Assembly (NCBI GenBank): GCA_048939995.1
Contig: JBHLOY010000009.1
Location: 32,001 to 96,000, forward strand
Origin: Promethearchaeota archaeon
Lineage (GTDB): Archaea > Asgardarchaeota > Lokiarchaeia > Sigyniarchaeales > SOKP01
Direction: 5' to 3'
Length of the DNA stretch: 64,000 bases
This document shows positions 1 to 64,000 of this stretch, piece by piece (positions within the stretch are counted from its first letter, which is position 1; each line of letters opens with the position of its first letter). Below the pieces are notes generated by a model. It saw only the letters and a program-made list of their open reading frames with translations, did no database searches and was not told the origin of the DNA. A program made the translations under genes and the position numbers.

Positions 1-769
1 TAAATCGAAAGAGAGATTTTGCCATAGTATACCCGATTAATGCCAACCAAGAAAATAAGATAGGAAAAACAATCATCTTATTATTTGATTTTTGTCCTAA
101 TTTATCTTCTGAATTTATGAAAATAGTAGCATTTTGGTCTGAGGATTTTAAATCTGTGTCTTTTTTAATGAAAAAGGCAAATGGTATTAAAAAAAAAGAA
201 AGCATCCATGCTAAAAACATTGTAAAATATTCATTTAATGAAAAAGCCCAGAAATATCCGAAGAGAAGTCCAGTAATAAACCCAATATTCCATGAGAAGT
301 TAAAAGTTCTAAAATTTTTCGTAGATTTTTTTTCATTACTTACACTTTGCCATTTACTTAATAGATTATAGCAATTAGGCCAATATATTCCCAATTGAAT
401 ACCGCTTATGATACGTATAAATATTAAATAAATTGGATCAAAGTAAATCATCTGAGTCACTAATATAACAGGGGTAGTAATACAAGATAAGATAATAGAA
501 TTTCGCACACCAAACTTATAGGTAATTAATTGACCAACAATCGGTCCAAGAATGTAAGCAACTGCAGGAGCGGAATTAATATACCCGAAAATACTTTCAC
601 TTACATTCTGATAAAAATAAATATAGTTTAGAAAAGCTCGTTCAAAAATTGAAATTGAAAATAATCTTATAAAGGAAAGAAGAAATATTGGCCATGCGCG
701 ATAAGAAATGATAGCATTACATTCAGTAGCAGGTGTTTTAAATGGAATTGGTGGAGAAAATTCTGACAA
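1..769 (-). CDS. MFS transporter (3' end runs off the window; missing from ORF track)
   Basis: Manual translation from TTG at 769: MSEFSPPIPF...WPIFLLSFIRLFSISIF...AYILGPIVGQLITYKFGVRNSIILS...IRIISGIQLGIYWP...FNFSWNIGFITGLLFG, with multiple TM helices and an MFS motif-A-like loop. Open to the window edge; starts 8 nt after the stop of the 778..2115 gene. Confidence 0.8.
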   Translation of the reverse strand, partial: MSEFSPPIPFKTPATECNAIISYRAWPIFLLSFIRLFSISIFERAFLNYIYFYQNVSESIFGYINSAPAVAYILGPIVGQLITYKFGVRNSIILSCITTPVILVTQMIYFDPIYLIFIRIISGIQLGIYWPNCYNLLSKWQSVSNEKKSTKNFRTFNFSWNIGFITGLLFGYFWAFSLNEYFTMFLAWMLSFFLIPFAFFIKKDTDLKSSDQNATIFINSEDKLGQKSNNKMIVFPILFSWLALIGYTMAKSLFRF

Positions 770-777
770 ATCCCGAA

Positions 778-2115
778 TCAACTGATTTTATATTGAGTTT
801 TTAAGAAATTAATAATGAAATTTTTGACTCTACTACGATCAGGTAAACTTGCAATCATCCCATACATAGCGGCTTCACCATCAGAAACCTTCTCTGGATG
901 TTTACGGACCGCTTCAATTGCATCTTTAAGGTCATTTAAAAATTCATCAATAACGTCTGCATGATGTGGATTAACCATCATATGGAGAGCAGAAGGAAAT
1001 TGGATTCTATCTAAATGCCACCCTCTTTTATCTAATTCGTCTCCTAACTGAAAGATAGAAATTATATCAGAAGTAAAAGAAAACACGCTCATTACAGGTT
1101 CTGCGATAACATAGAGTTCAGGTATGCGATTAATGCCTTCAATTAATTTTTTAGTCGCATCCATTACAATATTAGCTAATTTTAAATAACCATCCATCCC
1201 TAAAGATCTCATAGCGACCCAGGCTGCCGCAATTGCACCTCCAGGCCGTGTTCCACGCATGGTAGTAGATATATATACTCCCCCTGACCAGTCAGTATAC
1301 ACAGAAAATTGATGTTTCCAATATTTATCATTGCGATATAATATAGCGGATGCACCTTTAGCTCCATATCCATATTTATGAATATCAGCAGATATAGAAG
1401 TAACACCAAGTACTGAAAAATCAAAATCTGGTACATTGTAGCCAAGTCTTTTAACAAAAGGCAACATGAAACCTCCAAGGCAACTATCAACATGCATACC
1501 AATACCTTTACTCTGAGCCAGAGTAGCCAATTCTGAGATTGGATCGACAACGCCTCGCGGAAAATCGCATGCTGAACCAACTATTAGAATAGTGTTTTCA
1601 TTTAATGCTTTTTCCATAGCTTCTACATCTGCTCGGTGAGTATCTTTATCTACTGGAATTATTATAGCCTTTACATCAAAATAATCTGCGCCTTTATAAA
1701 ATGCTGGATGTGCTGAGCTAGGTAATAACATTTCTGGATATTTAATCTCAGGAAATTTTTCCCTTGCCCAATCTCTATAAGTTTTGACTGCCATTAGAAT
1801 ACTCTCAGTCCCTCCTGAGGTCAGGCTCCCACAACACCTTTTATCTCCATTAAATAAATCCACAGTCATTGAAACTACTTCAGTTTCAAATTTTTTTAAA
1901 CTTGGAAAAGCTAATGGGCTCAATGCATTTTTCTCGAAAAATAATTGATAACTCCTTTTAAGTAATTCTGTATGTTCATCTGAAGCATGATATACTAAGC
2001 TCCAAACCTTTCCTTCTTTCCAATCTACATCATCTTTCGCAATGGCATTCATTTCATCTATTAGTTTGTTACCAGCTATACCATTTTCAGGTAAGACTAT
2101 TTTTGGTCTAACCAT
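778..2115 (-). CDS. PLP-dependent group II decarboxylase family, sphingosine-1-phosphate lyase-like
   Basis: TSGGTESILMA, HVDSCLGGF, SISADIHKYGY (PLP lysine), GTRPG and C-terminal AAMYG, as in S1P lyase/Dpl1-type enzymes. Confidence 0.85.
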   Translation of the reverse strand: MVRPKIVLPENGIAGNKLIDEMNAIAKDDVDWKEGKVWSLVYHASDEHTELLKRSYQLFFEKNALSPLAFPSLKKFETEVVSMTVDLFNGDKRCCGSLTSGGTESILMAVKTYRDWAREKFPEIKYPEMLLPSSAHPAFYKGADYFDVKAIIIPVDKDTHRADVEAMEKALNENTILIVGSACDFPRGVVDPISELATLAQSKGIGMHVDSCLGGFMLPFVKRLGYNVPDFDFSVLGVTSISADIHKYGYGAKGASAILYRNDKYWKHQFSVYTDWSGGVYISTTMRGTRPGGAIAAAWVAMRSLGMDGYLKLANIVMDATKKLIEGINRIPELYVIAEPVMSVFSFTSDIISIFQLGDELDKRGWHLDRIQFPSALHMMVNPHHADVIDEFLNDLKDAIEAVRKHPEKVSDGEAAMYGMIASLPDRSRVKNFIINFLKTQYKIS

Positions 2116-2316
2116 TTCGATTCAAAACCTTTTTAATTTTTTGATAGTATTTATTTTTTTATTATTATTAATAAGAATTCAATGTTTCCTTTTGACAAAA
2201 TTATCTATATATTGATTCTTAAATTAAACTTCTATTGAACATCATTAGTTTAAACTACTTAAGATTTAAATCAATTATATATACAAAAGAAAGATTATAG
2301 GTACTCTATAGAAAGA

Positions 2317-3240
2317 GTGATGAATATAAAGAAATTAATTGATAACATTTATAGTATTAATCCTTCTAGCGGTCCCCTTTTTGATAGCTCAAAATATTTA
2401 ATTAACACGAGAGGTGTTGAAGGCCTAGTTTTGATTGATCCTGGTCTTTATATAGAATTTCTTAAAGAGATCAAAGAAGAGGGCTTTTCTTCTAAGAATA
2501 TTAACCATTGCTTAATAACACATGGCCATATAGATCATTTTGGTGCATGTTACAAACTTCAAGAGCTTAATCAAAAAATTAAGTTCTATGCACATGAATT
2601 GGATGCGAACAGTATTGAACTAAAAAATGTGGAAGAAATGAAGGCTAGTTATCCTGGATATGATTATACTCCAATTAAATTAACGAAGAAGATTAAAATT
2701 CAAAATGAAATATTAACCTTTGGGGATTATTCATTTGAATGTATTCATACACCGGGGCATTCACCAGGGGCAGTAGCATATCTTTTAGAGATAGATAAAT
2801 CCAAGATTTTATTTGCTGGAGATATCGCGGGACTTAGTTTAAAAATTTATGGTGGTGACTTTAATGATTATTCTGACTCTATGAAGAGATTGGAAGAATT
2901 AGAAGTTAATATATTATGTGATGGTCATTCAGGTCCCATTAAACCAGCTAAAAAAGTTTCAGAGTATATAAAGGGGTATCTAAAATTAAATGAGCTTATT
3001 CACCTCACAATAGAAGAAGAGGTAACTGATATTAAAATTTGGAATGAACTTGCCTTCGTATTATTTGAATTGAAGGAATATCCTCTCGCATTAGATTTCT
3101 GTAATTATATATTAGAGATTGACCCTAATAATAATGATATGAAGCAACTATTACCAAAAATTAAAGAGTTTGATTTCCCAAAAATTGATTTCATTAAACC
3201 GTTGCTTAAAAAAATTTCATCAGCTAAAAGTAAAAATTAA
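2317..3240 (+). CDS. MBL-fold metallo-hydrolase with C-terminal TPR-like helices
   Basis: THGHIDH, HTPGHSPG, FAGD, DGH motifs; C-terminal WNELAFVLFELKEYPLALDFCNYILEIDPNN is TPR-like. Confidence 0.85.
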   Translation: MMNIKKLIDNIYSINPSSGPLFDSSKYLINTRGVEGLVLIDPGLYIEFLKEIKEEGFSSKNINHCLITHGHIDHFGACYKLQELNQKIKFYAHELDANSIELKNVEEMKASYPGYDYTPIKLTKKIKIQNEILTFGDYSFECIHTPGHSPGAVAYLLEIDKSKILFAGDIAGLSLKIYGGDFNDYSDSMKRLEELEVNILCDGHSGPIKPAKKVSEYIKGYLKLNELIHLTIEEEVTDIKIWNELAFVLFELKEYPLALDFCNYILEIDPNNNDMKQLLPKIKEFDFPKIDFIKPLLKKISSAKSKN

Positions 3241-3348
3241 GATAGCTCCTCAATTCCTCAAATTGCAGAAAAATATAAAGAATTAAAAAGAAAGTATTTC
3301 TTAGGGTAATTAGGGTAAATTACTAGATTTTTAACAATTTTTAAGAGT

Positions 3349-3729
3349 ATGTCTGAAGAAGAACTTAGAGACCAGATAAATAAAATAGCAAATAAGATTA
3401 TGGTAGTAGAAGAAGGAGCAAAGAAAAAAGAAATATACGTTTTAAACAAGATTAATGAAGAATTTGATGCCAAGATAGGTGAAGTTAAAGGAAATCTAAA
3501 AAGTAATCAAGATAAATTAAAACAGTTAAATGAAACTGTTGAAAAATTAATTTTAGAACAAAAGAGACTAAAAAAAGTAGTAAAAGATTTAGAAAAACAC
3601 GATAAAGAATTAGGGAAAGAGAAAGAAAAAGCTTTAAATCAAAAATTAAAATCCATTTCTAGCGAAAAGAACTCTCGGATGAAAGAAATTAATCGGGAAA
3701 TCCAGATTCTGGAAAAAAAATTAAAGTAA
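3349..3729 (+). CDS. Coiled-coil hypothetical protein
   Basis: 126 aa, K/E-rich heptad pattern; 3' end overlaps the convergent gene by 9 nt. Confidence 0.7.
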   Translation: MSEEELRDQINKIANKIMVVEEGAKKKEIYVLNKINEEFDAKIGEVKGNLKSNQDKLKQLNETVEKLILEQKRLKKVVKDLEKHDKELGKEKEKALNQKLKSISSEKNSRMKEINREIQILEKKLK

Positions 3730-4383
3730 AGACTCTATCCTCTCCTCATTTAAAAAAAATAGAATGGAACGAGAATGCTTTTCTTTATTTATTACTTCAA
3801 TATTTTTAAGTACTTTTAGATACTTACTCACGGTATTTATGTGCATATTTAAATCGGTAGAAATTCGAGTTTTAGAGACTCCTATATTATTTTCTTTCAA
3901 ATAATTAATTATTTTCTGGCTATTTGCTTTATAAATATAATAGAGTTGATGAACCTTTTGCTTATTGATATCTGGCGTGTAATAGATCTCTCGGTTTTCA
4001 ATTTTTTCTTTTTTAATATATCCAAATTTTTGGAGAATATTGAGGTGCCAGACAACAACATGGCTACTAATTTTCAATTTTGATACAATTCTATTAAAAT
4101 GAGTTCCTGGATAATTTAGTATGAATTTATGGATTTTTCTACGTTTATTATTATTTAAGATATCATCATGAGTTAATTTTGAGGCTTTTACAATGAGTTT
4201 TTTTTCTTGTAGTGATTTGAGGATTAATTGAATCCCATAAGTGGTCAATCTTTTTGACTTCTCTCTTAAACGTGATTGGATAATAGGGACAATTTTATCC
4301 ATATCTAAGACTCTATTTTTATTTAAGTAATCCTGAATTATTCCTAACACGGCTTTTTCTAATCCAGCTAACTGTTCCGTCAT
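3721..4383 (-). CDS. Multi-winged-helix transcriptional regulator
   Basis: RRKIHKFILNYPGTHFNRIVSKLKISSHVVVWHLNILQKFGYI and a second HTH (KTRISTDLNMHINTVSKYLKVL). Confidence 0.8.
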   Translation of the reverse strand: MTEQLAGLEKAVLGIIQDYLNKNRVLDMDKIVPIIQSRLREKSKRLTTYGIQLILKSLQEKKLIVKASKLTHDDILNNNKRRKIHKFILNYPGTHFNRIVSKLKISSHVVVWHLNILQKFGYIKKEKIENREIYYTPDINKQKVHQLYYIYKANSQKIINYLKENNIGVSKTRISTDLNMHINTVSKYLKVLKNIEVINKEKHSRSILFFLNEERIESLL

Positions 4384-4413
4384 TTTAGAATTGAATCCTT
4401 ATTTTATAAACAA

Positions 4414-5655
4414 TTAATAACCGTTATTTGACTGGTTTTTGTCCTGCATTTCATTTATTATTTTATTGCGTTCCTTTGGGGTTAATGATGACATTTCTCT
4501 GATAAACTCTTCTTTTTCATTAGGGTCCCATTCAAATTTTTCAATGATGGTATAAAAGTCTTCTGTAAATGCGGTAATCTCGACTTTTTTTACTTCAGAC
4601 TTTTTTTCAGTGCTTTTTCTTTTCGAATAAGCGTTCTTCTTGGAGTAAAAGAAATAAATAGGAACCACGATACTAACACTAATCGCTCCAATAATTAAGA
4701 ATACATTTAACAAATACCAAGGGAATTGATCAATATAAAAGATAAATATTCCTTCTAAACCAATTTTCGGATCATGTGAAATATCTGCTCCATGAGGGTA
4801 TATTAAATATATTTTTTGATAATCATTATCATAATCATCCATTCCAAGATTAGTTGCATTTACAGCTTTTAAAAGTCCATCAACTAGTACATTTTGATTC
4901 CAAGAGAATATTCCGATGAATGAGTTATTAAGGGTTGAGACTGCTTTTTCATTAAAGGCATATCCAAATTCTTCATCTTCCGTTTCCTCAATTTCATCAT
5001 AATTTGTTTCTGACTCTAGGCTAATATATAATGCTAGTTTTGATAAAGTATTATTAAAGGGAAAGTTGATATCAAAATCAATCTTTGGTTTAGTTGGAAT
5101 CATCAATGCATCATCTCTTATAACAAATTCTTCTGGAATATAAAGATGCATGGTAAAAATACTGTCACTTGAGTTAATGATGAAATGATGCACAGAGGTT
5201 TGAGCTGTGATAACCTCTTGTTGATATTCTGCCGGATCGAAGCTGTCTAATTCGATTTCTTGTATGTTATTATCAATGGTTGGATCAAATATACCATTAT
5301 CGTTAATATCTACAAATTCAATAAGTTTTCTAATAATAACACTAAACTCTATTTCAAATTCAGCTTCGCTCTCACTAGTATATTCCGATTCGTAGCTCAC
5401 CTCAAATCTTATTCCTTCACTATTATATCTCACTCTTAATTCTATTTCATCTCTTTTTGTTCCCTGTCTTAACAGAGATTGGACTTCAATTTCATTAGAA
5501 GAAAGTGTAATGTCAGTATCTCTCAGATTTAACTCTTCAAAATCGTCATCAACGTGATCGTCATCATCGTCAGAACCTAATACCGAATTTGAATTAAGCA
5601 TTAAAGTAAACACGAATAATAATATAATTCCCGCTATTAGATTCTTTTTTTTCAT
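4414..5655 (-). CDS. Secreted, C-terminally anchored acidic surface protein (paralog of 5732..6754) with cytoplasmic tail
   Basis: Signal peptide, Asp-rich DDDDDHVDDDFEE, DINDNGIFD Ca-binding-like loop, HDP motif, then a TM helix and a ~75-aa tail. Confidence 0.8.
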   Translation of the reverse strand: MKKKNLIAGIILLFVFTLMLNSNSVLGSDDDDDHVDDDFEELNLRDTDITLSSNEIEVQSLLRQGTKRDEIELRVRYNSEGIRFEVSYESEYTSESEAEFEIEFSVIIRKLIEFVDINDNGIFDPTIDNNIQEIELDSFDPAEYQQEVITAQTSVHHFIINSSDSIFTMHLYIPEEFVIRDDALMIPTKPKIDFDINFPFNNTLSKLALYISLESETNYDEIEETEDEEFGYAFNEKAVSTLNNSFIGIFSWNQNVLVDGLLKAVNATNLGMDDYDNDYQKIYLIYPHGADISHDPKIGLEGIFIFYIDQFPWYLLNVFLIIGAISVSIVVPIYFFYSKKNAYSKRKSTEKKSEVKKVEITAFTEDFYTIIEKFEWDPNEKEEFIREMSSLTPKERNKIINEMQDKNQSNNGY

Positions 5656-5731
5656 GGCTTTTTTAACAAATTATATTCAATTCTAAAATATATTAAAATT
5701 TTGATTAAAATTTAAAAAAAAAATTGAAAAA

Positions 5732-6754
5732 TTATTTTATTCTTCGCTTTCTATAGATAAGGATACTACTAGCACTAATAACTGCAACAACACCTATTAT
5801 AACCCCGATCAACACAAATGGTAACCAATCAGTTCCAGCCTGTATAGAATAAATACTCATTGTTGGGTCATGGTAAATATAATCTCCCCTAGGATAATTA
5901 AGGTAAAATTTCTGCTCACTTTCATCATCATCATCAGTTTCTATTTCACTTGCTAAAACTTGTTTCGAAATTCCATCAATGGTTGCATTTTCCTTCCAAG
6001 TAAAAGCCCCTATAAAATTATTTAGTTCAGTTTTTACACCTGATTCATTGGATGTATATCCATCTTTCTCATCCTCAGTTTCTTCCTGGTATTCATATTC
6101 ACTACTTGAACTAAGTTTAACATATAGAGCTAATTGTGAGTTTCCATTAAGATAGTTGAAATTATTTATCTCAATGTCAATTTTCAAAGAGGTTGGTGCG
6201 ATAAAGGTTCCGTTTACTATTGCAAATTCTTCAACAACGTATAAGTGAGCTGCAAAAGTACCATCAGTACTATTTATAAATATATAGTGTAAGGTTGTAT
6301 CGGTAGATATATTAGATGAAGTGTAAACTGCTGGTTTGAAACTATCTAAAGGAATTTCTTGAATTGTGGTATCAATTAAAGGCTCATAAATACCATTACT
6401 ATTTAGATCAACAAATTCGATTAATTCTCGAAAGTTTGCTTCAAATTCGATTTCAAATTCTGTTTCATTCTCAGCTATGTATTCAGACTCATAGCTAACT
6501 TTAATATCAACGCCATTATTATCGTATTTAACATTTAATTCAATTTGATCAATTGGACCCTCGCGTAATAACGATTCTACCTTAATTTCATCTGATAAAA
6601 GCTCGACTTCAATGTGACGTTTAGTTGATTCTTCATAGTCATCATCAATTCCATCACTGTCTTCATCTGTGGAGGCTGTGACATTTAATGAAGAACTAAA
6701 AGCTACTAATGAAAGTATCATTATCAATAAGAACCCATAATTCCTTATTTTCAT
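5732..6754 (-). CDS. Secreted, C-terminally anchored acidic surface protein (paralog of 4414..5655)
   Basis: Signal peptide, DEDSDGIDDDYEE, DLNSNGIYE, HDP motif, TM helix and RKRRIK stop-transfer; shares EFEIEF/LIEFVD/LALY/EDE blocks with its neighbour. Confidence 0.8.
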   Translation of the reverse strand: MKIRNYGFLLIMILSLVAFSSSLNVTASTDEDSDGIDDDYEESTKRHIEVELLSDEIKVESLLREGPIDQIELNVKYDNNGVDIKVSYESEYIAENETEFEIEFEANFRELIEFVDLNSNGIYEPLIDTTIQEIPLDSFKPAVYTSSNISTDTTLHYIFINSTDGTFAAHLYVVEEFAIVNGTFIAPTSLKIDIEINNFNYLNGNSQLALYVKLSSSSEYEYQEETEDEKDGYTSNESGVKTELNNFIGAFTWKENATIDGISKQVLASEIETDDDDESEQKFYLNYPRGDYIYHDPTMSIYSIQAGTDWLPFVLIGVIIGVVAVISASSILIYRKRRIK

Positions 6755-7136
6755 GTATATATCACTCCATAATGGTAACTAAAATTTTTGATTAGAATTA
6801 TTATGTAATAGATTTTTTATCATCTATTTAAATCGATATTGCATGAAATTGAAGTAGTATTTTTCGTAATCATAGTTTTGATAAGATATTTATGCCAAAC
6901 TTTAGATTAAGGTCTTTTTTATAACTTATACGAAGGAAGAGGATACATCCAGATAGGAAGGGCAAATGCCTCTTAATTATGAGAAAAAGAATTATAAAAG
7001 AAAAGGAATCTTCAAATTTATTAACATTAGGAAGACGAGCATGAAATAAAGAGTTAGTCTTTATTTTAGGAAAATATAAGCATTTATCTAGAAAAAAATA
7101 GATAATATTTATAATCATCAATAAAAGAGGAGAGAG

Positions 7137-7337
7137 ATGACTCAGCAATTTAAAGTTTAAACATATATATTAACCTTAAGGATTTCAAAAAAGGAATATC
7201 ACCCATATGAGGTTGAGGAAATTATCAATAAACATCTTCAAGACGGTTGGAGAGTTGTAAATTGTTAATCAATTTATTTGGGAGGAGTTAATCCTGAAAA
7301 TGGGATGCACTATACTGCATATCTCCATAAAGAATAA
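7137..7337 (+). pseudogene. Small DUF4177-like ORF interrupted by two in-frame TAA codons
   Basis: Follows a GAGGAG RBS and reads MTQQFKV*TYILTLRISKKEYHPYEVEEIINKHLQDGWRVVNC*SIYLGGVNPENGMHYTAYLHKE*; internal TAA at 7158 and 7266. Confidence 0.55.
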
Positions 7338-7357
7338 ATCTAGTAATTAAATAAAAA

Positions 7358-7378
7358 CGTTTTTTTTTTTATTTATTT
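7358..7378 (+). terminator. Long U-tract, archaeal-type terminator candidate
   Basis: Run of about 11 T followed by ATTTATTT, ~20 nt after the 7337 stop. Confidence 0.45.
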
Positions 7379-7659
7379 GGTTTATTAAGCTGGTATTAAT
7401 TATACTATTTTTATTAAATCATTTACCGGATTGAATTATTATCTATTAAATATAAATTCATACTTTTTTATGATTTTTCCATGGAAACATTTCTTTTCTG
7501 CTAAATCTTAGAGCTGTTAAAAGTTTATTCTTAAATAAAGAGAATAGATAAGAACTAGGATTTCTAAGCTAAATGTTTATATTTAAGTTTTGTATATATT
7601 TTTTCATATTTTTACGATTATATAAAAAAAGTAGTGAAACACAGGAAAAGGGAAGGATA

Positions 7660-7746
7660 ATGGCAAAAAAGAAAGCTCCTAAGAAAAAACCAGCACCTAA
7701 GAAAAAAGCAGCCCCCAAAAAGAAACCAGCTCCAAAAAAGAAATAA
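7660..7746 (+). CDS. Histone H1-like Lys/Pro/Ala repeat microprotein (28 aa; missing from ORF track)
   Basis: MAKKKAPKKKPAPKKKAAPKKKPAPKKK*; purine-rich GGAAGG upstream; repeat units differ at synonymous positions (CCT/CCA/CCC, GCA/GCT/GCC). Confidence 0.7.
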   Translation: MAKKKAPKKKPAPKKKAAPKKKPAPKKK

Positions 7747-7776
7747 ACTCCTAAAAAGAAAACCGCTGCTAAGAAA
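7666..7776 (+). repeat. Imperfect ~18-bp tandem repeat encoding KKK(P/A)AP units
   Basis: Units such as aagaaaaaaccagcacct / aagaaaaaagcagccccc / aaaaagaaaccagctcca; the pattern continues past the TAA as TPKKKTAAKK. Confidence 0.8.
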
Positions 7777-7848
7777 TAATACATATGAAAGAATAACTAT
7801 TATTTTTTTTTAACTTTAGTTTTTTAAAGCTTAACGATATAGCATATT

Positions 7849-8697
7849 TTATTCATGTGGTAGAAGTATTACCATAGATATAATAAGTAATAGCCCAATT
7901 ATGAATATAATTGCCTGAATGATCGATTTTTTTAAATTTTTTTCTTTTATTAATTCTGGCATAAGTTCAGTACTTGCTATATATAAGAATCCCCCACCAG
8001 AAAAGGCTAGAAAGAACAAGTTAAAGACACTTATGAATCCAGATAGTAGATAAGCTAATAAGCCTCCTAATAACGCCACCATAGCGCTTGCAAAGTTAAA
8101 TAAGAGTGCTCTTCTTTTAGAAAATCCTCCGTAAACAAGGATCCCAAAATCACCAATTTCTTGAGGCAATTCATGAAATAACACAGCAAGTGTAATTACT
8201 AAGCCAGTACTTATTCCATTCAAAAATGCAACCATTATAATAATACCATCTAGAAAATTGTGTAAAGAATCTCCTATTAAGTTAAGAACAGCGAAATTTT
8301 TTATCTTCCCACCCTTTTCCAAAATTTTACTACTTCCTTCAGTAATCGTATCATAACAAACTAAGCGATCTTCTTTCTCATGAGCATGTCCATGAAACCA
8401 ATAAATAAATCTTTCAATTATAAAAAAAATTACAAATCCCATTATGATAAAGGAAAATAGAAGAAATTCACTAATTCCAGCACCACCCGCGTTTAATTCT
8501 TCAAGATGGTGAACCGATTCTGGAATCAAATCAAACAATGCTGTAGCAAGAATCGTGCCAGTTGCAAATGCAACTAGAATAAACAAAAATTTATCCATTG
8601 TTTTTTCTTTGATTGAAATCATAAATAAACCAAATAGACTAAGAGAACCGATAAGAAATATAATAAAAAATCCTAAAATTGCTTCCAATTTTACCAC
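7849..8697 (-). CDS. ZIP family divalent metal transporter
   Basis: HNFLDG and HELPQEIGDFG signature helices, HGHAH loop. Confidence 0.92.
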   Translation of the reverse strand: MVKLEAILGFFIIFLIGSLSLFGLFMISIKEKTMDKFLFILVAFATGTILATALFDLIPESVHHLEELNAGGAGISEFLLFSFIIMGFVIFFIIERFIYWFHGHAHEKEDRLVCYDTITEGSSKILEKGGKIKNFAVLNLIGDSLHNFLDGIIIMVAFLNGISTGLVITLAVLFHELPQEIGDFGILVYGGFSKRRALLFNFASAMVALLGGLLAYLLSGFISVFNLFFLAFSGGGFLYIASTELMPELIKEKNLKKSIIQAIIFIIGLLLIISMVILLPHE

Positions 8698-8909
8698 GAC
8701 ATTTTTGTTTTATAAAGATAAAAAAGAATATAGATCAAAATTTAGGAACCATTTTAAATATAATTTATAAAATAGTTTCATCCCTAATCTTCATATAAGC
8801 TTTATTAGAGTGAGTAATATATTTAATAATTATTAATGAAAATCTTTATGTAGCAGAATTAGTTTATATAGTTTAATTAAGGTTGAGATGATTACTTAGA
8901 TTAAGCACT

Positions 8910-9434
8910 ATGTATGACGCAATTTTCAAAGTTGTTATTTTTGGTGATGCTGGGAGTGGTAAGACGGCTCTAACTAAGAGATTTATGACAAACTTATTTA
9001 TATCAGATACACAAATGACGATTGGAGTAGATTTCATAGTTAAAACCATCGAAGTTGATGGGAAAGAGATAAAACTCCAGATTTGGGATTTTGGTGGTGA
9101 AGAAAGATTCAGATTTCTCCTTCCAAGATATATTCGTGGTGCGAGCGGAGGACTTTTGATGTATGATATTACTAGCTATCCTTCCACCTTTCATATTGAA
9201 GATTGGTTATCTGTTATACGTAGAACAGAGGAAACATTTCCGATTATTCTTGTAGGAGGTAAAGCAGATTTAGAGGAATTCCGTCAAATTTCTTTTGATG
9301 AAGGATTAAAAATTACTATTTCACAAGGTTTAAATGACTTTATAGAATGTTCTAGTAAAACAGGACTAAATGTTGAAAAGATTTTTGAAAGCCTTGCTAG
9401 CATAATGCTTAAAATATCAAATGATAAGTATTGA
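8910..9434 (+). CDS. Rab-like small GTPase (Ras superfamily)
   Basis: G1 GDAGSGKT, TIGVDF, KLQIWDFGGEERF, YIRGA, LMYDIT, G4 GKAD, G5 ECSSK. Confidence 0.95.
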   Translation: MYDAIFKVVIFGDAGSGKTALTKRFMTNLFISDTQMTIGVDFIVKTIEVDGKEIKLQIWDFGGEERFRFLLPRYIRGASGGLLMYDITSYPSTFHIEDWLSVIRRTEETFPIILVGGKADLEEFRQISFDEGLKITISQGLNDFIECSSKTGLNVEKIFESLASIMLKISNDKY

Positions 9435-9439
9435 ATCTA

Positions 9440-11713
9440 CTAATCTTTATTATTTTTAATAGGAACAAAAATTCCTTTTTTAATCAAATTTAATAGGGCT
9501 TCATAATCCTTTGGTCCACAAACATTATCTGGAAGTAGATATATAGCATAAAAATAAGTTAGATTATAATCCTTCATAAAATTAGTTGCTTTTTTGACCA
9601 TCTCTTTTTCATTTTGGTTTAGTTTTGCCTCTTTAGGAATTGAGACTCTTAATGGATAACGAAATGAAACATTTAAATCACTATCAATCAGTTTCTGTAT
9701 ACTACGGAATGGTCTTAGGTCACCTTCAAAACTTTCGATTAATTTGCTGTAATATTTGTAAATATGATAAGCCAATGATTCAATAGAATAAAGAAAATTT
9801 TTAGAAGGATTACTCTTCATAATAACGATTACCCGCAAATTGATAAATTCTGTCATTAATATAATAGAATTTTTATATTCTACTTTAACAGTTCGCGATT
9901 CCTTTGCACCATCTATTACTTCAACCCCAAAATTATGAATAGCTTGAAGAAATCCAGATATTAAAGTGGGATCTAATTGTTTTTCCTCAAAGGATTGGGA
10001 ATATAAATCGATTCCGGTTTTTGTATGCAATACAATTATATATTTTAAATTCAAAACATCATTACATTGTTCTAAAAATGTTTGCAGCTTATCTCTTTTT
10101 CGAGATTCCCTCTTCTTAACCACTACATAACTCGAGTAACCTATAGTCATACCACCAATAACAATACTTCCAATTATTATAAATAACGTGAAATCTAGCT
10201 CATTCGGGATTAGATTCGCTTCTATAAAAAATGTCTGAGATTGAACACCCGCATCAGTTTCATTATTCCAAAAAATATAAGCAATATAATCCCCCTCAAT
10301 TGCATTTGTTGGAATTATATATGAAAATTCTAATGGTGATGAAGGTTCTTCTAGTATTTGTTTAGTAGTTTGGTATTTTACTATATCAGCTGGATTGAAA
10401 AGTAATAGCGTGTAATTACCGGCTAAAGGAGATAAAATTGAAAAGCTTAATTCCTGCCCTGCTTGATATTCAGTTATAGGAGCATTTATAATAAATTCTA
10501 TATTTGGAGAATTCGCTCTTATTTCCCATTCAGCACTATTTTCTATAGTGGAATTTGGGATTATTAAATAATTAGTAACGGGGTCAATTATAATGTCTGA
10601 AGAAATATTTATACTATTCTTTATTATATTCAGGTTAGTCCAACTTCTTGGTAAGAGGAATTTTATCGTGTGATTATTAGAAACTCTTGTGATTATAGGA
10701 TTAACAACCCAGACAATAGAATCGTTGAACTGGATATTAACAGAACTTTCAACATTAAATAAATTATTGATATGAAGGGTATAATCAAGTTTAAAATTCA
10801 AGCTCTCAGTTTTATTATTTTCAATCTTAAAGCTAACAATTTCATTATTAGGATGATAATTGATATCACTCCTCTTTAGATATCCATTTCCCTCACCGTA
10901 TCCATTTGATACTTTATAAAAATTACCATTGATTTGAGTAGTCATATTGATTTCTTCTGGAAAAACAGATGAATTAATTTTTTGAATTAATCTATATAGA
11001 AAGGTTACTCCTTGAGAGCCCATCGACCAAGAACCACCATTGAAAGAAGAGCTATACAAATCGGGATTTTTAGGGTTTATATCATTTTTATACCAGAAGT
11101 AATCTGATTTAGGACTAGTTCCTATGGATGATCCATCTATGATAATATAATAATCCCCAATAGGAAGAAAAATAGGGCTAGAAAAAGTTTGGCGATGCCA
11201 AGAGGGTAAAAGAGAAAATGACATATTTAAATTTCTTAATGGGCTATAAGTTTGAGTATTTGGGGCTTTAGTTAAATCATCATAACCTTTTATCTGAAAA
11301 TAAATAGGTTTACTTTCAGAGGATTCATTATTACCATATATTTCGATACCATAGATTATAGTGGGGTCTATGATTTTTAGTTGTACTCCTAAACCATCCT
11401 TAAATTTATTAATAATAGCATAATTAGCGGGAATATCTTCAATTGCTTTTATCTCAGACCCAAACTCTACCTTGCTAAAATTTAGGTTTATATCTTCAAT
11501 AGCCCAAGAGGAGCTAGGTAAATTGAAGTCAAATGAACTTAAATTGTTATAAGTTCCTTTGTTAACTGAATATTCGAAAAAGTCAAATTTGGTATTTATA
11601 TTTAAAGTACTGCTTGTTTTGACTAAAGAAATCCCATTTTCACTAATAAAACTAAAACCTAAAAACAATGCAAATACCAAAATTGAAAAGAAAAATAATT
11701 TTTTTGATTTCAT
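9440..11713 (-). CDS. Single-pass membrane protein with beta-rich ectodomain and cytoplasmic longin-like domain (paralog 1, subtype A)
   Basis: Signal peptide; Asn-rich ectodomain; TM FIIIGSIVIGGMTIGYSSYVVV; cytoplasmic YIIVLHTKTGIDLYSQSF...DPTLISGFLQAIHNFG longin-type pattern. Confidence 0.8.
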   Translation of the reverse strand: MKSKKLFFFSILVFALFLGFSFISENGISLVKTSSTLNINTKFDFFEYSVNKGTYNNLSSFDFNLPSSSWAIEDINLNFSKVEFGSEIKAIEDIPANYAIINKFKDGLGVQLKIIDPTIIYGIEIYGNNESSESKPIYFQIKGYDDLTKAPNTQTYSPLRNLNMSFSLLPSWHRQTFSSPIFLPIGDYYIIIDGSSIGTSPKSDYFWYKNDINPKNPDLYSSSFNGGSWSMGSQGVTFLYRLIQKINSSVFPEEINMTTQINGNFYKVSNGYGEGNGYLKRSDINYHPNNEIVSFKIENNKTESLNFKLDYTLHINNLFNVESSVNIQFNDSIVWVVNPIITRVSNNHTIKFLLPRSWTNLNIIKNSINISSDIIIDPVTNYLIIPNSTIENSAEWEIRANSPNIEFIINAPITEYQAGQELSFSILSPLAGNYTLLLFNPADIVKYQTTKQILEEPSSPLEFSYIIPTNAIEGDYIAYIFWNNETDAGVQSQTFFIEANLIPNELDFTLFIIIGSIVIGGMTIGYSSYVVVKKRESRKRDKLQTFLEQCNDVLNLKYIIVLHTKTGIDLYSQSFEEKQLDPTLISGFLQAIHNFGVEVIDGAKESRTVKVEYKNSIILMTEFINLRVIVIMKSNPSKNFLYSIESLAYHIYKYYSKLIESFEGDLRPFRSIQKLIDSDLNVSFRYPLRVSIPKEAKLNQNEKEMVKKATNFMKDYNLTYFYAIYLLPDNVCGPKDYEALLNLIKKGIFVPIKNNKD

Positions 11714-11919
11714 ATCTAATTTTTATTGATTTCTAATTAAAAATCATAATAGTTTAATTAAAAAATCTTTGGGTTTTAGATTATTACATTAAAAATATTT
11801 TACTTATTAATAATGCAAATTAAATTTTTTTTTTTAAATTGGACTCCTATTATTTTATAAAAAATAAAAGCTATTTTATATTATTAATTCAAGTTATCAA
11901 TGAATAAGAATAGGTTATT

Positions 11920-12831
11920 TTGATGACATTTAAGGAGAAAATAAAAGCATATGTAGATTTGACTAGAGCTCATTTTGCACCCGTTTGGCCATTATTGTTT
12001 TGTTCTGGCTTATTACTTGCATTTAAAAATTATAATTATTTTTCTTGGAGTTTTCTTTTACTAGCAATTTTCATTGGACTTTTTGGATTTGAAGCTGGAA
12101 TGGTATTGAATGATATTATTGATTACCACATAGATGAATTAGATGTCGATGATACACTTACAAATTATTGGAGACCATTCAAGGAACGCCCAATTCCTTC
12201 TGGAAGGGTTTCTTTAAAAGAAGCAGTAGCTGTATTTATTATTTTTGTTTTAATTACCACCATTTTAATAGCCTTTTTACCCTTTCCAAATCTTATATAT
12301 ATATACATTATTATGGTGTATGCTTACTCCATGGAAGTATTCTATCAAATAGTGAAAAGAAAACAGAGATTTCCAATTGCTCAGTTACTTGGAAGGACTG
12401 ATTTACTATTATTCCCAATTGCGGGTTATTTATGTTTTGGATACTTTGATTTTACAGTTATTCTTTATCTTTTATTTATGTATCCTTGGGCTCTTGCACA
12501 CCTTGGAGCGAATGACATTGTTGATGTTAAAAATGACGAGGCAAAAAATCTTAAAACTATTACGGGGTTATATGGTGTTAAAGGAAATATTATATGGATT
12601 AATGTTTTCTCTCTGATCCAAATAATAACTTCTATGGTATTCGCTTTTATTGATTTAGGGATTATAGCACAAATAGGATTTGCTATTGGTTGGGTAATTA
12701 TTATAGGAGCCAATTTGATTATTATTAAGGCTAAAGACTTAAAAGCGAGATTGAAGGCATTGCCTTTATTCCATGCTACTCTTTTGATCTACATTTTAGC
12801 AATAATAATTGACTCTGCTATGGCCATCTAG
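11920..12831 (+). CDS. UbiA family prenyltransferase
   Basis: NDIIDYHIDELD and NDIVDVKNDE Asp-rich motifs, RPIPSG, multiple TM helices. Confidence 0.9.
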   Translation: MMTFKEKIKAYVDLTRAHFAPVWPLLFCSGLLLAFKNYNYFSWSFLLLAIFIGLFGFEAGMVLNDIIDYHIDELDVDDTLTNYWRPFKERPIPSGRVSLKEAVAVFIIFVLITTILIAFLPFPNLIYIYIIMVYAYSMEVFYQIVKRKQRFPIAQLLGRTDLLLFPIAGYLCFGYFDFTVILYLLFMYPWALAHLGANDIVDVKNDEAKNLKTITGLYGVKGNIIWINVFSLIQIITSMVFAFIDLGIIAQIGFAIGWVIIIGANLIIIKAKDLKARLKALPLFHATLLIYILAIIIDSAMAI

Positions 12832-12867
12832 AATTGTTTTTCATTAATTTTATTATTTTATTTATTC

Positions 12868-13668
12868 TTATAGACCTTTTACTTTCTTATGGGAACGTGG
12901 TGGACAACGCATAAACTCAATATCTGGATACCCAATAGTAATAACGCCCCAGCTTTTGCCTACAATCTTAGCAATTTTAAGCAATTTAGGATTACTTTCA
13001 AAAGCTATTTGAGCATATCCAATATAACATGTTCCTAAACCTAATGATTGAGCTGCGATTCTACCATATGTAACTATATTACCGATATTAAAATGATCTA
13101 AGGGAGAGTTCCCTAAAGATGAAACAATTATTATATGGGGAGCATCATGGAAAATAGGATGCTTATAAATTTTTCTTAGTGTCTCAAAGTGCTCTCCACT
13201 GCGAGATTTGATGGAAGGATTTTTAAGAAGTTCACCAATAATTCCTTCTGAAAGAGTACTTAACTGTACTGAGTCTGATATAATAGCAATCTTTTCAGCT
13301 CTAACATTAGCTCCTGTAGGTGCAAATTCCATAACTCTAATAACTTTTTCCAAGGTCGATTTGGGTACTGGTTTGTCTTTATAATGACGAATTGAACGAT
13401 TTGCCCTCAAAAAGTTAGAGATAGTCTCATAGGGAATATAATTTTCAAGATCTTCTATCCCTTCAAAATAGAAAGGATCATCTCCTAAATTTTCAAAAAT
13501 TATTGCTTCGGATGGGCACACAGCAATACAGTGTCCACATAAGTTACATCTTCCATTAATATCCTCAAAAATAACTTTATTCTCTTGTTTTACAAATAAC
13601 CATCTGCACTCTTTGCTACATAACCCGCATTGAGTACATTTCTCATAATTAATTCCTACTATTGGCAT
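12868..13668 (-). CDS. Nitroreductase family protein with N-terminal 4Fe-4S ferredoxin domain
   Basis: CTQCGLCSKEC and CNLCGHCIAVCP; RSIRHY, APTGAN, SLGLGTCYIG. Confidence 0.92.
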   Translation of the reverse strand: MPIVGINYEKCTQCGLCSKECRWLFVKQENKVIFEDINGRCNLCGHCIAVCPSEAIIFENLGDDPFYFEGIEDLENYIPYETISNFLRANRSIRHYKDKPVPKSTLEKVIRVMEFAPTGANVRAEKIAIISDSVQLSTLSEGIIGELLKNPSIKSRSGEHFETLRKIYKHPIFHDAPHIIIVSSLGNSPLDHFNIGNIVTYGRIAAQSLGLGTCYIGYAQIAFESNPKLLKIAKIVGKSWGVITIGYPDIEFMRCPPRSHKKVKGL

Positions 13669-13738
13669 CTTACATCGATTTTAATTAGTTTTATCTATTC
13701 ATTTATTATTTTGAGTAAATTTAGTTTAAAAAAGACAA

Positions 13739-14077
13739 TTATTTTTCCTTAATCATTATCAGTATCATCTTGAACTTTTCAAGAGCTTTCAAAGCATGAG
13801 GTTCATTCGCAGGCATAATTATCATTTGCCCTGTATTAAGGATATAGTCTTTTTTAGAAATTGTAATTTTTACTTTTCCATCTAATATATGCACCATCGC
13901 ATCAAATGGGGCTGTATGCTCGCTTAAGCCTTGATCTTTATCAAAAGAAAAAAGGGTTACCGTCCCTTGATTCTTTTCAATTAAAGTTCTACTAACAACA
14001 GAGCCCTCTTGATAATCTAGCATCTCATTTAAGCTCTGAACTTTTACGAAATCTTTAATCTTTATGTTTTCTGTCAT
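13739..14077 (-). CDS. Cupin domain protein
   Basis: LSEHTAPFDAMVHILDG...MPANEPHAL. Confidence 0.9.
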   Translation of the reverse strand: MTENIKIKDFVKVQSLNEMLDYQEGSVVSRTLIEKNQGTVTLFSFDKDQGLSEHTAPFDAMVHILDGKVKITISKKDYILNTGQMIIMPANEPHALKALEKFKMILIMIKEK

Positions 14078-14237
14078 AATTTTCCCATCTTCTTTAATTA
14101 GTTTATTAAGTTTATAAAGAACCGAACTGATTTAAAGCTAAATGCGAACATGTTATTTTTAAAATACAAAATTATAAAATTGTTATTTGTTATTAGTTAC
14201 TCAAAAATCCATTATTGACTGGAACTTCTATTAGAAT

Positions 14238-15125
14238 ATGCAGAATTTCTGCACCAATTGTGGAAAACCACGACAAACTAGCTGGAAAGTATGCCCATAT
14301 TGTGGAAAATCATTTATTCATATAGTTACTTCTCTCCAGCCAGTAGAATCTAAACCACAATTTGATATAGTGGAAAAAAAAAGGATTTGGTTCACTAAGA
14401 AGAAGATAGCTATATTAATTGTATTATCTGTGATCGTTTTAGCTGGAATTTTAACTCCCGTAATAATCTTATTTACTAATTATCAAATTAGAAATATAAA
14501 TTATTATGTTAGCTACGGAACAATATCCAAATCATATAATTGTATGATTCCTCGTGAGACATATAATTACTATAATGATCTCTACCATCCTTCTCATGGA
14601 AGTAACGATTGGGATGTTGTTGCATCAGTCATAGCGTCCTACTGTACTCCAGATGAGCCAGAAATGGTAAAAATCGCTCAAGAAGTTAAGTCTCAATGCA
14701 TTAATCAAAATGATGAGGAAGAGGTAATTAATGCCCTATTGAGTTTCACCCAAGGCATCACTTACGAATCTGAAATAGTTGATAGAGCAAGTTATCCTAT
14801 AGAAACATTGATAGACAAAGGTGATTGTGAAGATTTATCCATCTTTTTTGGCTCACTGGTAGAATGTTTAGGCTATGAAGCAATTATAATTTGTGTACTC
14901 ATATTTGATAATGGTGATTGGGTTGGACATGCTGTTGTAGGGATTCATTTGGATTTTACTCCTTCCCATCATTCAAGTTATCCTCCAAGCCATTATTTAG
15001 ACATATCAGAAGATAGTAATCAATATTGGTATTGTGAAACTACCTCACAAGGGTGGATGGTTGGAGAATTACCTGTTTCAGATCCTTCTGATTTTCAAGT
15101 ACAGAGTTATGCATTTATTGAATAA
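14238..15125 (+). CDS. Zinc-ribbon / TM / transglutaminase-like cysteine protease domain protein
   Basis: CTNC...CPYC, a TM helix, then YPIETL, GDCED, GHA and YCETT (Cys-His-Glu-type triad). Confidence 0.82.
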   Translation: MQNFCTNCGKPRQTSWKVCPYCGKSFIHIVTSLQPVESKPQFDIVEKKRIWFTKKKIAILIVLSVIVLAGILTPVIILFTNYQIRNINYYVSYGTISKSYNCMIPRETYNYYNDLYHPSHGSNDWDVVASVIASYCTPDEPEMVKIAQEVKSQCINQNDEEEVINALLSFTQGITYESEIVDRASYPIETLIDKGDCEDLSIFFGSLVECLGYEAIIICVLIFDNGDWVGHAVVGIHLDFTPSHHSSYPPSHYLDISEDSNQYWYCETTSQGWMVGELPVSDPSDFQVQSYAFIE

Positions 15126-15140
15126 CCCTTTTTTTAATTT

Positions 15141-15674
15141 TTACTCAATATCATTCAAATGTACTTTAATATAACCAGAACATTTTTCCTGGGAGTAAAG
15201 TAAGCATTTGGTAAATTGGGGATCAATTTCGTATTGGATTCCTAAAGCTTCCAACCAACAGCAAACGCGAATTAAAACTCCACATTCATAATTTTCTTTC
15301 ACTCCAATGAGTTTCATTCCTTCAAACGCAAAACATCTATCCATTTCCCAATAAATGTAATTTCTTTTAGGATACGAGTAGGTAAATTTCATAAAATCCC
15401 CTTTTAATATACTAAATGCGTCATCAATAAATTTTTTCAATTGTTCAAAGGTTGTTATTTTAGAATAATCCATCCCCAGGGCTTTTTTGATTCTTCTTAC
15501 TTCCAAGGGGGCAAGATTTCTAATAGCTCCTTTATTTAGCTTATTAGCCGCATCAATACCAAATAGTTTTACAGAATTATAAAACCAAGAACCATCATGA
15601 GTCATCCAACATTTAACTATCAGTTCTTTTAATTCTTTTTTATTAAGTTGCTCCAATAAATTCAATATGATCAC
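15141..15674 (-). CDS. DUF6125 family (V4R/HNOX-like) protein
   Basis: WMTHDGSWF, C-terminal CF...YECG...WL...C...C; paralog of 27556 and 28056. Confidence 0.75.
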   Translation of the reverse strand: MIILNLLEQLNKKELKELIVKCWMTHDGSWFYNSVKLFGIDAANKLNKGAIRNLAPLEVRRIKKALGMDYSKITTFEQLKKFIDDAFSILKGDFMKFTYSYPKRNYIYWEMDRCFAFEGMKLIGVKENYECGVLIRVCCWLEALGIQYEIDPQFTKCLLYSQEKCSGYIKVHLNDIE

Positions 15675-15697
15675 TTCAATTTTTAATGGATAATTGA

Positions 15698-16126
15698 TTA
15701 AATTTTAAAGCCTTCATTATCTAACTTCTCATTACACAAAGAATCACATTTTTGAATATAAGGATTATTTCTTTTAACGTGGAAAAATTCAGTCTTTTCA
15801 AATTTCTCTTTAAGTTGATAAACTTGATTATATAATTTTAATAAATGGGGGACATTAACTCTCCATTTGCGATTAATCTGTTGGATTACCAAATTACTAT
15901 CAGAATATACTCGAATATGCCTTGGTTGAAATTGTCCGACCGCTTTTAATGCATTAATAATTGCTTGATATTCAGCTTGATTATTAGTAGCAGTTCCAAT
16001 GAAATTTACACCATTATGAATAATATTATTATTAAGAACAAAAACAAATGCACTTGCAGCAGGTCCTGGATTACCACGCGCGGCACCGTCTGTATAAATT
16101 TTTAAAATATCTTCCTTTAAATTCAA
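15698..16126 (-). CDS. rnhA: Ribonuclease HI
   Basis: YTDGAARGNPG, TNNQAEY, SDS, HVKR..N..CD. Confidence 0.93.
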   Translation of the reverse strand: MNLKEDILKIYTDGAARGNPGPAASAFVFVLNNNIIHNGVNFIGTATNNQAEYQAIINALKAVGQFQPRHIRVYSDSNLVIQQINRKWRVNVPHLLKLYNQVYQLKEKFEKTEFFHVKRNNPYIQKCDSLCNEKLDNEGFKI

Positions 16127-16359
16127 AATTTTACTCCTAACTAAATAATTGAATTAGAAAATTTCCTGTAAATATTATTTTTTCCCTTTAAGTCTATTCA
16201 CGTATCATAAAATTTAAATTAAGTATAAAAACAATTTAAGATGAAATTATTTTTTTTATAAGAAGTAAGTGATCTATATAAAAGAGTATTTAAGATAAGA
16301 TTTGTTTCATTTTTGGGGAGATAATAGTCTTTCTATTGTCAAATCTAAACTTTAAAACG

Positions 16360-16629
16360 CTAAACCTTAATATGAATGGAGTCATACTTATTAAGCTTAA
16401 AACTAAACGTTTTTACTTTTTTAAGCATCCAAATTAGATATTGGATTCTGGTTAGCAAAAGAATTCCAGCAAAAAGAAAAGCTATTCCAATAGCTAGTAA
16501 TGCTTGCAATTCTTTTCTGGAAGTGTATATAAAATAAATCAGCCAAAATATAAGAAGGATCCCAGCTATTAAAATAAGTATTAATGCGATATTCCTAATT
16601 TTTAAATAAGGCTTATCAAAATTTTCCAT
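16360..16629 (-). CDS. Small two-TM membrane protein
   Basis: Two hydrophobic helices, ATG start, no overlap with neighbours. Confidence 0.6.
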   Translation of the reverse strand: MENFDKPYLKIRNIALILILIAGILLIFWLIYFIYTSRKELQALLAIGIAFLFAGILLLTRIQYLIWMLKKVKTFSFKLNKYDSIHIKV

Positions 16630-16734
16630 ATTTTTATTGATTAAATATAAGTGTTACAAGAAATACAAGAATGTTTAATATAATAATTTCATGATTATAA
16701 TTCAATATCCTAATTAATATTTAGTAGATTTAAT

Positions 16735-17151
16735 ATGATAAAAGTTAGTACAAATCTACATCACGCTCATCTCTTTGCATCAAGCATAGATAAGAGTTTA
16801 AATTTTTATAGCGAAATGTTTGGTGCAGAGACATTATTCGATTTAGAGATGGCAGGTGCTCGTAATGTTATGATATCCATTGGAACATCAAGGATAAATT
16901 TCTATGATCAATCGCCAAGAGACACAGGAAGAGGTGCTATACATCATCTTGGCATCGAAACTGATAATCTTGAAAAACTTATAGAACAAATGAAAGAAAA
17001 GGGCTATGAATTTAAAAATAAAATTAAAACCTATGGATTGTGGAAATACGTTATGGTGGAGGGTCCTGACAATGTACTTTTAGAACTATTTGAAATTGTA
17101 AGAGATAGAATCCCTCAAGAACAACTGAAAAAAATATCATCTCTATACTAA
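16735..17151 (+). CDS. VOC/glyoxalase family protein
   Basis: LHHAHL...FY..MFG, IHHLGIETD, GPDNVLLEL. Confidence 0.9.
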   Translation: MIKVSTNLHHAHLFASSIDKSLNFYSEMFGAETLFDLEMAGARNVMISIGTSRINFYDQSPRDTGRGAIHHLGIETDNLEKLIEQMKEKGYEFKNKIKTYGLWKYVMVEGPDNVLLELFEIVRDRIPQEQLKKISSLY

Positions 17152-17186
17152 AAAAGAAATAAAAAAAATAAATTTATTTTTACTTA

Positions 17187-18224
17187 TTACAGTGAATATC
17201 TTTGATTAATAGCAGTTTGAAATTGTATTTGTGACTGCTTACCAGCTTGGTATCCACCTCGCTTTGAAACTAAATAGAATTGTATTATTGTTCCATTGTA
17301 TTCTAATGCTATCCCTCTCCATTTATTATCTGTAGAATCGAGCTCGATTACATTACCAAGACCAATTCCCTCGCGTGAAGAGTAATTAAAGCTTAATTGT
17401 TGTAGGATCGAGATTAGAATATCATGAAATTCACTTGAAATTTCTTTCATAGGTTTATTTTTGAATCTTATTGCTTCAATGGCAAATGCTTTAAAGATAT
17501 CCCCACTCATGTATCTCCATACATTAGGATTTGCATAAAATTCGATTCCTATAAATTCTTTATTAATAAAAACTGCAATTCCGCATTGATTTTCAACATT
17601 TTTAAAAGCTCTTATGAATTTTTCGGTTTGCTTATCTGAAATCTTTGTCATTTCAAGATAACTTTGAGTAGGTGCTATATTCATTGCGTACTTCATTTCA
17701 GCTCGATGAGCTTGAATTTCTTGCCATACTGCTCCTTGACCTGCTGTAGAAATTGCCTCAAACGCAACATTTGGATGGATTCTCGTGCTTGATGATTTGA
17801 ATCCCTTCCCTTTTGTATAGGTCCATCGTGATTGTTCAATACATTTAGCAGGGATCACATACTTTCGACTTGGATTCCCCGGATTTCTATTAAATACCTT
17901 TTGTTTTCCTCCAACTGGAAGTAAAATGGGTTCCCAAATAGTACGATCTTGCTTCCCACCATGAACAGTCATTCCAAATGGGATTAATATTTGTTTATCG
18001 CTTTTATTTATTACTTCTAATTGACTTACTGCTTCAGTTTCTATAATTTCTATTAAGCTTTGTTCCTCTGCTTGTTTAACACTAATGAAATCTATAAATT
18101 TATCATCTTGAATTATAATAGGTATAACTGTCATATTTTCATAAACTTGAGGAGTACTCAATCTAAGAAAACCCAATGGATTTTCAAATATGGATTCAAC
18201 AATCTTAATACTTTCACTTTTCAA
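17187..18224 (-). CDS. ARPP-1 (DUF6569) family protein
   Basis: VSQLEVINKSDKQILIPFGMTVHGGKQDR...IPAKCIEQSRW...QGAVW pattern. Confidence 0.75.
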   Translation of the reverse strand: MKSESIKIVESIFENPLGFLRLSTPQVYENMTVIPIIIQDDKFIDFISVKQAEEQSLIEIIETEAVSQLEVINKSDKQILIPFGMTVHGGKQDRTIWEPILLPVGGKQKVFNRNPGNPSRKYVIPAKCIEQSRWTYTKGKGFKSSSTRIHPNVAFEAISTAGQGAVWQEIQAHRAEMKYAMNIAPTQSYLEMTKISDKQTEKFIRAFKNVENQCGIAVFINKEFIGIEFYANPNVWRYMSGDIFKAFAIEAIRFKNKPMKEISSEFHDILISILQQLSFNYSSREGIGLGNVIELDSTDNKWRGIALEYNGTIIQFYLVSKRGGYQAGKQSQIQFQTAINQRYSL

Positions 18225-18226
18225 AA

Positions 18227-18631
18227 TTAATCATCCTCCAATTTTTTATTTTTCCCACTTTTGTTTTTATCATTCTCGTATAGAGGTTCTATGAATTGAT
18301 TCACTATATTTTTTCCATTTTTGGTTAGCTCCACTCCTTGAGAGACTTGAAGTTTTCCTTTCTCGGTTACTCCATTTATTCTTAAACCCCTTTCTGCTTG
18401 AAATTCTGTTTCTGATAACTCTTCTTTATGCGCCTTAATTAAACCACCTCTTTTAAGGGCATTTAGATGATAATTCAAGTTTTGCTTTTGGATTCCTATA
18501 TTGTCTGCGATTTCTATTGGCTTTTGGGCTTTTTCGGAAAGCTCCTTCATAATATCCACCCTTACAGGGCTCCTAAATACGAGGCCGACTTTATCAAAAA
18601 TCGGTTTTTTCTTTTCTTTCTTTTTGGTCAT
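18227..18631 (-). CDS. ArsR-like winged-helix regulator
   Basis: SPVRVDIMKEL...EIADNIGIQKQNLNYHLNALKRGGLI; 2 nt from the ARPP-1 start. Confidence 0.85.
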   Translation of the reverse strand: MTKKKEKKKPIFDKVGLVFRSPVRVDIMKELSEKAQKPIEIADNIGIQKQNLNYHLNALKRGGLIKAHKEELSETEFQAERGLRINGVTEKGKLQVSQGVELTKNGKNIVNQFIEPLYENDKNKSGKNKKLEDD

Positions 18632-18663
18632 ATAATCACTTTATTTTTAGTAAAAATTTTTAT

Positions 18664-18683
18664 GGTAAAAATCCTTTTTACTA
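18664..18683. promoter_or_regulatory. Candidate operator GTAAAAA-N3-TTTTTAC
   Basis: Inverted repeat ~35 nt upstream of the ArsR gene; resembles the 19346 palindrome. Confidence 0.45.
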
Positions 18684-18822
18684 TAAAATTATATATTTAT
18701 TCGAGTATTTAAAGATTTGTATTTCGTTATCTTTAGTCTGAAGATTGATAAACCACCTTAGGTTCACTAATATTTAATTCTTTAATTATAATTATAATAT
18801 ATAAAGGTCTAAATAAGATAAT

Positions 18823-19326
18823 ATGAGGGATCTAATGTCAGATAATACCAAAAAGAATGAGGAACAAAAAAGGAGTGTTGCAGAAGATGAAGAAGACATT
18901 TTCAAATCTCTAAATCACAAAATTCGAAGAGATATTATTAAAATTGTAGGTAATAGGACCCTAAGTTTTACGGAAATTAAGACTCATTTAGAACCTATAG
19001 ATAGTCCAACTCTTTCTTACCATCTAAAAAGTTTACAATCTATGCTAAATCAAAAAGAAAATAAATATGAATTATCTGAAATTGGAGAAGCAGCAGTTAA
19101 TTTATTAAGTAAAACTGATCAATCAATTAGAATATCAAAATATAAAAAAAAATTCTTATATGCTTATTGTGTGACTGTAGTATGCTGGGTTAGTGCTTCA
19201 ACGTTAATACCTCTTATTTTAAGTTTAAATCTTGGAAATTTAACAGTCATTTTAGTCCAAATTGTTATTAGCATTATCTCTTCAATAAATTATATAATGA
19301 TCTGGACTTTAAGAAAAAAATCTTAG
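18823..19326 (+). CDS. Membrane-anchored ArsR/HTH regulator
   Basis: IFKSLNHKIRRDII...SFTEI...DSPTLSYHL, then two C-terminal TM helices. Confidence 0.82.
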   Translation: MRDLMSDNTKKNEEQKRSVAEDEEDIFKSLNHKIRRDIIKIVGNRTLSFTEIKTHLEPIDSPTLSYHLKSLQSMLNQKENKYELSEIGEAAVNLLSKTDQSIRISKYKKKFLYAYCVTVVCWVSASTLIPLILSLNLGNLTVILVQIVISIISSINYIMIWTLRKKS

Positions 19327-19345
19327 TATATTTAATGTTAAAAAC

Positions 19346-19367
19346 TTAGTAAAAAAATTTTTACTAA
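19346..19367. promoter_or_regulatory. Perfect 10-2-10 inverted repeat, candidate operator of the ABC operon
   Basis: TTAGTAAAAA-AA-TTTTTACTAA. Confidence 0.55.
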
Positions 19368-19429
19368 AACTCTCTTCACTGATTCATTAAAATTTCTCAA
19401 AATATACTTCTTAATTAACCAATTTTTGA

Positions 19430-20380
19430 GTGATTAAAATGAGTGTTGTTATTGAAACTAAAAATTTAACGAAAAATTTTGATGGGAGAATTGTTGTGGA
19501 TCATCTTAATCTTAGGATTTATCGTGGGGAAATACTCAGTTTGCTTGGTCCCAATGGTGCAGGTAAAACTACAACCATTAAAATGCTAACTACTATACTT
19601 AAACCTGATCAAGGTTCAGCATATATTAATAGATATGATATACAAAAAAATAAGAAAGATATCAGAAAATTAATTAGCATTGTACCTCAAGAGATAGTTT
19701 TATATGATGATTTATCAGGGTTAGAAAATCTCCTTTTTTTCGGTAAATTGCATAATATACCTATAAGTAAATTAAAAACCGAAGCTGAAAATATACTTAG
19801 GGCCCTAGGACTTGCAAAAAGAAGTGATAAAGTAAAGAATTATTCAGGAGGCCTTAAAAGGAGATTAAATTTTGGAATCTGCACTATTATGAATACTGAG
19901 ATATTATTTTTGGATGAACCTACAGCTGGTTTAGATCCTCAAGCACGGAATATTATATGGCAAATGATTAAAGATAAGAAGAAGGAAGGAAAAACTATCA
20001 TTTTAACAACACATGACATGTATGAAGCTGAAATATTGAGTGATAGAGTTCTGATTATTGATAATGGTAAAATTATTGCTGAAGGTTCACCAAATGAACT
20101 AAAAGATAGATATAGTGAACATAATATTTTAGAACTTAAATATAAGTTAAATAGCCCTAATTTAAAGAAAATACTGACAAGTTTAGATTTTGTGAGAGAT
20201 GTTATTATTAATGGTGATGTGAGCACAACTATTTATTTTGATGGAACTATGATTAACTTTATAGAAATTTTAAATCAAAAGATAATAAATGATGTATCTG
20301 AGCTTGAATATATGCGATTAAGACAGAATACTCTTGAAGATGTATTTTTAAAATTAACTGGAAGGAGGTTAAGAGAATAA
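19430..20380 (+). CDS. ABC-2/DrrA-type exporter ATP-binding protein
   Basis: GPNGAGKTT, YSGG, LDEPT, TTH, LEDVFLKLTG. Confidence 0.95.
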   Translation: MIKMSVVIETKNLTKNFDGRIVVDHLNLRIYRGEILSLLGPNGAGKTTTIKMLTTILKPDQGSAYINRYDIQKNKKDIRKLISIVPQEIVLYDDLSGLENLLFFGKLHNIPISKLKTEAENILRALGLAKRSDKVKNYSGGLKRRLNFGICTIMNTEILFLDEPTAGLDPQARNIIWQMIKDKKKEGKTIILTTHDMYEAEILSDRVLIIDNGKIIAEGSPNELKDRYSEHNILELKYKLNSPNLKKILTSLDFVRDVIINGDVSTTIYFDGTMINFIEILNQKIINDVSELEYMRLRQNTLEDVFLKLTGRRLRE

Positions 20381-21207
20381 TGAAGATTCATTCTATAATT
20401 GAAATCACTATGAAAAACTTAAAGATAAGGTTGCGACAACGTCAAACATATTTCTTTTCTTTTGGATTTCCTTTAATCTTTACATTTGTTTTTTATTTTA
20501 TATTTGGAACGCAAGAAATTATTTCTGGGTTTTCACTTTTCACTCTTTCAATATCAGGTTTGCTTATCTACACAGCTTCTTTTGGAACAATAAACACGGC
20601 TGTAGTTTTTTGCTCTGAAAAACAAACAGGTACTTTAATCAGAATTGATACCACTCCCTGTAAAAGATCAAATATATTCATCGGTACGTTGTTATCGGAG
20701 TCATTTTTCTTAATGATTCAATTGATCATTATGTTTATAGTAGGCTACGGAATATTAAGGTTGAAATGGGGATATGATATCTCTAAAGGAGTGTTTAATC
20801 AGGATCTAATTCTATTGATAATAGGTTTTTTCATAGTATTTATATTTGGGCTCTCGACACTAGGATTAGGAATTATTATTTCTGCTTATGCTAAAACAGT
20901 AGAAGCAGGGTTAGGTATAGCTATGGTATATGTTATGCCTGTACTCTTTTTAAGCGGAGCAATGGTACCATTTGAAAATCCAATCGTTTATGCTTTTCCA
21001 CCATTCTGGGCTAATCAACTATATCAACAAGTTGTCATCTTAGGACATAATCTACTGACAGATTCACTATTAACTAATTCTGATAATATTTTAAATGCGG
21101 TCGCGACTAGAATTCCTTTGTGGGGTGCTTTGATCATAATTATTGCTTTTTTGGCTATCACACTAATGATCGGGATATTATTGTTTAATAAAAAAACACT
21201 TTCCTGA
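20380..21207 (+). CDS. ABC-2 type exporter permease
   Basis: About six TM helices, EKQTGTL, FLSGAMVP; translationally coupled via TAATG. Confidence 0.9.
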   Translation: MKIHSIIEITMKNLKIRLRQRQTYFFSFGFPLIFTFVFYFIFGTQEIISGFSLFTLSISGLLIYTASFGTINTAVVFCSEKQTGTLIRIDTTPCKRSNIFIGTLLSESFFLMIQLIIMFIVGYGILRLKWGYDISKGVFNQDLILLIIGFFIVFIFGLSTLGLGIIISAYAKTVEAGLGIAMVYVMPVLFLSGAMVPFENPIVYAFPPFWANQLYQQVVILGHNLLTDSLLTNSDNILNAVATRIPLWGALIIIIAFLAITLMIGILLFNKKTLS

Positions 21208-21220
21208 TTTTTCCTTAAAA

Positions 21221-22597
21221 TTAGCTTTTTCTAATAAATTCTAAATATATTTTATTAAAAAGTGATTTTTCTTGTTCTCTCCATTTTTCAAATGGTTTAA
21301 CACTATTAGGATAGTTTTTGTAGAGAGTAGTGACTTTATTCATATAATTCTTTAGGGATTTTAATTCAAGTAATAATCTTGGTCGAGTGATTCCCCTAAG
21401 GGATTTCTTAATTATTGCTTTAAAATCTAAATCTAACTCCCCTTGAAACCAAAGTTTACTTATATCACTACTGGTTAAAATTTTCTTTTTAATGACGAGA
21501 TTTAGATATTTTGAAGGCTTATATTGAAAGAATAGTCTTATGATGTCTGAAGCAGCATGTTTTGCTCCAAAATCAGACATAATTATAGAATTGTATTCCC
21601 ATAAGGTATTTAGGGATGGATCATTTGCATAAATGGCCTTTTCAGCTACATTAGCGGCATAGTAGCCAGCTCTCATTCCAACATCAATGCCTCCGCCATT
21701 AGCAGGGTGTACATGACATGCCGCATCTCCAATAAACATGATTCCATTATCAGCGCAGGATGGTAATGGTCTTCTTAAAGGTACAAGGCATCCTGCTGAA
21801 GAAATTATATTAATGTTAGTTTGGGGAATAAAGTAATCAAAAACGTATTTTTTAAAGTACTGCTTTATTGATGACTTATATTGTAAGAAAGTTCCTAGAC
21901 CAATATTGATAGTATTTTCACTTTTAGGAAAATACCAAATGAATCCTCCTGGAGATCGTTTATCGGGGTCAATAATTAGGGTACAATAATCCAAATCCTG
22001 AGGTAATTTCATTTCAGAAGGAAGCTTAATTATGCTACGATAGCATAGTACAAGATCTCTCTTAGAAATTTCGTTTAATATAAAAGTGCTTTTTATTTTT
22101 CTTCTTAATGTAGAATGATAACCGCTCGCATCAATGACAACTTTTGCCTTCAAATCAATTTTTGAACCATTTTTAAGCCTGACTTTAATACCATCAACAC
22201 CTTGCTTATTATAAGTCAGATTTATAGCTCTTGTCTTTTCTAAAAACTGGTCAACACCAGCATTTATTGCCTCGTTGAGCAATCTTTGGCCAAACTTTAA
22301 CCGATCAACAAGATACAATGGTGTTTTTATTGTTAATGAACTTTTTTGATCAGGTGAGTAAAGTCGAAAACCACATTTAAGGCTTAATAATTCTTCTTCG
22401 GGAGGATTGATATGCAAAAAATCAAAGATCGTCGCAAGGACAGCATCACCACAAATCTTATTTCCTATATCATTTTTGGCATTACTATCAATTAAGCAAA
22501 CATTTAAATGTTTTTGAGCAGCAAATTTGGCCGCAATTGCCCCTGATGTTCCAGCACCAACAACAATTACATCGAAGCTAGGTGTTACATTCTCCAT
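21221..22597 (-). CDS. Geranylgeranyl reductase family flavoprotein (DGGGPL reductase-like)
   Basis: VVGAGTSG, KICGDA, PGGFIWYFP, IGDAA...GGG. Confidence 0.9.
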   Translation of the reverse strand: MENVTPSFDVIVVGAGTSGAIAAKFAAQKHLNVCLIDSNAKNDIGNKICGDAVLATIFDFLHINPPEEELLSLKCGFRLYSPDQKSSLTIKTPLYLVDRLKFGQRLLNEAINAGVDQFLEKTRAINLTYNKQGVDGIKVRLKNGSKIDLKAKVVIDASGYHSTLRRKIKSTFILNEISKRDLVLCYRSIIKLPSEMKLPQDLDYCTLIIDPDKRSPGGFIWYFPKSENTINIGLGTFLQYKSSIKQYFKKYVFDYFIPQTNINIISSAGCLVPLRRPLPSCADNGIMFIGDAACHVHPANGGGIDVGMRAGYYAANVAEKAIYANDPSLNTLWEYNSIIMSDFGAKHAASDIIRLFFQYKPSKYLNLVIKKKILTSSDISKLWFQGELDLDFKAIIKKSLRGITRPRLLLELKSLKNYMNKVTTLYKNYPNSVKPFEKWREQEKSLFNKIYLEFIRKS

Positions 22598-22706
22598 GTT
22601 ATTTTATATAAATCCATATTAAAAATAAATAACTTGCAGTATTACAAAATTTAATTGGAATTAAATATTTTCAGCTTAATTCAATCTAATTAAAGAGGTG
22701 AATTGA

Positions 22707-24419
22707 ATTAAAAACAATGAGATCGCTGCTATGCTTTCCAAAATCGCAGACCTTTTAGAACTACAAGGAGTTCAATTCAAACCAATGGCATATCGACGAG
22801 CTGCTGGGAATATTCAAGAGTTATCGGAAGACATTGAAGAAATCTATAAAAAAGGAATGGTAGAAGAAATTGAGGGTGTGGGGAAGAGTATTGCTTCTAG
22901 AATAAGTGAATACCTTAAGACTGGAAGAGTTGAGTATTTAGAACAATTAAGAGAGGAACTTCCTGAGGGCATGGAACAATTAGTAGAAGTCGAAGGGATT
23001 GGCCCCAAAACTGCTTTTAGGTTAAGTAAAGAATTTGGATTCAAAACAGTTGAAGAACTAGAAAAAGCAATTAATAATGGAACTCTTGAGGGATTATCAG
23101 GGTTTGGGAAAAAAAAAGCACAAAATATTCTACGAGGAATTGAGTTATATAAAGCCTCAAAAGGTAAGCTTTTGTTAGTAGATATCTTACCAATAGCTAA
23201 TTCCATAGAAAAACAGTTGAGGAAACTAAATTTCATTCAAGAATTAAATGTTGCAGGTTCAATAAGGAGAAAGAAAGAAACAATTCGTGATATCGATATA
23301 CTTGTAAGCACAAATGAACCAATTAAAGTGATGGATGCTTTCACTAATCTTAAAGATGTGAAAGACATAATCTCAAAAGGAGAAGATAAATGTACTGTAA
23401 CTTTATACAATAATATTCAGGTGGATTTAAGAGCTATAAATAAAAATAGTTACGGATCGGCTTTGTTGTACTTTACTGGTTCAAAAGAACATAATATAAA
23501 ATTACGAAAGATTGCTCGGAAAAAAAATTGGAAGTTGAATGAATATGGTCTTTTTGATAATGCTACTAATGATAAATTAGCGGGAACAGAAGAATTAGAA
23601 CTATATAACAAATTAGGATTAGATTACATAGTCCCTGAATTGCGAGAGGAACGAGGAGAAATTGAAGCTGCTGCAGCTGGAACATTGCCTAAGTTGGTTG
23701 AGCGGAATGAAATCAAAGGGGACCTTCACATTCATAGTAAATGGAGTGATGGGATGAATACTATTGAGGAACTGTGTAAAGAAGCAATAAAGTACGGCTA
23801 TGAATATATAGCCATTTGTGATCATTCTCATGGACTGCCGGTAGTAAAAGGCTTAAATGAGAGTGATATTCGAAAACAAATGAAGGAAATCGAACTGATA
23901 AATCGTAAAACCGACAACCTCACAGTTTTATCTGGAATCGAGTTAAATATTGATAAAGATGGAGGATTAGACATAAAAGATAACGTGTTAAAAGATTTAG
24001 ACGTAGTGATAGCAAGTGTCCATTCTGGCTTTAAAGCTGATGAAAAAGCTATTACAGAAAGAGTGATAAAAGCAATGCATAATGATTATATAACCATCTT
24101 AGGACACCCCTCAGGAAGAATAATCAATAGAAGATCTCCTTTGCAACTGAATTTGATAAAAGTATTTGAAAATGCTGTAGAATTAGGAACAATCATGGAG
24201 ATTAACGCCTATCCTGATCGGCTTGATCTTTCAGATGTGAATTGTTATAAGGCACGTGAATTCAACCTTAAATTTTCGATAAATACAGATACTCATCGGT
24301 TAGATGAGCTTGGCTTTATTGATTTTGGAGTATTTACAGCACGGAGAGGCTGGTTAGAGCAAAAAGATGTCGTAAACACACTCTCGAATAAAGATTTAAA
24401 GAAAATCATTAATCTTTAA
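22707..24419 (+). CDS. polX: DNA polymerase X with C-terminal PHP domain (probable ATT start at 22707; first ATG at 22731)
   Basis: AYRRAA, HhH motifs GVGK/GIGPK, GSIRR..TIRDID, VDLR, YFTGSKEHN; PHP DLHIHSKWSDG, DHS, HP, DTH. Confidence 0.93.
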   Translation: MKNNEIAAMLSKIADLLELQGVQFKPMAYRRAAGNIQELSEDIEEIYKKGMVEEIEGVGKSIASRISEYLKTGRVEYLEQLREELPEGMEQLVEVEGIGPKTAFRLSKEFGFKTVEELEKAINNGTLEGLSGFGKKKAQNILRGIELYKASKGKLLLVDILPIANSIEKQLRKLNFIQELNVAGSIRRKKETIRDIDILVSTNEPIKVMDAFTNLKDVKDIISKGEDKCTVTLYNNIQVDLRAINKNSYGSALLYFTGSKEHNIKLRKIARKKNWKLNEYGLFDNATNDKLAGTEELELYNKLGLDYIVPELREERGEIEAAAAGTLPKLVERNEIKGDLHIHSKWSDGMNTIEELCKEAIKYGYEYIAICDHSHGLPVVKGLNESDIRKQMKEIELINRKTDNLTVLSGIELNIDKDGGLDIKDNVLKDLDVVIASVHSGFKADEKAITERVIKAMHNDYITILGHPSGRIINRRSPLQLNLIKVFENAVELGTIMEINAYPDRLDLSDVNCYKAREFNLKFSINTDTHRLDELGFIDFGVFTARRGWLEQKDVVNTLSNKDLKKIINL

Positions 24420-24538
24420 TCTTTTATTAAAGACTCATTGTCTCATATCCATGAGAATTAATAGAAAATAAATGTAAATTTCATTTAATTTGGATGCATT
24501 GTAAAATCAACAGATATTGATTTTATTGTGATATATGA

Positions 24539-25006
24539 ATGTCCAACCTAGATAAAGAGAAATTACATGTAAGTTGTAAGGAGTCTTTAGAGCCCGAAAA
24601 AGAGTTTATTCCTCGTAAATATACTCTAACTCACTCAGATAAAACAGGAGACTTGTTTTTAACGGTTGATTGTGATTATGATTATGAGCAAATCTCGGGC
24701 TTATATACTCGATTTATGAGAGATGAAGTAGTGGCGGAATGGAAGAAGGATCAGGATCAGTATAGACTGCATGTTTATGTTCATGTTAGTGGAGGTTTAG
24801 TTTTTGGTTGGGCAAGCATGAGGTATAGGATATTTCAGCACCATATGCCTTTAGTTCTTAAAACAATTCGAAATGGAGATTATAGATTATTTGAATTATT
24901 TCCCGAGTTAGATCAATCTCCGATTTTTATCCACTTTGAATCAAATCGAAAGAAATATAATAAAATTGAAAGATTTGGGATTCTAAAGGATTATATTCAA
25001 CATTAA
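24539..25006 (+). CDS. Stay-Green (SGR) family protein, Mg-dechelatase homolog
   Basis: PRKYTLTHSDKTGDLFL, RDEVVAEW, LHVYVHVSG, RYRIF, GD..LF...PEL. Confidence 0.88.
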   Translation: MSNLDKEKLHVSCKESLEPEKEFIPRKYTLTHSDKTGDLFLTVDCDYDYEQISGLYTRFMRDEVVAEWKKDQDQYRLHVYVHVSGGLVFGWASMRYRIFQHHMPLVLKTIRNGDYRLFELFPELDQSPIFIHFESNRKKYNKIERFGILKDYIQH

Positions 25007-25443
25007 TTTTCTGTATTTTCCTTATTTTGAGATTCCTCAACTTCACAGTAACAATTAGGAGCGTTAGTTATTTCAACACCACAATTACACGTTTTAGGAT
25101 GATTATATTTTTCACAGATCTTATTAATTGTGTTACACGAGAATAAAAGATTAAATTTCTCACTTTCAAGATGAGCTTGTTCAACTGTTAGACCTAATTC
25201 ATTATAAAGGAATAATTCAAGTAAATGAGCATGTCGAGCTAATTCAATTGCTAAATTTTTCCCTTTTTTGGTGAGTTCAACCTCTTGATATCTTTTGTAG
25301 CATACTAGTCCTACTTCTTCCAACCTTTTAACAGAACTTCCAACTGTAGAGTGAGCCATATTTAAATGCTTAGCAATATATCCAACTTTTTGCTTTTGTA
25401 TTTTATCTATGTATCGCAATACTTTGTAATCAATCTCTTGCAT
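25003..25443 (-). CDS. DtxR/MntR family metal-dependent repressor
   Basis: IAKHLNMAHSTV...LEEVGLV..RYQEVELTKKG...RHAHLLELFL...AHLESEK. Confidence 0.9.
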   Translation of the reverse strand: MQEIDYKVLRYIDKIQKQKVGYIAKHLNMAHSTVGSSVKRLEEVGLVCYKRYQEVELTKKGKNLAIELARHAHLLELFLYNELGLTVEQAHLESEKFNLLFSCNTINKICEKYNHPKTCNCGVEITNAPNCYCEVEESQNKENTEN

Positions 25444-25472
25444 TTTTTAAAACCTTATGAATTTCTTTTGTG

Positions 25473-26228
25473 TTAATGCTGATGTCCAAAGAGTATAATA
25501 GTTAATGCCATTGTTATAATGCCTATCAAGATTAAAAGAATTTGACGTACAATGTGCTTAACTTCAGTTTTTTTGTGTAATTCTGGAGTTAGATCTGTTA
25601 ATGCTATATATATAAAACTGGCTGAGGAAATTGCTAATAAATAAGGAACCGCTACAGAGAATACCCCTAATACATAGAAGCTTATAATAGCTGAGGGAAT
25701 TGTTGAAAGACTAGAAAGTGCATTAAGCAGAAGCGCTTTTTTTCTTGAATAACCTTGATGGAGCAAGATTCCAAAGTCTCCCGTTTCTTGGGGGATTTCA
25801 TGAATTAGTACAGAAACTCCGACTACAATTCCGATTGAGAAATTGGTTAAAAATCCTGCAGCTATGACAATTCCATCAGTAAAATTATGGAATGCATCAC
25901 CTACTAACACAAGGGGACCAGCAGCACTATGCACTTCACAAGCATCGCTTTGACAATTACGCCATATTATAATTTTCTCTAAGATAAAAAAGAACAGAAC
26001 CCCTCCTAAAACAAATAACATTATGAAATGAGGTTCTCCACCTGAACTTTCTATTGCTTCAGGGATTAAACCAAATAGAGAGGCTGTAAGTAATATCCCT
26101 ATGGCGTATGAAATCAAAATAGATACAAGAATTTTCTGAAGCTTTTCACTTAATAAAATGAAACCAGCAGCGGCACATATGGCACCTAGACTACCTAAAA
26201 TACTGAAAAGTAAAATCCAACCTAGAAT
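25473..26228 (-). CDS. ZIP family metal transporter (ORF track starts at 26117; first TM helix lies upstream, probable ATT start near 26228)
   Basis: HNFTDG and HEIPQETGDFG motifs; open in-frame extension ILGWILLFSILGSLGAICAAAGFILL after an AGGAGGT RBS. Confidence 0.88.
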   Translation of the reverse strand: MLGWILLFSILGSLGAICAAAGFILLSEKLQKILVSILISYAIGILLTASLFGLIPEAIESSGGEPHFIMLFVLGGVLFFFILEKIIIWRNCQSDACEVHSAAGPLVLVGDAFHNFTDGIVIAAGFLTNFSIGIVVGVSVLIHEIPQETGDFGILLHQGYSRKKALLLNALSSLSTIPSAIISFYVLGVFSVAVPYLLAISSASFIYIALTDLTPELHKKTEVKHIVRQILLILIGIITMALTIILFGHQH

Positions 26229-26383
26229 TTTAAAATTTACCTCCTAAAAAGCATCTATTTATAATGCCATTAAGTTTTAATATATTTTAAATTTTACGAG
26301 ACATCGTAATTTTTATTTTATAAAAAAAAAGCTGAAAGATAATAAAGCTTTAATGGATTGGATTAATCTTTATTTTTTGAGAA

Positions 26384-27199
26384 ATGGATAAAAAAGAGAT
26401 TATTTCTGATTATAAAATAATTATTGGGGATATTTTAGACGTTTTAGATCAATATAAATCTTGGTTTGATTTAATCATTGCTGACCCTCCCTTTGGTATT
26501 GATTTTGATAAAAGCTACCATGAATATGGTGCGGAAGGTTTTATTCTGTATGATGATAAATTTGAGGGCAATGATTATGAAGAATTTTCATATGATTGGA
26601 TTTCCAAATGCTATGACGCTCTTAAGCCAAATGGGGCTATGTATATTATTAGTGGCTGGACTAATTTGGATAGGATTCTTAATGCAATCAAAAAAACAAA
26701 ATTCATATTAAAGAATCATATCATCTGGTTTTATGAATGGGGTGTGTTTGCAAATAAGAAATATATTACAAGCCATTATCATATTCCATTTCTTGTGAAA
26801 GATGAAAAAAAGTATACATTTAACCCACAATATTCGAATCCAAAGACTAAGAGGAAAGGGTTCAAATATGAAAAAGATGTGTGGTATTGGCCTAAATATA
26901 ATAGAGGAAATGATCCAGAACACATCAAAGGACATCCTTGTCAATTACCAATATTTTTAATGAAAAAAATGATCAAAATTTCCTCACTTCCAGGAGATTG
27001 GGTAGCAGATCTATTTTCTGGAAGCGGAGGTACTTTATTGGCATGTAGAGAATTAGGACGTAATTGCATTTCGATTGAAAAGAATCCAGATTATCTTGAA
27101 ATTATAAATAAAAAAGCTAAAATAAAACAAAATATTATCTATAAACCTCCTGAAAGTGAAAAAACTTTACAAACCGGATTAAATAATTTTAAATTATAA
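26384..27199 (+). CDS. Site-specific DNA amino-methyltransferase, class beta (orphan)
   Basis: DPPF catalytic motif near the N-terminus; HPCQLP and DLFSGSG near the C-terminus. Confidence 0.9.
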   Translation: MDKKEIISDYKIIIGDILDVLDQYKSWFDLIIADPPFGIDFDKSYHEYGAEGFILYDDKFEGNDYEEFSYDWISKCYDALKPNGAMYIISGWTNLDRILNAIKKTKFILKNHIIWFYEWGVFANKKYITSHYHIPFLVKDEKKYTFNPQYSNPKTKRKGFKYEKDVWYWPKYNRGNDPEHIKGHPCQLPIFLMKKMIKISSLPGDWVADLFSGSGGTLLACRELGRNCISIEKNPDYLEIINKKAKIKQNIIYKPPESEKTLQTGLNNFKL

Positions 27200-27213
27200 T
27201 TCAATTATATATA

Positions 27214-27537
27214 TTGGTTCAGATGATGGTTGAATTTTCTAAGAAAGTAAAAGAATTAATAAAGCAAATACCTTATGGAAAAGTTGCAACTTATGGTCAA
27301 ATTGCTGCTCTTGCGGGAAATCCTAGAGGCGCACGACAAGTGTCTTGGATTTTACATTCTTGTACGAAAAAGGATAACTTACCGTGGCATCGAGTTATTA
27401 ATAGTAAAGGAGGTATTTCTTTGCCTATTGGTGGTGGTTATGAAACACAAAGGAGCCTTTTGGAGTTAGAAGGAATTTCCTTTAAAGCAAATAATTCAAT
27501 AGATTTAAATGTTTATCTTTGGAATTTTAAAGTGTAG
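27214..27537 (+). CDS. Alkyltransferase-like protein (ATL; YbaZ/Atl1-type)
   Basis: IPYGKVATYGQIA, ARQV, and PWHRV (Trp in place of the catalytic Cys of MGMT PCHRV). Confidence 0.9.
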   Translation: MVQMMVEFSKKVKELIKQIPYGKVATYGQIAALAGNPRGARQVSWILHSCTKKDNLPWHRVINSKGGISLPIGGGYETQRSLLELEGISFKANNSIDLNVYLWNFKV

Positions 27538-27555
27538 ATTTTCACAGATAATCAG

Positions 27556-28095
27556 TCATTTAAAATAGAACTGGAATTTCCTATAACATGAATTCTCTTC
27601 CTTCATCATGCAACCATTAATTTGTGGGGCTATATCATACTCAATATTTAATTCATCAAACCATCCTTTAAGCCGTTGAAAGATACCACAACTATATTTT
27701 TCTATATAACCCATTCGCACAATCCCATCATATGCAAAACATTTATTCATAGTGAAGATTAATATATTTTTAGCCGGGAATTCAAATTTGAAATCCATAA
27801 AATCTGCTTTTACCACAGAGAATATTATCCTCATGACTTTTTTGAACTCTTCAAAAGATTCAAGTTGTTTTATCCCAATTGCTTTCTTAAACCTTTGCAT
27901 TTCAATTTTAGCCATTGATTTTACTGCCGCTTTGTTAATTTTGTTGGTTTTTTCAATTCCACACTCTTTAGCACAATGATAAAACCACATTCCATCATGA
28001 GTCATCCAATTTTTGATTAAAATTTCTTTTACCTGCTTAAATTCCAAATTTGGGCTTAACTTTTCCATTTCTTCACCGCAATTAAAACTCTGCAT
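27556..28095 (-). CDS. DUF6125 family protein (real start probably the ATG of MEKLSP, ~28068)
   Basis: WMTHDGMWF, CFAY...YSCG...GWF...C...C. Confidence 0.75.
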   Translation of the reverse strand: MQSFNCGEEMEKLSPNLEFKQVKEILIKNWMTHDGMWFYHCAKECGIEKTNKINKAAVKSMAKIEMQRFKKAIGIKQLESFEEFKKVMRIIFSVVKADFMDFKFEFPAKNILIFTMNKCFAYDGIVRMGYIEKYSCGIFQRLKGWFDELNIEYDIAPQINGCMMKEENSCYRKFQFYFK

Positions 28096-28580
28096 TCTTT
28101 ATCACCATCTTTGAGACAATTAAGACATTTTTCCTCTGCATCTACTCCTAATGCCTTATACCATCCTGATCGCATCGAAAAGCAACCACATTCATAATTA
28201 TCTTCCATTTTGATACGCTTTACTTGATTTATAACTGCACATTTTTTCACAATTCCTAAAAGTTCATTATCAGATACCTTTTGGAATTCATATGACATTG
28301 TAGGAGGGGGATAATAAAATTCCATGGCAGCTAAGCATACATCATGCAGAGTTTGAAGATTTTTTACTTCAGAAATTTTTAAAGCATTAATGAAACGATA
28401 CATCATAACTTTCCCCATCTCTGCTATGATACTTTTGTTTAACTTATTCCCCTTTTCCCATCCAAACTCCTTAACTATTGCCATTTGAGCTCTTGCGTCA
28501 TGAGACATCCAATTTTTCCGCAGAATATCAATTTTCTGCTGGTCAGTAAGAGCATCCAAATATAAGATTTGTTTTTCCAT
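28056..28580 (-). CDS. DUF6125 family protein
   Basis: WMSHDA, CAV...YECGC...GWY...CL..GD..C. Confidence 0.72.
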   Translation of the reverse strand: MEKQILYLDALTDQQKIDILRKNWMSHDARAQMAIVKEFGWEKGNKLNKSIIAEMGKVMMYRFINALKISEVKNLQTLHDVCLAAMEFYYPPPTMSYEFQKVSDNELLGIVKKCAVINQVKRIKMEDNYECGCFSMRSGWYKALGVDAEEKCLNCLKDGDKECRVLIAVKKWKS

Positions 28581-28624
28581 ATGTAATTCATCTCTTGGTT
28601 AATTTTTAATATTTTTCGATCTAT

Positions 28625-28645
28625 TACAACCTTTTTATAGTTGAA
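28625..28645. promoter_or_regulatory. Candidate TrmB operator copy 1 (CAAC-N9-GTTG)
   Basis: TACAACCTTTTTATAGTTGAA upstream of the DUF6125 pair. Confidence 0.5.
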
Positions 28646-28696
28646 AGATGGAAAACATAAATATGGGTGTTAATAATTATGAATTATTATACTATA

Positions 28697-28717
28697 TTCA
28701 ACTTAATTTAAGTTGAA
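28697..28717. promoter_or_regulatory. Candidate TrmB operator copy 2 (perfect 10-1-10 palindrome)
   Basis: TTCAACTTAA-T-TTAAGTTGAA, 13 nt upstream of the TrmB-family ATG. Confidence 0.6.
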
Positions 28718-28730
28718 GTGAGAATACAAA

Positions 28731-29618
28731 ATGAGTGATGAATTAATAAAACAAATTAGACAGTTTCTAAAGAATGGCGATCTCTCAAATTATGAAGTTA
28801 GTGCTTTTATTGAACTTTTACAATCAAACTACTTAACAGCTCGAGAATTAAGTAAGAAGTCTGAAGTCCCTACAGGCAGAATTTATGAGATTTTAGAACA
28901 ATTAAAAGATAAAGGAATGATTGAAATTCAAGATTCTCGCCCTAAAGTTTATAGAGCAATACCTTTCAATACTGCTTTTCAAAATCTCATATCTTATTTA
29001 GATAATAAACGTAAAAATAAAGTTACATATTTATACGATCAAGTTAAGATTTTAGAACGTAATATCTTAAATTCTGAGATGTTTATTAAAAAAAATGATT
29101 CTCAACTATTTTGGTCAACAACTTTCGGTGCAATACCAATCTTGTCTTTATATGAACAGAAAATGAAGGAAGTTCATGAAGAACTTTTAATGACTGGTTT
29201 TATTAATGAAAATACTATAAAAGTACTCCCTTACGGAAAAGTTATATACAATGGAATTAGAAATGCTTTATCGCGAGGAGTTCAAGTGAAATATTTATGG
29301 AGTTTTGATTTTGATAATAGAGAGTTATCTAATGATTTAATAGAAAAAAATGAAGAACTTTATAGTGATATAAAGAATAAATTGAAGGAATTATTTGATA
29401 TTTCGGATGATATTAAAGGGTTTGAAATGAAATATATGCATAAGCGAATTCCATCTTACTATGATATTTTTGATACTAAACAAGTTTTATTGAAATTACA
29501 AAATCCCATTAATATATCTCAAATATATGCTTCAATAAATATAATCGATATTAATTTAGCTGAGGACTTGAAAAAGAGATTTCATCAGCTCTGGGTATTT
29601 GAAGGATTAAATATCTGA
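28731..29618 (+). CDS. TrmB family transcriptional regulator
   Basis: LSNYEV...TARELSKKSEVPTGRIYEILEQL..KG......RPKVYRA plus a C-terminal effector domain. Confidence 0.9.
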   Translation: MSDELIKQIRQFLKNGDLSNYEVSAFIELLQSNYLTARELSKKSEVPTGRIYEILEQLKDKGMIEIQDSRPKVYRAIPFNTAFQNLISYLDNKRKNKVTYLYDQVKILERNILNSEMFIKKNDSQLFWSTTFGAIPILSLYEQKMKEVHEELLMTGFINENTIKVLPYGKVIYNGIRNALSRGVQVKYLWSFDFDNRELSNDLIEKNEELYSDIKNKLKELFDISDDIKGFEMKYMHKRIPSYYDIFDTKQVLLKLQNPINISQIYASINIIDINLAEDLKKRFHQLWVFEGLNI

Positions 29619-29659
29619 GAAAATAAACTATATTAGAATTTCTATTATTATTATACTTA

Positions 29660-30085
29660 ATGAGTGCAAAGGAAGAACTTTCAATTGCTGCAATCGTATA
29701 TTTTAATGATGAATATCTAATACTAAAGTATGGATTAGGGCACTGGGAGTTCGTTAAAGGACATAAAGAAGATGATGAAACTGATGAAGAAACGATAATG
29801 AGGGAATTATTGGAGGAAACTGGTATTACTGACGCTGAAATTGTTAATGGTTTTAAAGGAAAATATGAGTATAACTTTACATTCAAGAAACAGAAAATCC
29901 ATAAATTAGTTTACTGTTATTTAATAAAGTCTAACTCCAAGGATGTTAGCTTAAGTTATGAACATGATGCCTTCAAGTGGCTACCTTTCGATAAAGCTAT
30001 TAAACAATTAACATACAGTAATGCTAAAAGGTTATTGAAAAAAGCTGAAACCTTTCGTAAATCCTCTTTAGCATCCTTCTATTAA
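29660..30085 (+). CDS. NUDIX hydrolase, Ap4A hydrolase-like
   Basis: HWEFVKGHKEDDETDEETIMRELLEETGI; LSYEH. Confidence 0.9.
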   Translation: MSAKEELSIAAIVYFNDEYLILKYGLGHWEFVKGHKEDDETDEETIMRELLEETGITDAEIVNGFKGKYEYNFTFKKQKIHKLVYCYLIKSNSKDVSLSYEHDAFKWLPFDKAIKQLTYSNAKRLLKKAETFRKSSLASFY

Positions 30086-30137
30086 CAAATTTTAAATTTG
30101 GGTTGCTTTTTAAATTTTAAATGTTTTCTATTTAATT

Positions 30138-30881
30138 ATGAATTTTATATTTTTAGTTGTTTTTGGTGTAATCATTATTTTAATCCTAATATTTGGTTTA
30201 CCTCGTAAAAACAACAAAAGAAAACCAAGTATAGAGGGAATTGATGATCCTGATGTGGCAAAAGCATTTGAAAGGATGTCAAACATACTTCCTTTTAAGT
30301 TATTAAGGAGAAAGATAGTCAATAAGTTGAAGAAGTATGATTTAAAAGGATTAGTAATTGATATTGGATGCGGTTCTGGAAACTTGATTATCCAAATTGC
30401 TAAAAATTTTAATGGTATTGAACCTTTGGGTATAGACATCTCTGATGAAATTTTGGAATTAGCCAAAAAAAGAGCTGCTTTAAATGGGGTTAATGATAAA
30501 GTAAAATTTAAAACTGGAAATGTAGAAAGTCTTCCGTTATCAGATAATTCAGCAGAATTTATTGTAAGCTCATTTTCATTGCATCATTGGATTTCTCCTA
30601 AAAAAGCCCTTAGTGAAGTTACTCGAGTTTTAAAAAAGGATGGTATTTTATTAATTTTTGACTTTCGAAGAGATTCCCGAAGATTTTTTTATGGTTTATT
30701 AAAGTTCGCTACTAAAATCGTTGCTCCTAAAGCATTAAAAAAGATTAATGAACCATTAGGATCGTTAAAAGCAAGCTATACAAAAGAGGAAGTAAGAGCT
30801 ATTTTATCAGATATAAATATCAGTGAAGTAAAAATAGAGTCTTTTTTAGCTTGGATGTTCATTATTATAAAAAAAGACTAA
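30138..30881 (+). CDS. Class I SAM-dependent methyltransferase, N-terminally anchored
   Basis: DIGCGSG, SLHHW, RVLKKDG; N-terminal TM helix. Confidence 0.9.
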   Translation: MNFIFLVVFGVIIILILIFGLPRKNNKRKPSIEGIDDPDVAKAFERMSNILPFKLLRRKIVNKLKKYDLKGLVIDIGCGSGNLIIQIAKNFNGIEPLGIDISDEILELAKKRAALNGVNDKVKFKTGNVESLPLSDNSAEFIVSSFSLHHWISPKKALSEVTRVLKKDGILLIFDFRRDSRRFFYGLLKFATKIVAPKALKKINEPLGSLKASYTKEEVRAILSDINISEVKIESFLAWMFIIIKKD

Positions 30882-30886
30882 AAATG

Positions 30887-31678
30887 TTAAAGAACAAATA
30901 TTTTTAATAATAAATAAACCCCTATGCCAAAAGCATAAATTGGAATCAAATATTTCCATATTTTGTTTGGTAATACCCTAACTAAGTAAGGAGCTAAGAT
31001 TGCGGCAAAAAAACCACCCGTAAAAATTGAGGGCAATATAACCAAATCGACATTAACTCCAGCAAAACTAATACCAAAAAATACTATTATTCCTGTTATC
31101 GATACTAAACCTTCTGCAAAAGAAACAATTGCTGTGGCACTTTTTTCGTAGATACCTGAAAAAATTTGTCCTAAAGTCACTACTGGACCATATCCTCCTC
31201 CACCGATCCCTTTATTGAAGCCAGCAAGTGCTGAAAAAGCGAATAACATTTTAGGCTTGTATTTATATGCTTTAATATTCTTCAATTTTAATCTTAATAA
31301 ACCAAGCATTCCCATAAAAACTACTAGCACTGCCACATAGATTTTAATCACATCTTCAGGAAATACAATCGCATAGTAGGAAAGAAAAACTGAGGTGAAA
31401 GTTGCTACACAACCAAAAAGCGCAATGTAAAGAGTAACCCTAGTAGTATCATTTAATGGTCGAAATGAAAATTGAACATTCTTGAACTCATGATCAAATA
31501 CAGCATCCATTATACCTGTAATAGCTTCAGAAATTAAAAGTGCTGGAACGACCTGAAGTGAATTATATCCCATAGATAACAATAATGGAGACAATCCTGT
31601 TCCAAAACCCATCCCAGCAGCTGAATCCAATGTTTCAAATATAAACGCTAGGATAATTATTATTAAGATTAGCTCCAT
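30887..31678 (-). CDS. TauE/SafE family anion (sulfite) exporter
   Basis: GMGFG and GIGGGGYGP motifs in a duplicated multi-TM architecture. Confidence 0.85.
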   Translation of the reverse strand: MELILIIIILAFIFETLDSAAGMGFGTGLSPLLLSMGYNSLQVVPALLISEAITGIMDAVFDHEFKNVQFSFRPLNDTTRVTLYIALFGCVATFTSVFLSYYAIVFPEDVIKIYVAVLVVFMGMLGLLRLKLKNIKAYKYKPKMLFAFSALAGFNKGIGGGGYGPVVTLGQIFSGIYEKSATAIVSFAEGLVSITGIIVFFGISFAGVNVDLVILPSIFTGGFFAAILAPYLVRVLPNKIWKYLIPIYAFGIGVYLLLKIFVL

Positions 31679-31686
31679 ATTTACAC

Positions 31687-31839
31687 CTATAAAACGAAAA
31701 AAAACAGAGTCATAATAGCAACGTATACAATAATTGCTCCAAATATCTTTCTAAAAGATGTCTTATTTATTCTTATCCTCTCAGAGATGCTTTTTTCATC
31801 TAATTCTTGCGCTTCCTTTCCTATTGTACAAGATTCCAT
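31687..31839 (-). CDS. Small 50-aa tail-anchored membrane protein (missing from ORF track)
   Basis: MESCTIGKEAQELDEKSISERIRINKTSFRKIFGAIIVYVAIMTLFFFVL*; ends 8 nt before the TauE start. Confidence 0.55.
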   Translation of the reverse strand: MESCTIGKEAQELDEKSISERIRINKTSFRKIFGAIIVYVAIMTLFFFVL

Positions 31840-32026
31840 TCTTATAAACTTTTAATGTTATTTAGTGATATTTAATGATTCTTAATTATGAGTAATTATA
31901 TGTTATTATTTAAACTTTTTGAAAAAAAAAAGATTATTGGCCTAAAAAATATACGTGTTTATAATAATTGGACTATAGAATAAATAAATTGGATAAAGCC
32001 TAAAATTTTATTTAGGTGAATTCTAA

Positions 32027-32524
32027 TTGAGTCTAAAAAGGCATAATGGTCAGGTGAGGGAATTTCCACATACTCATATATATCATGCATTATTACCTGT
32101 AATTTTTATTTCATTTTGGGTTATAGATTCTCAACTTTTTCATTTATCAACTATCTTGAATTCTTTCGTACCTTTTTATATACGTATAATTTTGGCTGCT
32201 AGTATATTTATTATAGCACTAATATTGATACTATTATCGCATAGAACTTTGTTTAAATCACATCAACCGCCAAATATTTTAATCAAAAATGGAATTCTGG
32301 CGTATGTCAGAAATCCAATGTATTTAGGCATCTTATTAATTTATATAGCCTTCATATCTTTCTCTATTTCAATTATTTGCATTGGACTTTTTTGTTTTGT
32401 TTTTCTAATTTATAACAAGATGGTGAATTTTGAAGAAAAAATTCTCGAAAATATGTTCGATGAAGAATATTTGAATTACAAGAAGAAAGTTTCTAAGTGG
32501 ATTCCAAATCCTTTTAAGAAATAA
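32027..32524 (+). CDS. Isoprenylcysteine carboxyl methyltransferase/PEMT family membrane methyltransferase
   Basis: LIKNGILAYVRNPMYLG...EEKILENMFDEEYLNYKKKV..WIP. Confidence 0.88.
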   Translation: MSLKRHNGQVREFPHTHIYHALLPVIFISFWVIDSQLFHLSTILNSFVPFYIRIILAASIFIIALILILLSHRTLFKSHQPPNILIKNGILAYVRNPMYLGILLIYIAFISFSISIICIGLFCFVFLIYNKMVNFEEKILENMFDEEYLNYKKKVSKWIPNPFKK

Positions 32525-32570
32525 GAATCTCAGATAATTAAATCTTAAATATTAGACTTTTTGAAGAGAA

Positions 32571-32660
32571 ATGAAAAAATGGAATAAAGCAATCCTTATT
32601 ATTTTATTAATTCTACTTTTAATAATCCCTACTATCATAACTGTCATTTTATTTTTGTAA
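32571..32660 (+). CDS. 29-aa single-TM microprotein (missing from ORF track)
   Basis: MKKWNKAILIILLILLLIIPTIITVILFL* after GAAGAG. Confidence 0.4.
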   Translation: MKKWNKAILIILLILLLIIPTIITVILFL

Positions 32661-32762
32661 AATCAAGAAGGAATTATTAAAATAGTTAATAAATTAATAA
32701 CTAAACTTATTTTAAAAAATCTATAATAATTAAATATAGTTTCCAAGATATGTGAGATTCTT

Positions 32763-33746
32763 ATGATTCAGAAAAAAATTACCTCGTTCCCAGAAATAGT
32801 AAATATATCCTCAAAATTCAATATGAAGGAAAAAATCATCTTACATCGGGGTTTATCTTATGATTTTTTGAGGAAGCTTCCTAGCAAGTTAATTAGATTG
32901 ATAATTACGTCCCCACCGTACAATTTAGGCAAAGATTACGAAATTGAGAAGGAGTTCGAAGAGTATTTGTTAGAACAAGAATTAGTTATTAAGGAATTAG
33001 TTAGAGTATTAGCAAATAATGGTAGTATTTGTTGGGAAGTAGGGAATTATATAGAAGAAGGAGAAGTTTATCCATTGGATATATATTTCTACAATCTTTT
33101 TAAAAAGTATTCATTAAAATTGAGGAATAGAATAATCTGGCATTTTGGACACGGTCTGCATTGTAAGAATAGGTTTTCTGGAAGGTACGAAACAATTTTA
33201 TGGTTTACAAAATCTAACGATTATATTTTTAATTTAGATGAAGTAAGAGTACCACATAAGTATCCTGGCAAAAAAGCATATAAAGGACCTAATAAAGGAA
33301 AACTTTCTGGGAACCCTCTAGGAAAAAATCCTTCTGATGTATGGAAATTGTTATCTAAAGATTGGAAGAATTCATTTTGGGAATTTCCAAATGTTAAATC
33401 AAATCATCCCGAAAAAACAATTCATCCATGTCAATTTCCAATCGAATTGGTTGAAAGATGCGTATTAGCATTAACTAATGAAAATGATTATATATTGGAT
33501 CCATATTGTGGTGTAGGTTCAAGTCTTATTGCAGGAATAAAAAATAATAGAAAAGTAATAGGGATTGATAAGGAATTGAAATATATAAATATCGCTAAAG
33601 AGAGGATAAATGCTTATTTTGAAGGAATTCTAAAAATTCGTCCACTAGGAAAAAAGATACACCAGCCTAGTGGTAGGGAGAAAGTTTCTCAAATACCTAA
33701 AGAGTGGCAAAATTCAAAGGAGAATTTAGATGGACCACCATCATAA
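32763..33746 (+). CDS. DNA amino-methyltransferase, class beta (SPPY; M.BglII-like), orphan
   Basis: TSPPYN, RNRIIWHFGHGLH, GKNPSDVW, HPCQFP, DPYCGVGS. Confidence 0.9.
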   Translation: MIQKKITSFPEIVNISSKFNMKEKIILHRGLSYDFLRKLPSKLIRLIITSPPYNLGKDYEIEKEFEEYLLEQELVIKELVRVLANNGSICWEVGNYIEEGEVYPLDIYFYNLFKKYSLKLRNRIIWHFGHGLHCKNRFSGRYETILWFTKSNDYIFNLDEVRVPHKYPGKKAYKGPNKGKLSGNPLGKNPSDVWKLLSKDWKNSFWEFPNVKSNHPEKTIHPCQFPIELVERCVLALTNENDYILDPYCGVGSSLIAGIKNNRKVIGIDKELKYINIAKERINAYFEGILKIRPLGKKIHQPSGREKVSQIPKEWQNSKENLDGPPS

Positions 33747-34395
33747 TAAACATGAATGGACAGAGGAACGATCAAAACGATTTATAAGGTTAGTGAAAGA
33801 AAAAGTATATAAAAGTCGTTATATTCCATTTGCCAGAAAAATTGTTTATTTTATGGAAAAATATAAAATTGACTTAAATTCCACGATAGTAGATATTGGA
33901 TGCGGTCCTGGATATCTTCTAATTGAAATCCGAAAAATATTACCTGATATAAAAATAATAGGTGTAGATGCATCAGATCTTATGATAAATACTGCAATTG
34001 AAAAAGCTAAAGAATTAAATATTAAAAATTTTGAATTTAAGAAAGCTTATGCTGAAAATATTCCAATTCAAAATAGTCTTATTGATCTTTCCACATGTTA
34101 CAATAGTCTTCATGATTTTAAGGATTGGAAACTTGCTATTAAGGAGATTTTTCGAATTTTAAAACCAAATGGCATTTTTATTCTCCTTGATAGAAGTGGA
34201 GCTTATCCTAAATGGAAATTCTTTTCAGTGATATTTAGAATTGGTTTAAGGAATGCAATACGATATTTTAAGACAAGACATTCATGGTTAGATCCAAAGA
34301 TTATTGAAAAGCTTATGATAGATGTTGGATTTCAAGTATTATTTTTGGAGAAGAAAGAGCATTACATTATTGTTGGTAAAAAAAGTAACAAATAA
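33730..34395 (+). CDS. Class I SAM-dependent methyltransferase
   Basis: DIGCGPG, SLHDF, RILKPNG. Confidence 0.9.
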   Translation: MDHHHNKHEWTEERSKRFIRLVKEKVYKSRYIPFARKIVYFMEKYKIDLNSTIVDIGCGPGYLLIEIRKILPDIKIIGVDASDLMINTAIEKAKELNIKNFEFKKAYAENIPIQNSLIDLSTCYNSLHDFKDWKLAIKEIFRILKPNGIFILLDRSGAYPKWKFFSVIFRIGLRNAIRYFKTRHSWLDPKIIEKLMIDVGFQVLFLEKKEHYIIVGKKSNK

Positions 34396-34414
34396 TTTTT
34401 TATAATTCTAAAAA

Positions 34415-35530
34415 TTGCACTTATTTATGAATGAAACTGAATCAGATGTTTATCGTAATCTTCAAAAGCATCTTGATAAAATGCCAGTAGGTTTTCCCGC
34501 AACAGATTCTGGTGTAGAGATTCGAATTTTAAAGCATTTATTTACTCCAGAACAAGCAAAATTAGTATTATATTTAGATTTTCAACCAAAACCCTTAAAT
34601 AAAATATTTAGAAAAGTAAAGAAAACAGCCCTTACGTTAATAGAACTTGAAAATAAATTGGATGAGATGTATAAGAAGGGGATTATTAACTTTGGTGAAG
34701 TCAATGGGGAAAAATTCTATGCTACTGCAGCTTTAGCAATAGGTATGTATGAATATCAATTGAATTCCCTCACAGAAGACTTTGTGAAGGACATCTATCA
34801 ATATTTTGAAGAAGCTTTTATAAACGAATATAATAGTAGCGGAATCCCTCAACTACGTACAATTCCCATTGAGCAAAGCATCGCTCATGAGCAAACAATC
34901 TCAACCTATGATGATCTTAGATCAGTTATAGAAAATATTGGAGAACCCATAGGAGTAGCTGAATGCATTTGCAGGAAAGCTAAGGATCTTATCGAGGATC
35001 CATGTAAGAAAACCGATTTAAGAGAAATTTGCTTTAGCTTTAGAACTGCTGCAAAATACTATATGAGCCGTGGTTTTGCAAAAGAAATTTCAAAAGAAGA
35101 AGCTTTGAATCTTTTAGAAAAAGCTGAAGAGGATGGATTAGTATTACAACCCGGAAATTCAATGAGACCAATGTGCATTTGTTGTTGTTGTGGGTGTTGT
35201 TGTGAGTTGCTTGTTAGTCAAAATAGACTTGCTGAACCAGCACAATTTTTTGCATCCAACTACTATGCCAAAGTTGATGAGGAGTTATGTATAGGATGCG
35301 CTACATGCGAAGAAAGGTGTAATATTGGAGCTGTTCATATTGAGGATGCTATAGCTCGTGTAGATATAAAACGATGTATTGGTTGTGGAGTTTGTGTACC
35401 AACATGTAATTCTGAAGCAATTAAACTCTATATGAAAGATAAAGAAATTATTCCACCAGAAAATACTGCTTCTACCTATAAAGCAATTATGGATAAAAAA
35501 GCTGAGTTAGCAAGATTAGAAAAAACTTAA
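34415..35530 (+). CDS. 4Fe-4S dicluster ferredoxin-domain protein with Cys-rich core
   Basis: CICR, CICCCCGCCC, CIGCATCEERC, CIGCGVCVPTC. Confidence 0.88.
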   Translation: MHLFMNETESDVYRNLQKHLDKMPVGFPATDSGVEIRILKHLFTPEQAKLVLYLDFQPKPLNKIFRKVKKTALTLIELENKLDEMYKKGIINFGEVNGEKFYATAALAIGMYEYQLNSLTEDFVKDIYQYFEEAFINEYNSSGIPQLRTIPIEQSIAHEQTISTYDDLRSVIENIGEPIGVAECICRKAKDLIEDPCKKTDLREICFSFRTAAKYYMSRGFAKEISKEEALNLLEKAEEDGLVLQPGNSMRPMCICCCCGCCCELLVSQNRLAEPAQFFASNYYAKVDEELCIGCATCEERCNIGAVHIEDAIARVDIKRCIGCGVCVPTCNSEAIKLYMKDKEIIPPENTASTYKAIMDKKAELARLEKT

Positions 35531-35626
35531 AATTTTCTATAATTTTCAATAGTTTTAAATTAGACTATCTATTAAATTTGATAACTAAAATTAAAAAAAA
35601 ATTAACAACTAGAGAGAAAATTAAAC

Positions 35627-36217
35627 ATGAGTGATGAAGTTAGTGAAGAATCAGTTTGGACAGGAATGATAAGGAAATATTGGTATGCAATAATACTCTA
35701 TGGTATTGCTATTATCGGTGCTATTATAGGAGTTATCTTAGTATTTCTGACATTTATTGCAGCCCCAGATATAGCTGGAGGAGGAACTTGGACTTTTGCA
35801 CAATTTTCTGTAGGCGCTTTGATACTATGGTTTATATTTTTATTCTTGTGGGAATTACTATTGGTAGGGCTCCCTGTTATTGGGTATCTTGCCATAGTAA
35901 CAGTGATCTTTTGGTTTGTAGTTTTATCTGAAGAAGATAAAGCTATAATTAAAAGTAGGGAGAAAAAAGAGAGAAAAGTTAAAAAGACTAGTGGTGGTAG
36001 CGGAGCTGCTGGATTTCTATTCTTTATCGCATTCATTTTAGTTCTTGTAATTGATGGCAATTTGTTTGCTGCATTTGATACATTACCTTATACATATTTT
36101 CTATTTGCTTATCTTGTAGGTGTTATGTGGACCGTTATCGTTCTGGGTATTCCTGTATTGATTATCGTTATAATTTATTATGGATATAAAGAATCAAAAA
36201 AACAAAAATCAGAATAA
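35627..36217 (+). CDS. Hypothetical multi-TM membrane protein
   Basis: Four hydrophobic segments, RBS-like GAGAG, followed by a U-tract. Confidence 0.7.
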   Translation: MSDEVSEESVWTGMIRKYWYAIILYGIAIIGAIIGVILVFLTFIAAPDIAGGGTWTFAQFSVGALILWFIFLFLWELLLVGLPVIGYLAIVTVIFWFVVLSEEDKAIIKSREKKERKVKKTSGGSGAAGFLFFIAFILVLVIDGNLFAAFDTLPYTYFLFAYLVGVMWTVIVLGIPVLIIVIIYYGYKESKKQKSE

Positions 36218-36221
36218 TAGA

Positions 36222-36240
36222 TTTTCTTTTTTTTTTTTAT
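36222..36240. terminator. U-rich terminator candidate between convergent genes
   Basis: TTTTCTTTTTTTTTTTT just after the 36217 stop. Confidence 0.45.
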
Positions 36241-36247
36241 TATAAAA

Positions 36248-38578
36248 TTATATTTTAATTGAAGGATCAAACACCTTTTTCTCAATTAGGTTCAAAATTA
36301 CTTCTGCTTCTTTAGCTTGAAATCCTCCTTTTTGTGAGATTAGGTTAGATACAAAAAAATAATTCACTCCTTTTTGTTTCATAATAATCTTTGCTAATTC
36401 AATAAACTCTTTCTCATTAGAGGTTAATTTTATGGTTGATGCATCATTAATCTGAAGGGGGTAAATCAAGCTGACAGGTAGATGGTGTTCAATAAGATCT
36501 GTTATACCAGTGAATTTACTTACTTCTCCATCAAATCGTTCTAAATCTTTCCCATAATTTTGGTCAATATCATAAGATAACTGCTTTATTGACTCAAGGA
36601 AGTCTTCAGAAGGGCTCTCCTTCATTATAAGAGTTATTCTAAAATTCTTGAATTCAGACATCAATATTTTAGAATCCTGATATTCGAGCTTAACGGTTTG
36701 GGATTGTTGATTTGAACCTGTGAGATCCAGGCCAAAACTTCTAATTGCTTCTAAGAATCCAGAAATTAAAGAGGCATCTATACTCTTACTTGCAAAAATT
36801 TTATCATAAATATTAATTCCAGAATTTTTTTCGATAATTAATAAATAATCCAAATTCAAAATATCCATATATTTGTTAAAAATACTTTGTCGATATGTTG
36901 CTCTTTCTTTTTTAACTTTCTTGACTACTTTAAATGATGTGAATGCACTTACCGCGACTATAGAACCAACAATTGCAGTTATTATAAGGATGAGAGGCAA
37001 AATATCTATATTGACCAAAAATGTTTCCGATTTAATTCCAGCGGCGGTTATTGTATTCCAAAAAACATAAGCAACGTATGCTCCTTCATTTGGATTAGCT
37101 GATAAAGTGTAATTATATACAGTTTCAGTTAGTGTTACAGGGACTCGCTTTCTATCTATCTCATATCCTAATGAATCTCTTAAAATGAATGTATAGTTGC
37201 CCTCTAAAAGAGGAGCAATTACAGAATACTTTAATTCTTGTGATTGCTCGAAATTTTTTTTAGGTGTATTTAGAGTTAATGCAACGTTTGGAGAATTAGC
37301 TCTTATTTCCCAATCAGCACCATCAATAATGGTATTATTGGGAATAATTATTACTTTTCCAATAGGATCAATATTAACTTGGGAAGAGATGTTTATCCCA
37401 TCTCGAAATACTGCTGGGTTAAACCAATTGGAGGGATAATCAAACTTCACTGAATGATTTATATATAATCTTGAAATAATAGGAGTAAGTGTCCAGTTAT
37501 TATCTTGACTTTCTTGCATCGTTACATATCCACTGGAGAAAAATAAATTTTTAAGATTTAGGTGGTAAGTTAAATTAAACAATAATTCTACTGAGTTGTT
37601 ATTCCAGATTTCAATATTTAGGGCATCATCGCCAGGACTATAATCTACTCCTTTGATTGTGAGATTACCCGTTCCGATTTCGGGTCCATTTGTTATTTTA
37701 TAAATACCACCATTTAATTCTGCAGTCATATTTATACTCTCGGGGAAATAGGTTTTGCTTGTTCTTTGAAGAACTTTATATAAGAATGGTGAGCCTTGTT
37801 TTCCTCTTGTCCAGTGCCAAACTGTAAGCTCACGTACATAAAAAGAGATATGAAGGTTTGGATGGTTTGGATTTGCATCATTGTAAAACCAATATATTGT
37901 TGAACCTTCAATCGCTATAAACTGAGTGACATTTAAGAGTAAATAATATTGTCCTATTGAAAGATCAACAGGATTTTGAAACTTTTGGTAATGCCACCCC
38001 AAACTATTCGTCATATTTAATTTTGTTGAGCCATAAATAATATTATTTGGTGAATCTGGTAATAATCCCCCGGAATTATATCCATTTATTTGTACATTCG
38101 TTATATCTACGATTGCTGGAGAGGTAGCAACCCCATAAATATAAACTCCAAAAATTTTAGTTGGCTCAGTAATATTTATTTGAACGCCCATTCCACGCAC
38201 ATCTTTCCCGAGAGTATGAAATCCAACAGTAGTATTATCTTCTATAGTAATGATCTCACGTTCAAGTTTTATATCAGTAAAATTAAGATTAATTTGAGTA
38301 ACATTCCAAGTTGATGAGGGTAATGGGATTTTTATGGAACTATTACTCTCTTGTGTATCAATATTATCTGCTAACTCAATCATATGAAGATGTGTTGGAG
38401 TTGTTAGTGTAATTCCATTATATTGAGCTAAGGATATTTTAGAATTGAATAAAAAGCTAAAAAGAAACATTGAAATCATTCCATAAATAAATAAAACTCT
38501 AAATTTTTTACTTTTCACCATAATTTCCCCATACCTCATTATAGAAATAATTTTAACTGCATTTCTAATCTTAATCAA
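36248..38578 (-). CDS. Single-pass receptor-like protein with cytoplasmic longin-like domain (paralog 2, subtype B; start probably MVKSKK, ~38521)
   Basis: Same architecture as 9440..11713; DASLISGFLEAIRSFG...QTVKLEY.DSKILMSEF; ends NLIEKKVFDP. Confidence 0.8.
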   Translation of the reverse strand: MIKIRNAVKIISIMRYGEIMVKSKKFRVLFIYGMISMFLFSFLFNSKISLAQYNGITLTTPTHLHMIELADNIDTQESNSSIKIPLPSSTWNVTQINLNFTDIKLEREIITIEDNTTVGFHTLGKDVRGMGVQINITEPTKIFGVYIYGVATSPAIVDITNVQINGYNSGGLLPDSPNNIIYGSTKLNMTNSLGWHYQKFQNPVDLSIGQYYLLLNVTQFIAIEGSTIYWFYNDANPNHPNLHISFYVRELTVWHWTRGKQGSPFLYKVLQRTSKTYFPESINMTAELNGGIYKITNGPEIGTGNLTIKGVDYSPGDDALNIEIWNNNSVELLFNLTYHLNLKNLFFSSGYVTMQESQDNNWTLTPIISRLYINHSVKFDYPSNWFNPAVFRDGINISSQVNIDPIGKVIIIPNNTIIDGADWEIRANSPNVALTLNTPKKNFEQSQELKYSVIAPLLEGNYTFILRDSLGYEIDRKRVPVTLTETVYNYTLSANPNEGAYVAYVFWNTITAAGIKSETFLVNIDILPLILIITAIVGSIVAVSAFTSFKVVKKVKKERATYRQSIFNKYMDILNLDYLLIIEKNSGINIYDKIFASKSIDASLISGFLEAIRSFGLDLTGSNQQSQTVKLEYQDSKILMSEFKNFRITLIMKESPSEDFLESIKQLSYDIDQNYGKDLERFDGEVSKFTGITDLIEHHLPVSLIYPLQINDASTIKLTSNEKEFIELAKIIMKQKGVNYFFVSNLISQKGGFQAKEAEVILNLIEKKVFDPSIKI

Positions 38579-38708
38579 AATATTTAAATTTAAGAGTATA
38601 ATTTTCCCCAGAATTATTATATTAAAACATTTTTAGGGGATTTTGTCTATTGACTATAATTAATCTTTTTATAATTAAACGGCAAAGATATTATTATTTA
38701 ATATACAG

Positions 38709-40010
38709 GTGAATAAAGTGGTAAGGATAACGACTAAAGGTATGAGCGATTGGTTTGGACTTTTTGGTTCATCTACTTTTGGAGATGGTCTATGCCATTT
38801 TATAGGATGTATGGCTAATATGTGCGTTTTTGATACTAGCGAAGGGCTAGTTATATTTGACTTGCCAATGAAACAATTTAGTTATAAAATATTTAAAGCA
38901 ATCAGAGAAAGAACCAAAAAACCAGTAAAATATTTCATATATTCTCATGGTCATTTTGATCATGCATTTGCATTCGCACCTTTCATCGAAGAAGTAGGAA
39001 AAAAGGGTTGGATAATGCCTGAAGTTATAGCACATGAAAATTGTATTAAAAGATTCGAAAAATATAGGATGCTTAGTGAATATCACGTGTGGATTAATAA
39101 AATGCAATTTGCTTCACTAGGGATATTGAAGCATAAAAATTTAGTTTCTGCTTTAGAAACTCTTGATCCAACAATCATTTTAAAAGGAAATGATGCAAAA
39201 TACAATTTTGAATTAGGAAGTATTCAATTTGATCTAAATCATGATAAAGGTGAAACAGATGACTCAATCTGGTTATGGGTACCTGAGAAAGAAACGATTT
39301 GTGCGGGGGATTTATTCGTATCATCATTTCCTAATATAGGTAATCCTTTTAAGGTTCAGCGTTATCCTAAAGATTGGGCAATTGCTTTGGATAAAATGCT
39401 TGAAAAAGAGGCAAAGTATCTAGTTCCAGGACATGGTCCTCTTATAAAAGGGAAAGAAAAGGTTAAGGAGGCTCTATTAATAACTTCTGAGGCTTTGCAT
39501 TTTGTGCATGATGAGGTTGTTAAGCGGCTTAATGCGGGGAAATGGTTTGAGCAAATCTACTATGAGATGCTAGAAATATTCCCTAAAAAATTCAAAAACC
39601 ATCCATTATTGCGGGAGATGTATGGATGTTATCGATTTGCAATTCACGCATCCTACAGACTCTATCATGGCTGGTATAACAGTGGTAATCCTACAGAATT
39701 ATTTCCTTCAAAGGCAACAGATATTGCACAAGAATTTTTAAAGCTCAATAGTGAAGAATCATACTTGAATCATGCAAAGAAGTTATTTGAGGAAGGTAAA
39801 CTACAATTAGCATTGCATATTCTCGATGTCGTAATAAATGGAATCAATGAAAAGAAGGGCAGTATCTATTTAAAGGCTTTACAATTAAAATATGACATTC
39901 TAAAAATTAAAGTGGAGGAAGAGTCGTCTTTTATTGCTGCTAATATTCTTGATAATGCGAGATATAATATAAAAGATAAGATTAAAACCATACAAAAACA
40001 ATTAAAATAG
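38709..40010 (+). CDS. Alkyl sulfatase-like MBL hydrolase (SdsA/BDS1 type) with dimerization domain
   Basis: YSHGHFDH, GETDD, AGD...PN.GNP, PGHG, LREMYG, YHGWYNSGNPTEL. Confidence 0.82.
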   Translation: MNKVVRITTKGMSDWFGLFGSSTFGDGLCHFIGCMANMCVFDTSEGLVIFDLPMKQFSYKIFKAIRERTKKPVKYFIYSHGHFDHAFAFAPFIEEVGKKGWIMPEVIAHENCIKRFEKYRMLSEYHVWINKMQFASLGILKHKNLVSALETLDPTIILKGNDAKYNFELGSIQFDLNHDKGETDDSIWLWVPEKETICAGDLFVSSFPNIGNPFKVQRYPKDWAIALDKMLEKEAKYLVPGHGPLIKGKEKVKEALLITSEALHFVHDEVVKRLNAGKWFEQIYYEMLEIFPKKFKNHPLLREMYGCYRFAIHASYRLYHGWYNSGNPTELFPSKATDIAQEFLKLNSEESYLNHAKKLFEEGKLQLALHILDVVINGINEKKGSIYLKALQLKYDILKIKVEEESSFIAANILDNARYNIKDKIKTIQKQLK

Positions 40011-40018
40011 AATTTTTC

Positions 40019-42268
40019 TTATCGTTGAGGCACAAAAACGCCTTTTTTAATAAGATTAAGTACGGTTTGGGCATCCTTTGGTGAACATTCATTTTCAGGT
40101 AGCAGATAAAGCGCATAAATATGGTCTAATCCATAATCTTCCATTAATTTCTTCGCTTTTTCAACCATCTCCCTTTCAGCAGAATTTAATCTTACATTAT
40201 CAGGCATTTCTATTTTTAACGGATAGATGAACGAAACATTTAGATGTTCTTCAACCAATTCTTTGATTCCTTTAAAGTCTTTTACATTTCCATGAAATTC
40301 ATCAATCATTTTTCCATAATTTTTATACACATCATATGCTAAGGATTCAACAGCATAATGGAAATCTACTGAAGGTTCAGCTTTCATGTTTAGGATGATT
40401 CTTACATTTACAAATTCTGTCATTAATAAGATAGAATTTTTATATTGTATTTTTACTGTTTTGTCTTTATCCTTGGCTACTTCTGAACCAAACGCACGAA
40501 CGGCTTGTAGAAAACCAGATATTAATGTGGAATCCCCTTTTTGTTCTCCAAATGATTGAGAATAAATGTCTATTCCAGATCTAATATCAGTCACTATTAA
40601 ATAGTTTAGGTTGAGGATATCTACACATTTTTCTAGCAATCTTTGCATCTCATATCTACGATTTTTTGATACTCTCTTATAAGCTATAAAGCTTAAGATT
40701 GCAGCAATAGGTGCAATTGTAACAACCGTAATAATTATAAAGAAAATACCCATATCTGGGGGAGGTGATTTAGGGATAGAAATAATAAACTCTTGAACTA
40801 TAACACCCGCATCGGTCTGATTGTTCCAGAATACGTATGCAATATAGGTTCCGTCTGGTGAACTCAATGGAAGTGTATAGGAAAATAGAATAGTATCAGG
40901 AGGTATAGTTTTGCTGATATTAAATTCTTCAATATCTGCAGAGTTTATTAAAATATACGTATAGGTTCCTTCTAATGTAGGTGTTGCTAGCGAAAATTGA
41001 ACTTCTTGTCCTAAATAATAATCTGTTTTTGGAGCATTCAATCCAATTGAAAAACTAGGAGATTCCGCCATTATCTCCCAATTAGCGTTTTCGATAAGAG
41101 TATTATTTGGGATAAATATATAATTTTCATTAATTGTTATATTGAATTCCATATTTTGCCCATCTCTAAAAACGCTTATATTTTCCCATGTACGGGGAAT
41201 TTTGAATTTAATGCTATAATTATCTGTATAACGAATAAATGTTCGGGAAAGAATCCATTCATTACTTTGAGATTCCTGTATACTTACTTCACCCAGAGTG
41301 ATTAAACTTTCCTCAAAATATAAATGATAGGAAATATTGAAATCTAACGCTTTTGAAGCGTTATTATTAACAGCAAAAGAAAGAGTAGTAGTTAAAGGAC
41401 GAAAATCTTGAAATGTTTGAGATAAAACCCCACTTCCCTCTTCTCCACCATTTAACACTTGATATTCTTGATTATTTATATTAACGGACATATTGATACT
41501 TTCTGGAAAAAGAGGAGCTTTACTTTTCCGAATTATTTTGTAAAGAAATGTTTTATTATCTACCCCGTCAGCCCAAATAACGCTATCCTCTAGAGTAGTC
41601 GCAGAGTACAATGATGGATCGCTAGGATTTGAATTATAATGCCAGTAATAATATTGACCATTAAGACTAAAATTAGTTCCATTTAGAACTAAAAAGTAAT
41701 TTCCACTTGGTAAATTAAGAGGAGATGAAAAATTTTGTATATACCATCCCAAAGTTGTTGAGATATTGAGAGTCTGAGAAGTAAAAATGGTGCTATTTGG
41801 TGTGTTATTTGTATCATTATATCCTCGAATCTGCACTTGAATATTTTGAGTGGTACCCGCGCTCTTGTTTCCATAGATAAACACTCCATAAATGGTTTCG
41901 GGATGATCTAATCTAATTTGAGTTGCTAAGCCTAAATTATTAAAAATTCCATTTGTAAAATAAACCCGTTCAAATCCCGTTGGTTGATCTTCTACGATTA
42001 TTGTCTCCTTTTCAAAAGTAAGGTTCATAAAATCTAATTCAATGTTCGTAATATTCCATTCAGTAGTTGGTAATTCAATATTAATAGAATTGACAGTTGA
42101 ATTTGATCCTTGAAGATCAGAATATTGAGACATTTTAAAACTAGTATTTAGATTTAAAATTAGATCATGCCCTTGAGCCTTAGTACTTCTTAAATTTATA
42201 TTAAAACTAATGAAGAGAGCAGTAGATACTAAAATGAAAATTAATAGACTTTTTTTATTCAAACTCAA
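40019..42268 (-). CDS. Single-pass receptor-like protein with cytoplasmic longin-like domain (paralog 3, subtype A)
   Basis: DSTLISGFLQAVRAFG...YKNSILLMTEF...VESLAYD; ends NLIKKGVFVP. Confidence 0.8.
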   Translation of the reverse strand: MSLNKKSLLIFILVSTALFISFNINLRSTKAQGHDLILNLNTSFKMSQYSDLQGSNSTVNSINIELPTTEWNITNIELDFMNLTFEKETIIVEDQPTGFERVYFTNGIFNNLGLATQIRLDHPETIYGVFIYGNKSAGTTQNIQVQIRGYNDTNNTPNSTIFTSQTLNISTTLGWYIQNFSSPLNLPSGNYFLVLNGTNFSLNGQYYYWHYNSNPSDPSLYSATTLEDSVIWADGVDNKTFLYKIIRKSKAPLFPESINMSVNINNQEYQVLNGGEEGSGVLSQTFQDFRPLTTTLSFAVNNNASKALDFNISYHLYFEESLITLGEVSIQESQSNEWILSRTFIRYTDNYSIKFKIPRTWENISVFRDGQNMEFNITINENYIFIPNNTLIENANWEIMAESPSFSIGLNAPKTDYYLGQEVQFSLATPTLEGTYTYILINSADIEEFNISKTIPPDTILFSYTLPLSSPDGTYIAYVFWNNQTDAGVIVQEFIISIPKSPPPDMGIFFIIITVVTIAPIAAILSFIAYKRVSKNRRYEMQRLLEKCVDILNLNYLIVTDIRSGIDIYSQSFGEQKGDSTLISGFLQAVRAFGSEVAKDKDKTVKIQYKNSILLMTEFVNVRIILNMKAEPSVDFHYAVESLAYDVYKNYGKMIDEFHGNVKDFKGIKELVEEHLNVSFIYPLKIEMPDNVRLNSAEREMVEKAKKLMEDYGLDHIYALYLLPENECSPKDAQTVLNLIKKGVFVPQR

Positions 42269-42417
42269 CCCATTTTATTATAATTTATTATTTTAATCCT
42301 CTTCTACTATAAAAAAGTTTTTGTCTAATTTTTTATAACTGTTTGAAATTAATAAAAAATTAATTTCTTTTATAATTATATTTTTTTAAAAAAATTAAAG
42401 AGAAAATAAAAATAGAG

Positions 42418-43728
42418 TTAGGGTTTAAGGATAGCCCCTTTGCTTAGAGCAGTTATGGTTTTATCTTTTGGTTCGGGGACGAAATTTAATACAATAAAAA
42501 CACCGATAAATGCAACTAGGCTAAGAAGCATACCAGTACCGAGTGCCTGAAGAGAAACAAATGGGTTGCTAAAAGGATCTGCACTAAAAGGGTTAAGTGC
42601 ATCCGAAATAACTCCCACTATAAATCCTCCCAAGCCAGCTCCACGTGCTATAGAAAATATTATTGAGTTTGCAGAAGCTCTAACTTCAGTATCATATAAT
42701 TCAGAAGACCAAACACCAAAGATACCATGAAGACCAAAACCGAGTGTAATAAAAACAGAGGATAAGAGGATCAGATTATCACTAAACAACATTTTAGTAA
42801 ATATAGCAAATAATACCCCTCCAATTATTCCAATGATGTTATCGATTAGAAAAGCTTTTTTTCTACCCAGATAATCACTTAAAAACCCAAAGAAAAATAA
42901 ACCGAATGCAGCTATTACCATAAGAACTAACATAAAAAGTCTTGAGATACTTTCATAATTAGTTACTCCCGCGTTGGCAAATAAGTACTGAAAGAAAGTT
43001 GGTGCAAAGTCTACTAAGGAATGATAGGCAATTTCAGCGAACCAGAACAAAAAAATAAGTAATACAGTTAACTTCCGCCATTTCCTACTGAAAATTTCTT
43101 TTAAACGTATTTTTTGTTTAATCTGTTTCTCCTTGCGGAGTTGTTCATATTCAGTCCAAATAGCAGATTCTGGTAAGGTGAACCAAAAGAGTATAATAAA
43201 AGGTATAGGAAAGAGGGCAGTAAGGAAACAGAACTGCCACGGACGGATCAGCAATGTTGTTATTATTGCACCGATATATCCTAATACAAATGTAGAGTGA
43301 ACTAAACCACCTGCAGCACCTCTTCTTTTAGGAGAAAAATGTTCGGATATTAACGAGAAAGAAATTCCCCAACTGACTCCCAAACCAGAAATCATTCTCA
43401 TAATTGCGAATAGTACAAACATATTAGAAGGTACTAGCGAAGTCAAAGAGGAAAAAATCGCATCCCATGCTATAGAGATGATTAATGCATTTTTCCTCCC
43501 AAAACGATCTCCTAATTCACCGAAAAGAATGGCACCGGGAACAGTAAATACGAATTGAAATGAAAAAACAAGACCTATCTGCCAATCACCGACTCCAAAG
43601 AATGTTTTTAGTTCGGGAGCTAGTAAAGTTACCATAACTAATGAATATCCATCATGCATCCATGCAATAAATGCAGCCAACAGAATTATTAAAGTTGTAA
43701 ATTTTGAATATTTTTTAAGTTCAGTCAA
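42418..43728 (-). CDS. MFS transporter (aromatic acid/carboxylate-type)
   Basis: GELGDRFGRK, SEHFSPKRRG, PES, SDYLGRK, SELYDTEVRA. Confidence 0.92.
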   Translation of the reverse strand: MTELKKYSKFTTLIILLAAFIAWMHDGYSLVMVTLLAPELKTFFGVGDWQIGLVFSFQFVFTVPGAILFGELGDRFGRKNALIISIAWDAIFSSLTSLVPSNMFVLFAIMRMISGLGVSWGISFSLISEHFSPKRRGAAGGLVHSTFVLGYIGAIITTLLIRPWQFCFLTALFPIPFIILFWFTLPESAIWTEYEQLRKEKQIKQKIRLKEIFSRKWRKLTVLLIFLFWFAEIAYHSLVDFAPTFFQYLFANAGVTNYESISRLFMLVLMVIAAFGLFFFGFLSDYLGRKKAFLIDNIIGIIGGVLFAIFTKMLFSDNLILLSSVFITLGFGLHGIFGVWSSELYDTEVRASANSIIFSIARGAGLGGFIVGVISDALNPFSADPFSNPFVSLQALGTGMLLSLVAFIGVFIVLNFVPEPKDKTITALSKGAILKP

Positions 43729-43814
43729 ATTTTTTCACTTTTTAATAGAAATTAGTGAATAGGTAAATATTGTCTTAAGAAATATTTAAGATTATAAGAA
43801 AGTGCAAGAAGGTT

Positions 43815-44738
43815 TTATTGAGATATAAGGTAAAAAACGAAAGCGATACATCCTAAACTTGCCATAACAATACCCATAGCCCTACCCATTTTTTTTGCTG
43901 ATAAACTTTGAATATAGGTTGAGGTAAGAATGCCAGTAATAGCAGAGCCAATTGCTAAGAAAAGGGAAATTTCAAAATTTATGTAAAATGTTCCTCTAAA
44001 TGAAACTCCAAGAATTTGATATAAGGTAAAGGTAATTAGGCTAACAATGATACTTAATATAAGAGCAGTTCCAATACTCTTTTTAATTGGATAACCATAA
44101 AGAATTATTAAAGCTAAAACAATTATCAATCCTGAGTTTGCTCCAAATAAGCCTGAATTTATTCCGAGGAGAAGACCAAAAACTATAGCGACTATAAAAT
44201 ATAATCTAGATCCTGAAGGGATTACTTCTTCTATTTCAATTGTTTTTGCATTTGTTTTATTTTTTTGAGAGAGAATATCAATTTGTTCTTCAATTTCAAC
44301 CTTTAAAAATCTCTTATATATGTTTCTAACCATCTTCTTTAACCGTTCGGTTGTCGTATATCCACTCTTAATAAAAATTAATCCCAAAAAAATAATGAAT
44401 AGAGGTATGAACCAACCATAAATATTACCTATTGGAGTTAGCATCAATATAAATACCCCGATAAAAGTAAAAACAAGAGCAATTAATATTAATATGAAAA
44501 TATTTTTTTGAAATTTATATTCCCTTTTTCTTATATACCCAACACTTACTGCAAAGGCAGTTATTAAATCGTTTAATAAGTTAATTGCAATTGTTAAAAA
44601 CACATCTCCAGTTAACATAAGGACTATTGGCATGACAAGCCCTTGTCCAGTTTGGCCAATAAAACACATACCAATACCAACAAGAGCCCCAATTATCAAT
44701 AAGATAAATATCTGATATATTTCTAAAGCCATCGTCAA
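43815..44738 (-). CDS. TauE/SafE family exporter
   Basis: Duplicated G-rich TM halves (IGQTGQG..., SGLFGANSG..., SIGTAL). Confidence 0.75.
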   Translation of the reverse strand: MTMALEIYQIFILLIIGALVGIGMCFIGQTGQGLVMPIVLMLTGDVFLTIAINLLNDLITAFAVSVGYIRKREYKFQKNIFILILIALVFTFIGVFILMLTPIGNIYGWFIPLFIIFLGLIFIKSGYTTTERLKKMVRNIYKRFLKVEIEEQIDILSQKNKTNAKTIEIEEVIPSGSRLYFIVAIVFGLLLGINSGLFGANSGLIIVLALIILYGYPIKKSIGTALILSIIVSLITFTLYQILGVSFRGTFYINFEISLFLAIGSAITGILTSTYIQSLSAKKMGRAMGIVMASLGCIAFVFYLISQ

Positions 44739-44802
44739 TTATTCCAGATTAATTAATATAAATTATTATACTATTACTGAATTGAAAATTTCTTTTCTTT
44801 AT

Positions 44803-46311
44803 TCAATTTGCTGCTATTCTTTTAGGGAATTTTGTCTGAGCCTTTAAATTCTGTTGAAGAAGTGTGTTGATCAATTTAAATCTTTCATCTCTAAAAGCGC
44901 GGTTTTCCCATAGATTATTAAGCTCATAAGGATCATTTTTTCGGTCATATATATCCCCATAATCAAGGCCCTCATATACAGTCAATTTGTAATGTTCAGT
45001 TACTAAATGCCTTAACCGAGCTTCAAGTGGACCTACTTCTTCATCATTTTCAATAAAAATACATGTTCTCACTCTTTCTCTGGGATTCATTAAAATGGGT
45101 GAAATATCAAAACCTTGCATGTCAGATGGATGATATCGACTATGTATACCCAATAAATTTAGAATAGTTTTTGGATAATCAATAGAACTTACCAAAGAGT
45201 TCGAAATTCCTGATTTTAGATATCCAGGTACTTTCCAGATCAATGGAAGTTGCAATACACCGTTGAATGGGCATGGTCCTTTAAAGAGTAGGCCGTGTTC
45301 GCCCATTAAGTCACCATGATCACTCATGAATACTATAATGGTATTCTTTGAATAGCCTAGTTTATCCAACGCTGCAACTATTTGCCCTATACTATAATCA
45401 ACATAGGATATTGCCGCATAAGTTAAAGCCGTCATCTTTTGAACTTCTTCTTTACTTGACTCCCGTAAAAAGGCTTTTTTAAATGGTGGATTCTTTAAAT
45501 GAGTGCCTAAAAATTTATGTTTATACAGATTTTGGATATCTGTAAAATTTGGAGGAAGTTCGATGTCATCAGGATCATACATATTTTGGAATCGTTCAGG
45601 AGGATATATAGGATAATGAGGATCTGGAAAGGAACAATGCAGATAAAAAGGTTTATTCCCATATTCTCCTCTCGCATGTCTCTCTAAAAATGCAATTGTT
45701 CTTTCTTTCACATATGTAGTGTTATATAATTCTTCTGGTATCTTCTCACAGAAAAGCCTGAAAAGATTGTCGTAATTTTTTACTTTTTTTCTCATTTTTT
45801 CTGCTTCATGCGGAGATCTCTCTTCTAACCACTCTAAATAATGACCAGTACATAAAGATCCATTTCCCGAAATTAGTTCTACCTCTTTATAACCATAATA
45901 ATCTAAAGGAAATGTGTTTGAAGTTGTTTTATAGTCTGCCCACTCATCTATGCTTTCAACTGACCTAGATTTATGCTTAAATGCCCCAAACCAAAATTGA
46001 TGGTGAATTTTTCCGATAGCTGCTGTATGCCACCCTCTCTTTTTCAGTGTTTGAATAATAGTGGGAATCTCTGGTCTTAAATTAATTCCATTACTCCTAA
46101 CACCATGTACGTTAGGGTAAACCCCCGTAATCAGTGTAGCTCGATTAGGCATACAAATTGGATTAGTACAAAAGTGATTAGTAAACTGAACTCCTTCCTT
46201 AGCTAATCTATCCAGATTTGGGGTTTTTATAATTGGGTTTCCTGCATACCCTAAATGATCAGCTCTTTGAGCATCTGTTATAATGAATAACACATTCATT
46301 TTGTCACTCAT
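44803..46311 (-). CDS. Formylglycine-dependent sulfatase (arylsulfatase family)
   Basis: NVLFIITDAQR, CMPNRATLITG (CxPxR), GKIH, PH, SDHG. Confidence 0.93.
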   Translation of the reverse strand: MSDKMNVLFIITDAQRADHLGYAGNPIIKTPNLDRLAKEGVQFTNHFCTNPICMPNRATLITGVYPNVHGVRSNGINLRPEIPTIIQTLKKRGWHTAAIGKIHHQFWFGAFKHKSRSVESIDEWADYKTTSNTFPLDYYGYKEVELISGNGSLCTGHYLEWLEERSPHEAEKMRKKVKNYDNLFRLFCEKIPEELYNTTYVKERTIAFLERHARGEYGNKPFYLHCSFPDPHYPIYPPERFQNMYDPDDIELPPNFTDIQNLYKHKFLGTHLKNPPFKKAFLRESSKEEVQKMTALTYAAISYVDYSIGQIVAALDKLGYSKNTIIVFMSDHGDLMGEHGLLFKGPCPFNGVLQLPLIWKVPGYLKSGISNSLVSSIDYPKTILNLLGIHSRYHPSDMQGFDISPILMNPRERVRTCIFIENDEEVGPLEARLRHLVTEHYKLTVYEGLDYGDIYDRKNDPYELNNLWENRAFRDERFKLINTLLQQNLKAQTKFPKRIAAN

Positions 46312-46388
46312 TATTATTACTTCGATTAATTAAAATAAATAACTTACTTAAAGTAAAAAAAAAAGATGGAAGAAAAATATCAAACTTT

Positions 46389-48629
46389 CTAAATGACTGG
46401 CTGAAATATTTTTTTCTCTATTAAGTTAAAAATAGCCTCTATATCCTTCGAATCATACTGCTTAGTTTCCATAATATGGGTCGTGTAGAAATAATTTTGT
46501 TTATTTCTTTTCATAACTTCTAAAGCACGACCAATAATTGTTCGTTCTACTTGGTCTACTTTATGTTTTCCAGTTTTAACGACTTTTAATGGATATAAAA
46601 AGGAAATATTCAAATGTTTCTTAAGCAAGTCTTCAATACCCTTAAATGGGTCAATATTTCCCTTAAATTTTTCAAGGTATCGGCCATAGTATAATTCAAT
46701 ATCAAAAGCTAACTGATTTATTGAATCGAGGAATTTTTCTGAGGGTAATTGGTTCATAATTAGAACTATTCGAAAGTCTCTGAATTCAGACATTATCACT
46801 TTGGAATTTTTGAATTCAAGTTTGATTGTTTGCGTTTTTTCATCTGTATTTGTCAATTCTATTCCAAAAGAATGAATTGCTGATAAAAATCCTGTTATAA
46901 GAGTAGGATCAATTTTTTGGGATGTAAATACTTGTTCATATACATTTAATGATGATTTTTTTTCAGCAATCATAATATATTTTAGGTTTAAAATGTCCAT
47001 ACACTTATTAATAATTTCCTCTTTCTTTGTCATGACTTTCCTCTTATGCCGTTTAGCAACAATAATAATAGAGATTGTAACTCCGCTAAAAACTGCAACT
47101 CCTAAAATAATAAGAAATAAACTCAACGGATCTATTGTAAATGGAACCGTAATAGTAAAAGTAGCAGTTTCAACTCCAGCATTTAATCCATTAAAAAAAT
47201 ATATATATGCATAATAACTGCCATCTAGAGGGTAAGCAGGGATATTATAAGCAAGAATGTTAGCATCTGAAGGAAGTGAAATTGTTTGACGGGAGACTTC
47301 GTAATAATCAGGACGATATAGTACAAAAGTATAGTTACCTGGCGTTACAGGAGTATCAATTGAAAATCTCAATTCTTGACCCGGTCCATACTCAGTTAGG
47401 CGTATATCTAGATCAAAATTAAATCTAGGAGAGTTGGCTGATATTAACCATTCTGCTCCATCAATTATAACTCCATTATAAATAAACAATGTATTTTGGG
47501 TTGAATTGTCAAATATTAAAGAGCTGATATTGACATTATTTCTATAAACGGTCAAATTATTCCAATTAGAGGGATAAACAAATTTAATAAAATAATTCTC
47601 ATATACTTCATTAAAAGAAGGCGTTATATTCCATAGATTATCCCTATTGGTTTCAATTGAAACAGATCCAGTACAAATAAACCCACTTTTTATATTTAAA
47701 TAATAATTAAGACTGAAATTTAATTGTATATTGAGATGATTTTTAATTTCAATATTCAAACTGTCTGTTTCTGTCGCCCAATTTAGTCCAGTTAAAGCTA
47801 ATTCTCCAGAATTAGGAATACTAGAGTTTAAAATAGGATAATCTAAACCATTAATTACCGCTGTCATATTTAATTCTTCGGGATTATAGCTTTTATTTAC
47901 TTTCTGAGCTAATTTGTATAGATATGGTTCACTTTGCGTTCCTGGTAGCCAATTAGAAGTATATTCTGCGGCGTAAAGTGTTGGATCCTTGGGATCAACT
48001 CCATTGTAAGCCCAATAATATTCTGTATCTCCACTTACAATTCCGAACATAACTAAATAATAGTTTCCACTTTCTAGAGTTACTCGAGAATTAAAGTTTT
48101 GATAATACCAACCGGGTACTGAAGAAACATTGATATCTGTAAATGCATAAATTGTATCATTAGGTTTATGATCAACACTATCAAAACCTCTAATTTGAAC
48201 TTGAATGACTTGGGTTGTGGTTTCAGGCTTGTATGCATAAATATCAACCCCGAATATGGTAGTAGTCTCATTTAGTTTTATTTGAACTCCGAGTCCATGT
48301 CTCCTTTTAGAAGGGGTATCATAATAAATCCGACCATATGTCCCTTGAGCTTGATCCTCAATTATTTTTAGCTCGCGTTCCAACTTTATGTTTGAAAAAT
48401 TAAGATGCAAATTAGTTATATTCCAATTATTTGAAGGTAGGGAAATTTCGACTGTGCTTACATTTTCATTGCTGCCACTTTTTTCAGCATATTCTTCAAA
48501 TAAGAAGTTAGAGGCCGCTATTAAGTGTTCACCACTTACTTGAGCTTCAACAAATTCGAATTGAAAAACGAATCCTAAAAATAACATTACAAAAAGGGAA
48601 TTAATGAGTAGATAATTCTTTACTTTCAT
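46389..48629 (-). CDS. Single-pass receptor-like protein with cytoplasmic longin-like domain (paralog 4, subtype B)
   Basis: DPTLITGFLSAIHSFG...QTIKLEFKNSKVIMSEF; ends NLIEKKIFQP. Confidence 0.8.
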   Translation of the reverse strand: MKVKNYLLINSLFVMLFLGFVFQFEFVEAQVSGEHLIAASNFLFEEYAEKSGSNENVSTVEISLPSNNWNITNLHLNFSNIKLERELKIIEDQAQGTYGRIYYDTPSKRRHGLGVQIKLNETTTIFGVDIYAYKPETTTQVIQVQIRGFDSVDHKPNDTIYAFTDINVSSVPGWYYQNFNSRVTLESGNYYLVMFGIVSGDTEYYWAYNGVDPKDPTLYAAEYTSNWLPGTQSEPYLYKLAQKVNKSYNPEELNMTAVINGLDYPILNSSIPNSGELALTGLNWATETDSLNIEIKNHLNIQLNFSLNYYLNIKSGFICTGSVSIETNRDNLWNITPSFNEVYENYFIKFVYPSNWNNLTVYRNNVNISSLIFDNSTQNTLFIYNGVIIDGAEWLISANSPRFNFDLDIRLTEYGPGQELRFSIDTPVTPGNYTFVLYRPDYYEVSRQTISLPSDANILAYNIPAYPLDGSYYAYIYFFNGLNAGVETATFTITVPFTIDPLSLFLIILGVAVFSGVTISIIIVAKRHKRKVMTKKEEIINKCMDILNLKYIMIAEKKSSLNVYEQVFTSQKIDPTLITGFLSAIHSFGIELTNTDEKTQTIKLEFKNSKVIMSEFRDFRIVLIMNQLPSEKFLDSINQLAFDIELYYGRYLEKFKGNIDPFKGIEDLLKKHLNISFLYPLKVVKTGKHKVDQVERTIIGRALEVMKRNKQNYFYTTHIMETKQYDSKDIEAIFNLIEKKIFQPVI

Positions 48630-48776
48630 AAACTAAATACCAAAAACCTTAGTTTTAATACCCGACTCCTTTTAAAATATATAATAGCACACTTATATAA
48701 ACTATTTGATAAGGTTTTAATATGAATTAGAATGTCATAAATAACATTTTAAACAAAAAAAAGAAGAAGTCGTAGT

Positions 48777-49352
48777 TTATTTTTTTAATTTTTTAATTAC
48801 ATAGGCAATATTTTTAGCTAGATTTTTAAAAGTTTCCATCCCTTCTTCGTCATTTAAGACTTCTCCTGGTTTTTTTCCAATAGCCATATTCCAATAAGTA
48901 CTTCCTACCACTATCATTTCTTTAATGAGGAAAAAGAAGTTTATGCTAGAGAAAACATGATTAGCACCAGCTCGTCTGACGGCTACAACAGCTGCACCCA
49001 CTTTATTCTTTAGATTTCTACCGGTAGCATAACCCGCACGTTCTATTAAAGCTTTAGTGCTGGTTGTCATATTAGAAAAATAGGTTGGAGATCCAATTAT
49101 TATTCCATCAGCTTCAAGCATTTTTTGGATATAATCATTCATTTTATCTCCAGGTAAGACACATTTTTGATCATTATTATCAATACATTTTAAACATGCA
49201 GTACATCCTTGTAACTTTTCCATTCCGATCCACACATAATCACATTCTATACCTTCTTCTTCGAGAGTTTCCATAAGAATACTCAAACAATGATAGGTAT
49301 TTCCTTCTTTTCGAGGACTTCCATTAAAAAGTACAACCTTCATGATACTCAA
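48777..49352 (-). CDS. Iron-sulfur flavoprotein (Isf)/flavodoxin family
   Basis: GSPRKEGNT, CTACLKC...C, GSPTYF, RRAGA. Confidence 0.92.
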   Translation of the reverse strand: MSIMKVVLFNGSPRKEGNTYHCLSILMETLEEEGIECDYVWIGMEKLQGCTACLKCIDNNDQKCVLPGDKMNDYIQKMLEADGIIIGSPTYFSNMTTSTKALIERAGYATGRNLKNKVGAAVVAVRRAGANHVFSSINFFFLIKEMIVVGSTYWNMAIGKKPGEVLNDEEGMETFKNLAKNIAYVIKKLKK

Positions 49353-49462
49353 ATTATAATAGTTTGATTAAGTAATAGAATATAATGGAATATATAAAAA
49401 TTAGAATAATAACAATTTTATTCCATCATTTTTATGTTTTCTATAAAGGGAGTTAAAATCAT

Positions 49463-50695
49463 ATGAAACCCGAACTAGTTATTCCAGTGCAAAATTGGGA
49501 TTCTTTAAAGGTCGTTGAAGACTGCGCCGATGCGATTTATTTTGGAGTAAAATCTTATAATATGCGCCAAAAAGCTGAAAATTTTTTACTGGAAGATTTT
49601 AAAGATGTTGTAGAATTCTGCCATGCAAGAGATCATCTTATTAAAGCTTATCTAACGACTAATATCTTAATTTATGATTCTGAATTGCAAGAACTGGAAA
49701 ATATACTAGAGCATGCAAAATTAGCGGGTATTGATGCTATTATTGTTCATGATTTGGCAGCGATAATGTTTGCAAAGAAGTATGATATAAAATTCCATAT
49801 TTCTACACAAGCAAATATATCTAATACGGAGTCTGCTAAATTTTTTGAAGGATTAGGAGCTGATCGCTTAGTTTTAGCTAGAGAACTTTCATTAGAGCAG
49901 ATAAAACTTATAAAACATCATTTAAACAAAGCTAAAATCGAATGTTTTGTGCATGGTTCAATGTGTAGTTCAGTATCTGGCCGTTGTTATTTATCTGCCA
50001 CAATTTGTGACTCAGAAGAATATTCAGCTAATCGAGGCAATTGTGTCCAGCCGTGTAGGCGAGAATGGAGAGTATTTGATGATGAAAACCATGAATTGCT
50101 ATATGATGGTCAAATGTTTTTGAATGCAAAAGATTTATGCATGATTGAATATATCCCTAATCTCATTCAAGCAAAGATTGATGCATTTAAAATAGAAGGA
50201 AGAATGAAAGATCCCCTTTATATTAGCACTGTTTCAAGTTGTTATAGAGAAGCCATAGATAGTTATTTTAACAATAACTTCACGAAACAGAAATTAGATG
50301 ATTGGATGGAAAGAATATCAAAAGTTTATAACCGTGGATTTCATACGGGATTCTACTTTCATAAGCCTACTTTGGAAGATATTCAATTAGCGGAAAGAGG
50401 GAATATATCCCCCTATAGGAAGCATTATTTAGGGAAGATCTTGTCTTTTGATAAAACATCTAAAACGGCAAATGTTTTATTAGAAAGCCTGGAAATACCT
50501 TTACGAACTGGAGATGAAATTATCATTATTGGGGAAAATACATACCAAATTGAAAAAATACGGAAAATGGTGTATAAAGGGGAAAAAATTAAAACTATTG
50601 TGAGAAAACGATATAGTGATCCTGTTAAAATAAATTTAAGAGTCGATAACTGTGAAGAAAATGATAAGATATATATTCTTATAAAAAATGGGTAA
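49463..50695 (+). CDS. Peptidase U32 family Fe-S protein (TrhP/RlhA-like)
   Basis: ADAIYFG, HISTQAN, LAREL, ECFVHGSMC...SGRC...C.QPCR, KIEGR. Confidence 0.9.
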   Translation: MKPELVIPVQNWDSLKVVEDCADAIYFGVKSYNMRQKAENFLLEDFKDVVEFCHARDHLIKAYLTTNILIYDSELQELENILEHAKLAGIDAIIVHDLAAIMFAKKYDIKFHISTQANISNTESAKFFEGLGADRLVLARELSLEQIKLIKHHLNKAKIECFVHGSMCSSVSGRCYLSATICDSEEYSANRGNCVQPCRREWRVFDDENHELLYDGQMFLNAKDLCMIEYIPNLIQAKIDAFKIEGRMKDPLYISTVSSCYREAIDSYFNNNFTKQKLDDWMERISKVYNRGFHTGFYFHKPTLEDIQLAERGNISPYRKHYLGKILSFDKTSKTANVLLESLEIPLRTGDEIIIIGENTYQIEKIRKMVYKGEKIKTIVRKRYSDPVKINLRVDNCEENDKIYILIKNG

Positions 50696-50779
50696 AAGTA
50701 AAATTTATATCATCTATTGAACATAGATTAATTGAATTTTTTAAGAGACTAAATAAGTTTTAGAGACTGAATAATATAA

Positions 50780-51454
50780 ATGGAGTTTGAGGAGAAAAGA
50801 AAAAATTTAGTCGACAGCTTAATAAGTCGTAAAATATTGAAGGACCCAGTTGTTATTCAAGCAATGTTGAAGGTCCCCAGGCATGAATTTTTACCTGAAG
50901 GGGCAATATCTTCTGCTTATATAGATTCTCCACTTTCTATAGGTCTGGGACAAACAATATCAGCCCCTCATATGAACGCAATGATGTGTGAATATCTTGA
51001 GTTAAAAGAGGGAGATAAAGTATTAGAAATAGGAACGGGTTCAGGATATCATGCTGCTTTATGTGCTGAAATTGTTAGTTCGAAGGATTCTGAAAATCCA
51101 GGTCATGTTTATACTATAGAGCGCTTAAAAGACTTAGCTGATAAAGCACGTAAAGCTCTTCATAGAAGTGGATATGGAAACAAGGTAACTGTTATATGGG
51201 GGGATGGTACATTAGGGTATCCTCAAGAAGCCCCCTATGATAAAATTTTAGTGACCGCAGCATCACCAAAGAAAATTCCTCCTCCTTATAAGGAACAATT
51301 AAAAGATGGTGGCATTTTATGTATTCCCGCTGGATCGCGAGAATGGGGACAAAATCTCTATATTATTCGTAGAGAAGGAGATAGTTTTGATTCTGAAAAT
51401 ATCACGGGAGTCAGATTTGTTAGTCTGATTGGAAGATATGGTTGGCCAGAATAA
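50780..51454 (+). CDS. pcm: Protein-L-isoaspartate O-methyltransferase
   Basis: VPRHEF, GQTISAPHM, VLEIGTGSGY, GDG..G...APYD.I.VTAA. Confidence 0.95.
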   Translation: MEFEEKRKNLVDSLISRKILKDPVVIQAMLKVPRHEFLPEGAISSAYIDSPLSIGLGQTISAPHMNAMMCEYLELKEGDKVLEIGTGSGYHAALCAEIVSSKDSENPGHVYTIERLKDLADKARKALHRSGYGNKVTVIWGDGTLGYPQEAPYDKILVTAASPKKIPPPYKEQLKDGGILCIPAGSREWGQNLYIIRREGDSFDSENITGVRFVSLIGRYGWPE

Positions 51455-51754
51455 TGAAATATTCATAATCTGGGCAGATAAGGAAAAAATTTAATTCCGA
51501 GATTTTTTTTTTAGTTTATCCTCTACTAATTTTTTACGGATTCTCTTTATAAATTCATTATTTTCAATATTTTGTTTAGCAGATTTGTTGGTATAATTAA
51601 AGCCATTTCGTTTGCCATTTTTGTAAAAATCCATAAAAATACCATGACAAAAAGATATTTATTAGTTGATAATATGAGTAAAATATATTTAAACGTTGAT
51701 AAATTCGACAAAATCTATCCACAAAAATACAAAAACGTAATAAAAAGAAAGATT

Positions 51755-53932
51755 TTAATATATTTTAAGATCAATATTATAAATAAAATTTTTTGAGAGT
51801 TTAAATCTCGGGATCACATTAATCCCTTGATATATTTTTTTATATCCCTCATCAGTATACACAAATGCAACTATTGGAAACTTAGCGATTCTAACCTTCT
51901 CTAAGTCTGATTTTGAGGTGCTAGAGATTTCAATTTCTAATGTGAGATTATAATTTTCATCATATGATTTAAAATGATAGCCTTCATATTCAAAAGGTTT
52001 TAAAAGTTCATTGTTTTTACCATTTGCAAATAGTACTTGATTACTTTCCCATGAAAATCCCTTAGGGTCTCCATTAAAGAAAAAGGGTATGTCTATCCCC
52101 AACTCTAATTGATCTAAGATTCTTGCCATCATATCTTCCTTCCCAGGCTTCTTTTTTAAACTTCCCATCACGCTCAATTTGAGTGAGTTTTCTTTGACTA
52201 TAAGTTTCTTTGTAATCATACAAGGAAATCGCTCATCTAAAAAGATGTCCTTGACTGAACCACTACCTTTTAATTCTAATATTACTGATTTACCATCTTT
52301 CTCATTCCTTGTGATTTTAAATTCATTATTAACAAAATCTCCGAATTCATAATAATTATCTTTTTCGATTTGTTTCAATGGAACATTCTCATGCAGAAAT
52401 CTTGTTCTAAACATACTTCTTTTAAATCGATCAACCATTACTTCTTCTTTATTAACTTTATTAGTATCATGATATGCTTCAGGCCATCTAGTTAGGGTAT
52501 TCAATATATTATACGATTTAGGTTTAAAATCGAGTTCAAAAATTGTTCCTCCATCAGAAGGGTCTACATAGAGGCTTAAAAGATCGGATTCAATAATTAT
52601 ATCCATTTTACTATCCTTGTTGAAATCCATTGGAAGAATAGAAATGTAATTTTTTGATATTATATTAATTTCTGAATTTACTTCATCAATTACCTTCTCA
52701 GCATTAATTAAATGTGTGTATACTGAAAAACGTAAAAACTGTAAGTAAATCCCTCCAAATAATCCATGCCAATAACTATCATTGCACTGGGCTTTATAAA
52801 TCTCATCCCAAGCTTCATTTATTTTATTTTGATATTTATGTGTTTCAGTTTTCATTAATCTATCCTCAAGTTCTATAAGTTTTTCTCGTACATACAACAT
52901 TTTCTTATGCATATTGTTTGATTCAGGGTATTTTATTAAAAAAAAACGCCAAAAACCCCCCTGTAAAAATAAGTACTCATCTTTCCTTTGAGGATCATTC
53001 CTAATAGCTTCTCTAAGGATTTCAAATCTTTTTCTTATAGGAGTTAATAATACCCACTCCTCCATCTTATCATAACTGGCTGTTGGAAGATATACTAGAT
53101 TTTTTGCAGGTACTTTTTCCATATATTCTGAAGGCGTAATAGATTTTATCCATTCATTATTAATAACTTGTTCTAGAAAAGCTGATATGAACGGTTTGCC
53201 ATTATCTCCTTCCTGATGACCTTTTCCATCCACATAACATATCTCATGCGTTGTACCCCATACACCCATTTTTTCGGCATCAGATATTAATAATGCCATT
53301 CGATTTCCCTTTTCATCTGCCATCTTCTTTAGATATTCAATTGACAAATAAGTAGGTTTCCAAGGCGTTAAATATCTTAACTCCTCATTAATTGGGAAAA
53401 CCCTTAATATCTTTCCTTCATCCTCAGTATTATAGGAATAAAATGTATCAATTTCAGTTATACCAGTTGATCGAAAATGGTTGTCATCCACTATAACATA
53501 TTTTAAGCATACATCACATAAAAAGGAGGGATAATTCGGTTCCCAAACTCTTTCTGATAACCAAGCTCCTTTTACTTCTAAATTAAATTCCTTTTTAATC
53601 AAGGAAGATAACTTTTTCATCTGAGCAATTTTGTCCCTATAGGGAATAATAGCAAAAATAGGTTCGTAATAGCCTCCCCCAATCATCTCGACCTGTCCCC
53701 TATTAGCCATTTGCTTTAACTTTTCAATAATATCTGGTTTATTGATGATAAGCCATTCTAATAAATTCCCTGAAAAATGCAATGCTACCTTTACTTTAGC
53801 ATATTTATAAAGACACTCCAGTAACGGTTTATATGCTTTTTGGTATGCATCTTCAATTACCCAGTTAAAATTGTCAATAGGCTGATGGAAATGAAAGACA
53901 ATAGGAAGGTATATGGTCTTAGCTCTTGGCAT
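51755..53932 (-). CDS. GH57 alpha-amylase/4-alpha-glucanotransferase
   Basis: HFHQP, GGYYEPI, WLSERVW, DAEKMG, AQCNDSYWHGLFGG. Confidence 0.92.
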   Translation of the reverse strand: MPRAKTIYLPIVFHFHQPIDNFNWVIEDAYQKAYKPLLECLYKYAKVKVALHFSGNLLEWLIINKPDIIEKLKQMANRGQVEMIGGGYYEPIFAIIPYRDKIAQMKKLSSLIKKEFNLEVKGAWLSERVWEPNYPSFLCDVCLKYVIVDDNHFRSTGITEIDTFYSYNTEDEGKILRVFPINEELRYLTPWKPTYLSIEYLKKMADEKGNRMALLISDAEKMGVWGTTHEICYVDGKGHQEGDNGKPFISAFLEQVINNEWIKSITPSEYMEKVPAKNLVYLPTASYDKMEEWVLLTPIRKRFEILREAIRNDPQRKDEYLFLQGGFWRFFLIKYPESNNMHKKMLYVREKLIELEDRLMKTETHKYQNKINEAWDEIYKAQCNDSYWHGLFGGIYLQFLRFSVYTHLINAEKVIDEVNSEINIISKNYISILPMDFNKDSKMDIIIESDLLSLYVDPSDGGTIFELDFKPKSYNILNTLTRWPEAYHDTNKVNKEEVMVDRFKRSMFRTRFLHENVPLKQIEKDNYYEFGDFVNNEFKITRNEKDGKSVILELKGSGSVKDIFLDERFPCMITKKLIVKENSLKLSVMGSLKKKPGKEDMMARILDQLELGIDIPFFFNGDPKGFSWESNQVLFANGKNNELLKPFEYEGYHFKSYDENYNLTLEIEISSTSKSDLEKVRIAKFPIVAFVYTDEGYKKIYQGINVIPRFKLSKNFIYNIDLKIY

Positions 53933-54133
53933 ATTTACTTACTCTTTGTTAATTGTTAAAGTAACTTTATAAAAAGGAATTAAAGATTAATAATGAAGTT
54001 ATTTAAAAAGAAATTAAAAGATTTTTAACATACATAAAAGTCGCAATCTTTTTATACAAGTCTCATATAAAATTTATATAATTATTTTGATTTTTTTAAC
54101 AAAAATATTCAAACTTAAAAAGGGTTTAATTCA

Positions 54134-54562
54134 ATGAGTAGTACGAAAGTAAAAGAATCAAGTACAGTTTTAAATATCCTTTTAATCCTTCTTGGACTGG
54201 TTTTCTTATTTAAGGCAGTAATCGAAGTTTTAAATTGGTTTGGGATATTACTCCCCGGTGAGTGGGGTGGATTTGAGGAGTTAGAAATATTTGGGGCTTT
54301 AGGTTTAGTATCTATTGCTTTAGGTGTTTGGTCAATTATCGCAGGAGTTGGAATGTTTAAAGAAGCAAAATGGGCATTGGGAATAGCATTAGTAGTATTA
54401 AGCATTATGGTATTAACTGGGATTGCTCCTATAGTCGGATGGATTCAAGATATATCATCATTTGATTATACTTACTGGCCAAATTATATTACTTTGATCT
54501 CATTCGTTATTGGAATAGTCGGATTTTTCTGGTTGCTTTTCACAAGAAAAAGGTATGTTTAG
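54134..54562 (+). CDS. Hypothetical four-TM membrane protein
   Basis: Four hydrophobic helices, ATG start, U-rich tract downstream. Confidence 0.7.
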   Translation: MSSTKVKESSTVLNILLILLGLVFLFKAVIEVLNWFGILLPGEWGGFEELEIFGALGLVSIALGVWSIIAGVGMFKEAKWALGIALVVLSIMVLTGIAPIVGWIQDISSFDYTYWPNYITLISFVIGIVGFFWLLFTRKRYV

Positions 54563-54702
54563 TTTTATTTAAAAAAAAAATTTAATTTCTTTTTATTTCT
54601 TTTTGGGATTTTAGAATAAAGCCTTTTAACAATAAGGTAAAATTATATAAATAAGATAATTATTAATAATAATTAATATTCATAATCGAATTCCAATGAA
54701 AG

Positions 54703-57700
54703 GTGATTTTTTTGCAGCAAGAATTAGGTGAAAAAACTGAAATCGAGAGTTTTGAATATCCTAAACACTTATACCCGGAGAAGAAAGGGTTAGCTAAAGC
54801 TTTTCAATTAGCTAGGAATTTTGGACATAGTGATTCTATTAATTCAGTCGCTGTTTCTTCTCAAGGGGATCTTATCGTGAGTGGTTCTAATGATAAAACG
54901 TTAAAAGTCTGGGATTTTTCATCAGGAAATCTTTTAAGGACAATTGAAGCACATAGCAAGGAAATTTTAAGTGTTGCTATATCTAAGGATGATAGTTACA
55001 TAATTAGCGGTTCCTCAGATAATTCAATAAAGGTGTGGGGGTTAAGGAGAGGAAATCTGATTCATCATCTTAAGGATCATAAAGATGAGGTAACATGTTT
55101 AGTAGTTAGTCCTGATGGGAAACAATTGATAAGTGGTTCTAAAGATACGACTGTTATAGTATGGGATCTATTAGCAGGGAAATTACTGCATACTTTTGAA
55201 CTTAAAAATCCCATTAAATCTGTTGTTGTGTCCCCAAATGAGAATTTACTAGCTTGTGGAAATGATGAGGGCTTAATATATTTATTGAATTTAAAGAAAA
55301 ATAAACTCGAGAATAAGTTTAGGGAGCATTCAGGTAATGTCAATTCATTAAAGATTTCAGTAGATGGCAATTATATGGTGAGTGGTGCTGATGATAATAG
55401 GATAATAATATGGGATTTATCGAAAAAAAAACCTCTACTGAAACTTGAAGCTCATTCGGGTTCTGTACGAGCGGTGGCTATATCTCCCGATGGAAGTTTA
55501 CTGGTTAGTGGTTCTGAAGATAAAACAATCAGATTTTGGGATTTATCAACAGGTAAACTTACTAGAACCTTAAAAGGTTATACTGATGCTGTAACATCTT
55601 TGGCCTTTTCCCCCAATGGAAAATATATCGTAGCAGGTTCTAGTAATAATGATATCATGGTCTGGGAGTTGGGAGAAGGTACTCTTTTAGGCTCAATTGA
55701 AGCTCATTCATCAGGTATTAATAAAATTAGTATATCACCCAATGGAGAATACATTGCTACAGGATCAGATGATGGTACAGTAAAACTATGGAACATGAAG
55801 ACCCAAAGTCTTATAAAAACCTTTAGTGGTCATAAAAAACCAATTGTTTCATTAGCATTCGCACCTAACGTTCCTTATTATTTAGTTAGCACTTCTTTGG
55901 ATAGAAATGTAATAATTTGGAATATTGTAAATTCAGAAATCATCCAAACCCTAAAAAAAGAATCAGCAGTAGCTCAGGCTGTAGATTTTGCTCTAGAAAA
56001 TAACCGTATAATTTTAGGGTACAGCAATAATTATATAAAGATTTGGGATATTGATAGTCAAAATTTCATATGGGAAAAAAAGGCTCATAAAGGAGGAATC
56101 ACCTCTATAGCTTTTACGCCAAATGGTCGGTACTTTGTTAGTTGTTCAGAAGATAAAACCATAAAGATATGGGATTTTTCTTCAAAAGAAGAAATTAAAT
56201 CTCTTGAGGATCATAAGGGAAAAGTTTTATCAATTGCAATTTCTCCAAATGGAAGAACAATTTATAGTAGTGCAGATGACAAATTGATTAAAGCCCATGA
56301 TTTCTATAGCGGAGAATTAATCGCAAATCTTGAAGGTCATAATGATGCTATAGGGAGTATTTCATGTTCAGCTATGGGAACTTGTTTAGTAAGTGGTTCT
56401 GATGATAATACTGTTAAAGTATGGGACGCTGTAAGATATCAATTGATTCAAACATTTGAGGGTCATTCAAAAGAAGTCACATCTGTGTCGGTTACCCCAA
56501 ATGGAAAAATTCTTATCAGTGGATCTCAAGATGGAGATTTAAAGTTATGGTCGTTAAATTTTGGGGGTGTATTTAAGAATATTAAAGGCCATACTGACAG
56601 TGTGAATTCAATTGCCGTGTCTTCAAACGCAAAATACGCTTTAAGTGGATTGTCAAATCATTCATTAATCTTATGGGATGTTTCTAATGGAGAATCAATC
56701 AAAATTTTTACGGGACATACAGATATTATAAGCTCGATAGTATTTTCTCCAGGTGGAAAATATATGGCTAGTGCTTCATATGATAATACTTTAAAAATTT
56801 GGGAGATAAATAGTGGAGAAGTTCTTTATACACTAAATGGTCATAGTGATGCTGTTACTTCAGTTGCTGCATCAAATGATACAAATTATATTGTTAGTGG
56901 ATCAAAGGATAAAACCATTATAATATGGGAAACGCACTCAGGAAAATTGGTTAAAAGGCTAAAAGGGCATGAAAAAGCTGTTACAACCATTGATATTTCA
57001 CCAAATAGTGAATTCTTTATTAGTGGATCAGAGGATAATTCAATTATTATTTGGGATCTTAAGAAAGGAAAGCAGATTCGTACTCTAGAAGGGCATACCG
57101 GGACAATAACAGCCTTAGCATTTTCACCAAAAGGAGATTATATTGTTAGTGGGTCAAAAGATCAGACTGTAAGAATATGGAAATTTGAAACTGGTGAATT
57201 AGACTACGTATTTGAAAAAATAAATAGTCCAATTACTTCAGTTGCGATATCCACTGATGGTTTATACTTAGCATGTGGAACAGAAGATAATTTTTTAAGG
57301 ATATGGGATTTTGTAGAGAAGTATCAGACAACTTATTATTACTTATCAAGAATAAATTCACTGAGATTTATTCCTAATAGGGAACAGATTATTGCGGGCT
57401 ACGATTCTGGAGATGTGTTAATTTGGGATTTATTATTGGAAGAACAGGAACAATTAATTAAAGAACTTCGAGGAAAACTAAATGATGTTGAAAAATTAAT
57501 TGGTGATAATAAATACACTGATGCGATTGAACAATTGAACTTTATTTTAGAGACAGCTGATTTATTTAACATTGAAGAAATTAGGAATATTGCATTTGAA
57601 AAGCTTAAGAATCTAAGAGATCCCCAAGAAAAGCTCAGAGTGGTTAAAAAGATTTTAGAATTTGAATTTGAAAATCAAAGAGAGATAACTAAAGCTGAGA

Positions 57701-58383
57701 TGGTCAGTCATTTAAATATTGAAATCTCCGATATTGATTTTTATGAACAATTACTAAAAGTCTCTCTTGATTATAGTCAAGCTGAAACTCCAGAATTAGA
57801 ATCTCTTGGTACTAAAATTTTAAAAGAATATATGAATCCTACGCTATATGATTTAGTAGTAAAATTAGAATTTGAGATTGCTAAGGCTAAAAAAATCGGT
57901 AAATTTCTTAAAGATAGAGGATTTATTAAAGAATTTAGAAATTATCCCTTAAGTGATATGGGAAGAATTAATGGTAAAGGTATATCCGTTTTTGTTAGTT
58001 ACGCAACAAAAGACGCACCCCTCTTTAAGATAGAAGAAGTAGCCCATAAACTTAAAGACTATGATGATATCCAAGAGGTGCTCTACTGGCAAGAACATAT
58101 GAAAGACAATATTATCAAATACATGAGTGATAATCTTGGTAAATGTCATGTAGTTTTATTATTTTGTTCCGAAAATGCTTTGAAATCTACTCCGGTTGAG
58201 GAGGAATGGACTGCAGCAGACATGATGAGAAAACCAATAATTCCTATATTTTTAAAACCAGAACACATTCCTCCCTTGCTTAAATCTAGATTGGGATATG
58301 AATTTGATTTAATAGATATGGACCGCAATATAAATCAAATTCATAATTTAATATTTAAAAAATGTCAGAGTCCTGATAAATAA
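54703..58383 (+). CDS. WD40-repeat (21 repeats) protein with C-terminal TIR domain
   Basis: 21 GH...WD-type repeats counted manually; C-terminal VFVSYA...VLLFCSENALKS..VEEEW...PIIPIF...IPPLL. Confidence 0.92.
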   Translation: MIFLQQELGEKTEIESFEYPKHLYPEKKGLAKAFQLARNFGHSDSINSVAVSSQGDLIVSGSNDKTLKVWDFSSGNLLRTIEAHSKEILSVAISKDDSYIISGSSDNSIKVWGLRRGNLIHHLKDHKDEVTCLVVSPDGKQLISGSKDTTVIVWDLLAGKLLHTFELKNPIKSVVVSPNENLLACGNDEGLIYLLNLKKNKLENKFREHSGNVNSLKISVDGNYMVSGADDNRIIIWDLSKKKPLLKLEAHSGSVRAVAISPDGSLLVSGSEDKTIRFWDLSTGKLTRTLKGYTDAVTSLAFSPNGKYIVAGSSNNDIMVWELGEGTLLGSIEAHSSGINKISISPNGEYIATGSDDGTVKLWNMKTQSLIKTFSGHKKPIVSLAFAPNVPYYLVSTSLDRNVIIWNIVNSEIIQTLKKESAVAQAVDFALENNRIILGYSNNYIKIWDIDSQNFIWEKKAHKGGITSIAFTPNGRYFVSCSEDKTIKIWDFSSKEEIKSLEDHKGKVLSIAISPNGRTIYSSADDKLIKAHDFYSGELIANLEGHNDAIGSISCSAMGTCLVSGSDDNTVKVWDAVRYQLIQTFEGHSKEVTSVSVTPNGKILISGSQDGDLKLWSLNFGGVFKNIKGHTDSVNSIAVSSNAKYALSGLSNHSLILWDVSNGESIKIFTGHTDIISSIVFSPGGKYMASASYDNTLKIWEINSGEVLYTLNGHSDAVTSVAASNDTNYIVSGSKDKTIIIWETHSGKLVKRLKGHEKAVTTIDISPNSEFFISGSEDNSIIIWDLKKGKQIRTLEGHTGTITALAFSPKGDYIVSGSKDQTVRIWKFETGELDYVFEKINSPITSVAISTDGLYLACGTEDNFLRIWDFVEKYQTTYYYLSRINSLRFIPNREQIIAGYDSGDVLIWDLLLEEQEQLIKELRGKLNDVEKLIGDNKYTDAIEQLNFILETADLFNIEEIRNIAFEKLKNLRDPQEKLRVVKKILEFEFENQREITKAEMVSHLNIEISDIDFYEQLLKVSLDYSQAETPELESLGTKILKEYMNPTLYDLVVKLEFEIAKAKKIGKFLKDRGFIKEFRNYPLSDMGRINGKGISVFVSYATKDAPLFKIEEVAHKLKDYDDIQEVLYWQEHMKDNIIKYMSDNLGKCHVVLLFCSENALKSTPVEEEWTAADMMRKPIIPIFLKPEHIPPLLKSRLGYEFDLIDMDRNINQIHNLIFKKCQSPDK

Positions 58384-58578
58384 TTTTAATTTATCGACTA
58401 CTGATATAATTATTTTTTTCTTTATCAATATGAATGATTTATATCAAAAGTTTTTTAAAAAGTTAAATAACACTTAATTTCAAATAATTTCTTCAAGATA
58501 CAATATTCAACATTATTCTTAATAAAGAATTGTACCTTTAGAGATCTGTACAATTAATTTGTTTAAAATTGAGTTATT

Positions 58579-60315
58579 ATGTCAGATGAATTTGATAAAA
58601 ATTTAATCCAGCAAGTTATTGATTCTAATGAGTTTAAAGCATGGTTAATTTCCAAAAGATGGTTTGGAGATAAAACATTATTGTCAAACTTGGATTTTAA
58701 AATTAATTTGAAATATTTTGAATTTATAGTAGAAAGAATCTTTATTACTGTAATTTCTATAGAGAAAAATAATTATTCTAAATCTTACTTCCTTCCTTTA
58801 ATATATTACCATAAAATAATGGATATTCTTGATCCTGTTGAAAATATCAGAGGAAATGTTGTAAGATTAACGGAGAAAACCTTTAGTAAGATTCTGATCA
58901 GAAACATTACTGAAGAGGGGCAAAACAATGTGTTTCCAGTTAATTTGATTGAAGCTGAATACTGTCTTTTCTTCTGGAAAAAATTATTATTTGATAAACA
59001 TATCTCTGAATATTTTCCTTCAATGTCATTAGATTTAACTTTATACACTGAACAATTTCAAGATGAGCCCAACATGAAACAAGTTCAGAATCTTATCGAA
59101 GCAAGCTTATATCGAGACAGATTCGAATTATCATTAGAGCAATTAGGAGGAGGAAATACTACAAATCTTTTATTTCTCCTCAGCATTAAAAATTTAAACA
59201 TTCCAAATTCTATACCAATTTCATATGTAGTAAAATCTTATAAGGAATTCCGTGAAAGTTTTGAACCTAGAATATTATTTGTGTTAGTTAAAAATAAATT
59301 TCCTAATGCTCCAAAAATATATGGAACATTAAAATTTCATGAAAAAGATACAATAGGGATTCTCCAAAATGTACCTAATTTAGGTAACGTAGGAGATATT
59401 TATTGGAATGATCTAAATAATATGATTTATAAAGTTTTTAGGGATATAAATGAGGATTATAGTTATTTAGATAATAAAGAAAAGATGTCAGAAATAATTT
59501 ACCAAAATTGTTCTGAATCTCTAAAAGTCTCAGAAAAAATCGGTGTCCATATAAAAGAATTGCATAAGGCTCTTGTTCTCCCTGATCGAGAAGACTTTAA
59601 TAAAGAAACTGTTGATAGTGAAAATTTTCTCGAGCAGTATACAAATAAGTTGAATTCTATGATAATGGCGATTCAGTCTAAAATGAAGGAAAAATCAGAA
59701 AGTTCATTCTTTAAATCTCCAAAAATAAGTTCTATTCTGATAGATATTAGAGATATTATTGAGAAATTCAGATCAGAATTTAGAGTTCCAGAAATAGACA
59801 TCCAACCGGTGCATCAAGATTTACATATGCAACAAATTCTTTATAATAAAATTAATGGAGAGTATCAATTTTATTTTATTGATTTTGAGGGTGATCCTCA
59901 ATTAACTCCTGAAGAAAAAAAACACAAATTTCCTATTGAAAAAGATCTAGCCTCATTTTTAAGGTCTTTAAGTTATATAAAATTCAATACAATACTTAAC
60001 TTCATAGAACAAAGGATTATAGATCACAATAAATTTGAGGTAGCAGAAGAATTTTTATTTAGCACTTATTTTAGGAAAGCTTCAAAAATAAGCCTAAAAC
60101 ATAAAATTCTTGAAATTATTTTAAAATTACTCAGTAGTTGGGAATTAAAATTAATGGGAAAACTTTTTGAGGAGGGAGAAAAATTACATTTTACATTGAT
60201 CAATTATTTTACGATTGAGCGCGCTCTTCACGAATTAGATTATGAATTATTATTTAGGCCAAATAAAACTATTGTCCCAATTTTGGGTTTAAAAGAAATC
60301 ATAGATAAATATTAA
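58579..60315 (+). CDS. Maltokinase (Mak/Pep2)-like kinase
   Basis: N-cap WL.SKRWFGDK; LHKAL; HQDLHMQQIL; IDFEGDP; DLASFLRSLSY; ELDYEL..RP. Confidence 0.8.
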   Translation: MSDEFDKNLIQQVIDSNEFKAWLISKRWFGDKTLLSNLDFKINLKYFEFIVERIFITVISIEKNNYSKSYFLPLIYYHKIMDILDPVENIRGNVVRLTEKTFSKILIRNITEEGQNNVFPVNLIEAEYCLFFWKKLLFDKHISEYFPSMSLDLTLYTEQFQDEPNMKQVQNLIEASLYRDRFELSLEQLGGGNTTNLLFLLSIKNLNIPNSIPISYVVKSYKEFRESFEPRILFVLVKNKFPNAPKIYGTLKFHEKDTIGILQNVPNLGNVGDIYWNDLNNMIYKVFRDINEDYSYLDNKEKMSEIIYQNCSESLKVSEKIGVHIKELHKALVLPDREDFNKETVDSENFLEQYTNKLNSMIMAIQSKMKEKSESSFFKSPKISSILIDIRDIIEKFRSEFRVPEIDIQPVHQDLHMQQILYNKINGEYQFYFIDFEGDPQLTPEEKKHKFPIEKDLASFLRSLSYIKFNTILNFIEQRIIDHNKFEVAEEFLFSTYFRKASKISLKHKILEIILKLLSSWELKLMGKLFEEGEKLHFTLINYFTIERALHELDYELLFRPNKTIVPILGLKEIIDKY

Positions 60316-60924
60316 TTATTCTAATTCAGATATTTTAGCAAATTCAAATGAATAATGTGATGATGATCTGTTTACAGGTTGGATTTCATTCTTATATTTA
60401 GCTCTTAAACTTTTATTTCCTTTCATTTCTTCTTCAATATAGCTTAGGTTCATTTCTTTATTATGATAAATTCTCCATAAAAATGATTCTACAAACTTTT
60501 GTGGCCCAAATTCTTTTGTAACTAATAGATAATTTTCTTCATCAATGAATTTTCTAAAGAATCCTAAATTATCACAAAATTCTAATTTATAAACAATATC
60601 CTCTTCTTTCCCATTTATTCGCGCAATATCATTAATAAAACGAGCCAATTTATCTCCTAATCTTATTTGCTCTTGCTCATCAGTATTATCAATTAATTTT
60701 TTCACATAGCTTCTTTTAATAATTATAAAGTCTCGATTATTTAATGATTTAATTGAACCTCTCTGCTTTATTATAAACTTTGACATATCTAGATAATTCC
60801 TTATTAAATCAGCTTTCGAAAGACCTAATCTTTCTTTCATTCTATTTAAATTATTGTTTAAATATTGATCTATTCTAATTGTAATTACATCTTGATTGGA
60901 ATTTGACATCCTTTTTTGACTCAA
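60316..60924 (-). CDS. Ribbon-helix-helix (CopG-like) DNA-binding protein with C-terminal domain
   Basis: DVITIRID...LNRMKERLGLSKADLIRNYL. Confidence 0.75.
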   Translation of the reverse strand: MSQKRMSNSNQDVITIRIDQYLNNNLNRMKERLGLSKADLIRNYLDMSKFIIKQRGSIKSLNNRDFIIIKRSYVKKLIDNTDEQEQIRLGDKLARFINDIARINGKEEDIVYKLEFCDNLGFFRKFIDEENYLLVTKEFGPQKFVESFLWRIYHNKEMNLSYIEEEMKGNKSLRAKYKNEIQPVNRSSSHYSFEFAKISELE

Positions 60925-61537
60925 TTTTTATACATACCTTAATTTTTAATTGTTTATTTTGTAACATTATGTAATCAAAGTAACTTAAAAAGTTTAACGC
61001 ATATTTTTGAATTTTTTTCAGCATTCTTAATAGTACAAACTTATTTAGTTTTTTTATCTTGTAGAATTAAAGCGGAATTTATACAAATCTCTTGTCTAGA
61101 GGCATTTTATTGATTAAATAGTGCCTATATTAAAAGATAATAGAGATGTTATATACTTTTTCAAAACTATTTTTTACAAAAATTGAAAAAAACATGAAAT
61201 TAATTTCGGTTTAAAACATAATATATTAAATAGATGATATTTTAACTAAATTACAAAGGCTAAAAAAGAAGTTTGAATTAAATTTAGGAATATATAAAAA
61301 AAAGCTTAGGGGAAAGACTAGTATGACAAATTTAACACAATATAATTTGGATCATTGATATCAATCTTCATTTTAATGATATAAAATATTTTTAAGATCA
61401 TATGTAACTAAAAGTAAACTATTGAAGTCAAAAGTATTAGGATGAATATAAGATTAGACTTAAAAGCATAATTAGATTTACTTTTTTTGTACCCAAATGA
61501 TAAAAAAATTGCCATTATTAAGGGTTGAATTGAGATA

Positions 61538-61894
61538 GTGCAAATAACAGAAAATTTAGGTCAAAATCCAGAAATAGATTCTTCTTTAAAGTTAGAATTA
61601 GTTGATAGTGATACAGGATCAATTACAATTGAGTCAGATGGTAAAATTGAGTTAATAGCAAAGGCGCTTTCATCAGAAACTCGACGCTCGATTCTTCATC
61701 AAATTCAAATACACCAAGAAGGGATGGATGTATCCAATATAGCCGCAAATTTAAATATGACAGAGGCTAATATATCTGCTCAAATTAAAAAGCTGGAAGA
61801 AGCAGGTTTGATTGATTGTGATTATTGTTCAGGGAATCATGGGGTAAGAAAAATAAGTAAATTGAAATATTGCCAAATAAGTATCAAATTTTGA
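61538..61894 (+). CDS. ArsR family transcriptional regulator
   Basis: AKALSSETRRSIL...VSNIAANLNMTEANISAQIKKLEEAGLI. Confidence 0.88.
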   Translation: MQITENLGQNPEIDSSLKLELVDSDTGSITIESDGKIELIAKALSSETRRSILHQIQIHQEGMDVSNIAANLNMTEANISAQIKKLEEAGLIDCDYCSGNHGVRKISKLKYCQISIKF

Positions 61895-61909
61895 TTCTTA
61901 TTCTTATAT

Positions 61910-63052
61910 TTATAAAAAATGAGATATAAGGGTATTTTTAATTCTTTCAAAATGACCTAGGTTTACTTTTAGTAAGTCATTAAGAGCCTCGTTAAGACCT
62001 GCTTTTTCAATTTTCTTTGTAATTCTATAATAAGGACTTTTTTTCAATTTTGCAATTAAAAGTTTATTGGTTTCAATTGAGTCAAAAAGAAAATCTCTGG
62101 CTTTTATCACATCTACATTTAAAATTCTCTGAATAATTGTTAGTAACATGGCATCAAATGTAATTCTTAGGATAATTTCTCTGTCAAATTCTGTTTTTTT
62201 AGGAAATAAGTAGTCTTTAAGGAGTGAAATTGATTCTTTAAAAAGATCTATTGAATCGCTTCCCAAACTTTCTATTTTATCTTTAAAATCAGTATTATTC
62301 AAAGCAGTTAAACAGATTGCGGATAAAACTTGATATTCTGCGATAAAATGAATAAATCTGGCTTTTGCATTTAGGACCGTATCTTTAGAATCTTCTGCCT
62401 CAGTAAGTAGATTTCCTAAATTATCAAGAGATTTTCTAAAGTAGGTGGATATTGTATAAAATTTATCAGAGGCTTCTTCAAATGCTTTACTTTCTAATAA
62501 TAATTGAGCTTTTTTTTCTTCTTGTTGATATAGTTCATCAAATTTATTAATTTTCATAACTGCCTTTAATATCAATCGTTTACCTAAATCTTTAGTTAGC
62601 TGAGAACGTTCATAGGTTTGACCTGCTTTCAACAAAAAAATAGAAGCTAAGCTATGATACTCTTCAGGGTCTGCTTTAAGGAAATATTCAGAAGCACTAC
62701 TCCAACTATCACCTGCAGTTTCCCAGTCATTCATTTGAAATGATAGGTTTCCTAGTTGGATCAATAACTTCGCAGAAATTTCGTATAATTTTAATTCTTC
62801 AGTTTTGCGAATAATTGATTTTAATCTATATACCGCTTGGATGTGATTTTTGAACTGTGAAATGATACGAGTAATACGAATAAATATTTCATCCAATTTA
62901 AAATAACTCCCAAGATCTAAGTAGATTTGTGCTGCTTTTTCATATATTTTTATAGCATCATCTCCTTTACCTTTATCAATAAGATTTTCAGCACGATCAA
63001 TTAGTTGAATTGCTTCAATTTCTTTTTCTTCTTTATCTTGATTGTTATACAT
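61910..63052 (-). CDS. All-helical TPR-like / alpha-SNAP-like protein
   Basis: AIKIYEKAAQIYLDLG; GNLSFQMNDWETAGDSWSSASEYFLK...ASIFLLKAGQTYER. Confidence 0.65.
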   Translation of the reverse strand: MYNNQDKEEKEIEAIQLIDRAENLIDKGKGDDAIKIYEKAAQIYLDLGSYFKLDEIFIRITRIISQFKNHIQAVYRLKSIIRKTEELKLYEISAKLLIQLGNLSFQMNDWETAGDSWSSASEYFLKADPEEYHSLASIFLLKAGQTYERSQLTKDLGKRLILKAVMKINKFDELYQQEEKKAQLLLESKAFEEASDKFYTISTYFRKSLDNLGNLLTEAEDSKDTVLNAKARFIHFIAEYQVLSAICLTALNNTDFKDKIESLGSDSIDLFKESISLLKDYLFPKKTEFDREIILRITFDAMLLTIIQRILNVDVIKARDFLFDSIETNKLLIAKLKKSPYYRITKKIEKAGLNEALNDLLKVNLGHFERIKNTLISHFL

Positions 63053-63070
63053 TTGACTTCCATCCTTTAA

Positions 63071-63116
63071 TTAGAAGCCCCTATCAGCCTATAAAATTCC
63101 AGGTGAGGCGTTCTAA
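63071..63116. other. GC-enriched imperfect hairpin in an intergenic region
   Basis: TTAGAA/TTCTAA, GCC/GGC and CCT/AGG complementary blocks around a 10-nt loop. Confidence 0.45.
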
Positions 63117-63193
63117 ATTTTAGATTAAGTAATAATACTATTCTAAAGAAAGAAAGTTTATTTAAGTTTTGATCAAATATATGATATTAATTG

Positions 63194-64000
63194 CTAAAAT
63201 TCATCTAAGAGTTTAATATTACGAGATTTTATAATATTTCTAAATTCAATTGCTTGGTATGTGGAGGCAAAACATTCTTTAGCATCCTCAATTGCTCCAT
63301 AAAAGATGAAATTTGAAAACCAAGATGCTATAAACATAATACTTGCTCTTCGATATCGTGTATGAAACTTTAAATTTAATTTCGGGGATGAGTAATAAAA
63401 TAAAAATAGATTAGGTGCAGTGCCAGTAGGTAATTTTAATGAAGTGCTTATTAGCTGCTGAGTCTCAAGTATATGAGCTAAACTTTCGAGATCAATTACT
63501 CCACCATCAATCCATATTCTTTTTACTCCTAAACCCTTTAAGCCATCAAGAAGGCTTATGTTATTTGGTTGGTTTTTTTCAACTATATAGTTAAATCTCT
63601 GGCTTGATGTCATATTTTTAGCCCCCAATATTAATAATACGATGCTCTCTATCTTATATAATTTAATCAATTCACATTCCTTTTCATTCTTTAGATTTGA
63701 GATTGTGTTATAGATAAACTCCTCTGGTTTGACTCCCCTCTCAATGAGATAGGCAGTACCAGAAGCCCTTGCCTCGAAAGAACCTCCTAATACAAAAGGT
63801 GGTTCAAAATTATCTAAATAAAATTCAAGGTATTTAATCATAGCATCAGGATTATCTGCTGAAATTTCAATCATACTTGGAATTTTATATTGAGTTGATA
63901 AATCTTGTTGATTCTGAATACGTTTTTTTGCTTTTTCTTTATTAAAATTTTTCGTACTGTTTCTTTCTACAATTGATTGTCCTTGATAAAACATAGTCCC
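63194..64000 (-). CDS. MtrH-like (tetrahydromethanopterin/tetrahydrofolate methyltransferase) protein, 5' end outside the window
   Basis: GTMFYQGQSIV...FNKEKA...Q..LS..Y.IP.M...PDAM.KY..F, YNTI, LPTGTAP, FIFYG.IE pattern; frame open at the window edge. Confidence 0.75.
   Translation of the reverse strand, partial: GTMFYQGQSIVERNSTKNFNKEKAKKRIQNQQDLSTQYKIPSMIEISADNPDAMIKYLEFYLDNFEPPFVLGGSFEARASGTAYLIERGVKPEEFIYNTISNLKNEKECELIKLYKIESIVLLILGAKNMTSSQRFNYIVEKNQPNNISLLDGLKGLGVKRIWIDGGVIDLESLAHILETQQLISTSLKLPTGTAPNLFLFYYSSPKLNLKFHTRYRRASIMFIASWFSNFIFYGAIEDAKECFASTYQAIEFRNIIKSRNIKLLDEF

Follow-up and report, generated by a model that had tools for sequence, protein, structure and literature searches.

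Four predicted surface glycoproteins of a Promethearchaeota archaeon with a membrane-tethered longin that may dock Rab-like GTPases

We analyzed a window of 64,000 nucleotides from the genome of a Promethearchaeota (Loki) archaeon. Four ORFs, all on the minus strand, were confirmed at the positions listed in Table 1 and share one architecture, as a preliminary description had proposed from the same coordinates: they align end to end with 37 to 41% identity, and the motifs quoted there are invariant. At this level of sequence identity the four ORFs are old paralogues, and a recent diversifying expansion was rejected. Paralogue 2 probably starts at the ATG at position 38521, giving 757 aa, rather than at TTG, because its signal peptide then aligns with those of the other three. 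In relatives, paralogue 3 often lies immediately upstream of paralogue 2. Neither the four proteins nor their separate tails and ectodomains matched any Pfam or NCBIfam family above its cut-off. A scan for sigma-70-type promoters and terminators, a model not suited to archaea, gave matches at chance level only. Convergent with paralogue 1, with stop codons 5 nt apart, lies the gene of a Rab-like small GTPase (8910..9434), which has GKxD in G4 and lacks both the G3 glutamine and a C-terminal cysteine.

Table 1. Positions of the four paralogues, their predicted domains and the neighboring GTPase gene in the window.
Feature	Position	Strand	Description
Rab-like small GTPase	8910..9434	+	174 aa; Pfam Ras E 1.7e-45
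Paralogue 1	9440..11713	-	757 aa; predicted type-I membrane glycoprotein; signal peptide, four beta-sandwich domains, TM helix, longin, winged helix
Signal peptide, paralogue 1	11615..11713	-	residues ~1-33; hydropathy and basic n-region
Lectin-like jelly-roll head, paralogue 1	10973..11461	-	residues 85-247; inserted in first beta-sandwich; model pLDDT 94
Membrane-proximal macroglobulin (MG2)-type Ig domain, paralogue 1	10220..10501	-	residues 405-498
Single TM helix, paralogue 1	10121..10192	-	hydropathy
Cytoplasmic longin, paralogue 1	9656..10051	-	residues 555-686
Longin helix alpha1, paralogue 1	9926..9973	-	motif G587-x3-A591-x3-F595-G596; candidate dimer and GTPase surface
Winged-helix-like domain, paralogue 1	9455..9652	-	residues 688-753
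Paralogue 2	36248..38578	-	776 aa from TTG; architecture as paralogue 1
Paralogue 3	40019..42268	-	749 aa; architecture as paralogue 1
Paralogue 4	46389..48629	-	746 aa; architecture as paralogue 1
Head equivalents, paralogues 2-4	37757-38263, 41519-42013, 47895-48380	-	as in paralogue 1
TM helix equivalents, paralogues 2-4	36926-36997, 40682-40753, 47058-47129	-	hydropathy
Longin equivalents, paralogues 2-4	36461-36856, 40223-40612, 46593-46988	-	as in paralogue 1
Winged-helix equivalents, paralogues 2-4	36254-36457, 40022-40219, 46392-46589	-	as in paralogue 1

The four proteins are predicted type-I membrane glycoproteins. From their hydropathy, the paralogues each have a single hydrophobic segment at the N-terminus and a single TM helix with a basic stretch behind it. 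Each contains 13 to 22 N-glycosylation sequons N-terminal of the TM helix and 0 to 2 C-terminal of it, indicating that the C-terminal part is cytoplasmic. The predicted topology places the longin in the cytoplasm and not outside the cell, in agreement with the type-I orientation originally proposed.

The modeled head has the jelly-roll fold of lectins and carbohydrate-binding modules, with glycan binding being only putative, and carries invariant tryptophans. Structure comparison of the model matched the tail tip of phage Bxb1 (Z 13.3) and the lectin-like domain of Cwp84 (Z 12.8, rmsd 3.0, 150 aligned). PHR domains were matched as well (Z 9.6 to 9.9), and the jelly-roll fold thus does not fix the ligand. 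The MG2-type domain of the stalk resembled the MG2 domains of complement C3 and alpha-2-macroglobulin (Z 11 to 12, rmsd 2.0), and Pfam MG2 gave a weak match in 3 members. The head had been described as more variable than the stalk. We did not observe this: mean pairwise identity over 194 family members was 0.39 for the head and 0.37 to 0.39 for the stalk, and the same held at every divergence level. A hypervariable ligand-binding head was therefore rejected.

The cytoplasmic domain is, on the basis of its structure model (pLDDT 85, pTM 0.80), a longin, as had been suggested. In a structure search among 48,161 chains, ranks 1 to 11 were all longins. The best match was SRX (Z 10.7, rmsd 3.1, 121 residues), and further matches included VAMP7, synbindin, Fuzzy, Mon1-Ccz1, AP sigma and mu, zeta-COP and Sec22b. 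Foldseek returned AP-2 sigma at E 1.6e-4 and Fuzzy at 3e-4. A profile of the receptor tail had no significant match among PDB sequences, and a search of the ESM Atlas by features retrieved only Asgard clusters without a name, all under 0.9. Complex prediction with two copies of the paralogue 1 tail scored 0.29, against a mark of 0.42, which speaks neither for nor against a dimer.

Helix alpha1 is the most conserved segment: identity across the 194 members is 0.71 there, 0.49 over the longin as a whole and 0.39 over the ectodomain. Within its motif, G587 is conserved in 98%, A591 in 100%, F595 in 99% and G596 in 98%. When a profile of the genome's longins was compared with solved structures, Bet5 and Mon1 ranked first with alpha1 aligned, in matches that were weak (E 0.02 to 0.05) and individually not significant. 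Nucleotide exchange by Mon1-Ccz1 depends on alpha1 carrying small residues at a spacing of four (Ccz1 G106/G110, Mon1 G250/T254), and the helix forms the GTPase and dimer surface there (PMC5216073) and in TRAPP. Small residues four apart are present here too, in a register with Bet5 and Mon1 that comes from the weak alignment. The motif is common to soluble longins of many architectures; it may therefore be a signature of the fold or of a dimer contact and not of a GTPase site.

The winged-helix-like nature of the tail was supported by structure comparison with the insertion domain of type II MetAP (Z 7.4, rmsd 2.7, 63 aligned), matches to the APAF-1 WHD being weak. Its profile had no significant match in the PDB or Pfam, and in this genome the winged helix occurs only behind this longin. 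The tail module was matched in 266 of 301 Asgard genomes and in 88 of the 90 complete ones searched. The same longin and winged helix stand behind many unrelated ectodomains, which range from 380 to 3000 aa; one tail-bearing protein of 3000 aa is encoded in a single-contig genome from the same taxonomic order.

We then considered linkage to GTPases, of which the genome has 85 GTPase-like genes. In 4 of the 6 same-genus genomes that have both genes, paralogue 1 and an orthologue of GTPase 8910..9434 are no more than about 1.1 kb apart, in two orientations. Beyond the genus, where paralogue 1 orthologues do occur, no orthologue of this GTPase was found at E 1e-75. The other three paralogue genes are 17 to 27 kb from any GTPase. 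Only one of the five full-length paralogues in the genome has a GTPase gene as its immediate neighbor, and that gene is on the other strand; of the 12 membrane-type members of the genome, 3 lie within 5 kb of a GTPase. Any GTPase was found at 10 of 80 related loci, compared with about 20% of ordinary genes of this genome that have one within 5 kb. A conserved operon was thus rejected, and the dedicated link to GTPase 8910..9434 that had been envisaged shrank to one genus. This GTPase remains a candidate partner.

Outside Asgard archaea, a fragment with 56% identity on a contig of a Phycisphaerae MAG was set aside as a probable binning error. The profile of the genome's longins detected a membrane protein at E ~1e-9 in 3 of 120 genomes from the phylum of a Phycisphaerae (planctomycete) MAG, with a Rab-like GTPase gene directly downstream in all three. 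In hhalign, the bacterial domain was matched with a probability of 92.5% by the receptor tail and 97.7% by the wider profile. These sequence comparisons make the longin a homologue of the membrane protein that bacteria encode next to their Rup GTPases, and the homology speaks for a role in GTPase docking. The gene arrangement in the three genomes is that of Group 1 Rup systems, in which a transmembrane protein of unnamed fold ("unknown domain - TM - OmpA") is encoded beside a Rab-like GTPase and membrane signaling was proposed (Wuichet and Sogaard-Andersen 2014, PMC4316618). The preliminary description regarded its receptor logic as uncharacterized; with Group 1 Rup it is less isolated than that, although the fold was not named there. 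In both systems a single TM helix connects a homologous cytoplasmic domain with whatever lies on the extracytoplasmic side, and the Rup GTPase, like GTPase 8910..9434, is Rab-like and lacks the G3 glutamine (PMC4316618). In contrast, the Rup longin is N-terminal of the TM helix and has no winged helix, whereas in the four paralogues it is C-terminal and followed by one. The periplasmic domain of Rup, often OmpA, differs from the predicted glycosylated lectin and Ig ectodomain, and the strict Rup operon of GTPase, coiled-coil protein and output protein has no counterpart here.

Among eukaryotic proteins, Mon1-Ccz1, TRAPP Bet5/Trs23, Fuzzy-Inturned and BLOC-3 share the longin fold (Z 7.5 to 10.2) with the small-residue alpha1 motif in register. 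These longin-dimer Rab GEFs are soluble heterocomplexes of several longins or subunits, and in the Mon1-Ccz1/TRAPP type the longin dimer has a continuous ten-stranded sheet. The four paralogues instead each combine a single longin with a predicted TM receptor and have neither the Mon1 elbow motif nor a Bet3-like subunit. NPRL2/NPRL3 (GATOR1) likewise have a longin followed by a winged helix; the four paralogues differ in having one winged helix and not three, no GP motif, a membrane anchor and a large ectodomain. The SRX longin of SRP receptor alpha, with SR-beta, is a precedent for a monomeric membrane longin that binds a GTPase as neither GEF nor GAP, but the anchor there is on the GTPase and not on the longin. 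"NPRL2-like longin" families and many Asgard longin fusions are already catalogued (Liu et al. 2020, 10.1101/2020.10.19.343400), and the main text of that work names two-component domains as fusion partners and no type-I surface proteins. No ectodomain-TM-longin-winged-helix protein was found in the literature searched, which was mostly open-access and included the main text of Liu et al. The architecture is likewise absent from Pfam and NCBIfam.

We favor, at somewhat better than even chances, the reading that the four proteins are surface glycoproteins with a membrane-tethered longin docking platform for Rab-like small GTPases. The topology, the folds, the strong conservation of alpha1, the reuse of the tail and the homology to the Rup-partner domain are established by prediction and comparison. 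Since the longin is a fold that docks small GTPases in eukaryotes, the four proteins are good candidates for tethering GTPases to the membrane; longin or roadblock complexes mostly contain GTPases (PMC3747258). Outside the cell, a rigid stalk of Ig-like domains would carry the lectin-like head; inside, the longin would serve as docking platform. Longins may pair through their alpha1 helices and edge strands, either between two receptors or between a receptor and a non-membrane longin, of which the genome has roughly 35; a GTPase would then bind to the pair of alpha1 helices, by analogy with Mon1-Ccz1, TRAPP and MglB. An unprenylated GTPase could thereby be recruited wherever the surface protein clusters, for example upon contact with a glycan or partner cell, and adhesion would be tied to membrane remodeling. 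More speculatively, ligand binding might switch the platform on, with nucleotide exchange (unlikely overall), recruitment of the GTP form as in SRX/SR-beta or inside-out positioning of the surface protein as the effect. Against the docking platform stand the weak GTPase linkage, the ambiguity of the alpha1 motif, the individually insignificant Bet5 and Mon1 matches, and the adaptor sigma and SNARE longins among the best structural matches, which are known exceptions needing no GTPase (PMC3747258).

These last matches (AP sigma and mu, zeta-COP, VAMP7, Sec22b) are also consistent with a GTPase-independent sorting or assembly tag, a possible though doubtful alternative. The tail would then oligomerize or engage a partner from a coat, ESCRT or the cytoskeleton, and the proteins would be parts of the irregular Loki surface coat. 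The use of a single tail on ectodomains so different in size fits this, as does its lack of enrichment beside GTPase genes. Asgard longins are also fused to ESCRT-related and adaptin domains (PMC11188069), and cultured Loki cells have many unordered surface proteins and no S-layer (PMC9834061; 10.1101/2025.07.22.663070). However, the nearest homologue found outside Asgard archaea shares its operon with a Rab-like GTPase gene in all 3 cases, sequence similarity puts Bet5 and Mon1 above adaptors, and 5 longins of the genome match Pfam Fuz_longin_1 while just one matches the adaptor family.

A sub-case of the docking platform, in which a ligand of the head would induce a longin dimer and GDP release from a Rab-like GTPase, particularly 8910..9434, appears unlikely. 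The alpha1 motif like that of Bet5 and Mon1, the lack of a GAP-type motif, the invariant tryptophans of the head and the GTPase orthologue near paralogue 1 within the genus argue for it; its genus-limited occurrence, the distance of the other three genes from any GTPase and the head's lack of excess variation argue against it. The "GEF-type" label given previously was not supported: the Mon1 elbow motif SxDxR is absent, with F-x-G-x-L-x-P-F in the alpha2-alpha3 region instead, we found no Bet3-wedge-type catalytic element and no linked third subunit, and longins, which serve as platforms and not as catalysts, may be GEFs, GAPs or neither and commonly depend on additional subunits (PMC3747258). 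Similarly unlikely is a phylum-wide version, in which Asgard receptors would combine receptor and Mon1/TRAPP-like exchange platform in one chain, an outside ligand assembling a longin dimer that activates a Rab-like GTPase, and would be ancestral to eukaryotic soluble longin GEFs and sister to bacterial Rup. A membrane-tethered GAP of the NPRL2/FLCN kind, turning GTPases off, is very improbable. A winged helix behind the longin is reminiscent of Npr2/Npr3 (PMC3521125), the neighboring GTPase lacks the G3 glutamine, and R627, considered as a counterpart of the arginine finger that GAP longins have next to their GP motif, is 86% conserved. However, the GP motif, which defines GAP longins (PMC12290439) and precedes strand beta2 in NPRL2, FLCN and SMCR8, occurs in 0 of 194 members, so that membership in this group was rejected; the model puts R627 where strand beta5 begins, and the same genome encodes separate GP-motif proteins. 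Least credible is a one-component receptor whose tail, in place or freed by intramembrane proteolysis, acts as a DNA-binding regulator: the C-terminal winged-helix fold and the common fusion of Asgard longins to signaling domains (10.1101/2020.10.19.343400) would suit it, but the winged helix best matches an insertion in MetAP2-fold proteins that does not bind DNA, none of 61 members matched a transcription-factor family, and the domain is of mixed charge with structural P, E and L as its conserved columns.

Asgard archaea have dozens of Rab-like GTPases, and matching regulators to each is hard to predict from the genome. In HeLa cells, Asgard GTPase, roadblock and TRAPPC3 proteins showed no membrane localization (PMC10933270). 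A TM-fused longin would be a concrete answer to how GTPase switches reach the membrane and could tie the dense Loki surface coat to membrane remodeling, and kinship with the bacterial Rup partner would place the origin of membrane longin-GTPase pairs before Asgard archaea. The tail is small, predicted to be well folded and nearly ubiquitous in complete Asgard genomes, and is thus amenable to in vitro tests now.

The four ORFs named in the preliminary description (paralogues 1 to 4) were all present in the source genome, which includes the window and comprises 3.75 Mb at 30.5% GC; most of the closest relatives carry the label Promethearchaeota (Loki-type Asgard archaea). The proteins share 37-41% identity over their whole length, and each begins with a signal-peptide-like N-terminus and has a single transmembrane (TM) helix with a basic stretch after it. 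N-glycosylation sequons numbered 13-22 on the N-terminal side of the TM helix versus 0-2 on the C-terminal side. From these features, the paralogues are predicted to be type-I membrane glycoproteins whose C-terminal 225 residues are cytoplasmic; the type-I topology proposed earlier is supported. Searches of Pfam and NCBIfam with the paralogues returned no family covering them, and databases name their relatives as hypothetical proteins.

Coordinates of the paralogues, of genes in their neighbourhood and of longin relatives elsewhere in the source genome (contigs G000:C..)
Feature	Coordinates	Strand	Remark
Paralogue 1	9440..11713	minus	
Paralogue 2	36248..38578	minus	
Paralogue 3	40019..42268	minus	
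Paralogue 4	46389..48629	minus	
Rab-like GTPase	8910..9434	plus	174 aa
Alkyl-sulfatase-like protein	38709..40010		between paralogues 2-4
MFS-like transporter	42418..43728		between paralogues 2-4
TauE sulfite exporter	43815..44738		between paralogues 2-4
Sulfatase	44803..46311		between paralogues 2-4
Membrane protein, unannotated	35627-36217		196 aa, convergent with paralogue 2
Region of Asp-rich proteins	3721-6754		
Asp-rich proteins	4414..5655, 5732..6754		secreted or membrane
ZIP-like metal transporter	7849..8697		
WD40-repeat protein	54703-58383		1226 aa
Mosaic paralogue (L001)	G000:C11:118437-119576	minus	379 aa
Soluble longin relative (L005)	G000:C27:1959-3338		456-459-aa type
Multi-TM longin protein (L011)	G000:C37:116579-118822		747 aa
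TPR-like longin cluster	G000:C38:4895-28817, C38:134476-139082		

We modelled the ectodomain from 91 sequences (pLDDT 94). The model is all beta and readable as four sandwiches, with a jelly-roll head (residues 85-247) inserted within the first. Among solved structures, the head came close to a phage tail-tip domain (Z 13.3) and to the lectin-like domain of Cwp84 (Z 12.8, rmsd 3.0); PHR domains were poorer matches. The last sandwich has an Ig fold of the MG2 type (Z 11-12, rmsd 2.0); the first and third were hardly probed by this fold search. The variable head and better-conserved stalk described previously did not hold up: over 194 family members, the head had an identity of 0.39 and the stalk domains one of 0.37-0.39, and no divergence level showed a difference. 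The paralogues form four deep groups, one per gene and each conserved separately, and many relatives retain four or five copies within the same region. The set is an old and stable one rather than a fast-diversifying array. This 750-aa ectodomain type was found in 8 of the family's 13 genera and 44 of its 81 genomes, a narrower distribution than that of the cytoplasmic tail.

The tail model, built from 89 sequences (pLDDT 85, pTM 0.80), comprised a juxtamembrane helix, a longin domain (residues 555-686) and a small alpha/beta domain. Structure comparison against 48,161 solved chains placed longins at ranks 1-11 (SRX, Z 10.7; VAMP7, synbindin, adaptor mu subunits and Sec22), followed by Fuzzy, Bet5, Mon1-Ccz1 and NPRL2. 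Foldseek was in accord, supporting the longin fold suggested from the sequence. The proposed winged-helix-like end fits the last 65 residues, which gave a middling match (Z 7.4, 63 residues aligned) to the winged-helix insertion found in type II methionine aminopeptidase. By far the highest conservation in the protein was in helix alpha1 (identity 0.71 over the 194 members), with G587, A591, F595 and G596 (paralogue 1 numbering) conserved at 98-100%. In Mon1-Ccz1 and TRAPP, the GTPase site is made up of paired alpha1 helices; exchange is lost when Ccz1 G106/G110 or Mon1 G250/T254 are replaced by bulky residues (PMC5216073). A profile of 44 longins from the source genome, searched against PDB sequences, put Bet5 and Mon1 on top with alpha1 in register, at an E value of only 0.02-0.05.

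Among 48 longin-like proteins of the source genome, 12 are single-pass membrane proteins with the same longin (380-1567 aa), several kinds of ectodomain and, in most, a winged helix of the same type after it. A survey across Asgard genomes, as suggested previously, returned tail-profile matches in 266/301 genomes and 88/90 of good quality, counts that take in soluble longins at the weak end. A TM helix immediately preceded the module in all seven strong matches inspected in three distant genomes, one being a 3031-aa protein from a single-contig 4.36-Mb genome. Of the best 150 representatives, 117 extended far enough upstream for the check, and 115 of these carry a TM helix at that position. 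In the ESM Atlas, the longin part was also matched (TM 0.49-0.62) by Thermoplasmatota proteins carrying DUF11 or CARDB domains, so a comparable architecture may exist beyond Asgard archaea.

Direct synteny with GTPases was weak. Paralogue 1 alone abuts a GTPase gene, the two meeting tail to tail. The genome has 85 GTPase-like genes; for ordinary genes, the share with such a gene within 500 bp is 5%, and within 5 kb it is 20%. An orthologue of this neighbour GTPase was kept within about 1.1 kb of paralogue 1 in four of the six same-genus genomes that carry both genes (two convergent, two divergent); in other genera no orthologue was found at the search threshold. A GTPase gene was present in 10/80 related loci. 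Since Asgard GTPases and their longins as a rule lack operons (PMC10933270), a partnership is neither proven nor excluded by the weak linkage. The G3 and G4 motifs of the neighbouring GTPase read DFGGE and GKxD, minority variants in the source genome (5 and 4 GTPases, respectively).

An ESM Atlas match to OmpA-family proteins led us to search, with the longin profile, 120 genomes of the phylum that includes a Phycisphaerae MAG. This gave three hits with E about 1e-9, and in all three a coiled-coil gene preceded the matching membrane-protein gene, with a Rab-like GTPase gene directly after. With hhalign, the bacterial protein aligned to the receptor tail at 92.5% probability and to a wider profile at 97.7%, including alpha1 and the F-x-G motif. 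The gene layout is that of the Group 1 Rup system, a computational proposal in which a prokaryotic Rab-like GTPase has a putative transmembrane partner (PMC4316618). These loci support the GTPase link more strongly than Asgard synteny does.

The most likely reading, at somewhat better than even chances, is that these surface glycoproteins are a membrane-tethered longin platform for a Rab-like GTPase. The tail of a surface glycoprotein would pair with another longin, and the GTPase would dock on alpha1 of the pair, bringing an unprenylated switch to sites of surface-protein clustering. Fold, topology, conservation and homology come from prediction and comparison; dimerization and GTPase binding we infer from the named longin families (PMC3747258). 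Ligand gating and exchange activity, a sub-case of this reading, are speculative and rather improbable. The main rival, possible at lower probability, is that the tail sorts or assembles coat proteins without any GTPase; this fits the adaptor and SNARE longins among the tail matches and the irregular protein coat on cultured Loki cells. A GAP is improbable: the GP motif that marks GAP longins (PMC12290439) occurred in 0/194 members. The Mon1 elbow motif was likewise absent from all 194. A DNA-binding regulator is the least probable. By the features tested, the proteins fall outside the Mon1/TRAPP, NPRL2 and Rup families but plausibly work like them. Asgard longins and their many fusions are already catalogued (10.1101/2020.10.19.343400); among the papers searched, none described an ectodomain-TM-longin-winged-helix architecture.

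Further longin proteins were observed. L001 lacks nearly the whole ectodomain; its TM and juxtamembrane part is up to 88% identical to paralogue 1 and its remaining longin 62-72% identical to paralogue 3, followed by a Tyr/Pro-rich repeat and a zinc ribbon. This mosaic, with a similar protein in another genome (P0185), points to recombination between tails. The soluble type of L005 (also L018-L020 and L023) has the same longin and further helical domains without a TM helix, and lies about 3 kb downstream of a paralogue 1 orthologue in four loci; it is a candidate cytoplasmic dimer partner. L011, with about 12 TM helices and a C-terminal longin of the same broad family, is a transporter-like or receptor-like fusion. 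About nine helical (TPR-like) proteins of 560-830 aa, each with a longin near the C-terminus, are clustered on contig C38.

In the window, paralogues 2-4 are interspersed with sulfatase and transporter genes; a sulfatase lies beside family members in 26/80 loci and an alkyl-sulfatase in 21/80, which could simply reflect synteny, or could hint that the ligands are sulfated glycans. The 196-aa membrane protein, beside family members in 25/80 loci, is a possible membrane partner. Downstream of the ZIP-like transporter lie two proteins with Asp-rich acidic N-termini, neither matched by Pfam, and after them a 220-aa protein. The WD40 protein carries about 20 repeats.

Follow-up and report, generated by a model that had tools for sequence, protein, structure and literature searches.

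Gene organization of the locus

In the window, i.e., the whole stretch of 64 kb that was analyzed, a single intact frame on the forward strand codes for a protein of 1,226 residues, in which 21 WD40 repeats are followed by a helical adaptor and a C-terminal TIR domain. A gene for a small membrane protein with four predicted transmembrane helices (4TM) is located just upstream. The features of the locus are listed below, with residues counted from the GTG at 54703.

54134..54562, + strand: small membrane protein of 142 aa; open reading frame with four transmembrane segments predicted from hydropathy
54563..54702, + strand: AT-rich spacer of 140 bp, read from the sequence, with T-runs past the 4TM stop codon, a TATA-like ATTATATAAA and a Shine-Dalgarno-like GGTGA element
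54703..58383, + strand: WD40(x21)-adaptor-TIR gene, 1,226 codons from GTG 54703
54790..55668, + strand: WD40 repeats 1–7, putative propeller 1 (residues 30–322; mean orthologue identity 59%)
55669..56553, + strand: WD40 repeats 8–14, putative propeller 2 (residues 323–617; mean orthologue identity 58%)
56554..57429, + strand: WD40 repeats 15–21, putative propeller 3 (residues 618–909; mean orthologue identity 70%)
57430..57957, + strand: all-helical adaptor domain (residues 910–1085), a long helix and then eight shorter helices, pLDDT above 90
57976..58368, + strand: TIR domain (residues 1092–1222), from PF13676 and fold matches
57997..57999, + strand: codon of Ser1099, by position the serine beside the catalytic Glu (SARM1 Ser567, SNC1 Ser26)
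58204..58206, + strand: codon of Glu1168, putative catalytic glutamate in helix αC, from conservation and positional offsets

The translation start is probably the TTG at 54712 rather than the GTG at 54703, since the GGTGA element is found 5 nt upstream of it and the TTG aligns with the Met of the orthologue in genome G231. Co-transcription with the 4TM gene is not assured, as the spacers between both genes range between 140 and 340 bp, and the two may be separate transcription units. Full-length orthologues were found in nine other genomes with an identity of 53–62%, which is spread along the whole length and leaves no hypervariable sensor region.

A Walker A motif was not found in the protein sequence and neither NACHT nor NB-ARC is among the 25 Pfam families listed for it. 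The predicted model consists of nothing but propeller strands, helices and the TIR, with no space for an NTPase domain. The first-pass annotation, made from the sequence alone, had described sensor repeats joined to a TIR in an Asgard archaeon, with no P-loop and no NTPase; this was borne out by the domain content and by the named relatives, all of which are Promethearchaeota, Lokiarchaeota or Hermodarchaeota MAGs.

WD40 repeats and helical adaptor

The Pfam family WD40 (PF00400) matched the protein with an E-value of 6.5e-210 and was called in 18 stretches. Segmentation by a 42-aa period resulted in 21 units of 40–43 aa between residues 30 and 909, the same number as counted before. Their mean pairwise identity is 31% (range 10–50%), in agreement with the earlier view that the repeats are diverged rather than near-identical. 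In the model of residues 27–1226 about 82 strands were found, four per repeat. The low-confidence spots of this model are the borders of repeats 7/8 and 14/15, which is why a 7+7+7 partition fits. Of the three seven-bladed propellers proposed at first, the 21 units and the two dips hold, whereas their separateness, with a partition taken from the confidence dips only, is plausible and short of proof. The pTM of the model is 0.44 and the mutual arrangement of the propellers is not confidently predicted. Putative propeller 3 is the best conserved among the orthologues (70% vs. 59% and 58%).

The top fold matches of the repeat region are tandem seven-bladed propellers. The best structural match was the Nostoc 14-repeat double propeller (PDB 2ymu; E 3e-55, 35% identity), and the Trm734/WDR6 triple propeller (PDB 6jp6) was aligned over 1032 columns. 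Unlike the Asgard protein with its C-terminal TIR, neither of them carries a TIR.

The region between repeats and TIR (residues ~910–1085) is formed by nine helices and has no match to any Pfam family. It had been called a helical linker; it is helical, but more than a linker, since the same adaptor was found N-terminal to the TIR in TPR-TIR and other architectures and is thus a conserved domain that travels with the TIR. Structural alignment (VIA-align) returned TIR and flavodoxin-like matches throughout. A PCI-like match precedes the TIR in one paralogue and in LRR-TIR proteins. An assignment of the adaptor as a PCI domain was not adopted, as BLAST aligns those proteins with the TIR part alone.

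TIR fold and active site

The TIR_2 family (PF13676) was matched with 54.9 bits (cutoff 28; E 1.5e-14) at profile positions 1–107 of 122. Structure prediction, proposed beforehand as a check, gave a TIR with a pLDDT of 93.4 and a flavodoxin-like α/β fold (βA to βD, αA to αE). The fold matches many solved TIRs, among them SARM1, SPARTA TIR-APAZ, AbTir, RUN1, MAL and ThsB, with Z-scores of 13–14.5 and an rmsd of 2.4–3.4 Å over 114–133 aligned residues. Neither the C-terminal 317 residues nor the family profile retrieved a significant TIR match in sequence searches of solved structures (best hit a bacterial SEFIR, E 0.5), so that the assignment rests on Pfam and fold.

The active-site stretch S1162-T-P-V-E-E-E1168-W is present, and E1168 is located within the predicted αC (model residue 264). 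Glu is invariant at this position in 48 aligned sequences and occupies it in 172 of the 175 TIR domains of the family. Ser1099 lies at the end of βA, six positions into the strand that is matched to SARM1 561.. (alignment range 561..700), and Ser occupies this position in 166 of the 175 domains. Asp1104 and the BB-loop segment are strongly conserved as well. Judged by secondary-structure position, spacing and alignment offsets rather than by residue-level superposition, Ser1099 is equivalent to the βA serine of other TIRs and E1168 agrees to within a few residues with AbTir E208 and SARM1 E642, the catalytic glutamates of those TIRs. Residue numbers of catalytic TIR glutamates were in part taken from the literature (PMC11374754). 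The role of the βA serine beside the catalytic Glu (bioRxiv 10.1101/2025.04.09.647920) and the roles of Glu and Ser in NADase TIRs have been described (PMC11374754; PMC7075850; bioRxiv 10.1101/2025.04.09.647920).

The WxxxE motif, with a Trp four residues before the Glu, has been tied to the production of cADPR isomers (PMC11374754). This Trp was never seen in the 175 family TIRs; the residue is Pro1164 here, and P, A, S or F occur among the residues listed. A Trp is invariant at position +1 after the catalytic Glu, and the motif is PVxxEW in place of WxxxE. The first-pass annotation had pointed to an acidic residue at the catalytic position (S..VEEEW), which is E1168, but had missed the absence of the Trp. 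The TIR is predicted to be of the NAD+-cleaving type.

Membrane protein genes and local neighborhood

The 4TM protein has no family in Pfam, PHROG or NCBIfam, and its Atlas neighbors are unnamed clusters. Its gene was found next to WD40-TIR genes in three genera, at 10 of the 11 loci, with genome G065 as the exception. The adjacency outlasts the rearrangement of all other surroundings and also an inversion in genome G303. The 4TM copies beside WD40-TIR genes split from copies elsewhere with an SH-aLRT of 98% and form a lineage of their own. The 4TM gene thus appears to be a dedicated, conserved partner of the WD40-TIR gene.

A second membrane gene, coding for two transmembrane helices and a Nudix domain (2TM-Nudix), is also adjacent in 7 of the 10 loci with a 4TM gene. 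In 12 genomes it lies beside a TIR gene of the family, either a WD40-TIR gene or another one, with varying order and orientation, and it accompanies whichever family TIR genes a genome has. The Nudix domain most resembles the ADP-ribose-type Nudix models and a PADLOC defence candidate. In the host genome the only adjacent partner of the WD40-TIR gene is the 4TM gene; the orthologue of the 2TM-Nudix gene (65% identity) is intact and located on another contig (G000:C17:500611-502332). A Pfam CorA match is absent from the 2TM-Nudix protein, and its CorA-like shape, known from the name of an Atlas cluster alone (score 0.91), was kept as a lead only. A description of an Asgard TIR/membrane-Nudix module was not found in the literature searched.

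The gene had been regarded as a one-component system standing alone between alpha-glucan genes. The first part is not supported, given the 4TM gene and the 2TM-Nudix gene, the latter of which lies near the WD40-TIR gene or near TIR paralogues of it in many relatives. As for the second, the GH57 and maltokinase-like neighbors are not kept beside the orthologues, save GH57 in the closest relative, and are incidental. The downstream gene of 578 aa was rejected as a partner, since no homologue occurs in any orthologous locus. The 4TM and Nudix families are common elsewhere without TIR neighbors; this, the unlinked Nudix gene of the host genome and the spacers of 140–340 bp count against a role as partners.

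The neighbors within the 64-kb window are metabolic genes, with no defence island and no mobile-element genes, and a ThsA, SAVED, CARF or Argonaute partner was not found among the neighboring genes.

Distribution of the TIR family

Among the named matches, the TIR family is a repertoire restricted to Asgard archaea. One TIR module is common to WD40, TPR, LRR, LVIVD and other proteins, which corresponds to a swapping of sensors. The module is patchy and was found in 44 of 301 genomes of the phylum, with 0 to 11 copies per genome and with TIR islands. The WD40-TIR gene is an accessory gene: it, or the entire TIR subfamily, is missing from several congeneric genomes that are 100% complete. As regards the distribution, likewise named in advance as a check, the TIR module is patchy and, among named matches, confined to Asgard MAGs, with different sensors on one TIR. 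The TIRs are conserved at 60–70% across different architectures and group by architecture as old separate lineages. A single peptide pattern used as query retrieved no relative from the viral contigs of IMG/VR, and the PHROGs held nothing for the TIR part.

Comparison with known systems

PADLOC returned a repeat-driven HEAT-ARM match for the whole protein and weak bSEFIR and TIR-NLR matches for the TIR part. The ThsB_TIR model reached 17.2 bits, below the cutoff of 21.2, and no Thoeris match was obtained in PADLOC. By these matches, the protein belongs to no catalogued defence system. The lack of the WxxxE Trp, of any PADLOC system match beyond the weak TIR matches and of a defence island in the window speaks against a NADase or defence reading.

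SARM1 (ARM-SAM-TIR) is similar in that a TIR effector is placed under a repeat domain without a STAND NTPase, and in its C-terminal TIR, in which the corresponding positions are occupied by Glu and Ser (Z 13.9–14.3, rmsd 2.8 Å). Its activation by TIR clustering is the logic to be expected for the Asgard protein. In contrast, SARM1 has ARM repeats instead of WD40 propellers and SAM octamerization domains instead of the unrelated helical adaptor. Neither it nor any other solved TIR has a significant sequence match to the Asgard TIR, which in addition lacks the WxxxE Trp, and the Asgard protein gives no sign of NMN/NAD+ allostery.

With AbTir, SPARTA TIR-APAZ, TIR-SAVED, Cat1 and ThsB the protein shares Pfam TIR_2, the fold and the conserved αC Glu. 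Like bacterial TIR sensor-effectors in general it combines a sensor part with a TIR and a putative NAD+-derived output, and a TIR product acting on a separate effector, as in Thoeris, would suit the Nudix membrane partner. It differs from the bacterial TIR_2 systems in its 4TM and 2TM-Nudix partners, in the motif PVxxEW vs. WxxxE and in its occurrence, among named matches, in Asgard MAGs only.

The TIR-STAND receptors (plant TNLs; bacterial and archaeal TIR-NLR, Avs or NACHT proteins with WD40/TPR; TEP1-type TeTIR-NACHT-WD40) also join a TIR with WD40 or TPR sensors and are activated by oligomerization (PMC9153377; bioRxiv 10.64898/2026.09.21.753143). Here, the P-loop NTPase switch of these receptors is missing and the domain order is reversed, with the sensor N-terminal and the TIR C-terminal. 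Toll-like receptors resemble the protein in having a repeat domain, a linker and a C-terminal TIR without an NTPase, the 'group II' architecture (PMC9153377). In both cases, paralogues with diverse sensors make up a repertoire built on one TIR type, whereas the Asgard protein is cytoplasmic, with WD40 repeats instead of extracellular LRRs and no transmembrane segment. The TIRs of Toll-like receptors generally lack the catalytic Glu, which the Asgard TIR keeps.

Proposed function and alternative explanations

We lean slightly towards the reading that the gene encodes a sensor-effector with a WD40 platform, an adaptor and an NAD+-cleaving TIR, with membrane proteins as likely receivers and a role in conflict. 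The protein probably serves as one of the receptors in an as yet undescribed NAD-based module for signalling or defence. The three propellers (21 blades) would serve as the protein-binding platform of a cytoplasmic protein, and the conserved helical adaptor would couple them to the TIR. By analogy with all characterized enzymatic TIRs, the TIR would be inactive as a monomer and become active once several TIRs are gathered, either by a ligand that binds the propellers or by recruitment to the partner membrane protein. The expected product is ADP-ribose or an atypical derivative of it and not the usual 2'/3'-cADPR, because the Trp of WxxxE is missing. NAD+ would thereby be drained or a signal formed. 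As receivers, the dedicated 4TM protein and the 2TM protein with the ADP-ribose-type Nudix domain are the likely candidates, and the WD40-TIR protein would be one member of an Asgard repertoire with the same TIR output on many types of sensors. The accessory status of the gene suggests that it is involved in conflict with viruses or with mobile elements of other kinds. The identity of the orthologues (53–62% over their whole length), without a hypervariable sensor region, departs from what many arms-race sensors show and counts against this reading.

More tentatively, and with some doubt, the Promethearchaeota may own a repertoire in which WD40, TPR, LRR, LVIVD, membrane-anchored and GTPase-like sensors feed into one conserved enzymatic TIR, its atypical NAD+-derived product being both read and cleared by a CorA-like channel with an ADP-ribose Nudix domain and the dedicated 4TM protein being the co-receptor or anchor of the WD40 form. 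If true, the archaea most closely related to eukaryotes would possess a second-messenger immune pathway of a new kind. Innate immunity in animals, plants and bacteria alike draws on TIR domains, whereas those of archaea are almost unstudied: a survey from 2020 counted 118 archaeal TIR domains only (PMC7075850), and the Asgard defence census names TIR in two system labels only (Rst2TM TIR-NLR; 2TM 1TM TIR; PMC11291487). The gene combines a large soluble sensor without an NTPase switch, a conserved adaptor, a deviating TIR motif and two candidate membrane partners. A new NAD+-derived signal gating the Nudix membrane protein would mean both a new immune route and new TIR chemistry.

An unlikely alternative is that the TIR is a non-enzymatic assembly domain, with paralogues co-assembling by TIR-TIR contacts as in TLR, MyD88 and MAL and with propellers docking proteins. 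Scaffold TIRs (MAL, MyD88, Hydra TRR-2) match the fold as well as enzymes do, the conservation of 60–70% across architectures is unusually high, as expected if paralogues must fit each other, and the WxxxE Trp is missing. However, if the TIR had no catalytic function, it would be hard to see why Glu1168, Ser1099 and Asp1104 are almost invariant, and the recurrent neighbor is a gene for an ADP-ribose-type Nudix protein. That the TIRs form old architecture lineages without ongoing homogenization has little bearing on co-assembly. An inactive TIR would likewise be noteworthy, as the family would then exemplify scaffold signalling of the TLR type in archaea.

Less probable still is an active enzyme that serves in housekeeping or under stress rather than against viruses, tied to a complex by its propellers and acting, e.g., in the removal of nicotinamide from NAD-capped RNA or on the NAD+/ADP-ribose pool. 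Activity on NAD-capped RNA is known, the nicotinamide moiety being removed by bacterial TIR proteins and one archaeal TIR protein (PMC10937652). The orthologues evolve at about the rate of their neighbors (e.g., 65% for the Nudix gene), the gene lies in a metabolic rather than a defence context in the window, and almost every genome searched in family f1 has members of the Nudix and 4TM families. In contrast, the absence of the gene or of its TIR subfamily from several complete congeneric genomes marks it as accessory, its copy number varies from 0 to 11, and both the swapping of sensors and the TIR islands are typical of systems engaged in conflict.

A self-contained depleter of NAD+ in abortive infection, with the 4TM and Nudix genes as bystanders through shared locus ancestry, is improbable: SARM1 and several bacterial TIR effectors do kill through NAD+ depletion alone, the Nudix gene is unlinked in the host genome, the G065 locus lacks the 4TM gene and the compared genomes are related and hence not independent samples, but the 4TM adjacency survives rearrangements and the G303 inversion, the 4TM copies beside WD40-TIR genes branch as a lineage of their own, and the Nudix gene keeps to the TIR genes that are present while order and orientation change.

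The WD40-TIR gene and its start codon

The gene encoding the WD40-TIR protein is real and well defined. Its reading frame was confirmed to be intact, forming a single unbroken frame of 1226 codons, and no foreign-DNA signal was found in the GC content or skew of this region. The gene and its upstream neighbor are located as follows:

54134-54562 (+): 4TM gene, 142 residues with four predicted transmembrane (TM) helices
54703-58383 (+): WD40-TIR gene, 21 WD40 repeats, helical adaptor and C-terminal TIR domain

The listed GTG start codon (54703) is overlapped by a Shine-Dalgarno-like element (GGTGA). An in-frame TTG at position 54712 is located 5 nt past this element and corresponds in the alignment to the start Met of the orthologue from the compared genome G231. 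The TTG is therefore the likelier start codon, giving a predicted protein of 1223 aa.

WD40 repeats and propeller arrangement

The Pfam WD40 match had an E-value of 6.5e-210, and many propeller families matched along residues ~40-910. Segmentation with a period of 42 residues resulted in 21 units of 40-43 residues each, which agrees with the 21 diverged repeats counted in the first-pass annotation. The terminal W-D was degenerate in three or four units. Since the pairwise identity between units was 31% on average and 50% at most, the repeats are old and diverged rather than recently amplified.

The near-full-length model (residues 27-1226), built on ten orthologues, reached a mean pLDDT of 82.6 and contains ~82 strands, corresponding to four per repeat. 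The lowest confidence was found at the repeat borders 7/8 and 14/15. The best structural matches were tandem seven-bladed propellers, namely Nostoc 2ymu (35% identity), Aip1, UTP proteins and Trm734, which has three propellers. Based on these weak spots and matches, three seven-bladed propellers are the most economical reading of the model. The three propellers proposed earlier thus fit the repeat number and the confidence dips, but their mutual placement is not fixed by the model (pTM 0.44). As also proposed, the protein lacks a P-loop: no Walker A motif was found in the sequence and the model leaves no room for an NTPase domain.

Adaptor and TIR domain

The C-terminal part (residues 905-1226) was modeled on 48 homologues with a pLDDT of 93.4. 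A 29-residue helix leaves the last blade and is followed by eight more helices, a short disordered tether and a five-stranded alpha/beta domain. The latter was identified as a TIR domain by Pfam (TIR_2, 54.9 bits versus a cutoff of 28) and supported by Foldseek matches. VIA-align superimposed it on solved TIR domains with Z-scores of 13-14.5 and an rmsd of 2.4-3.4 Å over 114-133 residues, including SARM1, C. elegans TIR-1, SPARTA TIR-APAZ, AbTir, RUN1/RPS4, Cat1 and ThsB. Structure prediction, suggested previously as a check, hence yielded a TIR fold. Sequence-only searches with the C-terminal part reached no solved TIR, and the subfamily is therefore divergent.

The helical region was first described as a linker of ~180 aa. 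It is indeed entirely helical in the model, but in the representative search it recurs together with the TIR domain behind TPR repeats and other N-termini. This makes it an adaptor domain rather than a spacer.

Enzymatic TIRs and scaffold TIRs (MAL, MyD88 and Hydra TRR-2) match the TIR domain equally well, so the fold alone cannot separate an enzyme from a scaffold. A non-enzymatic, TLR-like scaffold role is accordingly one of the main rival explanations, to be weighed against the active-site residues. These were analyzed in 175 aligned TIR domains from the 150 best cluster representatives. Glu1168, located in the predicted helix alpha-C, was found to be Glu in 172 of the 175 domains, which bears out the acidic residue proposed at the catalytic position. 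Conservation was similar for Asp1104 (Asp in 170), Ser1099 at the end of beta-A (Ser in 166) and Trp1169 (Trp in 160), and the BB-loop segment VLYWQE.M.DNI was strongly conserved. The spacing S-x5-S-x5-E after beta-C is that of TIR_2-type enzymes. According to the offsets in the structural alignments, the positions of E1168, AbTir E208 and SARM1 E642 agree to a few residues, and S1099 falls on SARM1 S567.

Published work backs both the Glu and the Ser. Bacterial TIRs depend for their NADase activity on the alpha-C Glu of the 'WxxxE' motif, whose Trp is associated with the production of cADPR isomers (PMC11374754). In addition, the serine, 2.6-2.7 Å from the catalytic Glu, is necessary for activity (bioRxiv 10.1101/2025.04.09.647920). 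In the family studied here, the position of the WxxxE Trp is never Trp, being Pro in 102 of the 175 domains and mostly Ala, Ser or Phe in the remainder. From these residues the TIR domain is expected to be an enzyme, though not necessarily one making the classical cyclic products, because this Trp is missing throughout the family.

Partner genes

The 4TM protein matches no known family. Its gene is located directly upstream of the WD40-TIR gene and in the same orientation in nine loci and adjoins it in inverted orientation in G303, while G065 holds the only WD40-TIR locus without this neighbor. Of 100 other f1-family genomes, 62 contain members of the 4TM family, often in unrelated contexts, and most genomes with a WD40-TIR gene have a second copy elsewhere. 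In the 4TM tree, the ten copies beside WD40-TIR genes are separated from eight copies elsewhere with 98% support, so a dedicated paralogue has travelled with the WD40-TIR gene across three genera. The spacers between both genes range between 140 and 340 bp, and that of the window contains T-runs and a TATA-like box; the two genes may therefore not form one transcript.

The second copy in the window's own genome, G000 (G000:C30:3982-4404, L023; 46% identity), belongs to the 'elsewhere' lineage. Its neighborhood differs from that of the window and is kept in G071.

The other partner is a 2TM-Nudix membrane protein of 575 residues, in which a large N-terminal domain is followed by two TM helices and the C-terminus is a Nudix domain (PF00293, E 2e-20) with an intact Nudix box. 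Its best NCBIfam matches are the ADP-ribose-class models NadM-Nudix and ADPR-responsive NtrR, both below their cutoffs, and it also matches the PADLOC defence candidate PDC-S07. The gene adjoins the WD40-TIR gene in 7 of 11 loci, although such linkage counts come from related genomes and overstate independence. It also adjoins other TIR genes of the family in G219, G065 and G077 and, by coordinates, lies beside such genes in G261 and G255. The loci vary in gene order and orientation, and some lie in islands where three or four TIR genes are grouped; in G325, Nudix, 4TM and WD40-TIR follow each other on one strand. The Nudix family was found in 94 of 100 other f1 genomes. A linkage that outlasts such rearrangement is nonetheless suggestive. 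In G000 the WD40-TIR/4TM pair is separated from the Nudix gene, whose orthologue is intact (65% identity) and located on another contig. There (L025, G000:C17:492000-510000) it is flanked by two paralogous genes for P-type cation ATPases and by one for a VTT/DedA-like membrane protein.

A one-component protein standing alone between alpha-glucan genes, as assumed in the first-pass annotation, does not fit these loci, since the 4TM gene persists in 10 of 11 and the flanking genes vary. The upstream GH57 gene is common only to the window and its closest relative G109, and the downstream maltokinase-like gene to the window and no orthologous locus; the alpha-glucan surroundings are hence incidental. 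A truly self-contained NAD+ depleter is nevertheless among the main rivals, set against two membrane-protein partners, one with an ADP-ribose-type domain.

Two downstream genes of the window were characterized as follows:

58579-60315 (+): 578-aa protein without Pfam match, not conserved beside WD40-TIR orthologues; similar to TIGR02457, a putative maltokinase domain (E 1e-25, far below cutoff), and to a model for glucosamine kinase
61910-63052 (-): 380-aa protein with weak TPR and SNAP-like Pfam matches (E about 1e-3)

Orthologues and distribution of the TIR family

Full-length orthologues (1180-1228 residues, 53-62% identical) were found in seven genomes of the window's genus, and two other genera also have them. 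The identity was 58-59% for propellers 1 and 2, 70% for propeller 3, 64% for the adaptor and 67% for the TIR domain. Because it is even along the protein and close to that of neighboring genes, there is no hypervariable sensor.

A word-indexed collection search with residues 905-1226 yielded 13 proteins, all of them, where the source is named, from Promethearchaeota, Lokiarchaeota or Hermodarchaeota MAGs. WD40-TIR orthologues account for two of these, both fragments. In the others, a TIR domain of 59-70% identity follows TPR repeats or an LRR and PCI-like domain, or is part of a 1136-residue helical protein. The exhaustive representative search resulted in 718 proteins at E<=0.001, of which 137 remained at E<=1e-30; one of these searched representatives, P0017 (604 aa), carries four tandem TIR domains of the same subfamily. 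Among species-representative genomes, all 14 loci found belong to Promethearchaeota or uncultured archaeal MAGs. Of 301 genomes sampled from the phylum, 44 carry a family TIR (E<=1e-15), as do 37 of the 68 from the window's own family; a single genome has up to 11 copies, and several 100%-complete genomes of the window's genus lack it. The TIR tree groups by architecture, with nine of ten 21-WD40 proteins in one clade (SH-aLRT 91), so each architecture represents an old lineage.

Possible function

Enzymatic TIR domains have to self-associate to build their active site, as in SARM1, plant TIRs, AbTir, TIR-SAVED and SPARTA. In the WD40-TIR protein, a TIR domain that has the catalytic residues is joined to a very large platform for protein binding and a conserved adaptor that opens with a long helix. 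We infer its function as a whole as follows. A ligand or membrane partner would cluster the proteins, and the clustered TIR domains would then cleave NAD+, the product likely being ADPR or a non-classical derivative. Cleavage would deplete NAD+, or the product would signal to the 2TM-Nudix membrane protein, and the Nudix domain of this protein may bind or destroy it. A part in conflicts with viruses or other mobile elements is suggested by the distribution of the family, which is patchy and multi-copy with swapped sensors; a housekeeping role in NAD or NAD-RNA is a further main rival. Taken as one reading, the clustering-activated, NAD+-cleaving sensor with a Nudix readout and a conflict role has slightly better than an even chance.

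By family the protein is a TIR_2 member, and its architecture falls in the already recognised class 'repeat sensor fused to TIR without NTPase' (PMC9153377). STAND/NLR, Thoeris, SPARTA and CBASS were rejected, as their defining parts were tested and found to be absent. Closest in the proposed working would be SARM1 and the bacterial TIR sensor-effectors. The literature search revealed no paper on this Asgard TIR family, or on the adaptor and partners that go with it, and the Asgard defence census names TIR only inside two system labels (PMC11291487). Given the Asgard lineage, such proteins bear on the history of innate immunity.

Further TIR genes in G000 and TIR islands

Besides WD40-TIR, G000 contains three close paralogues and three distant TIRs. 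The following loci were located, including two TIR islands of other genomes:

G000:C17:477265-477657 (L002): close paralogue, protein of 410 aa
G000:C13:218140-218538 (L003): close paralogue, 547 aa
G000:C13:107418-107798 (L004): close paralogue, 498 aa
G000:C38:136573-136872 (L006): distant TIR, more classical type, C-terminal
G000:C38:26559-26849 (L007): distant TIR, more classical type, C-terminal
G231:C114:3000-22500 (L010): TIR island
G065:C4 (L044): TIR island

One of the three close paralogues has a PCI-like stretch ahead of the TIR domain and one has a mid-protein TIR. The TIRs of L006 and L007 end long, probably TPR-rich proteins, and a TPR-like gene follows each. In both islands, three consecutive TIR genes adjoin the 2TM-Nudix gene. 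They encode a TIR protein of 548 aa, a WD40-TIR with one propeller and an LVIVD-repeat/TSP3-TIR protein of ~1070 aa. In L010, the genes for the 4TM protein and the 21-WD40-TIR protein come after the Nudix gene. A very divergent clade is formed by the TIRs of the short WD40 and the LVIVD proteins.
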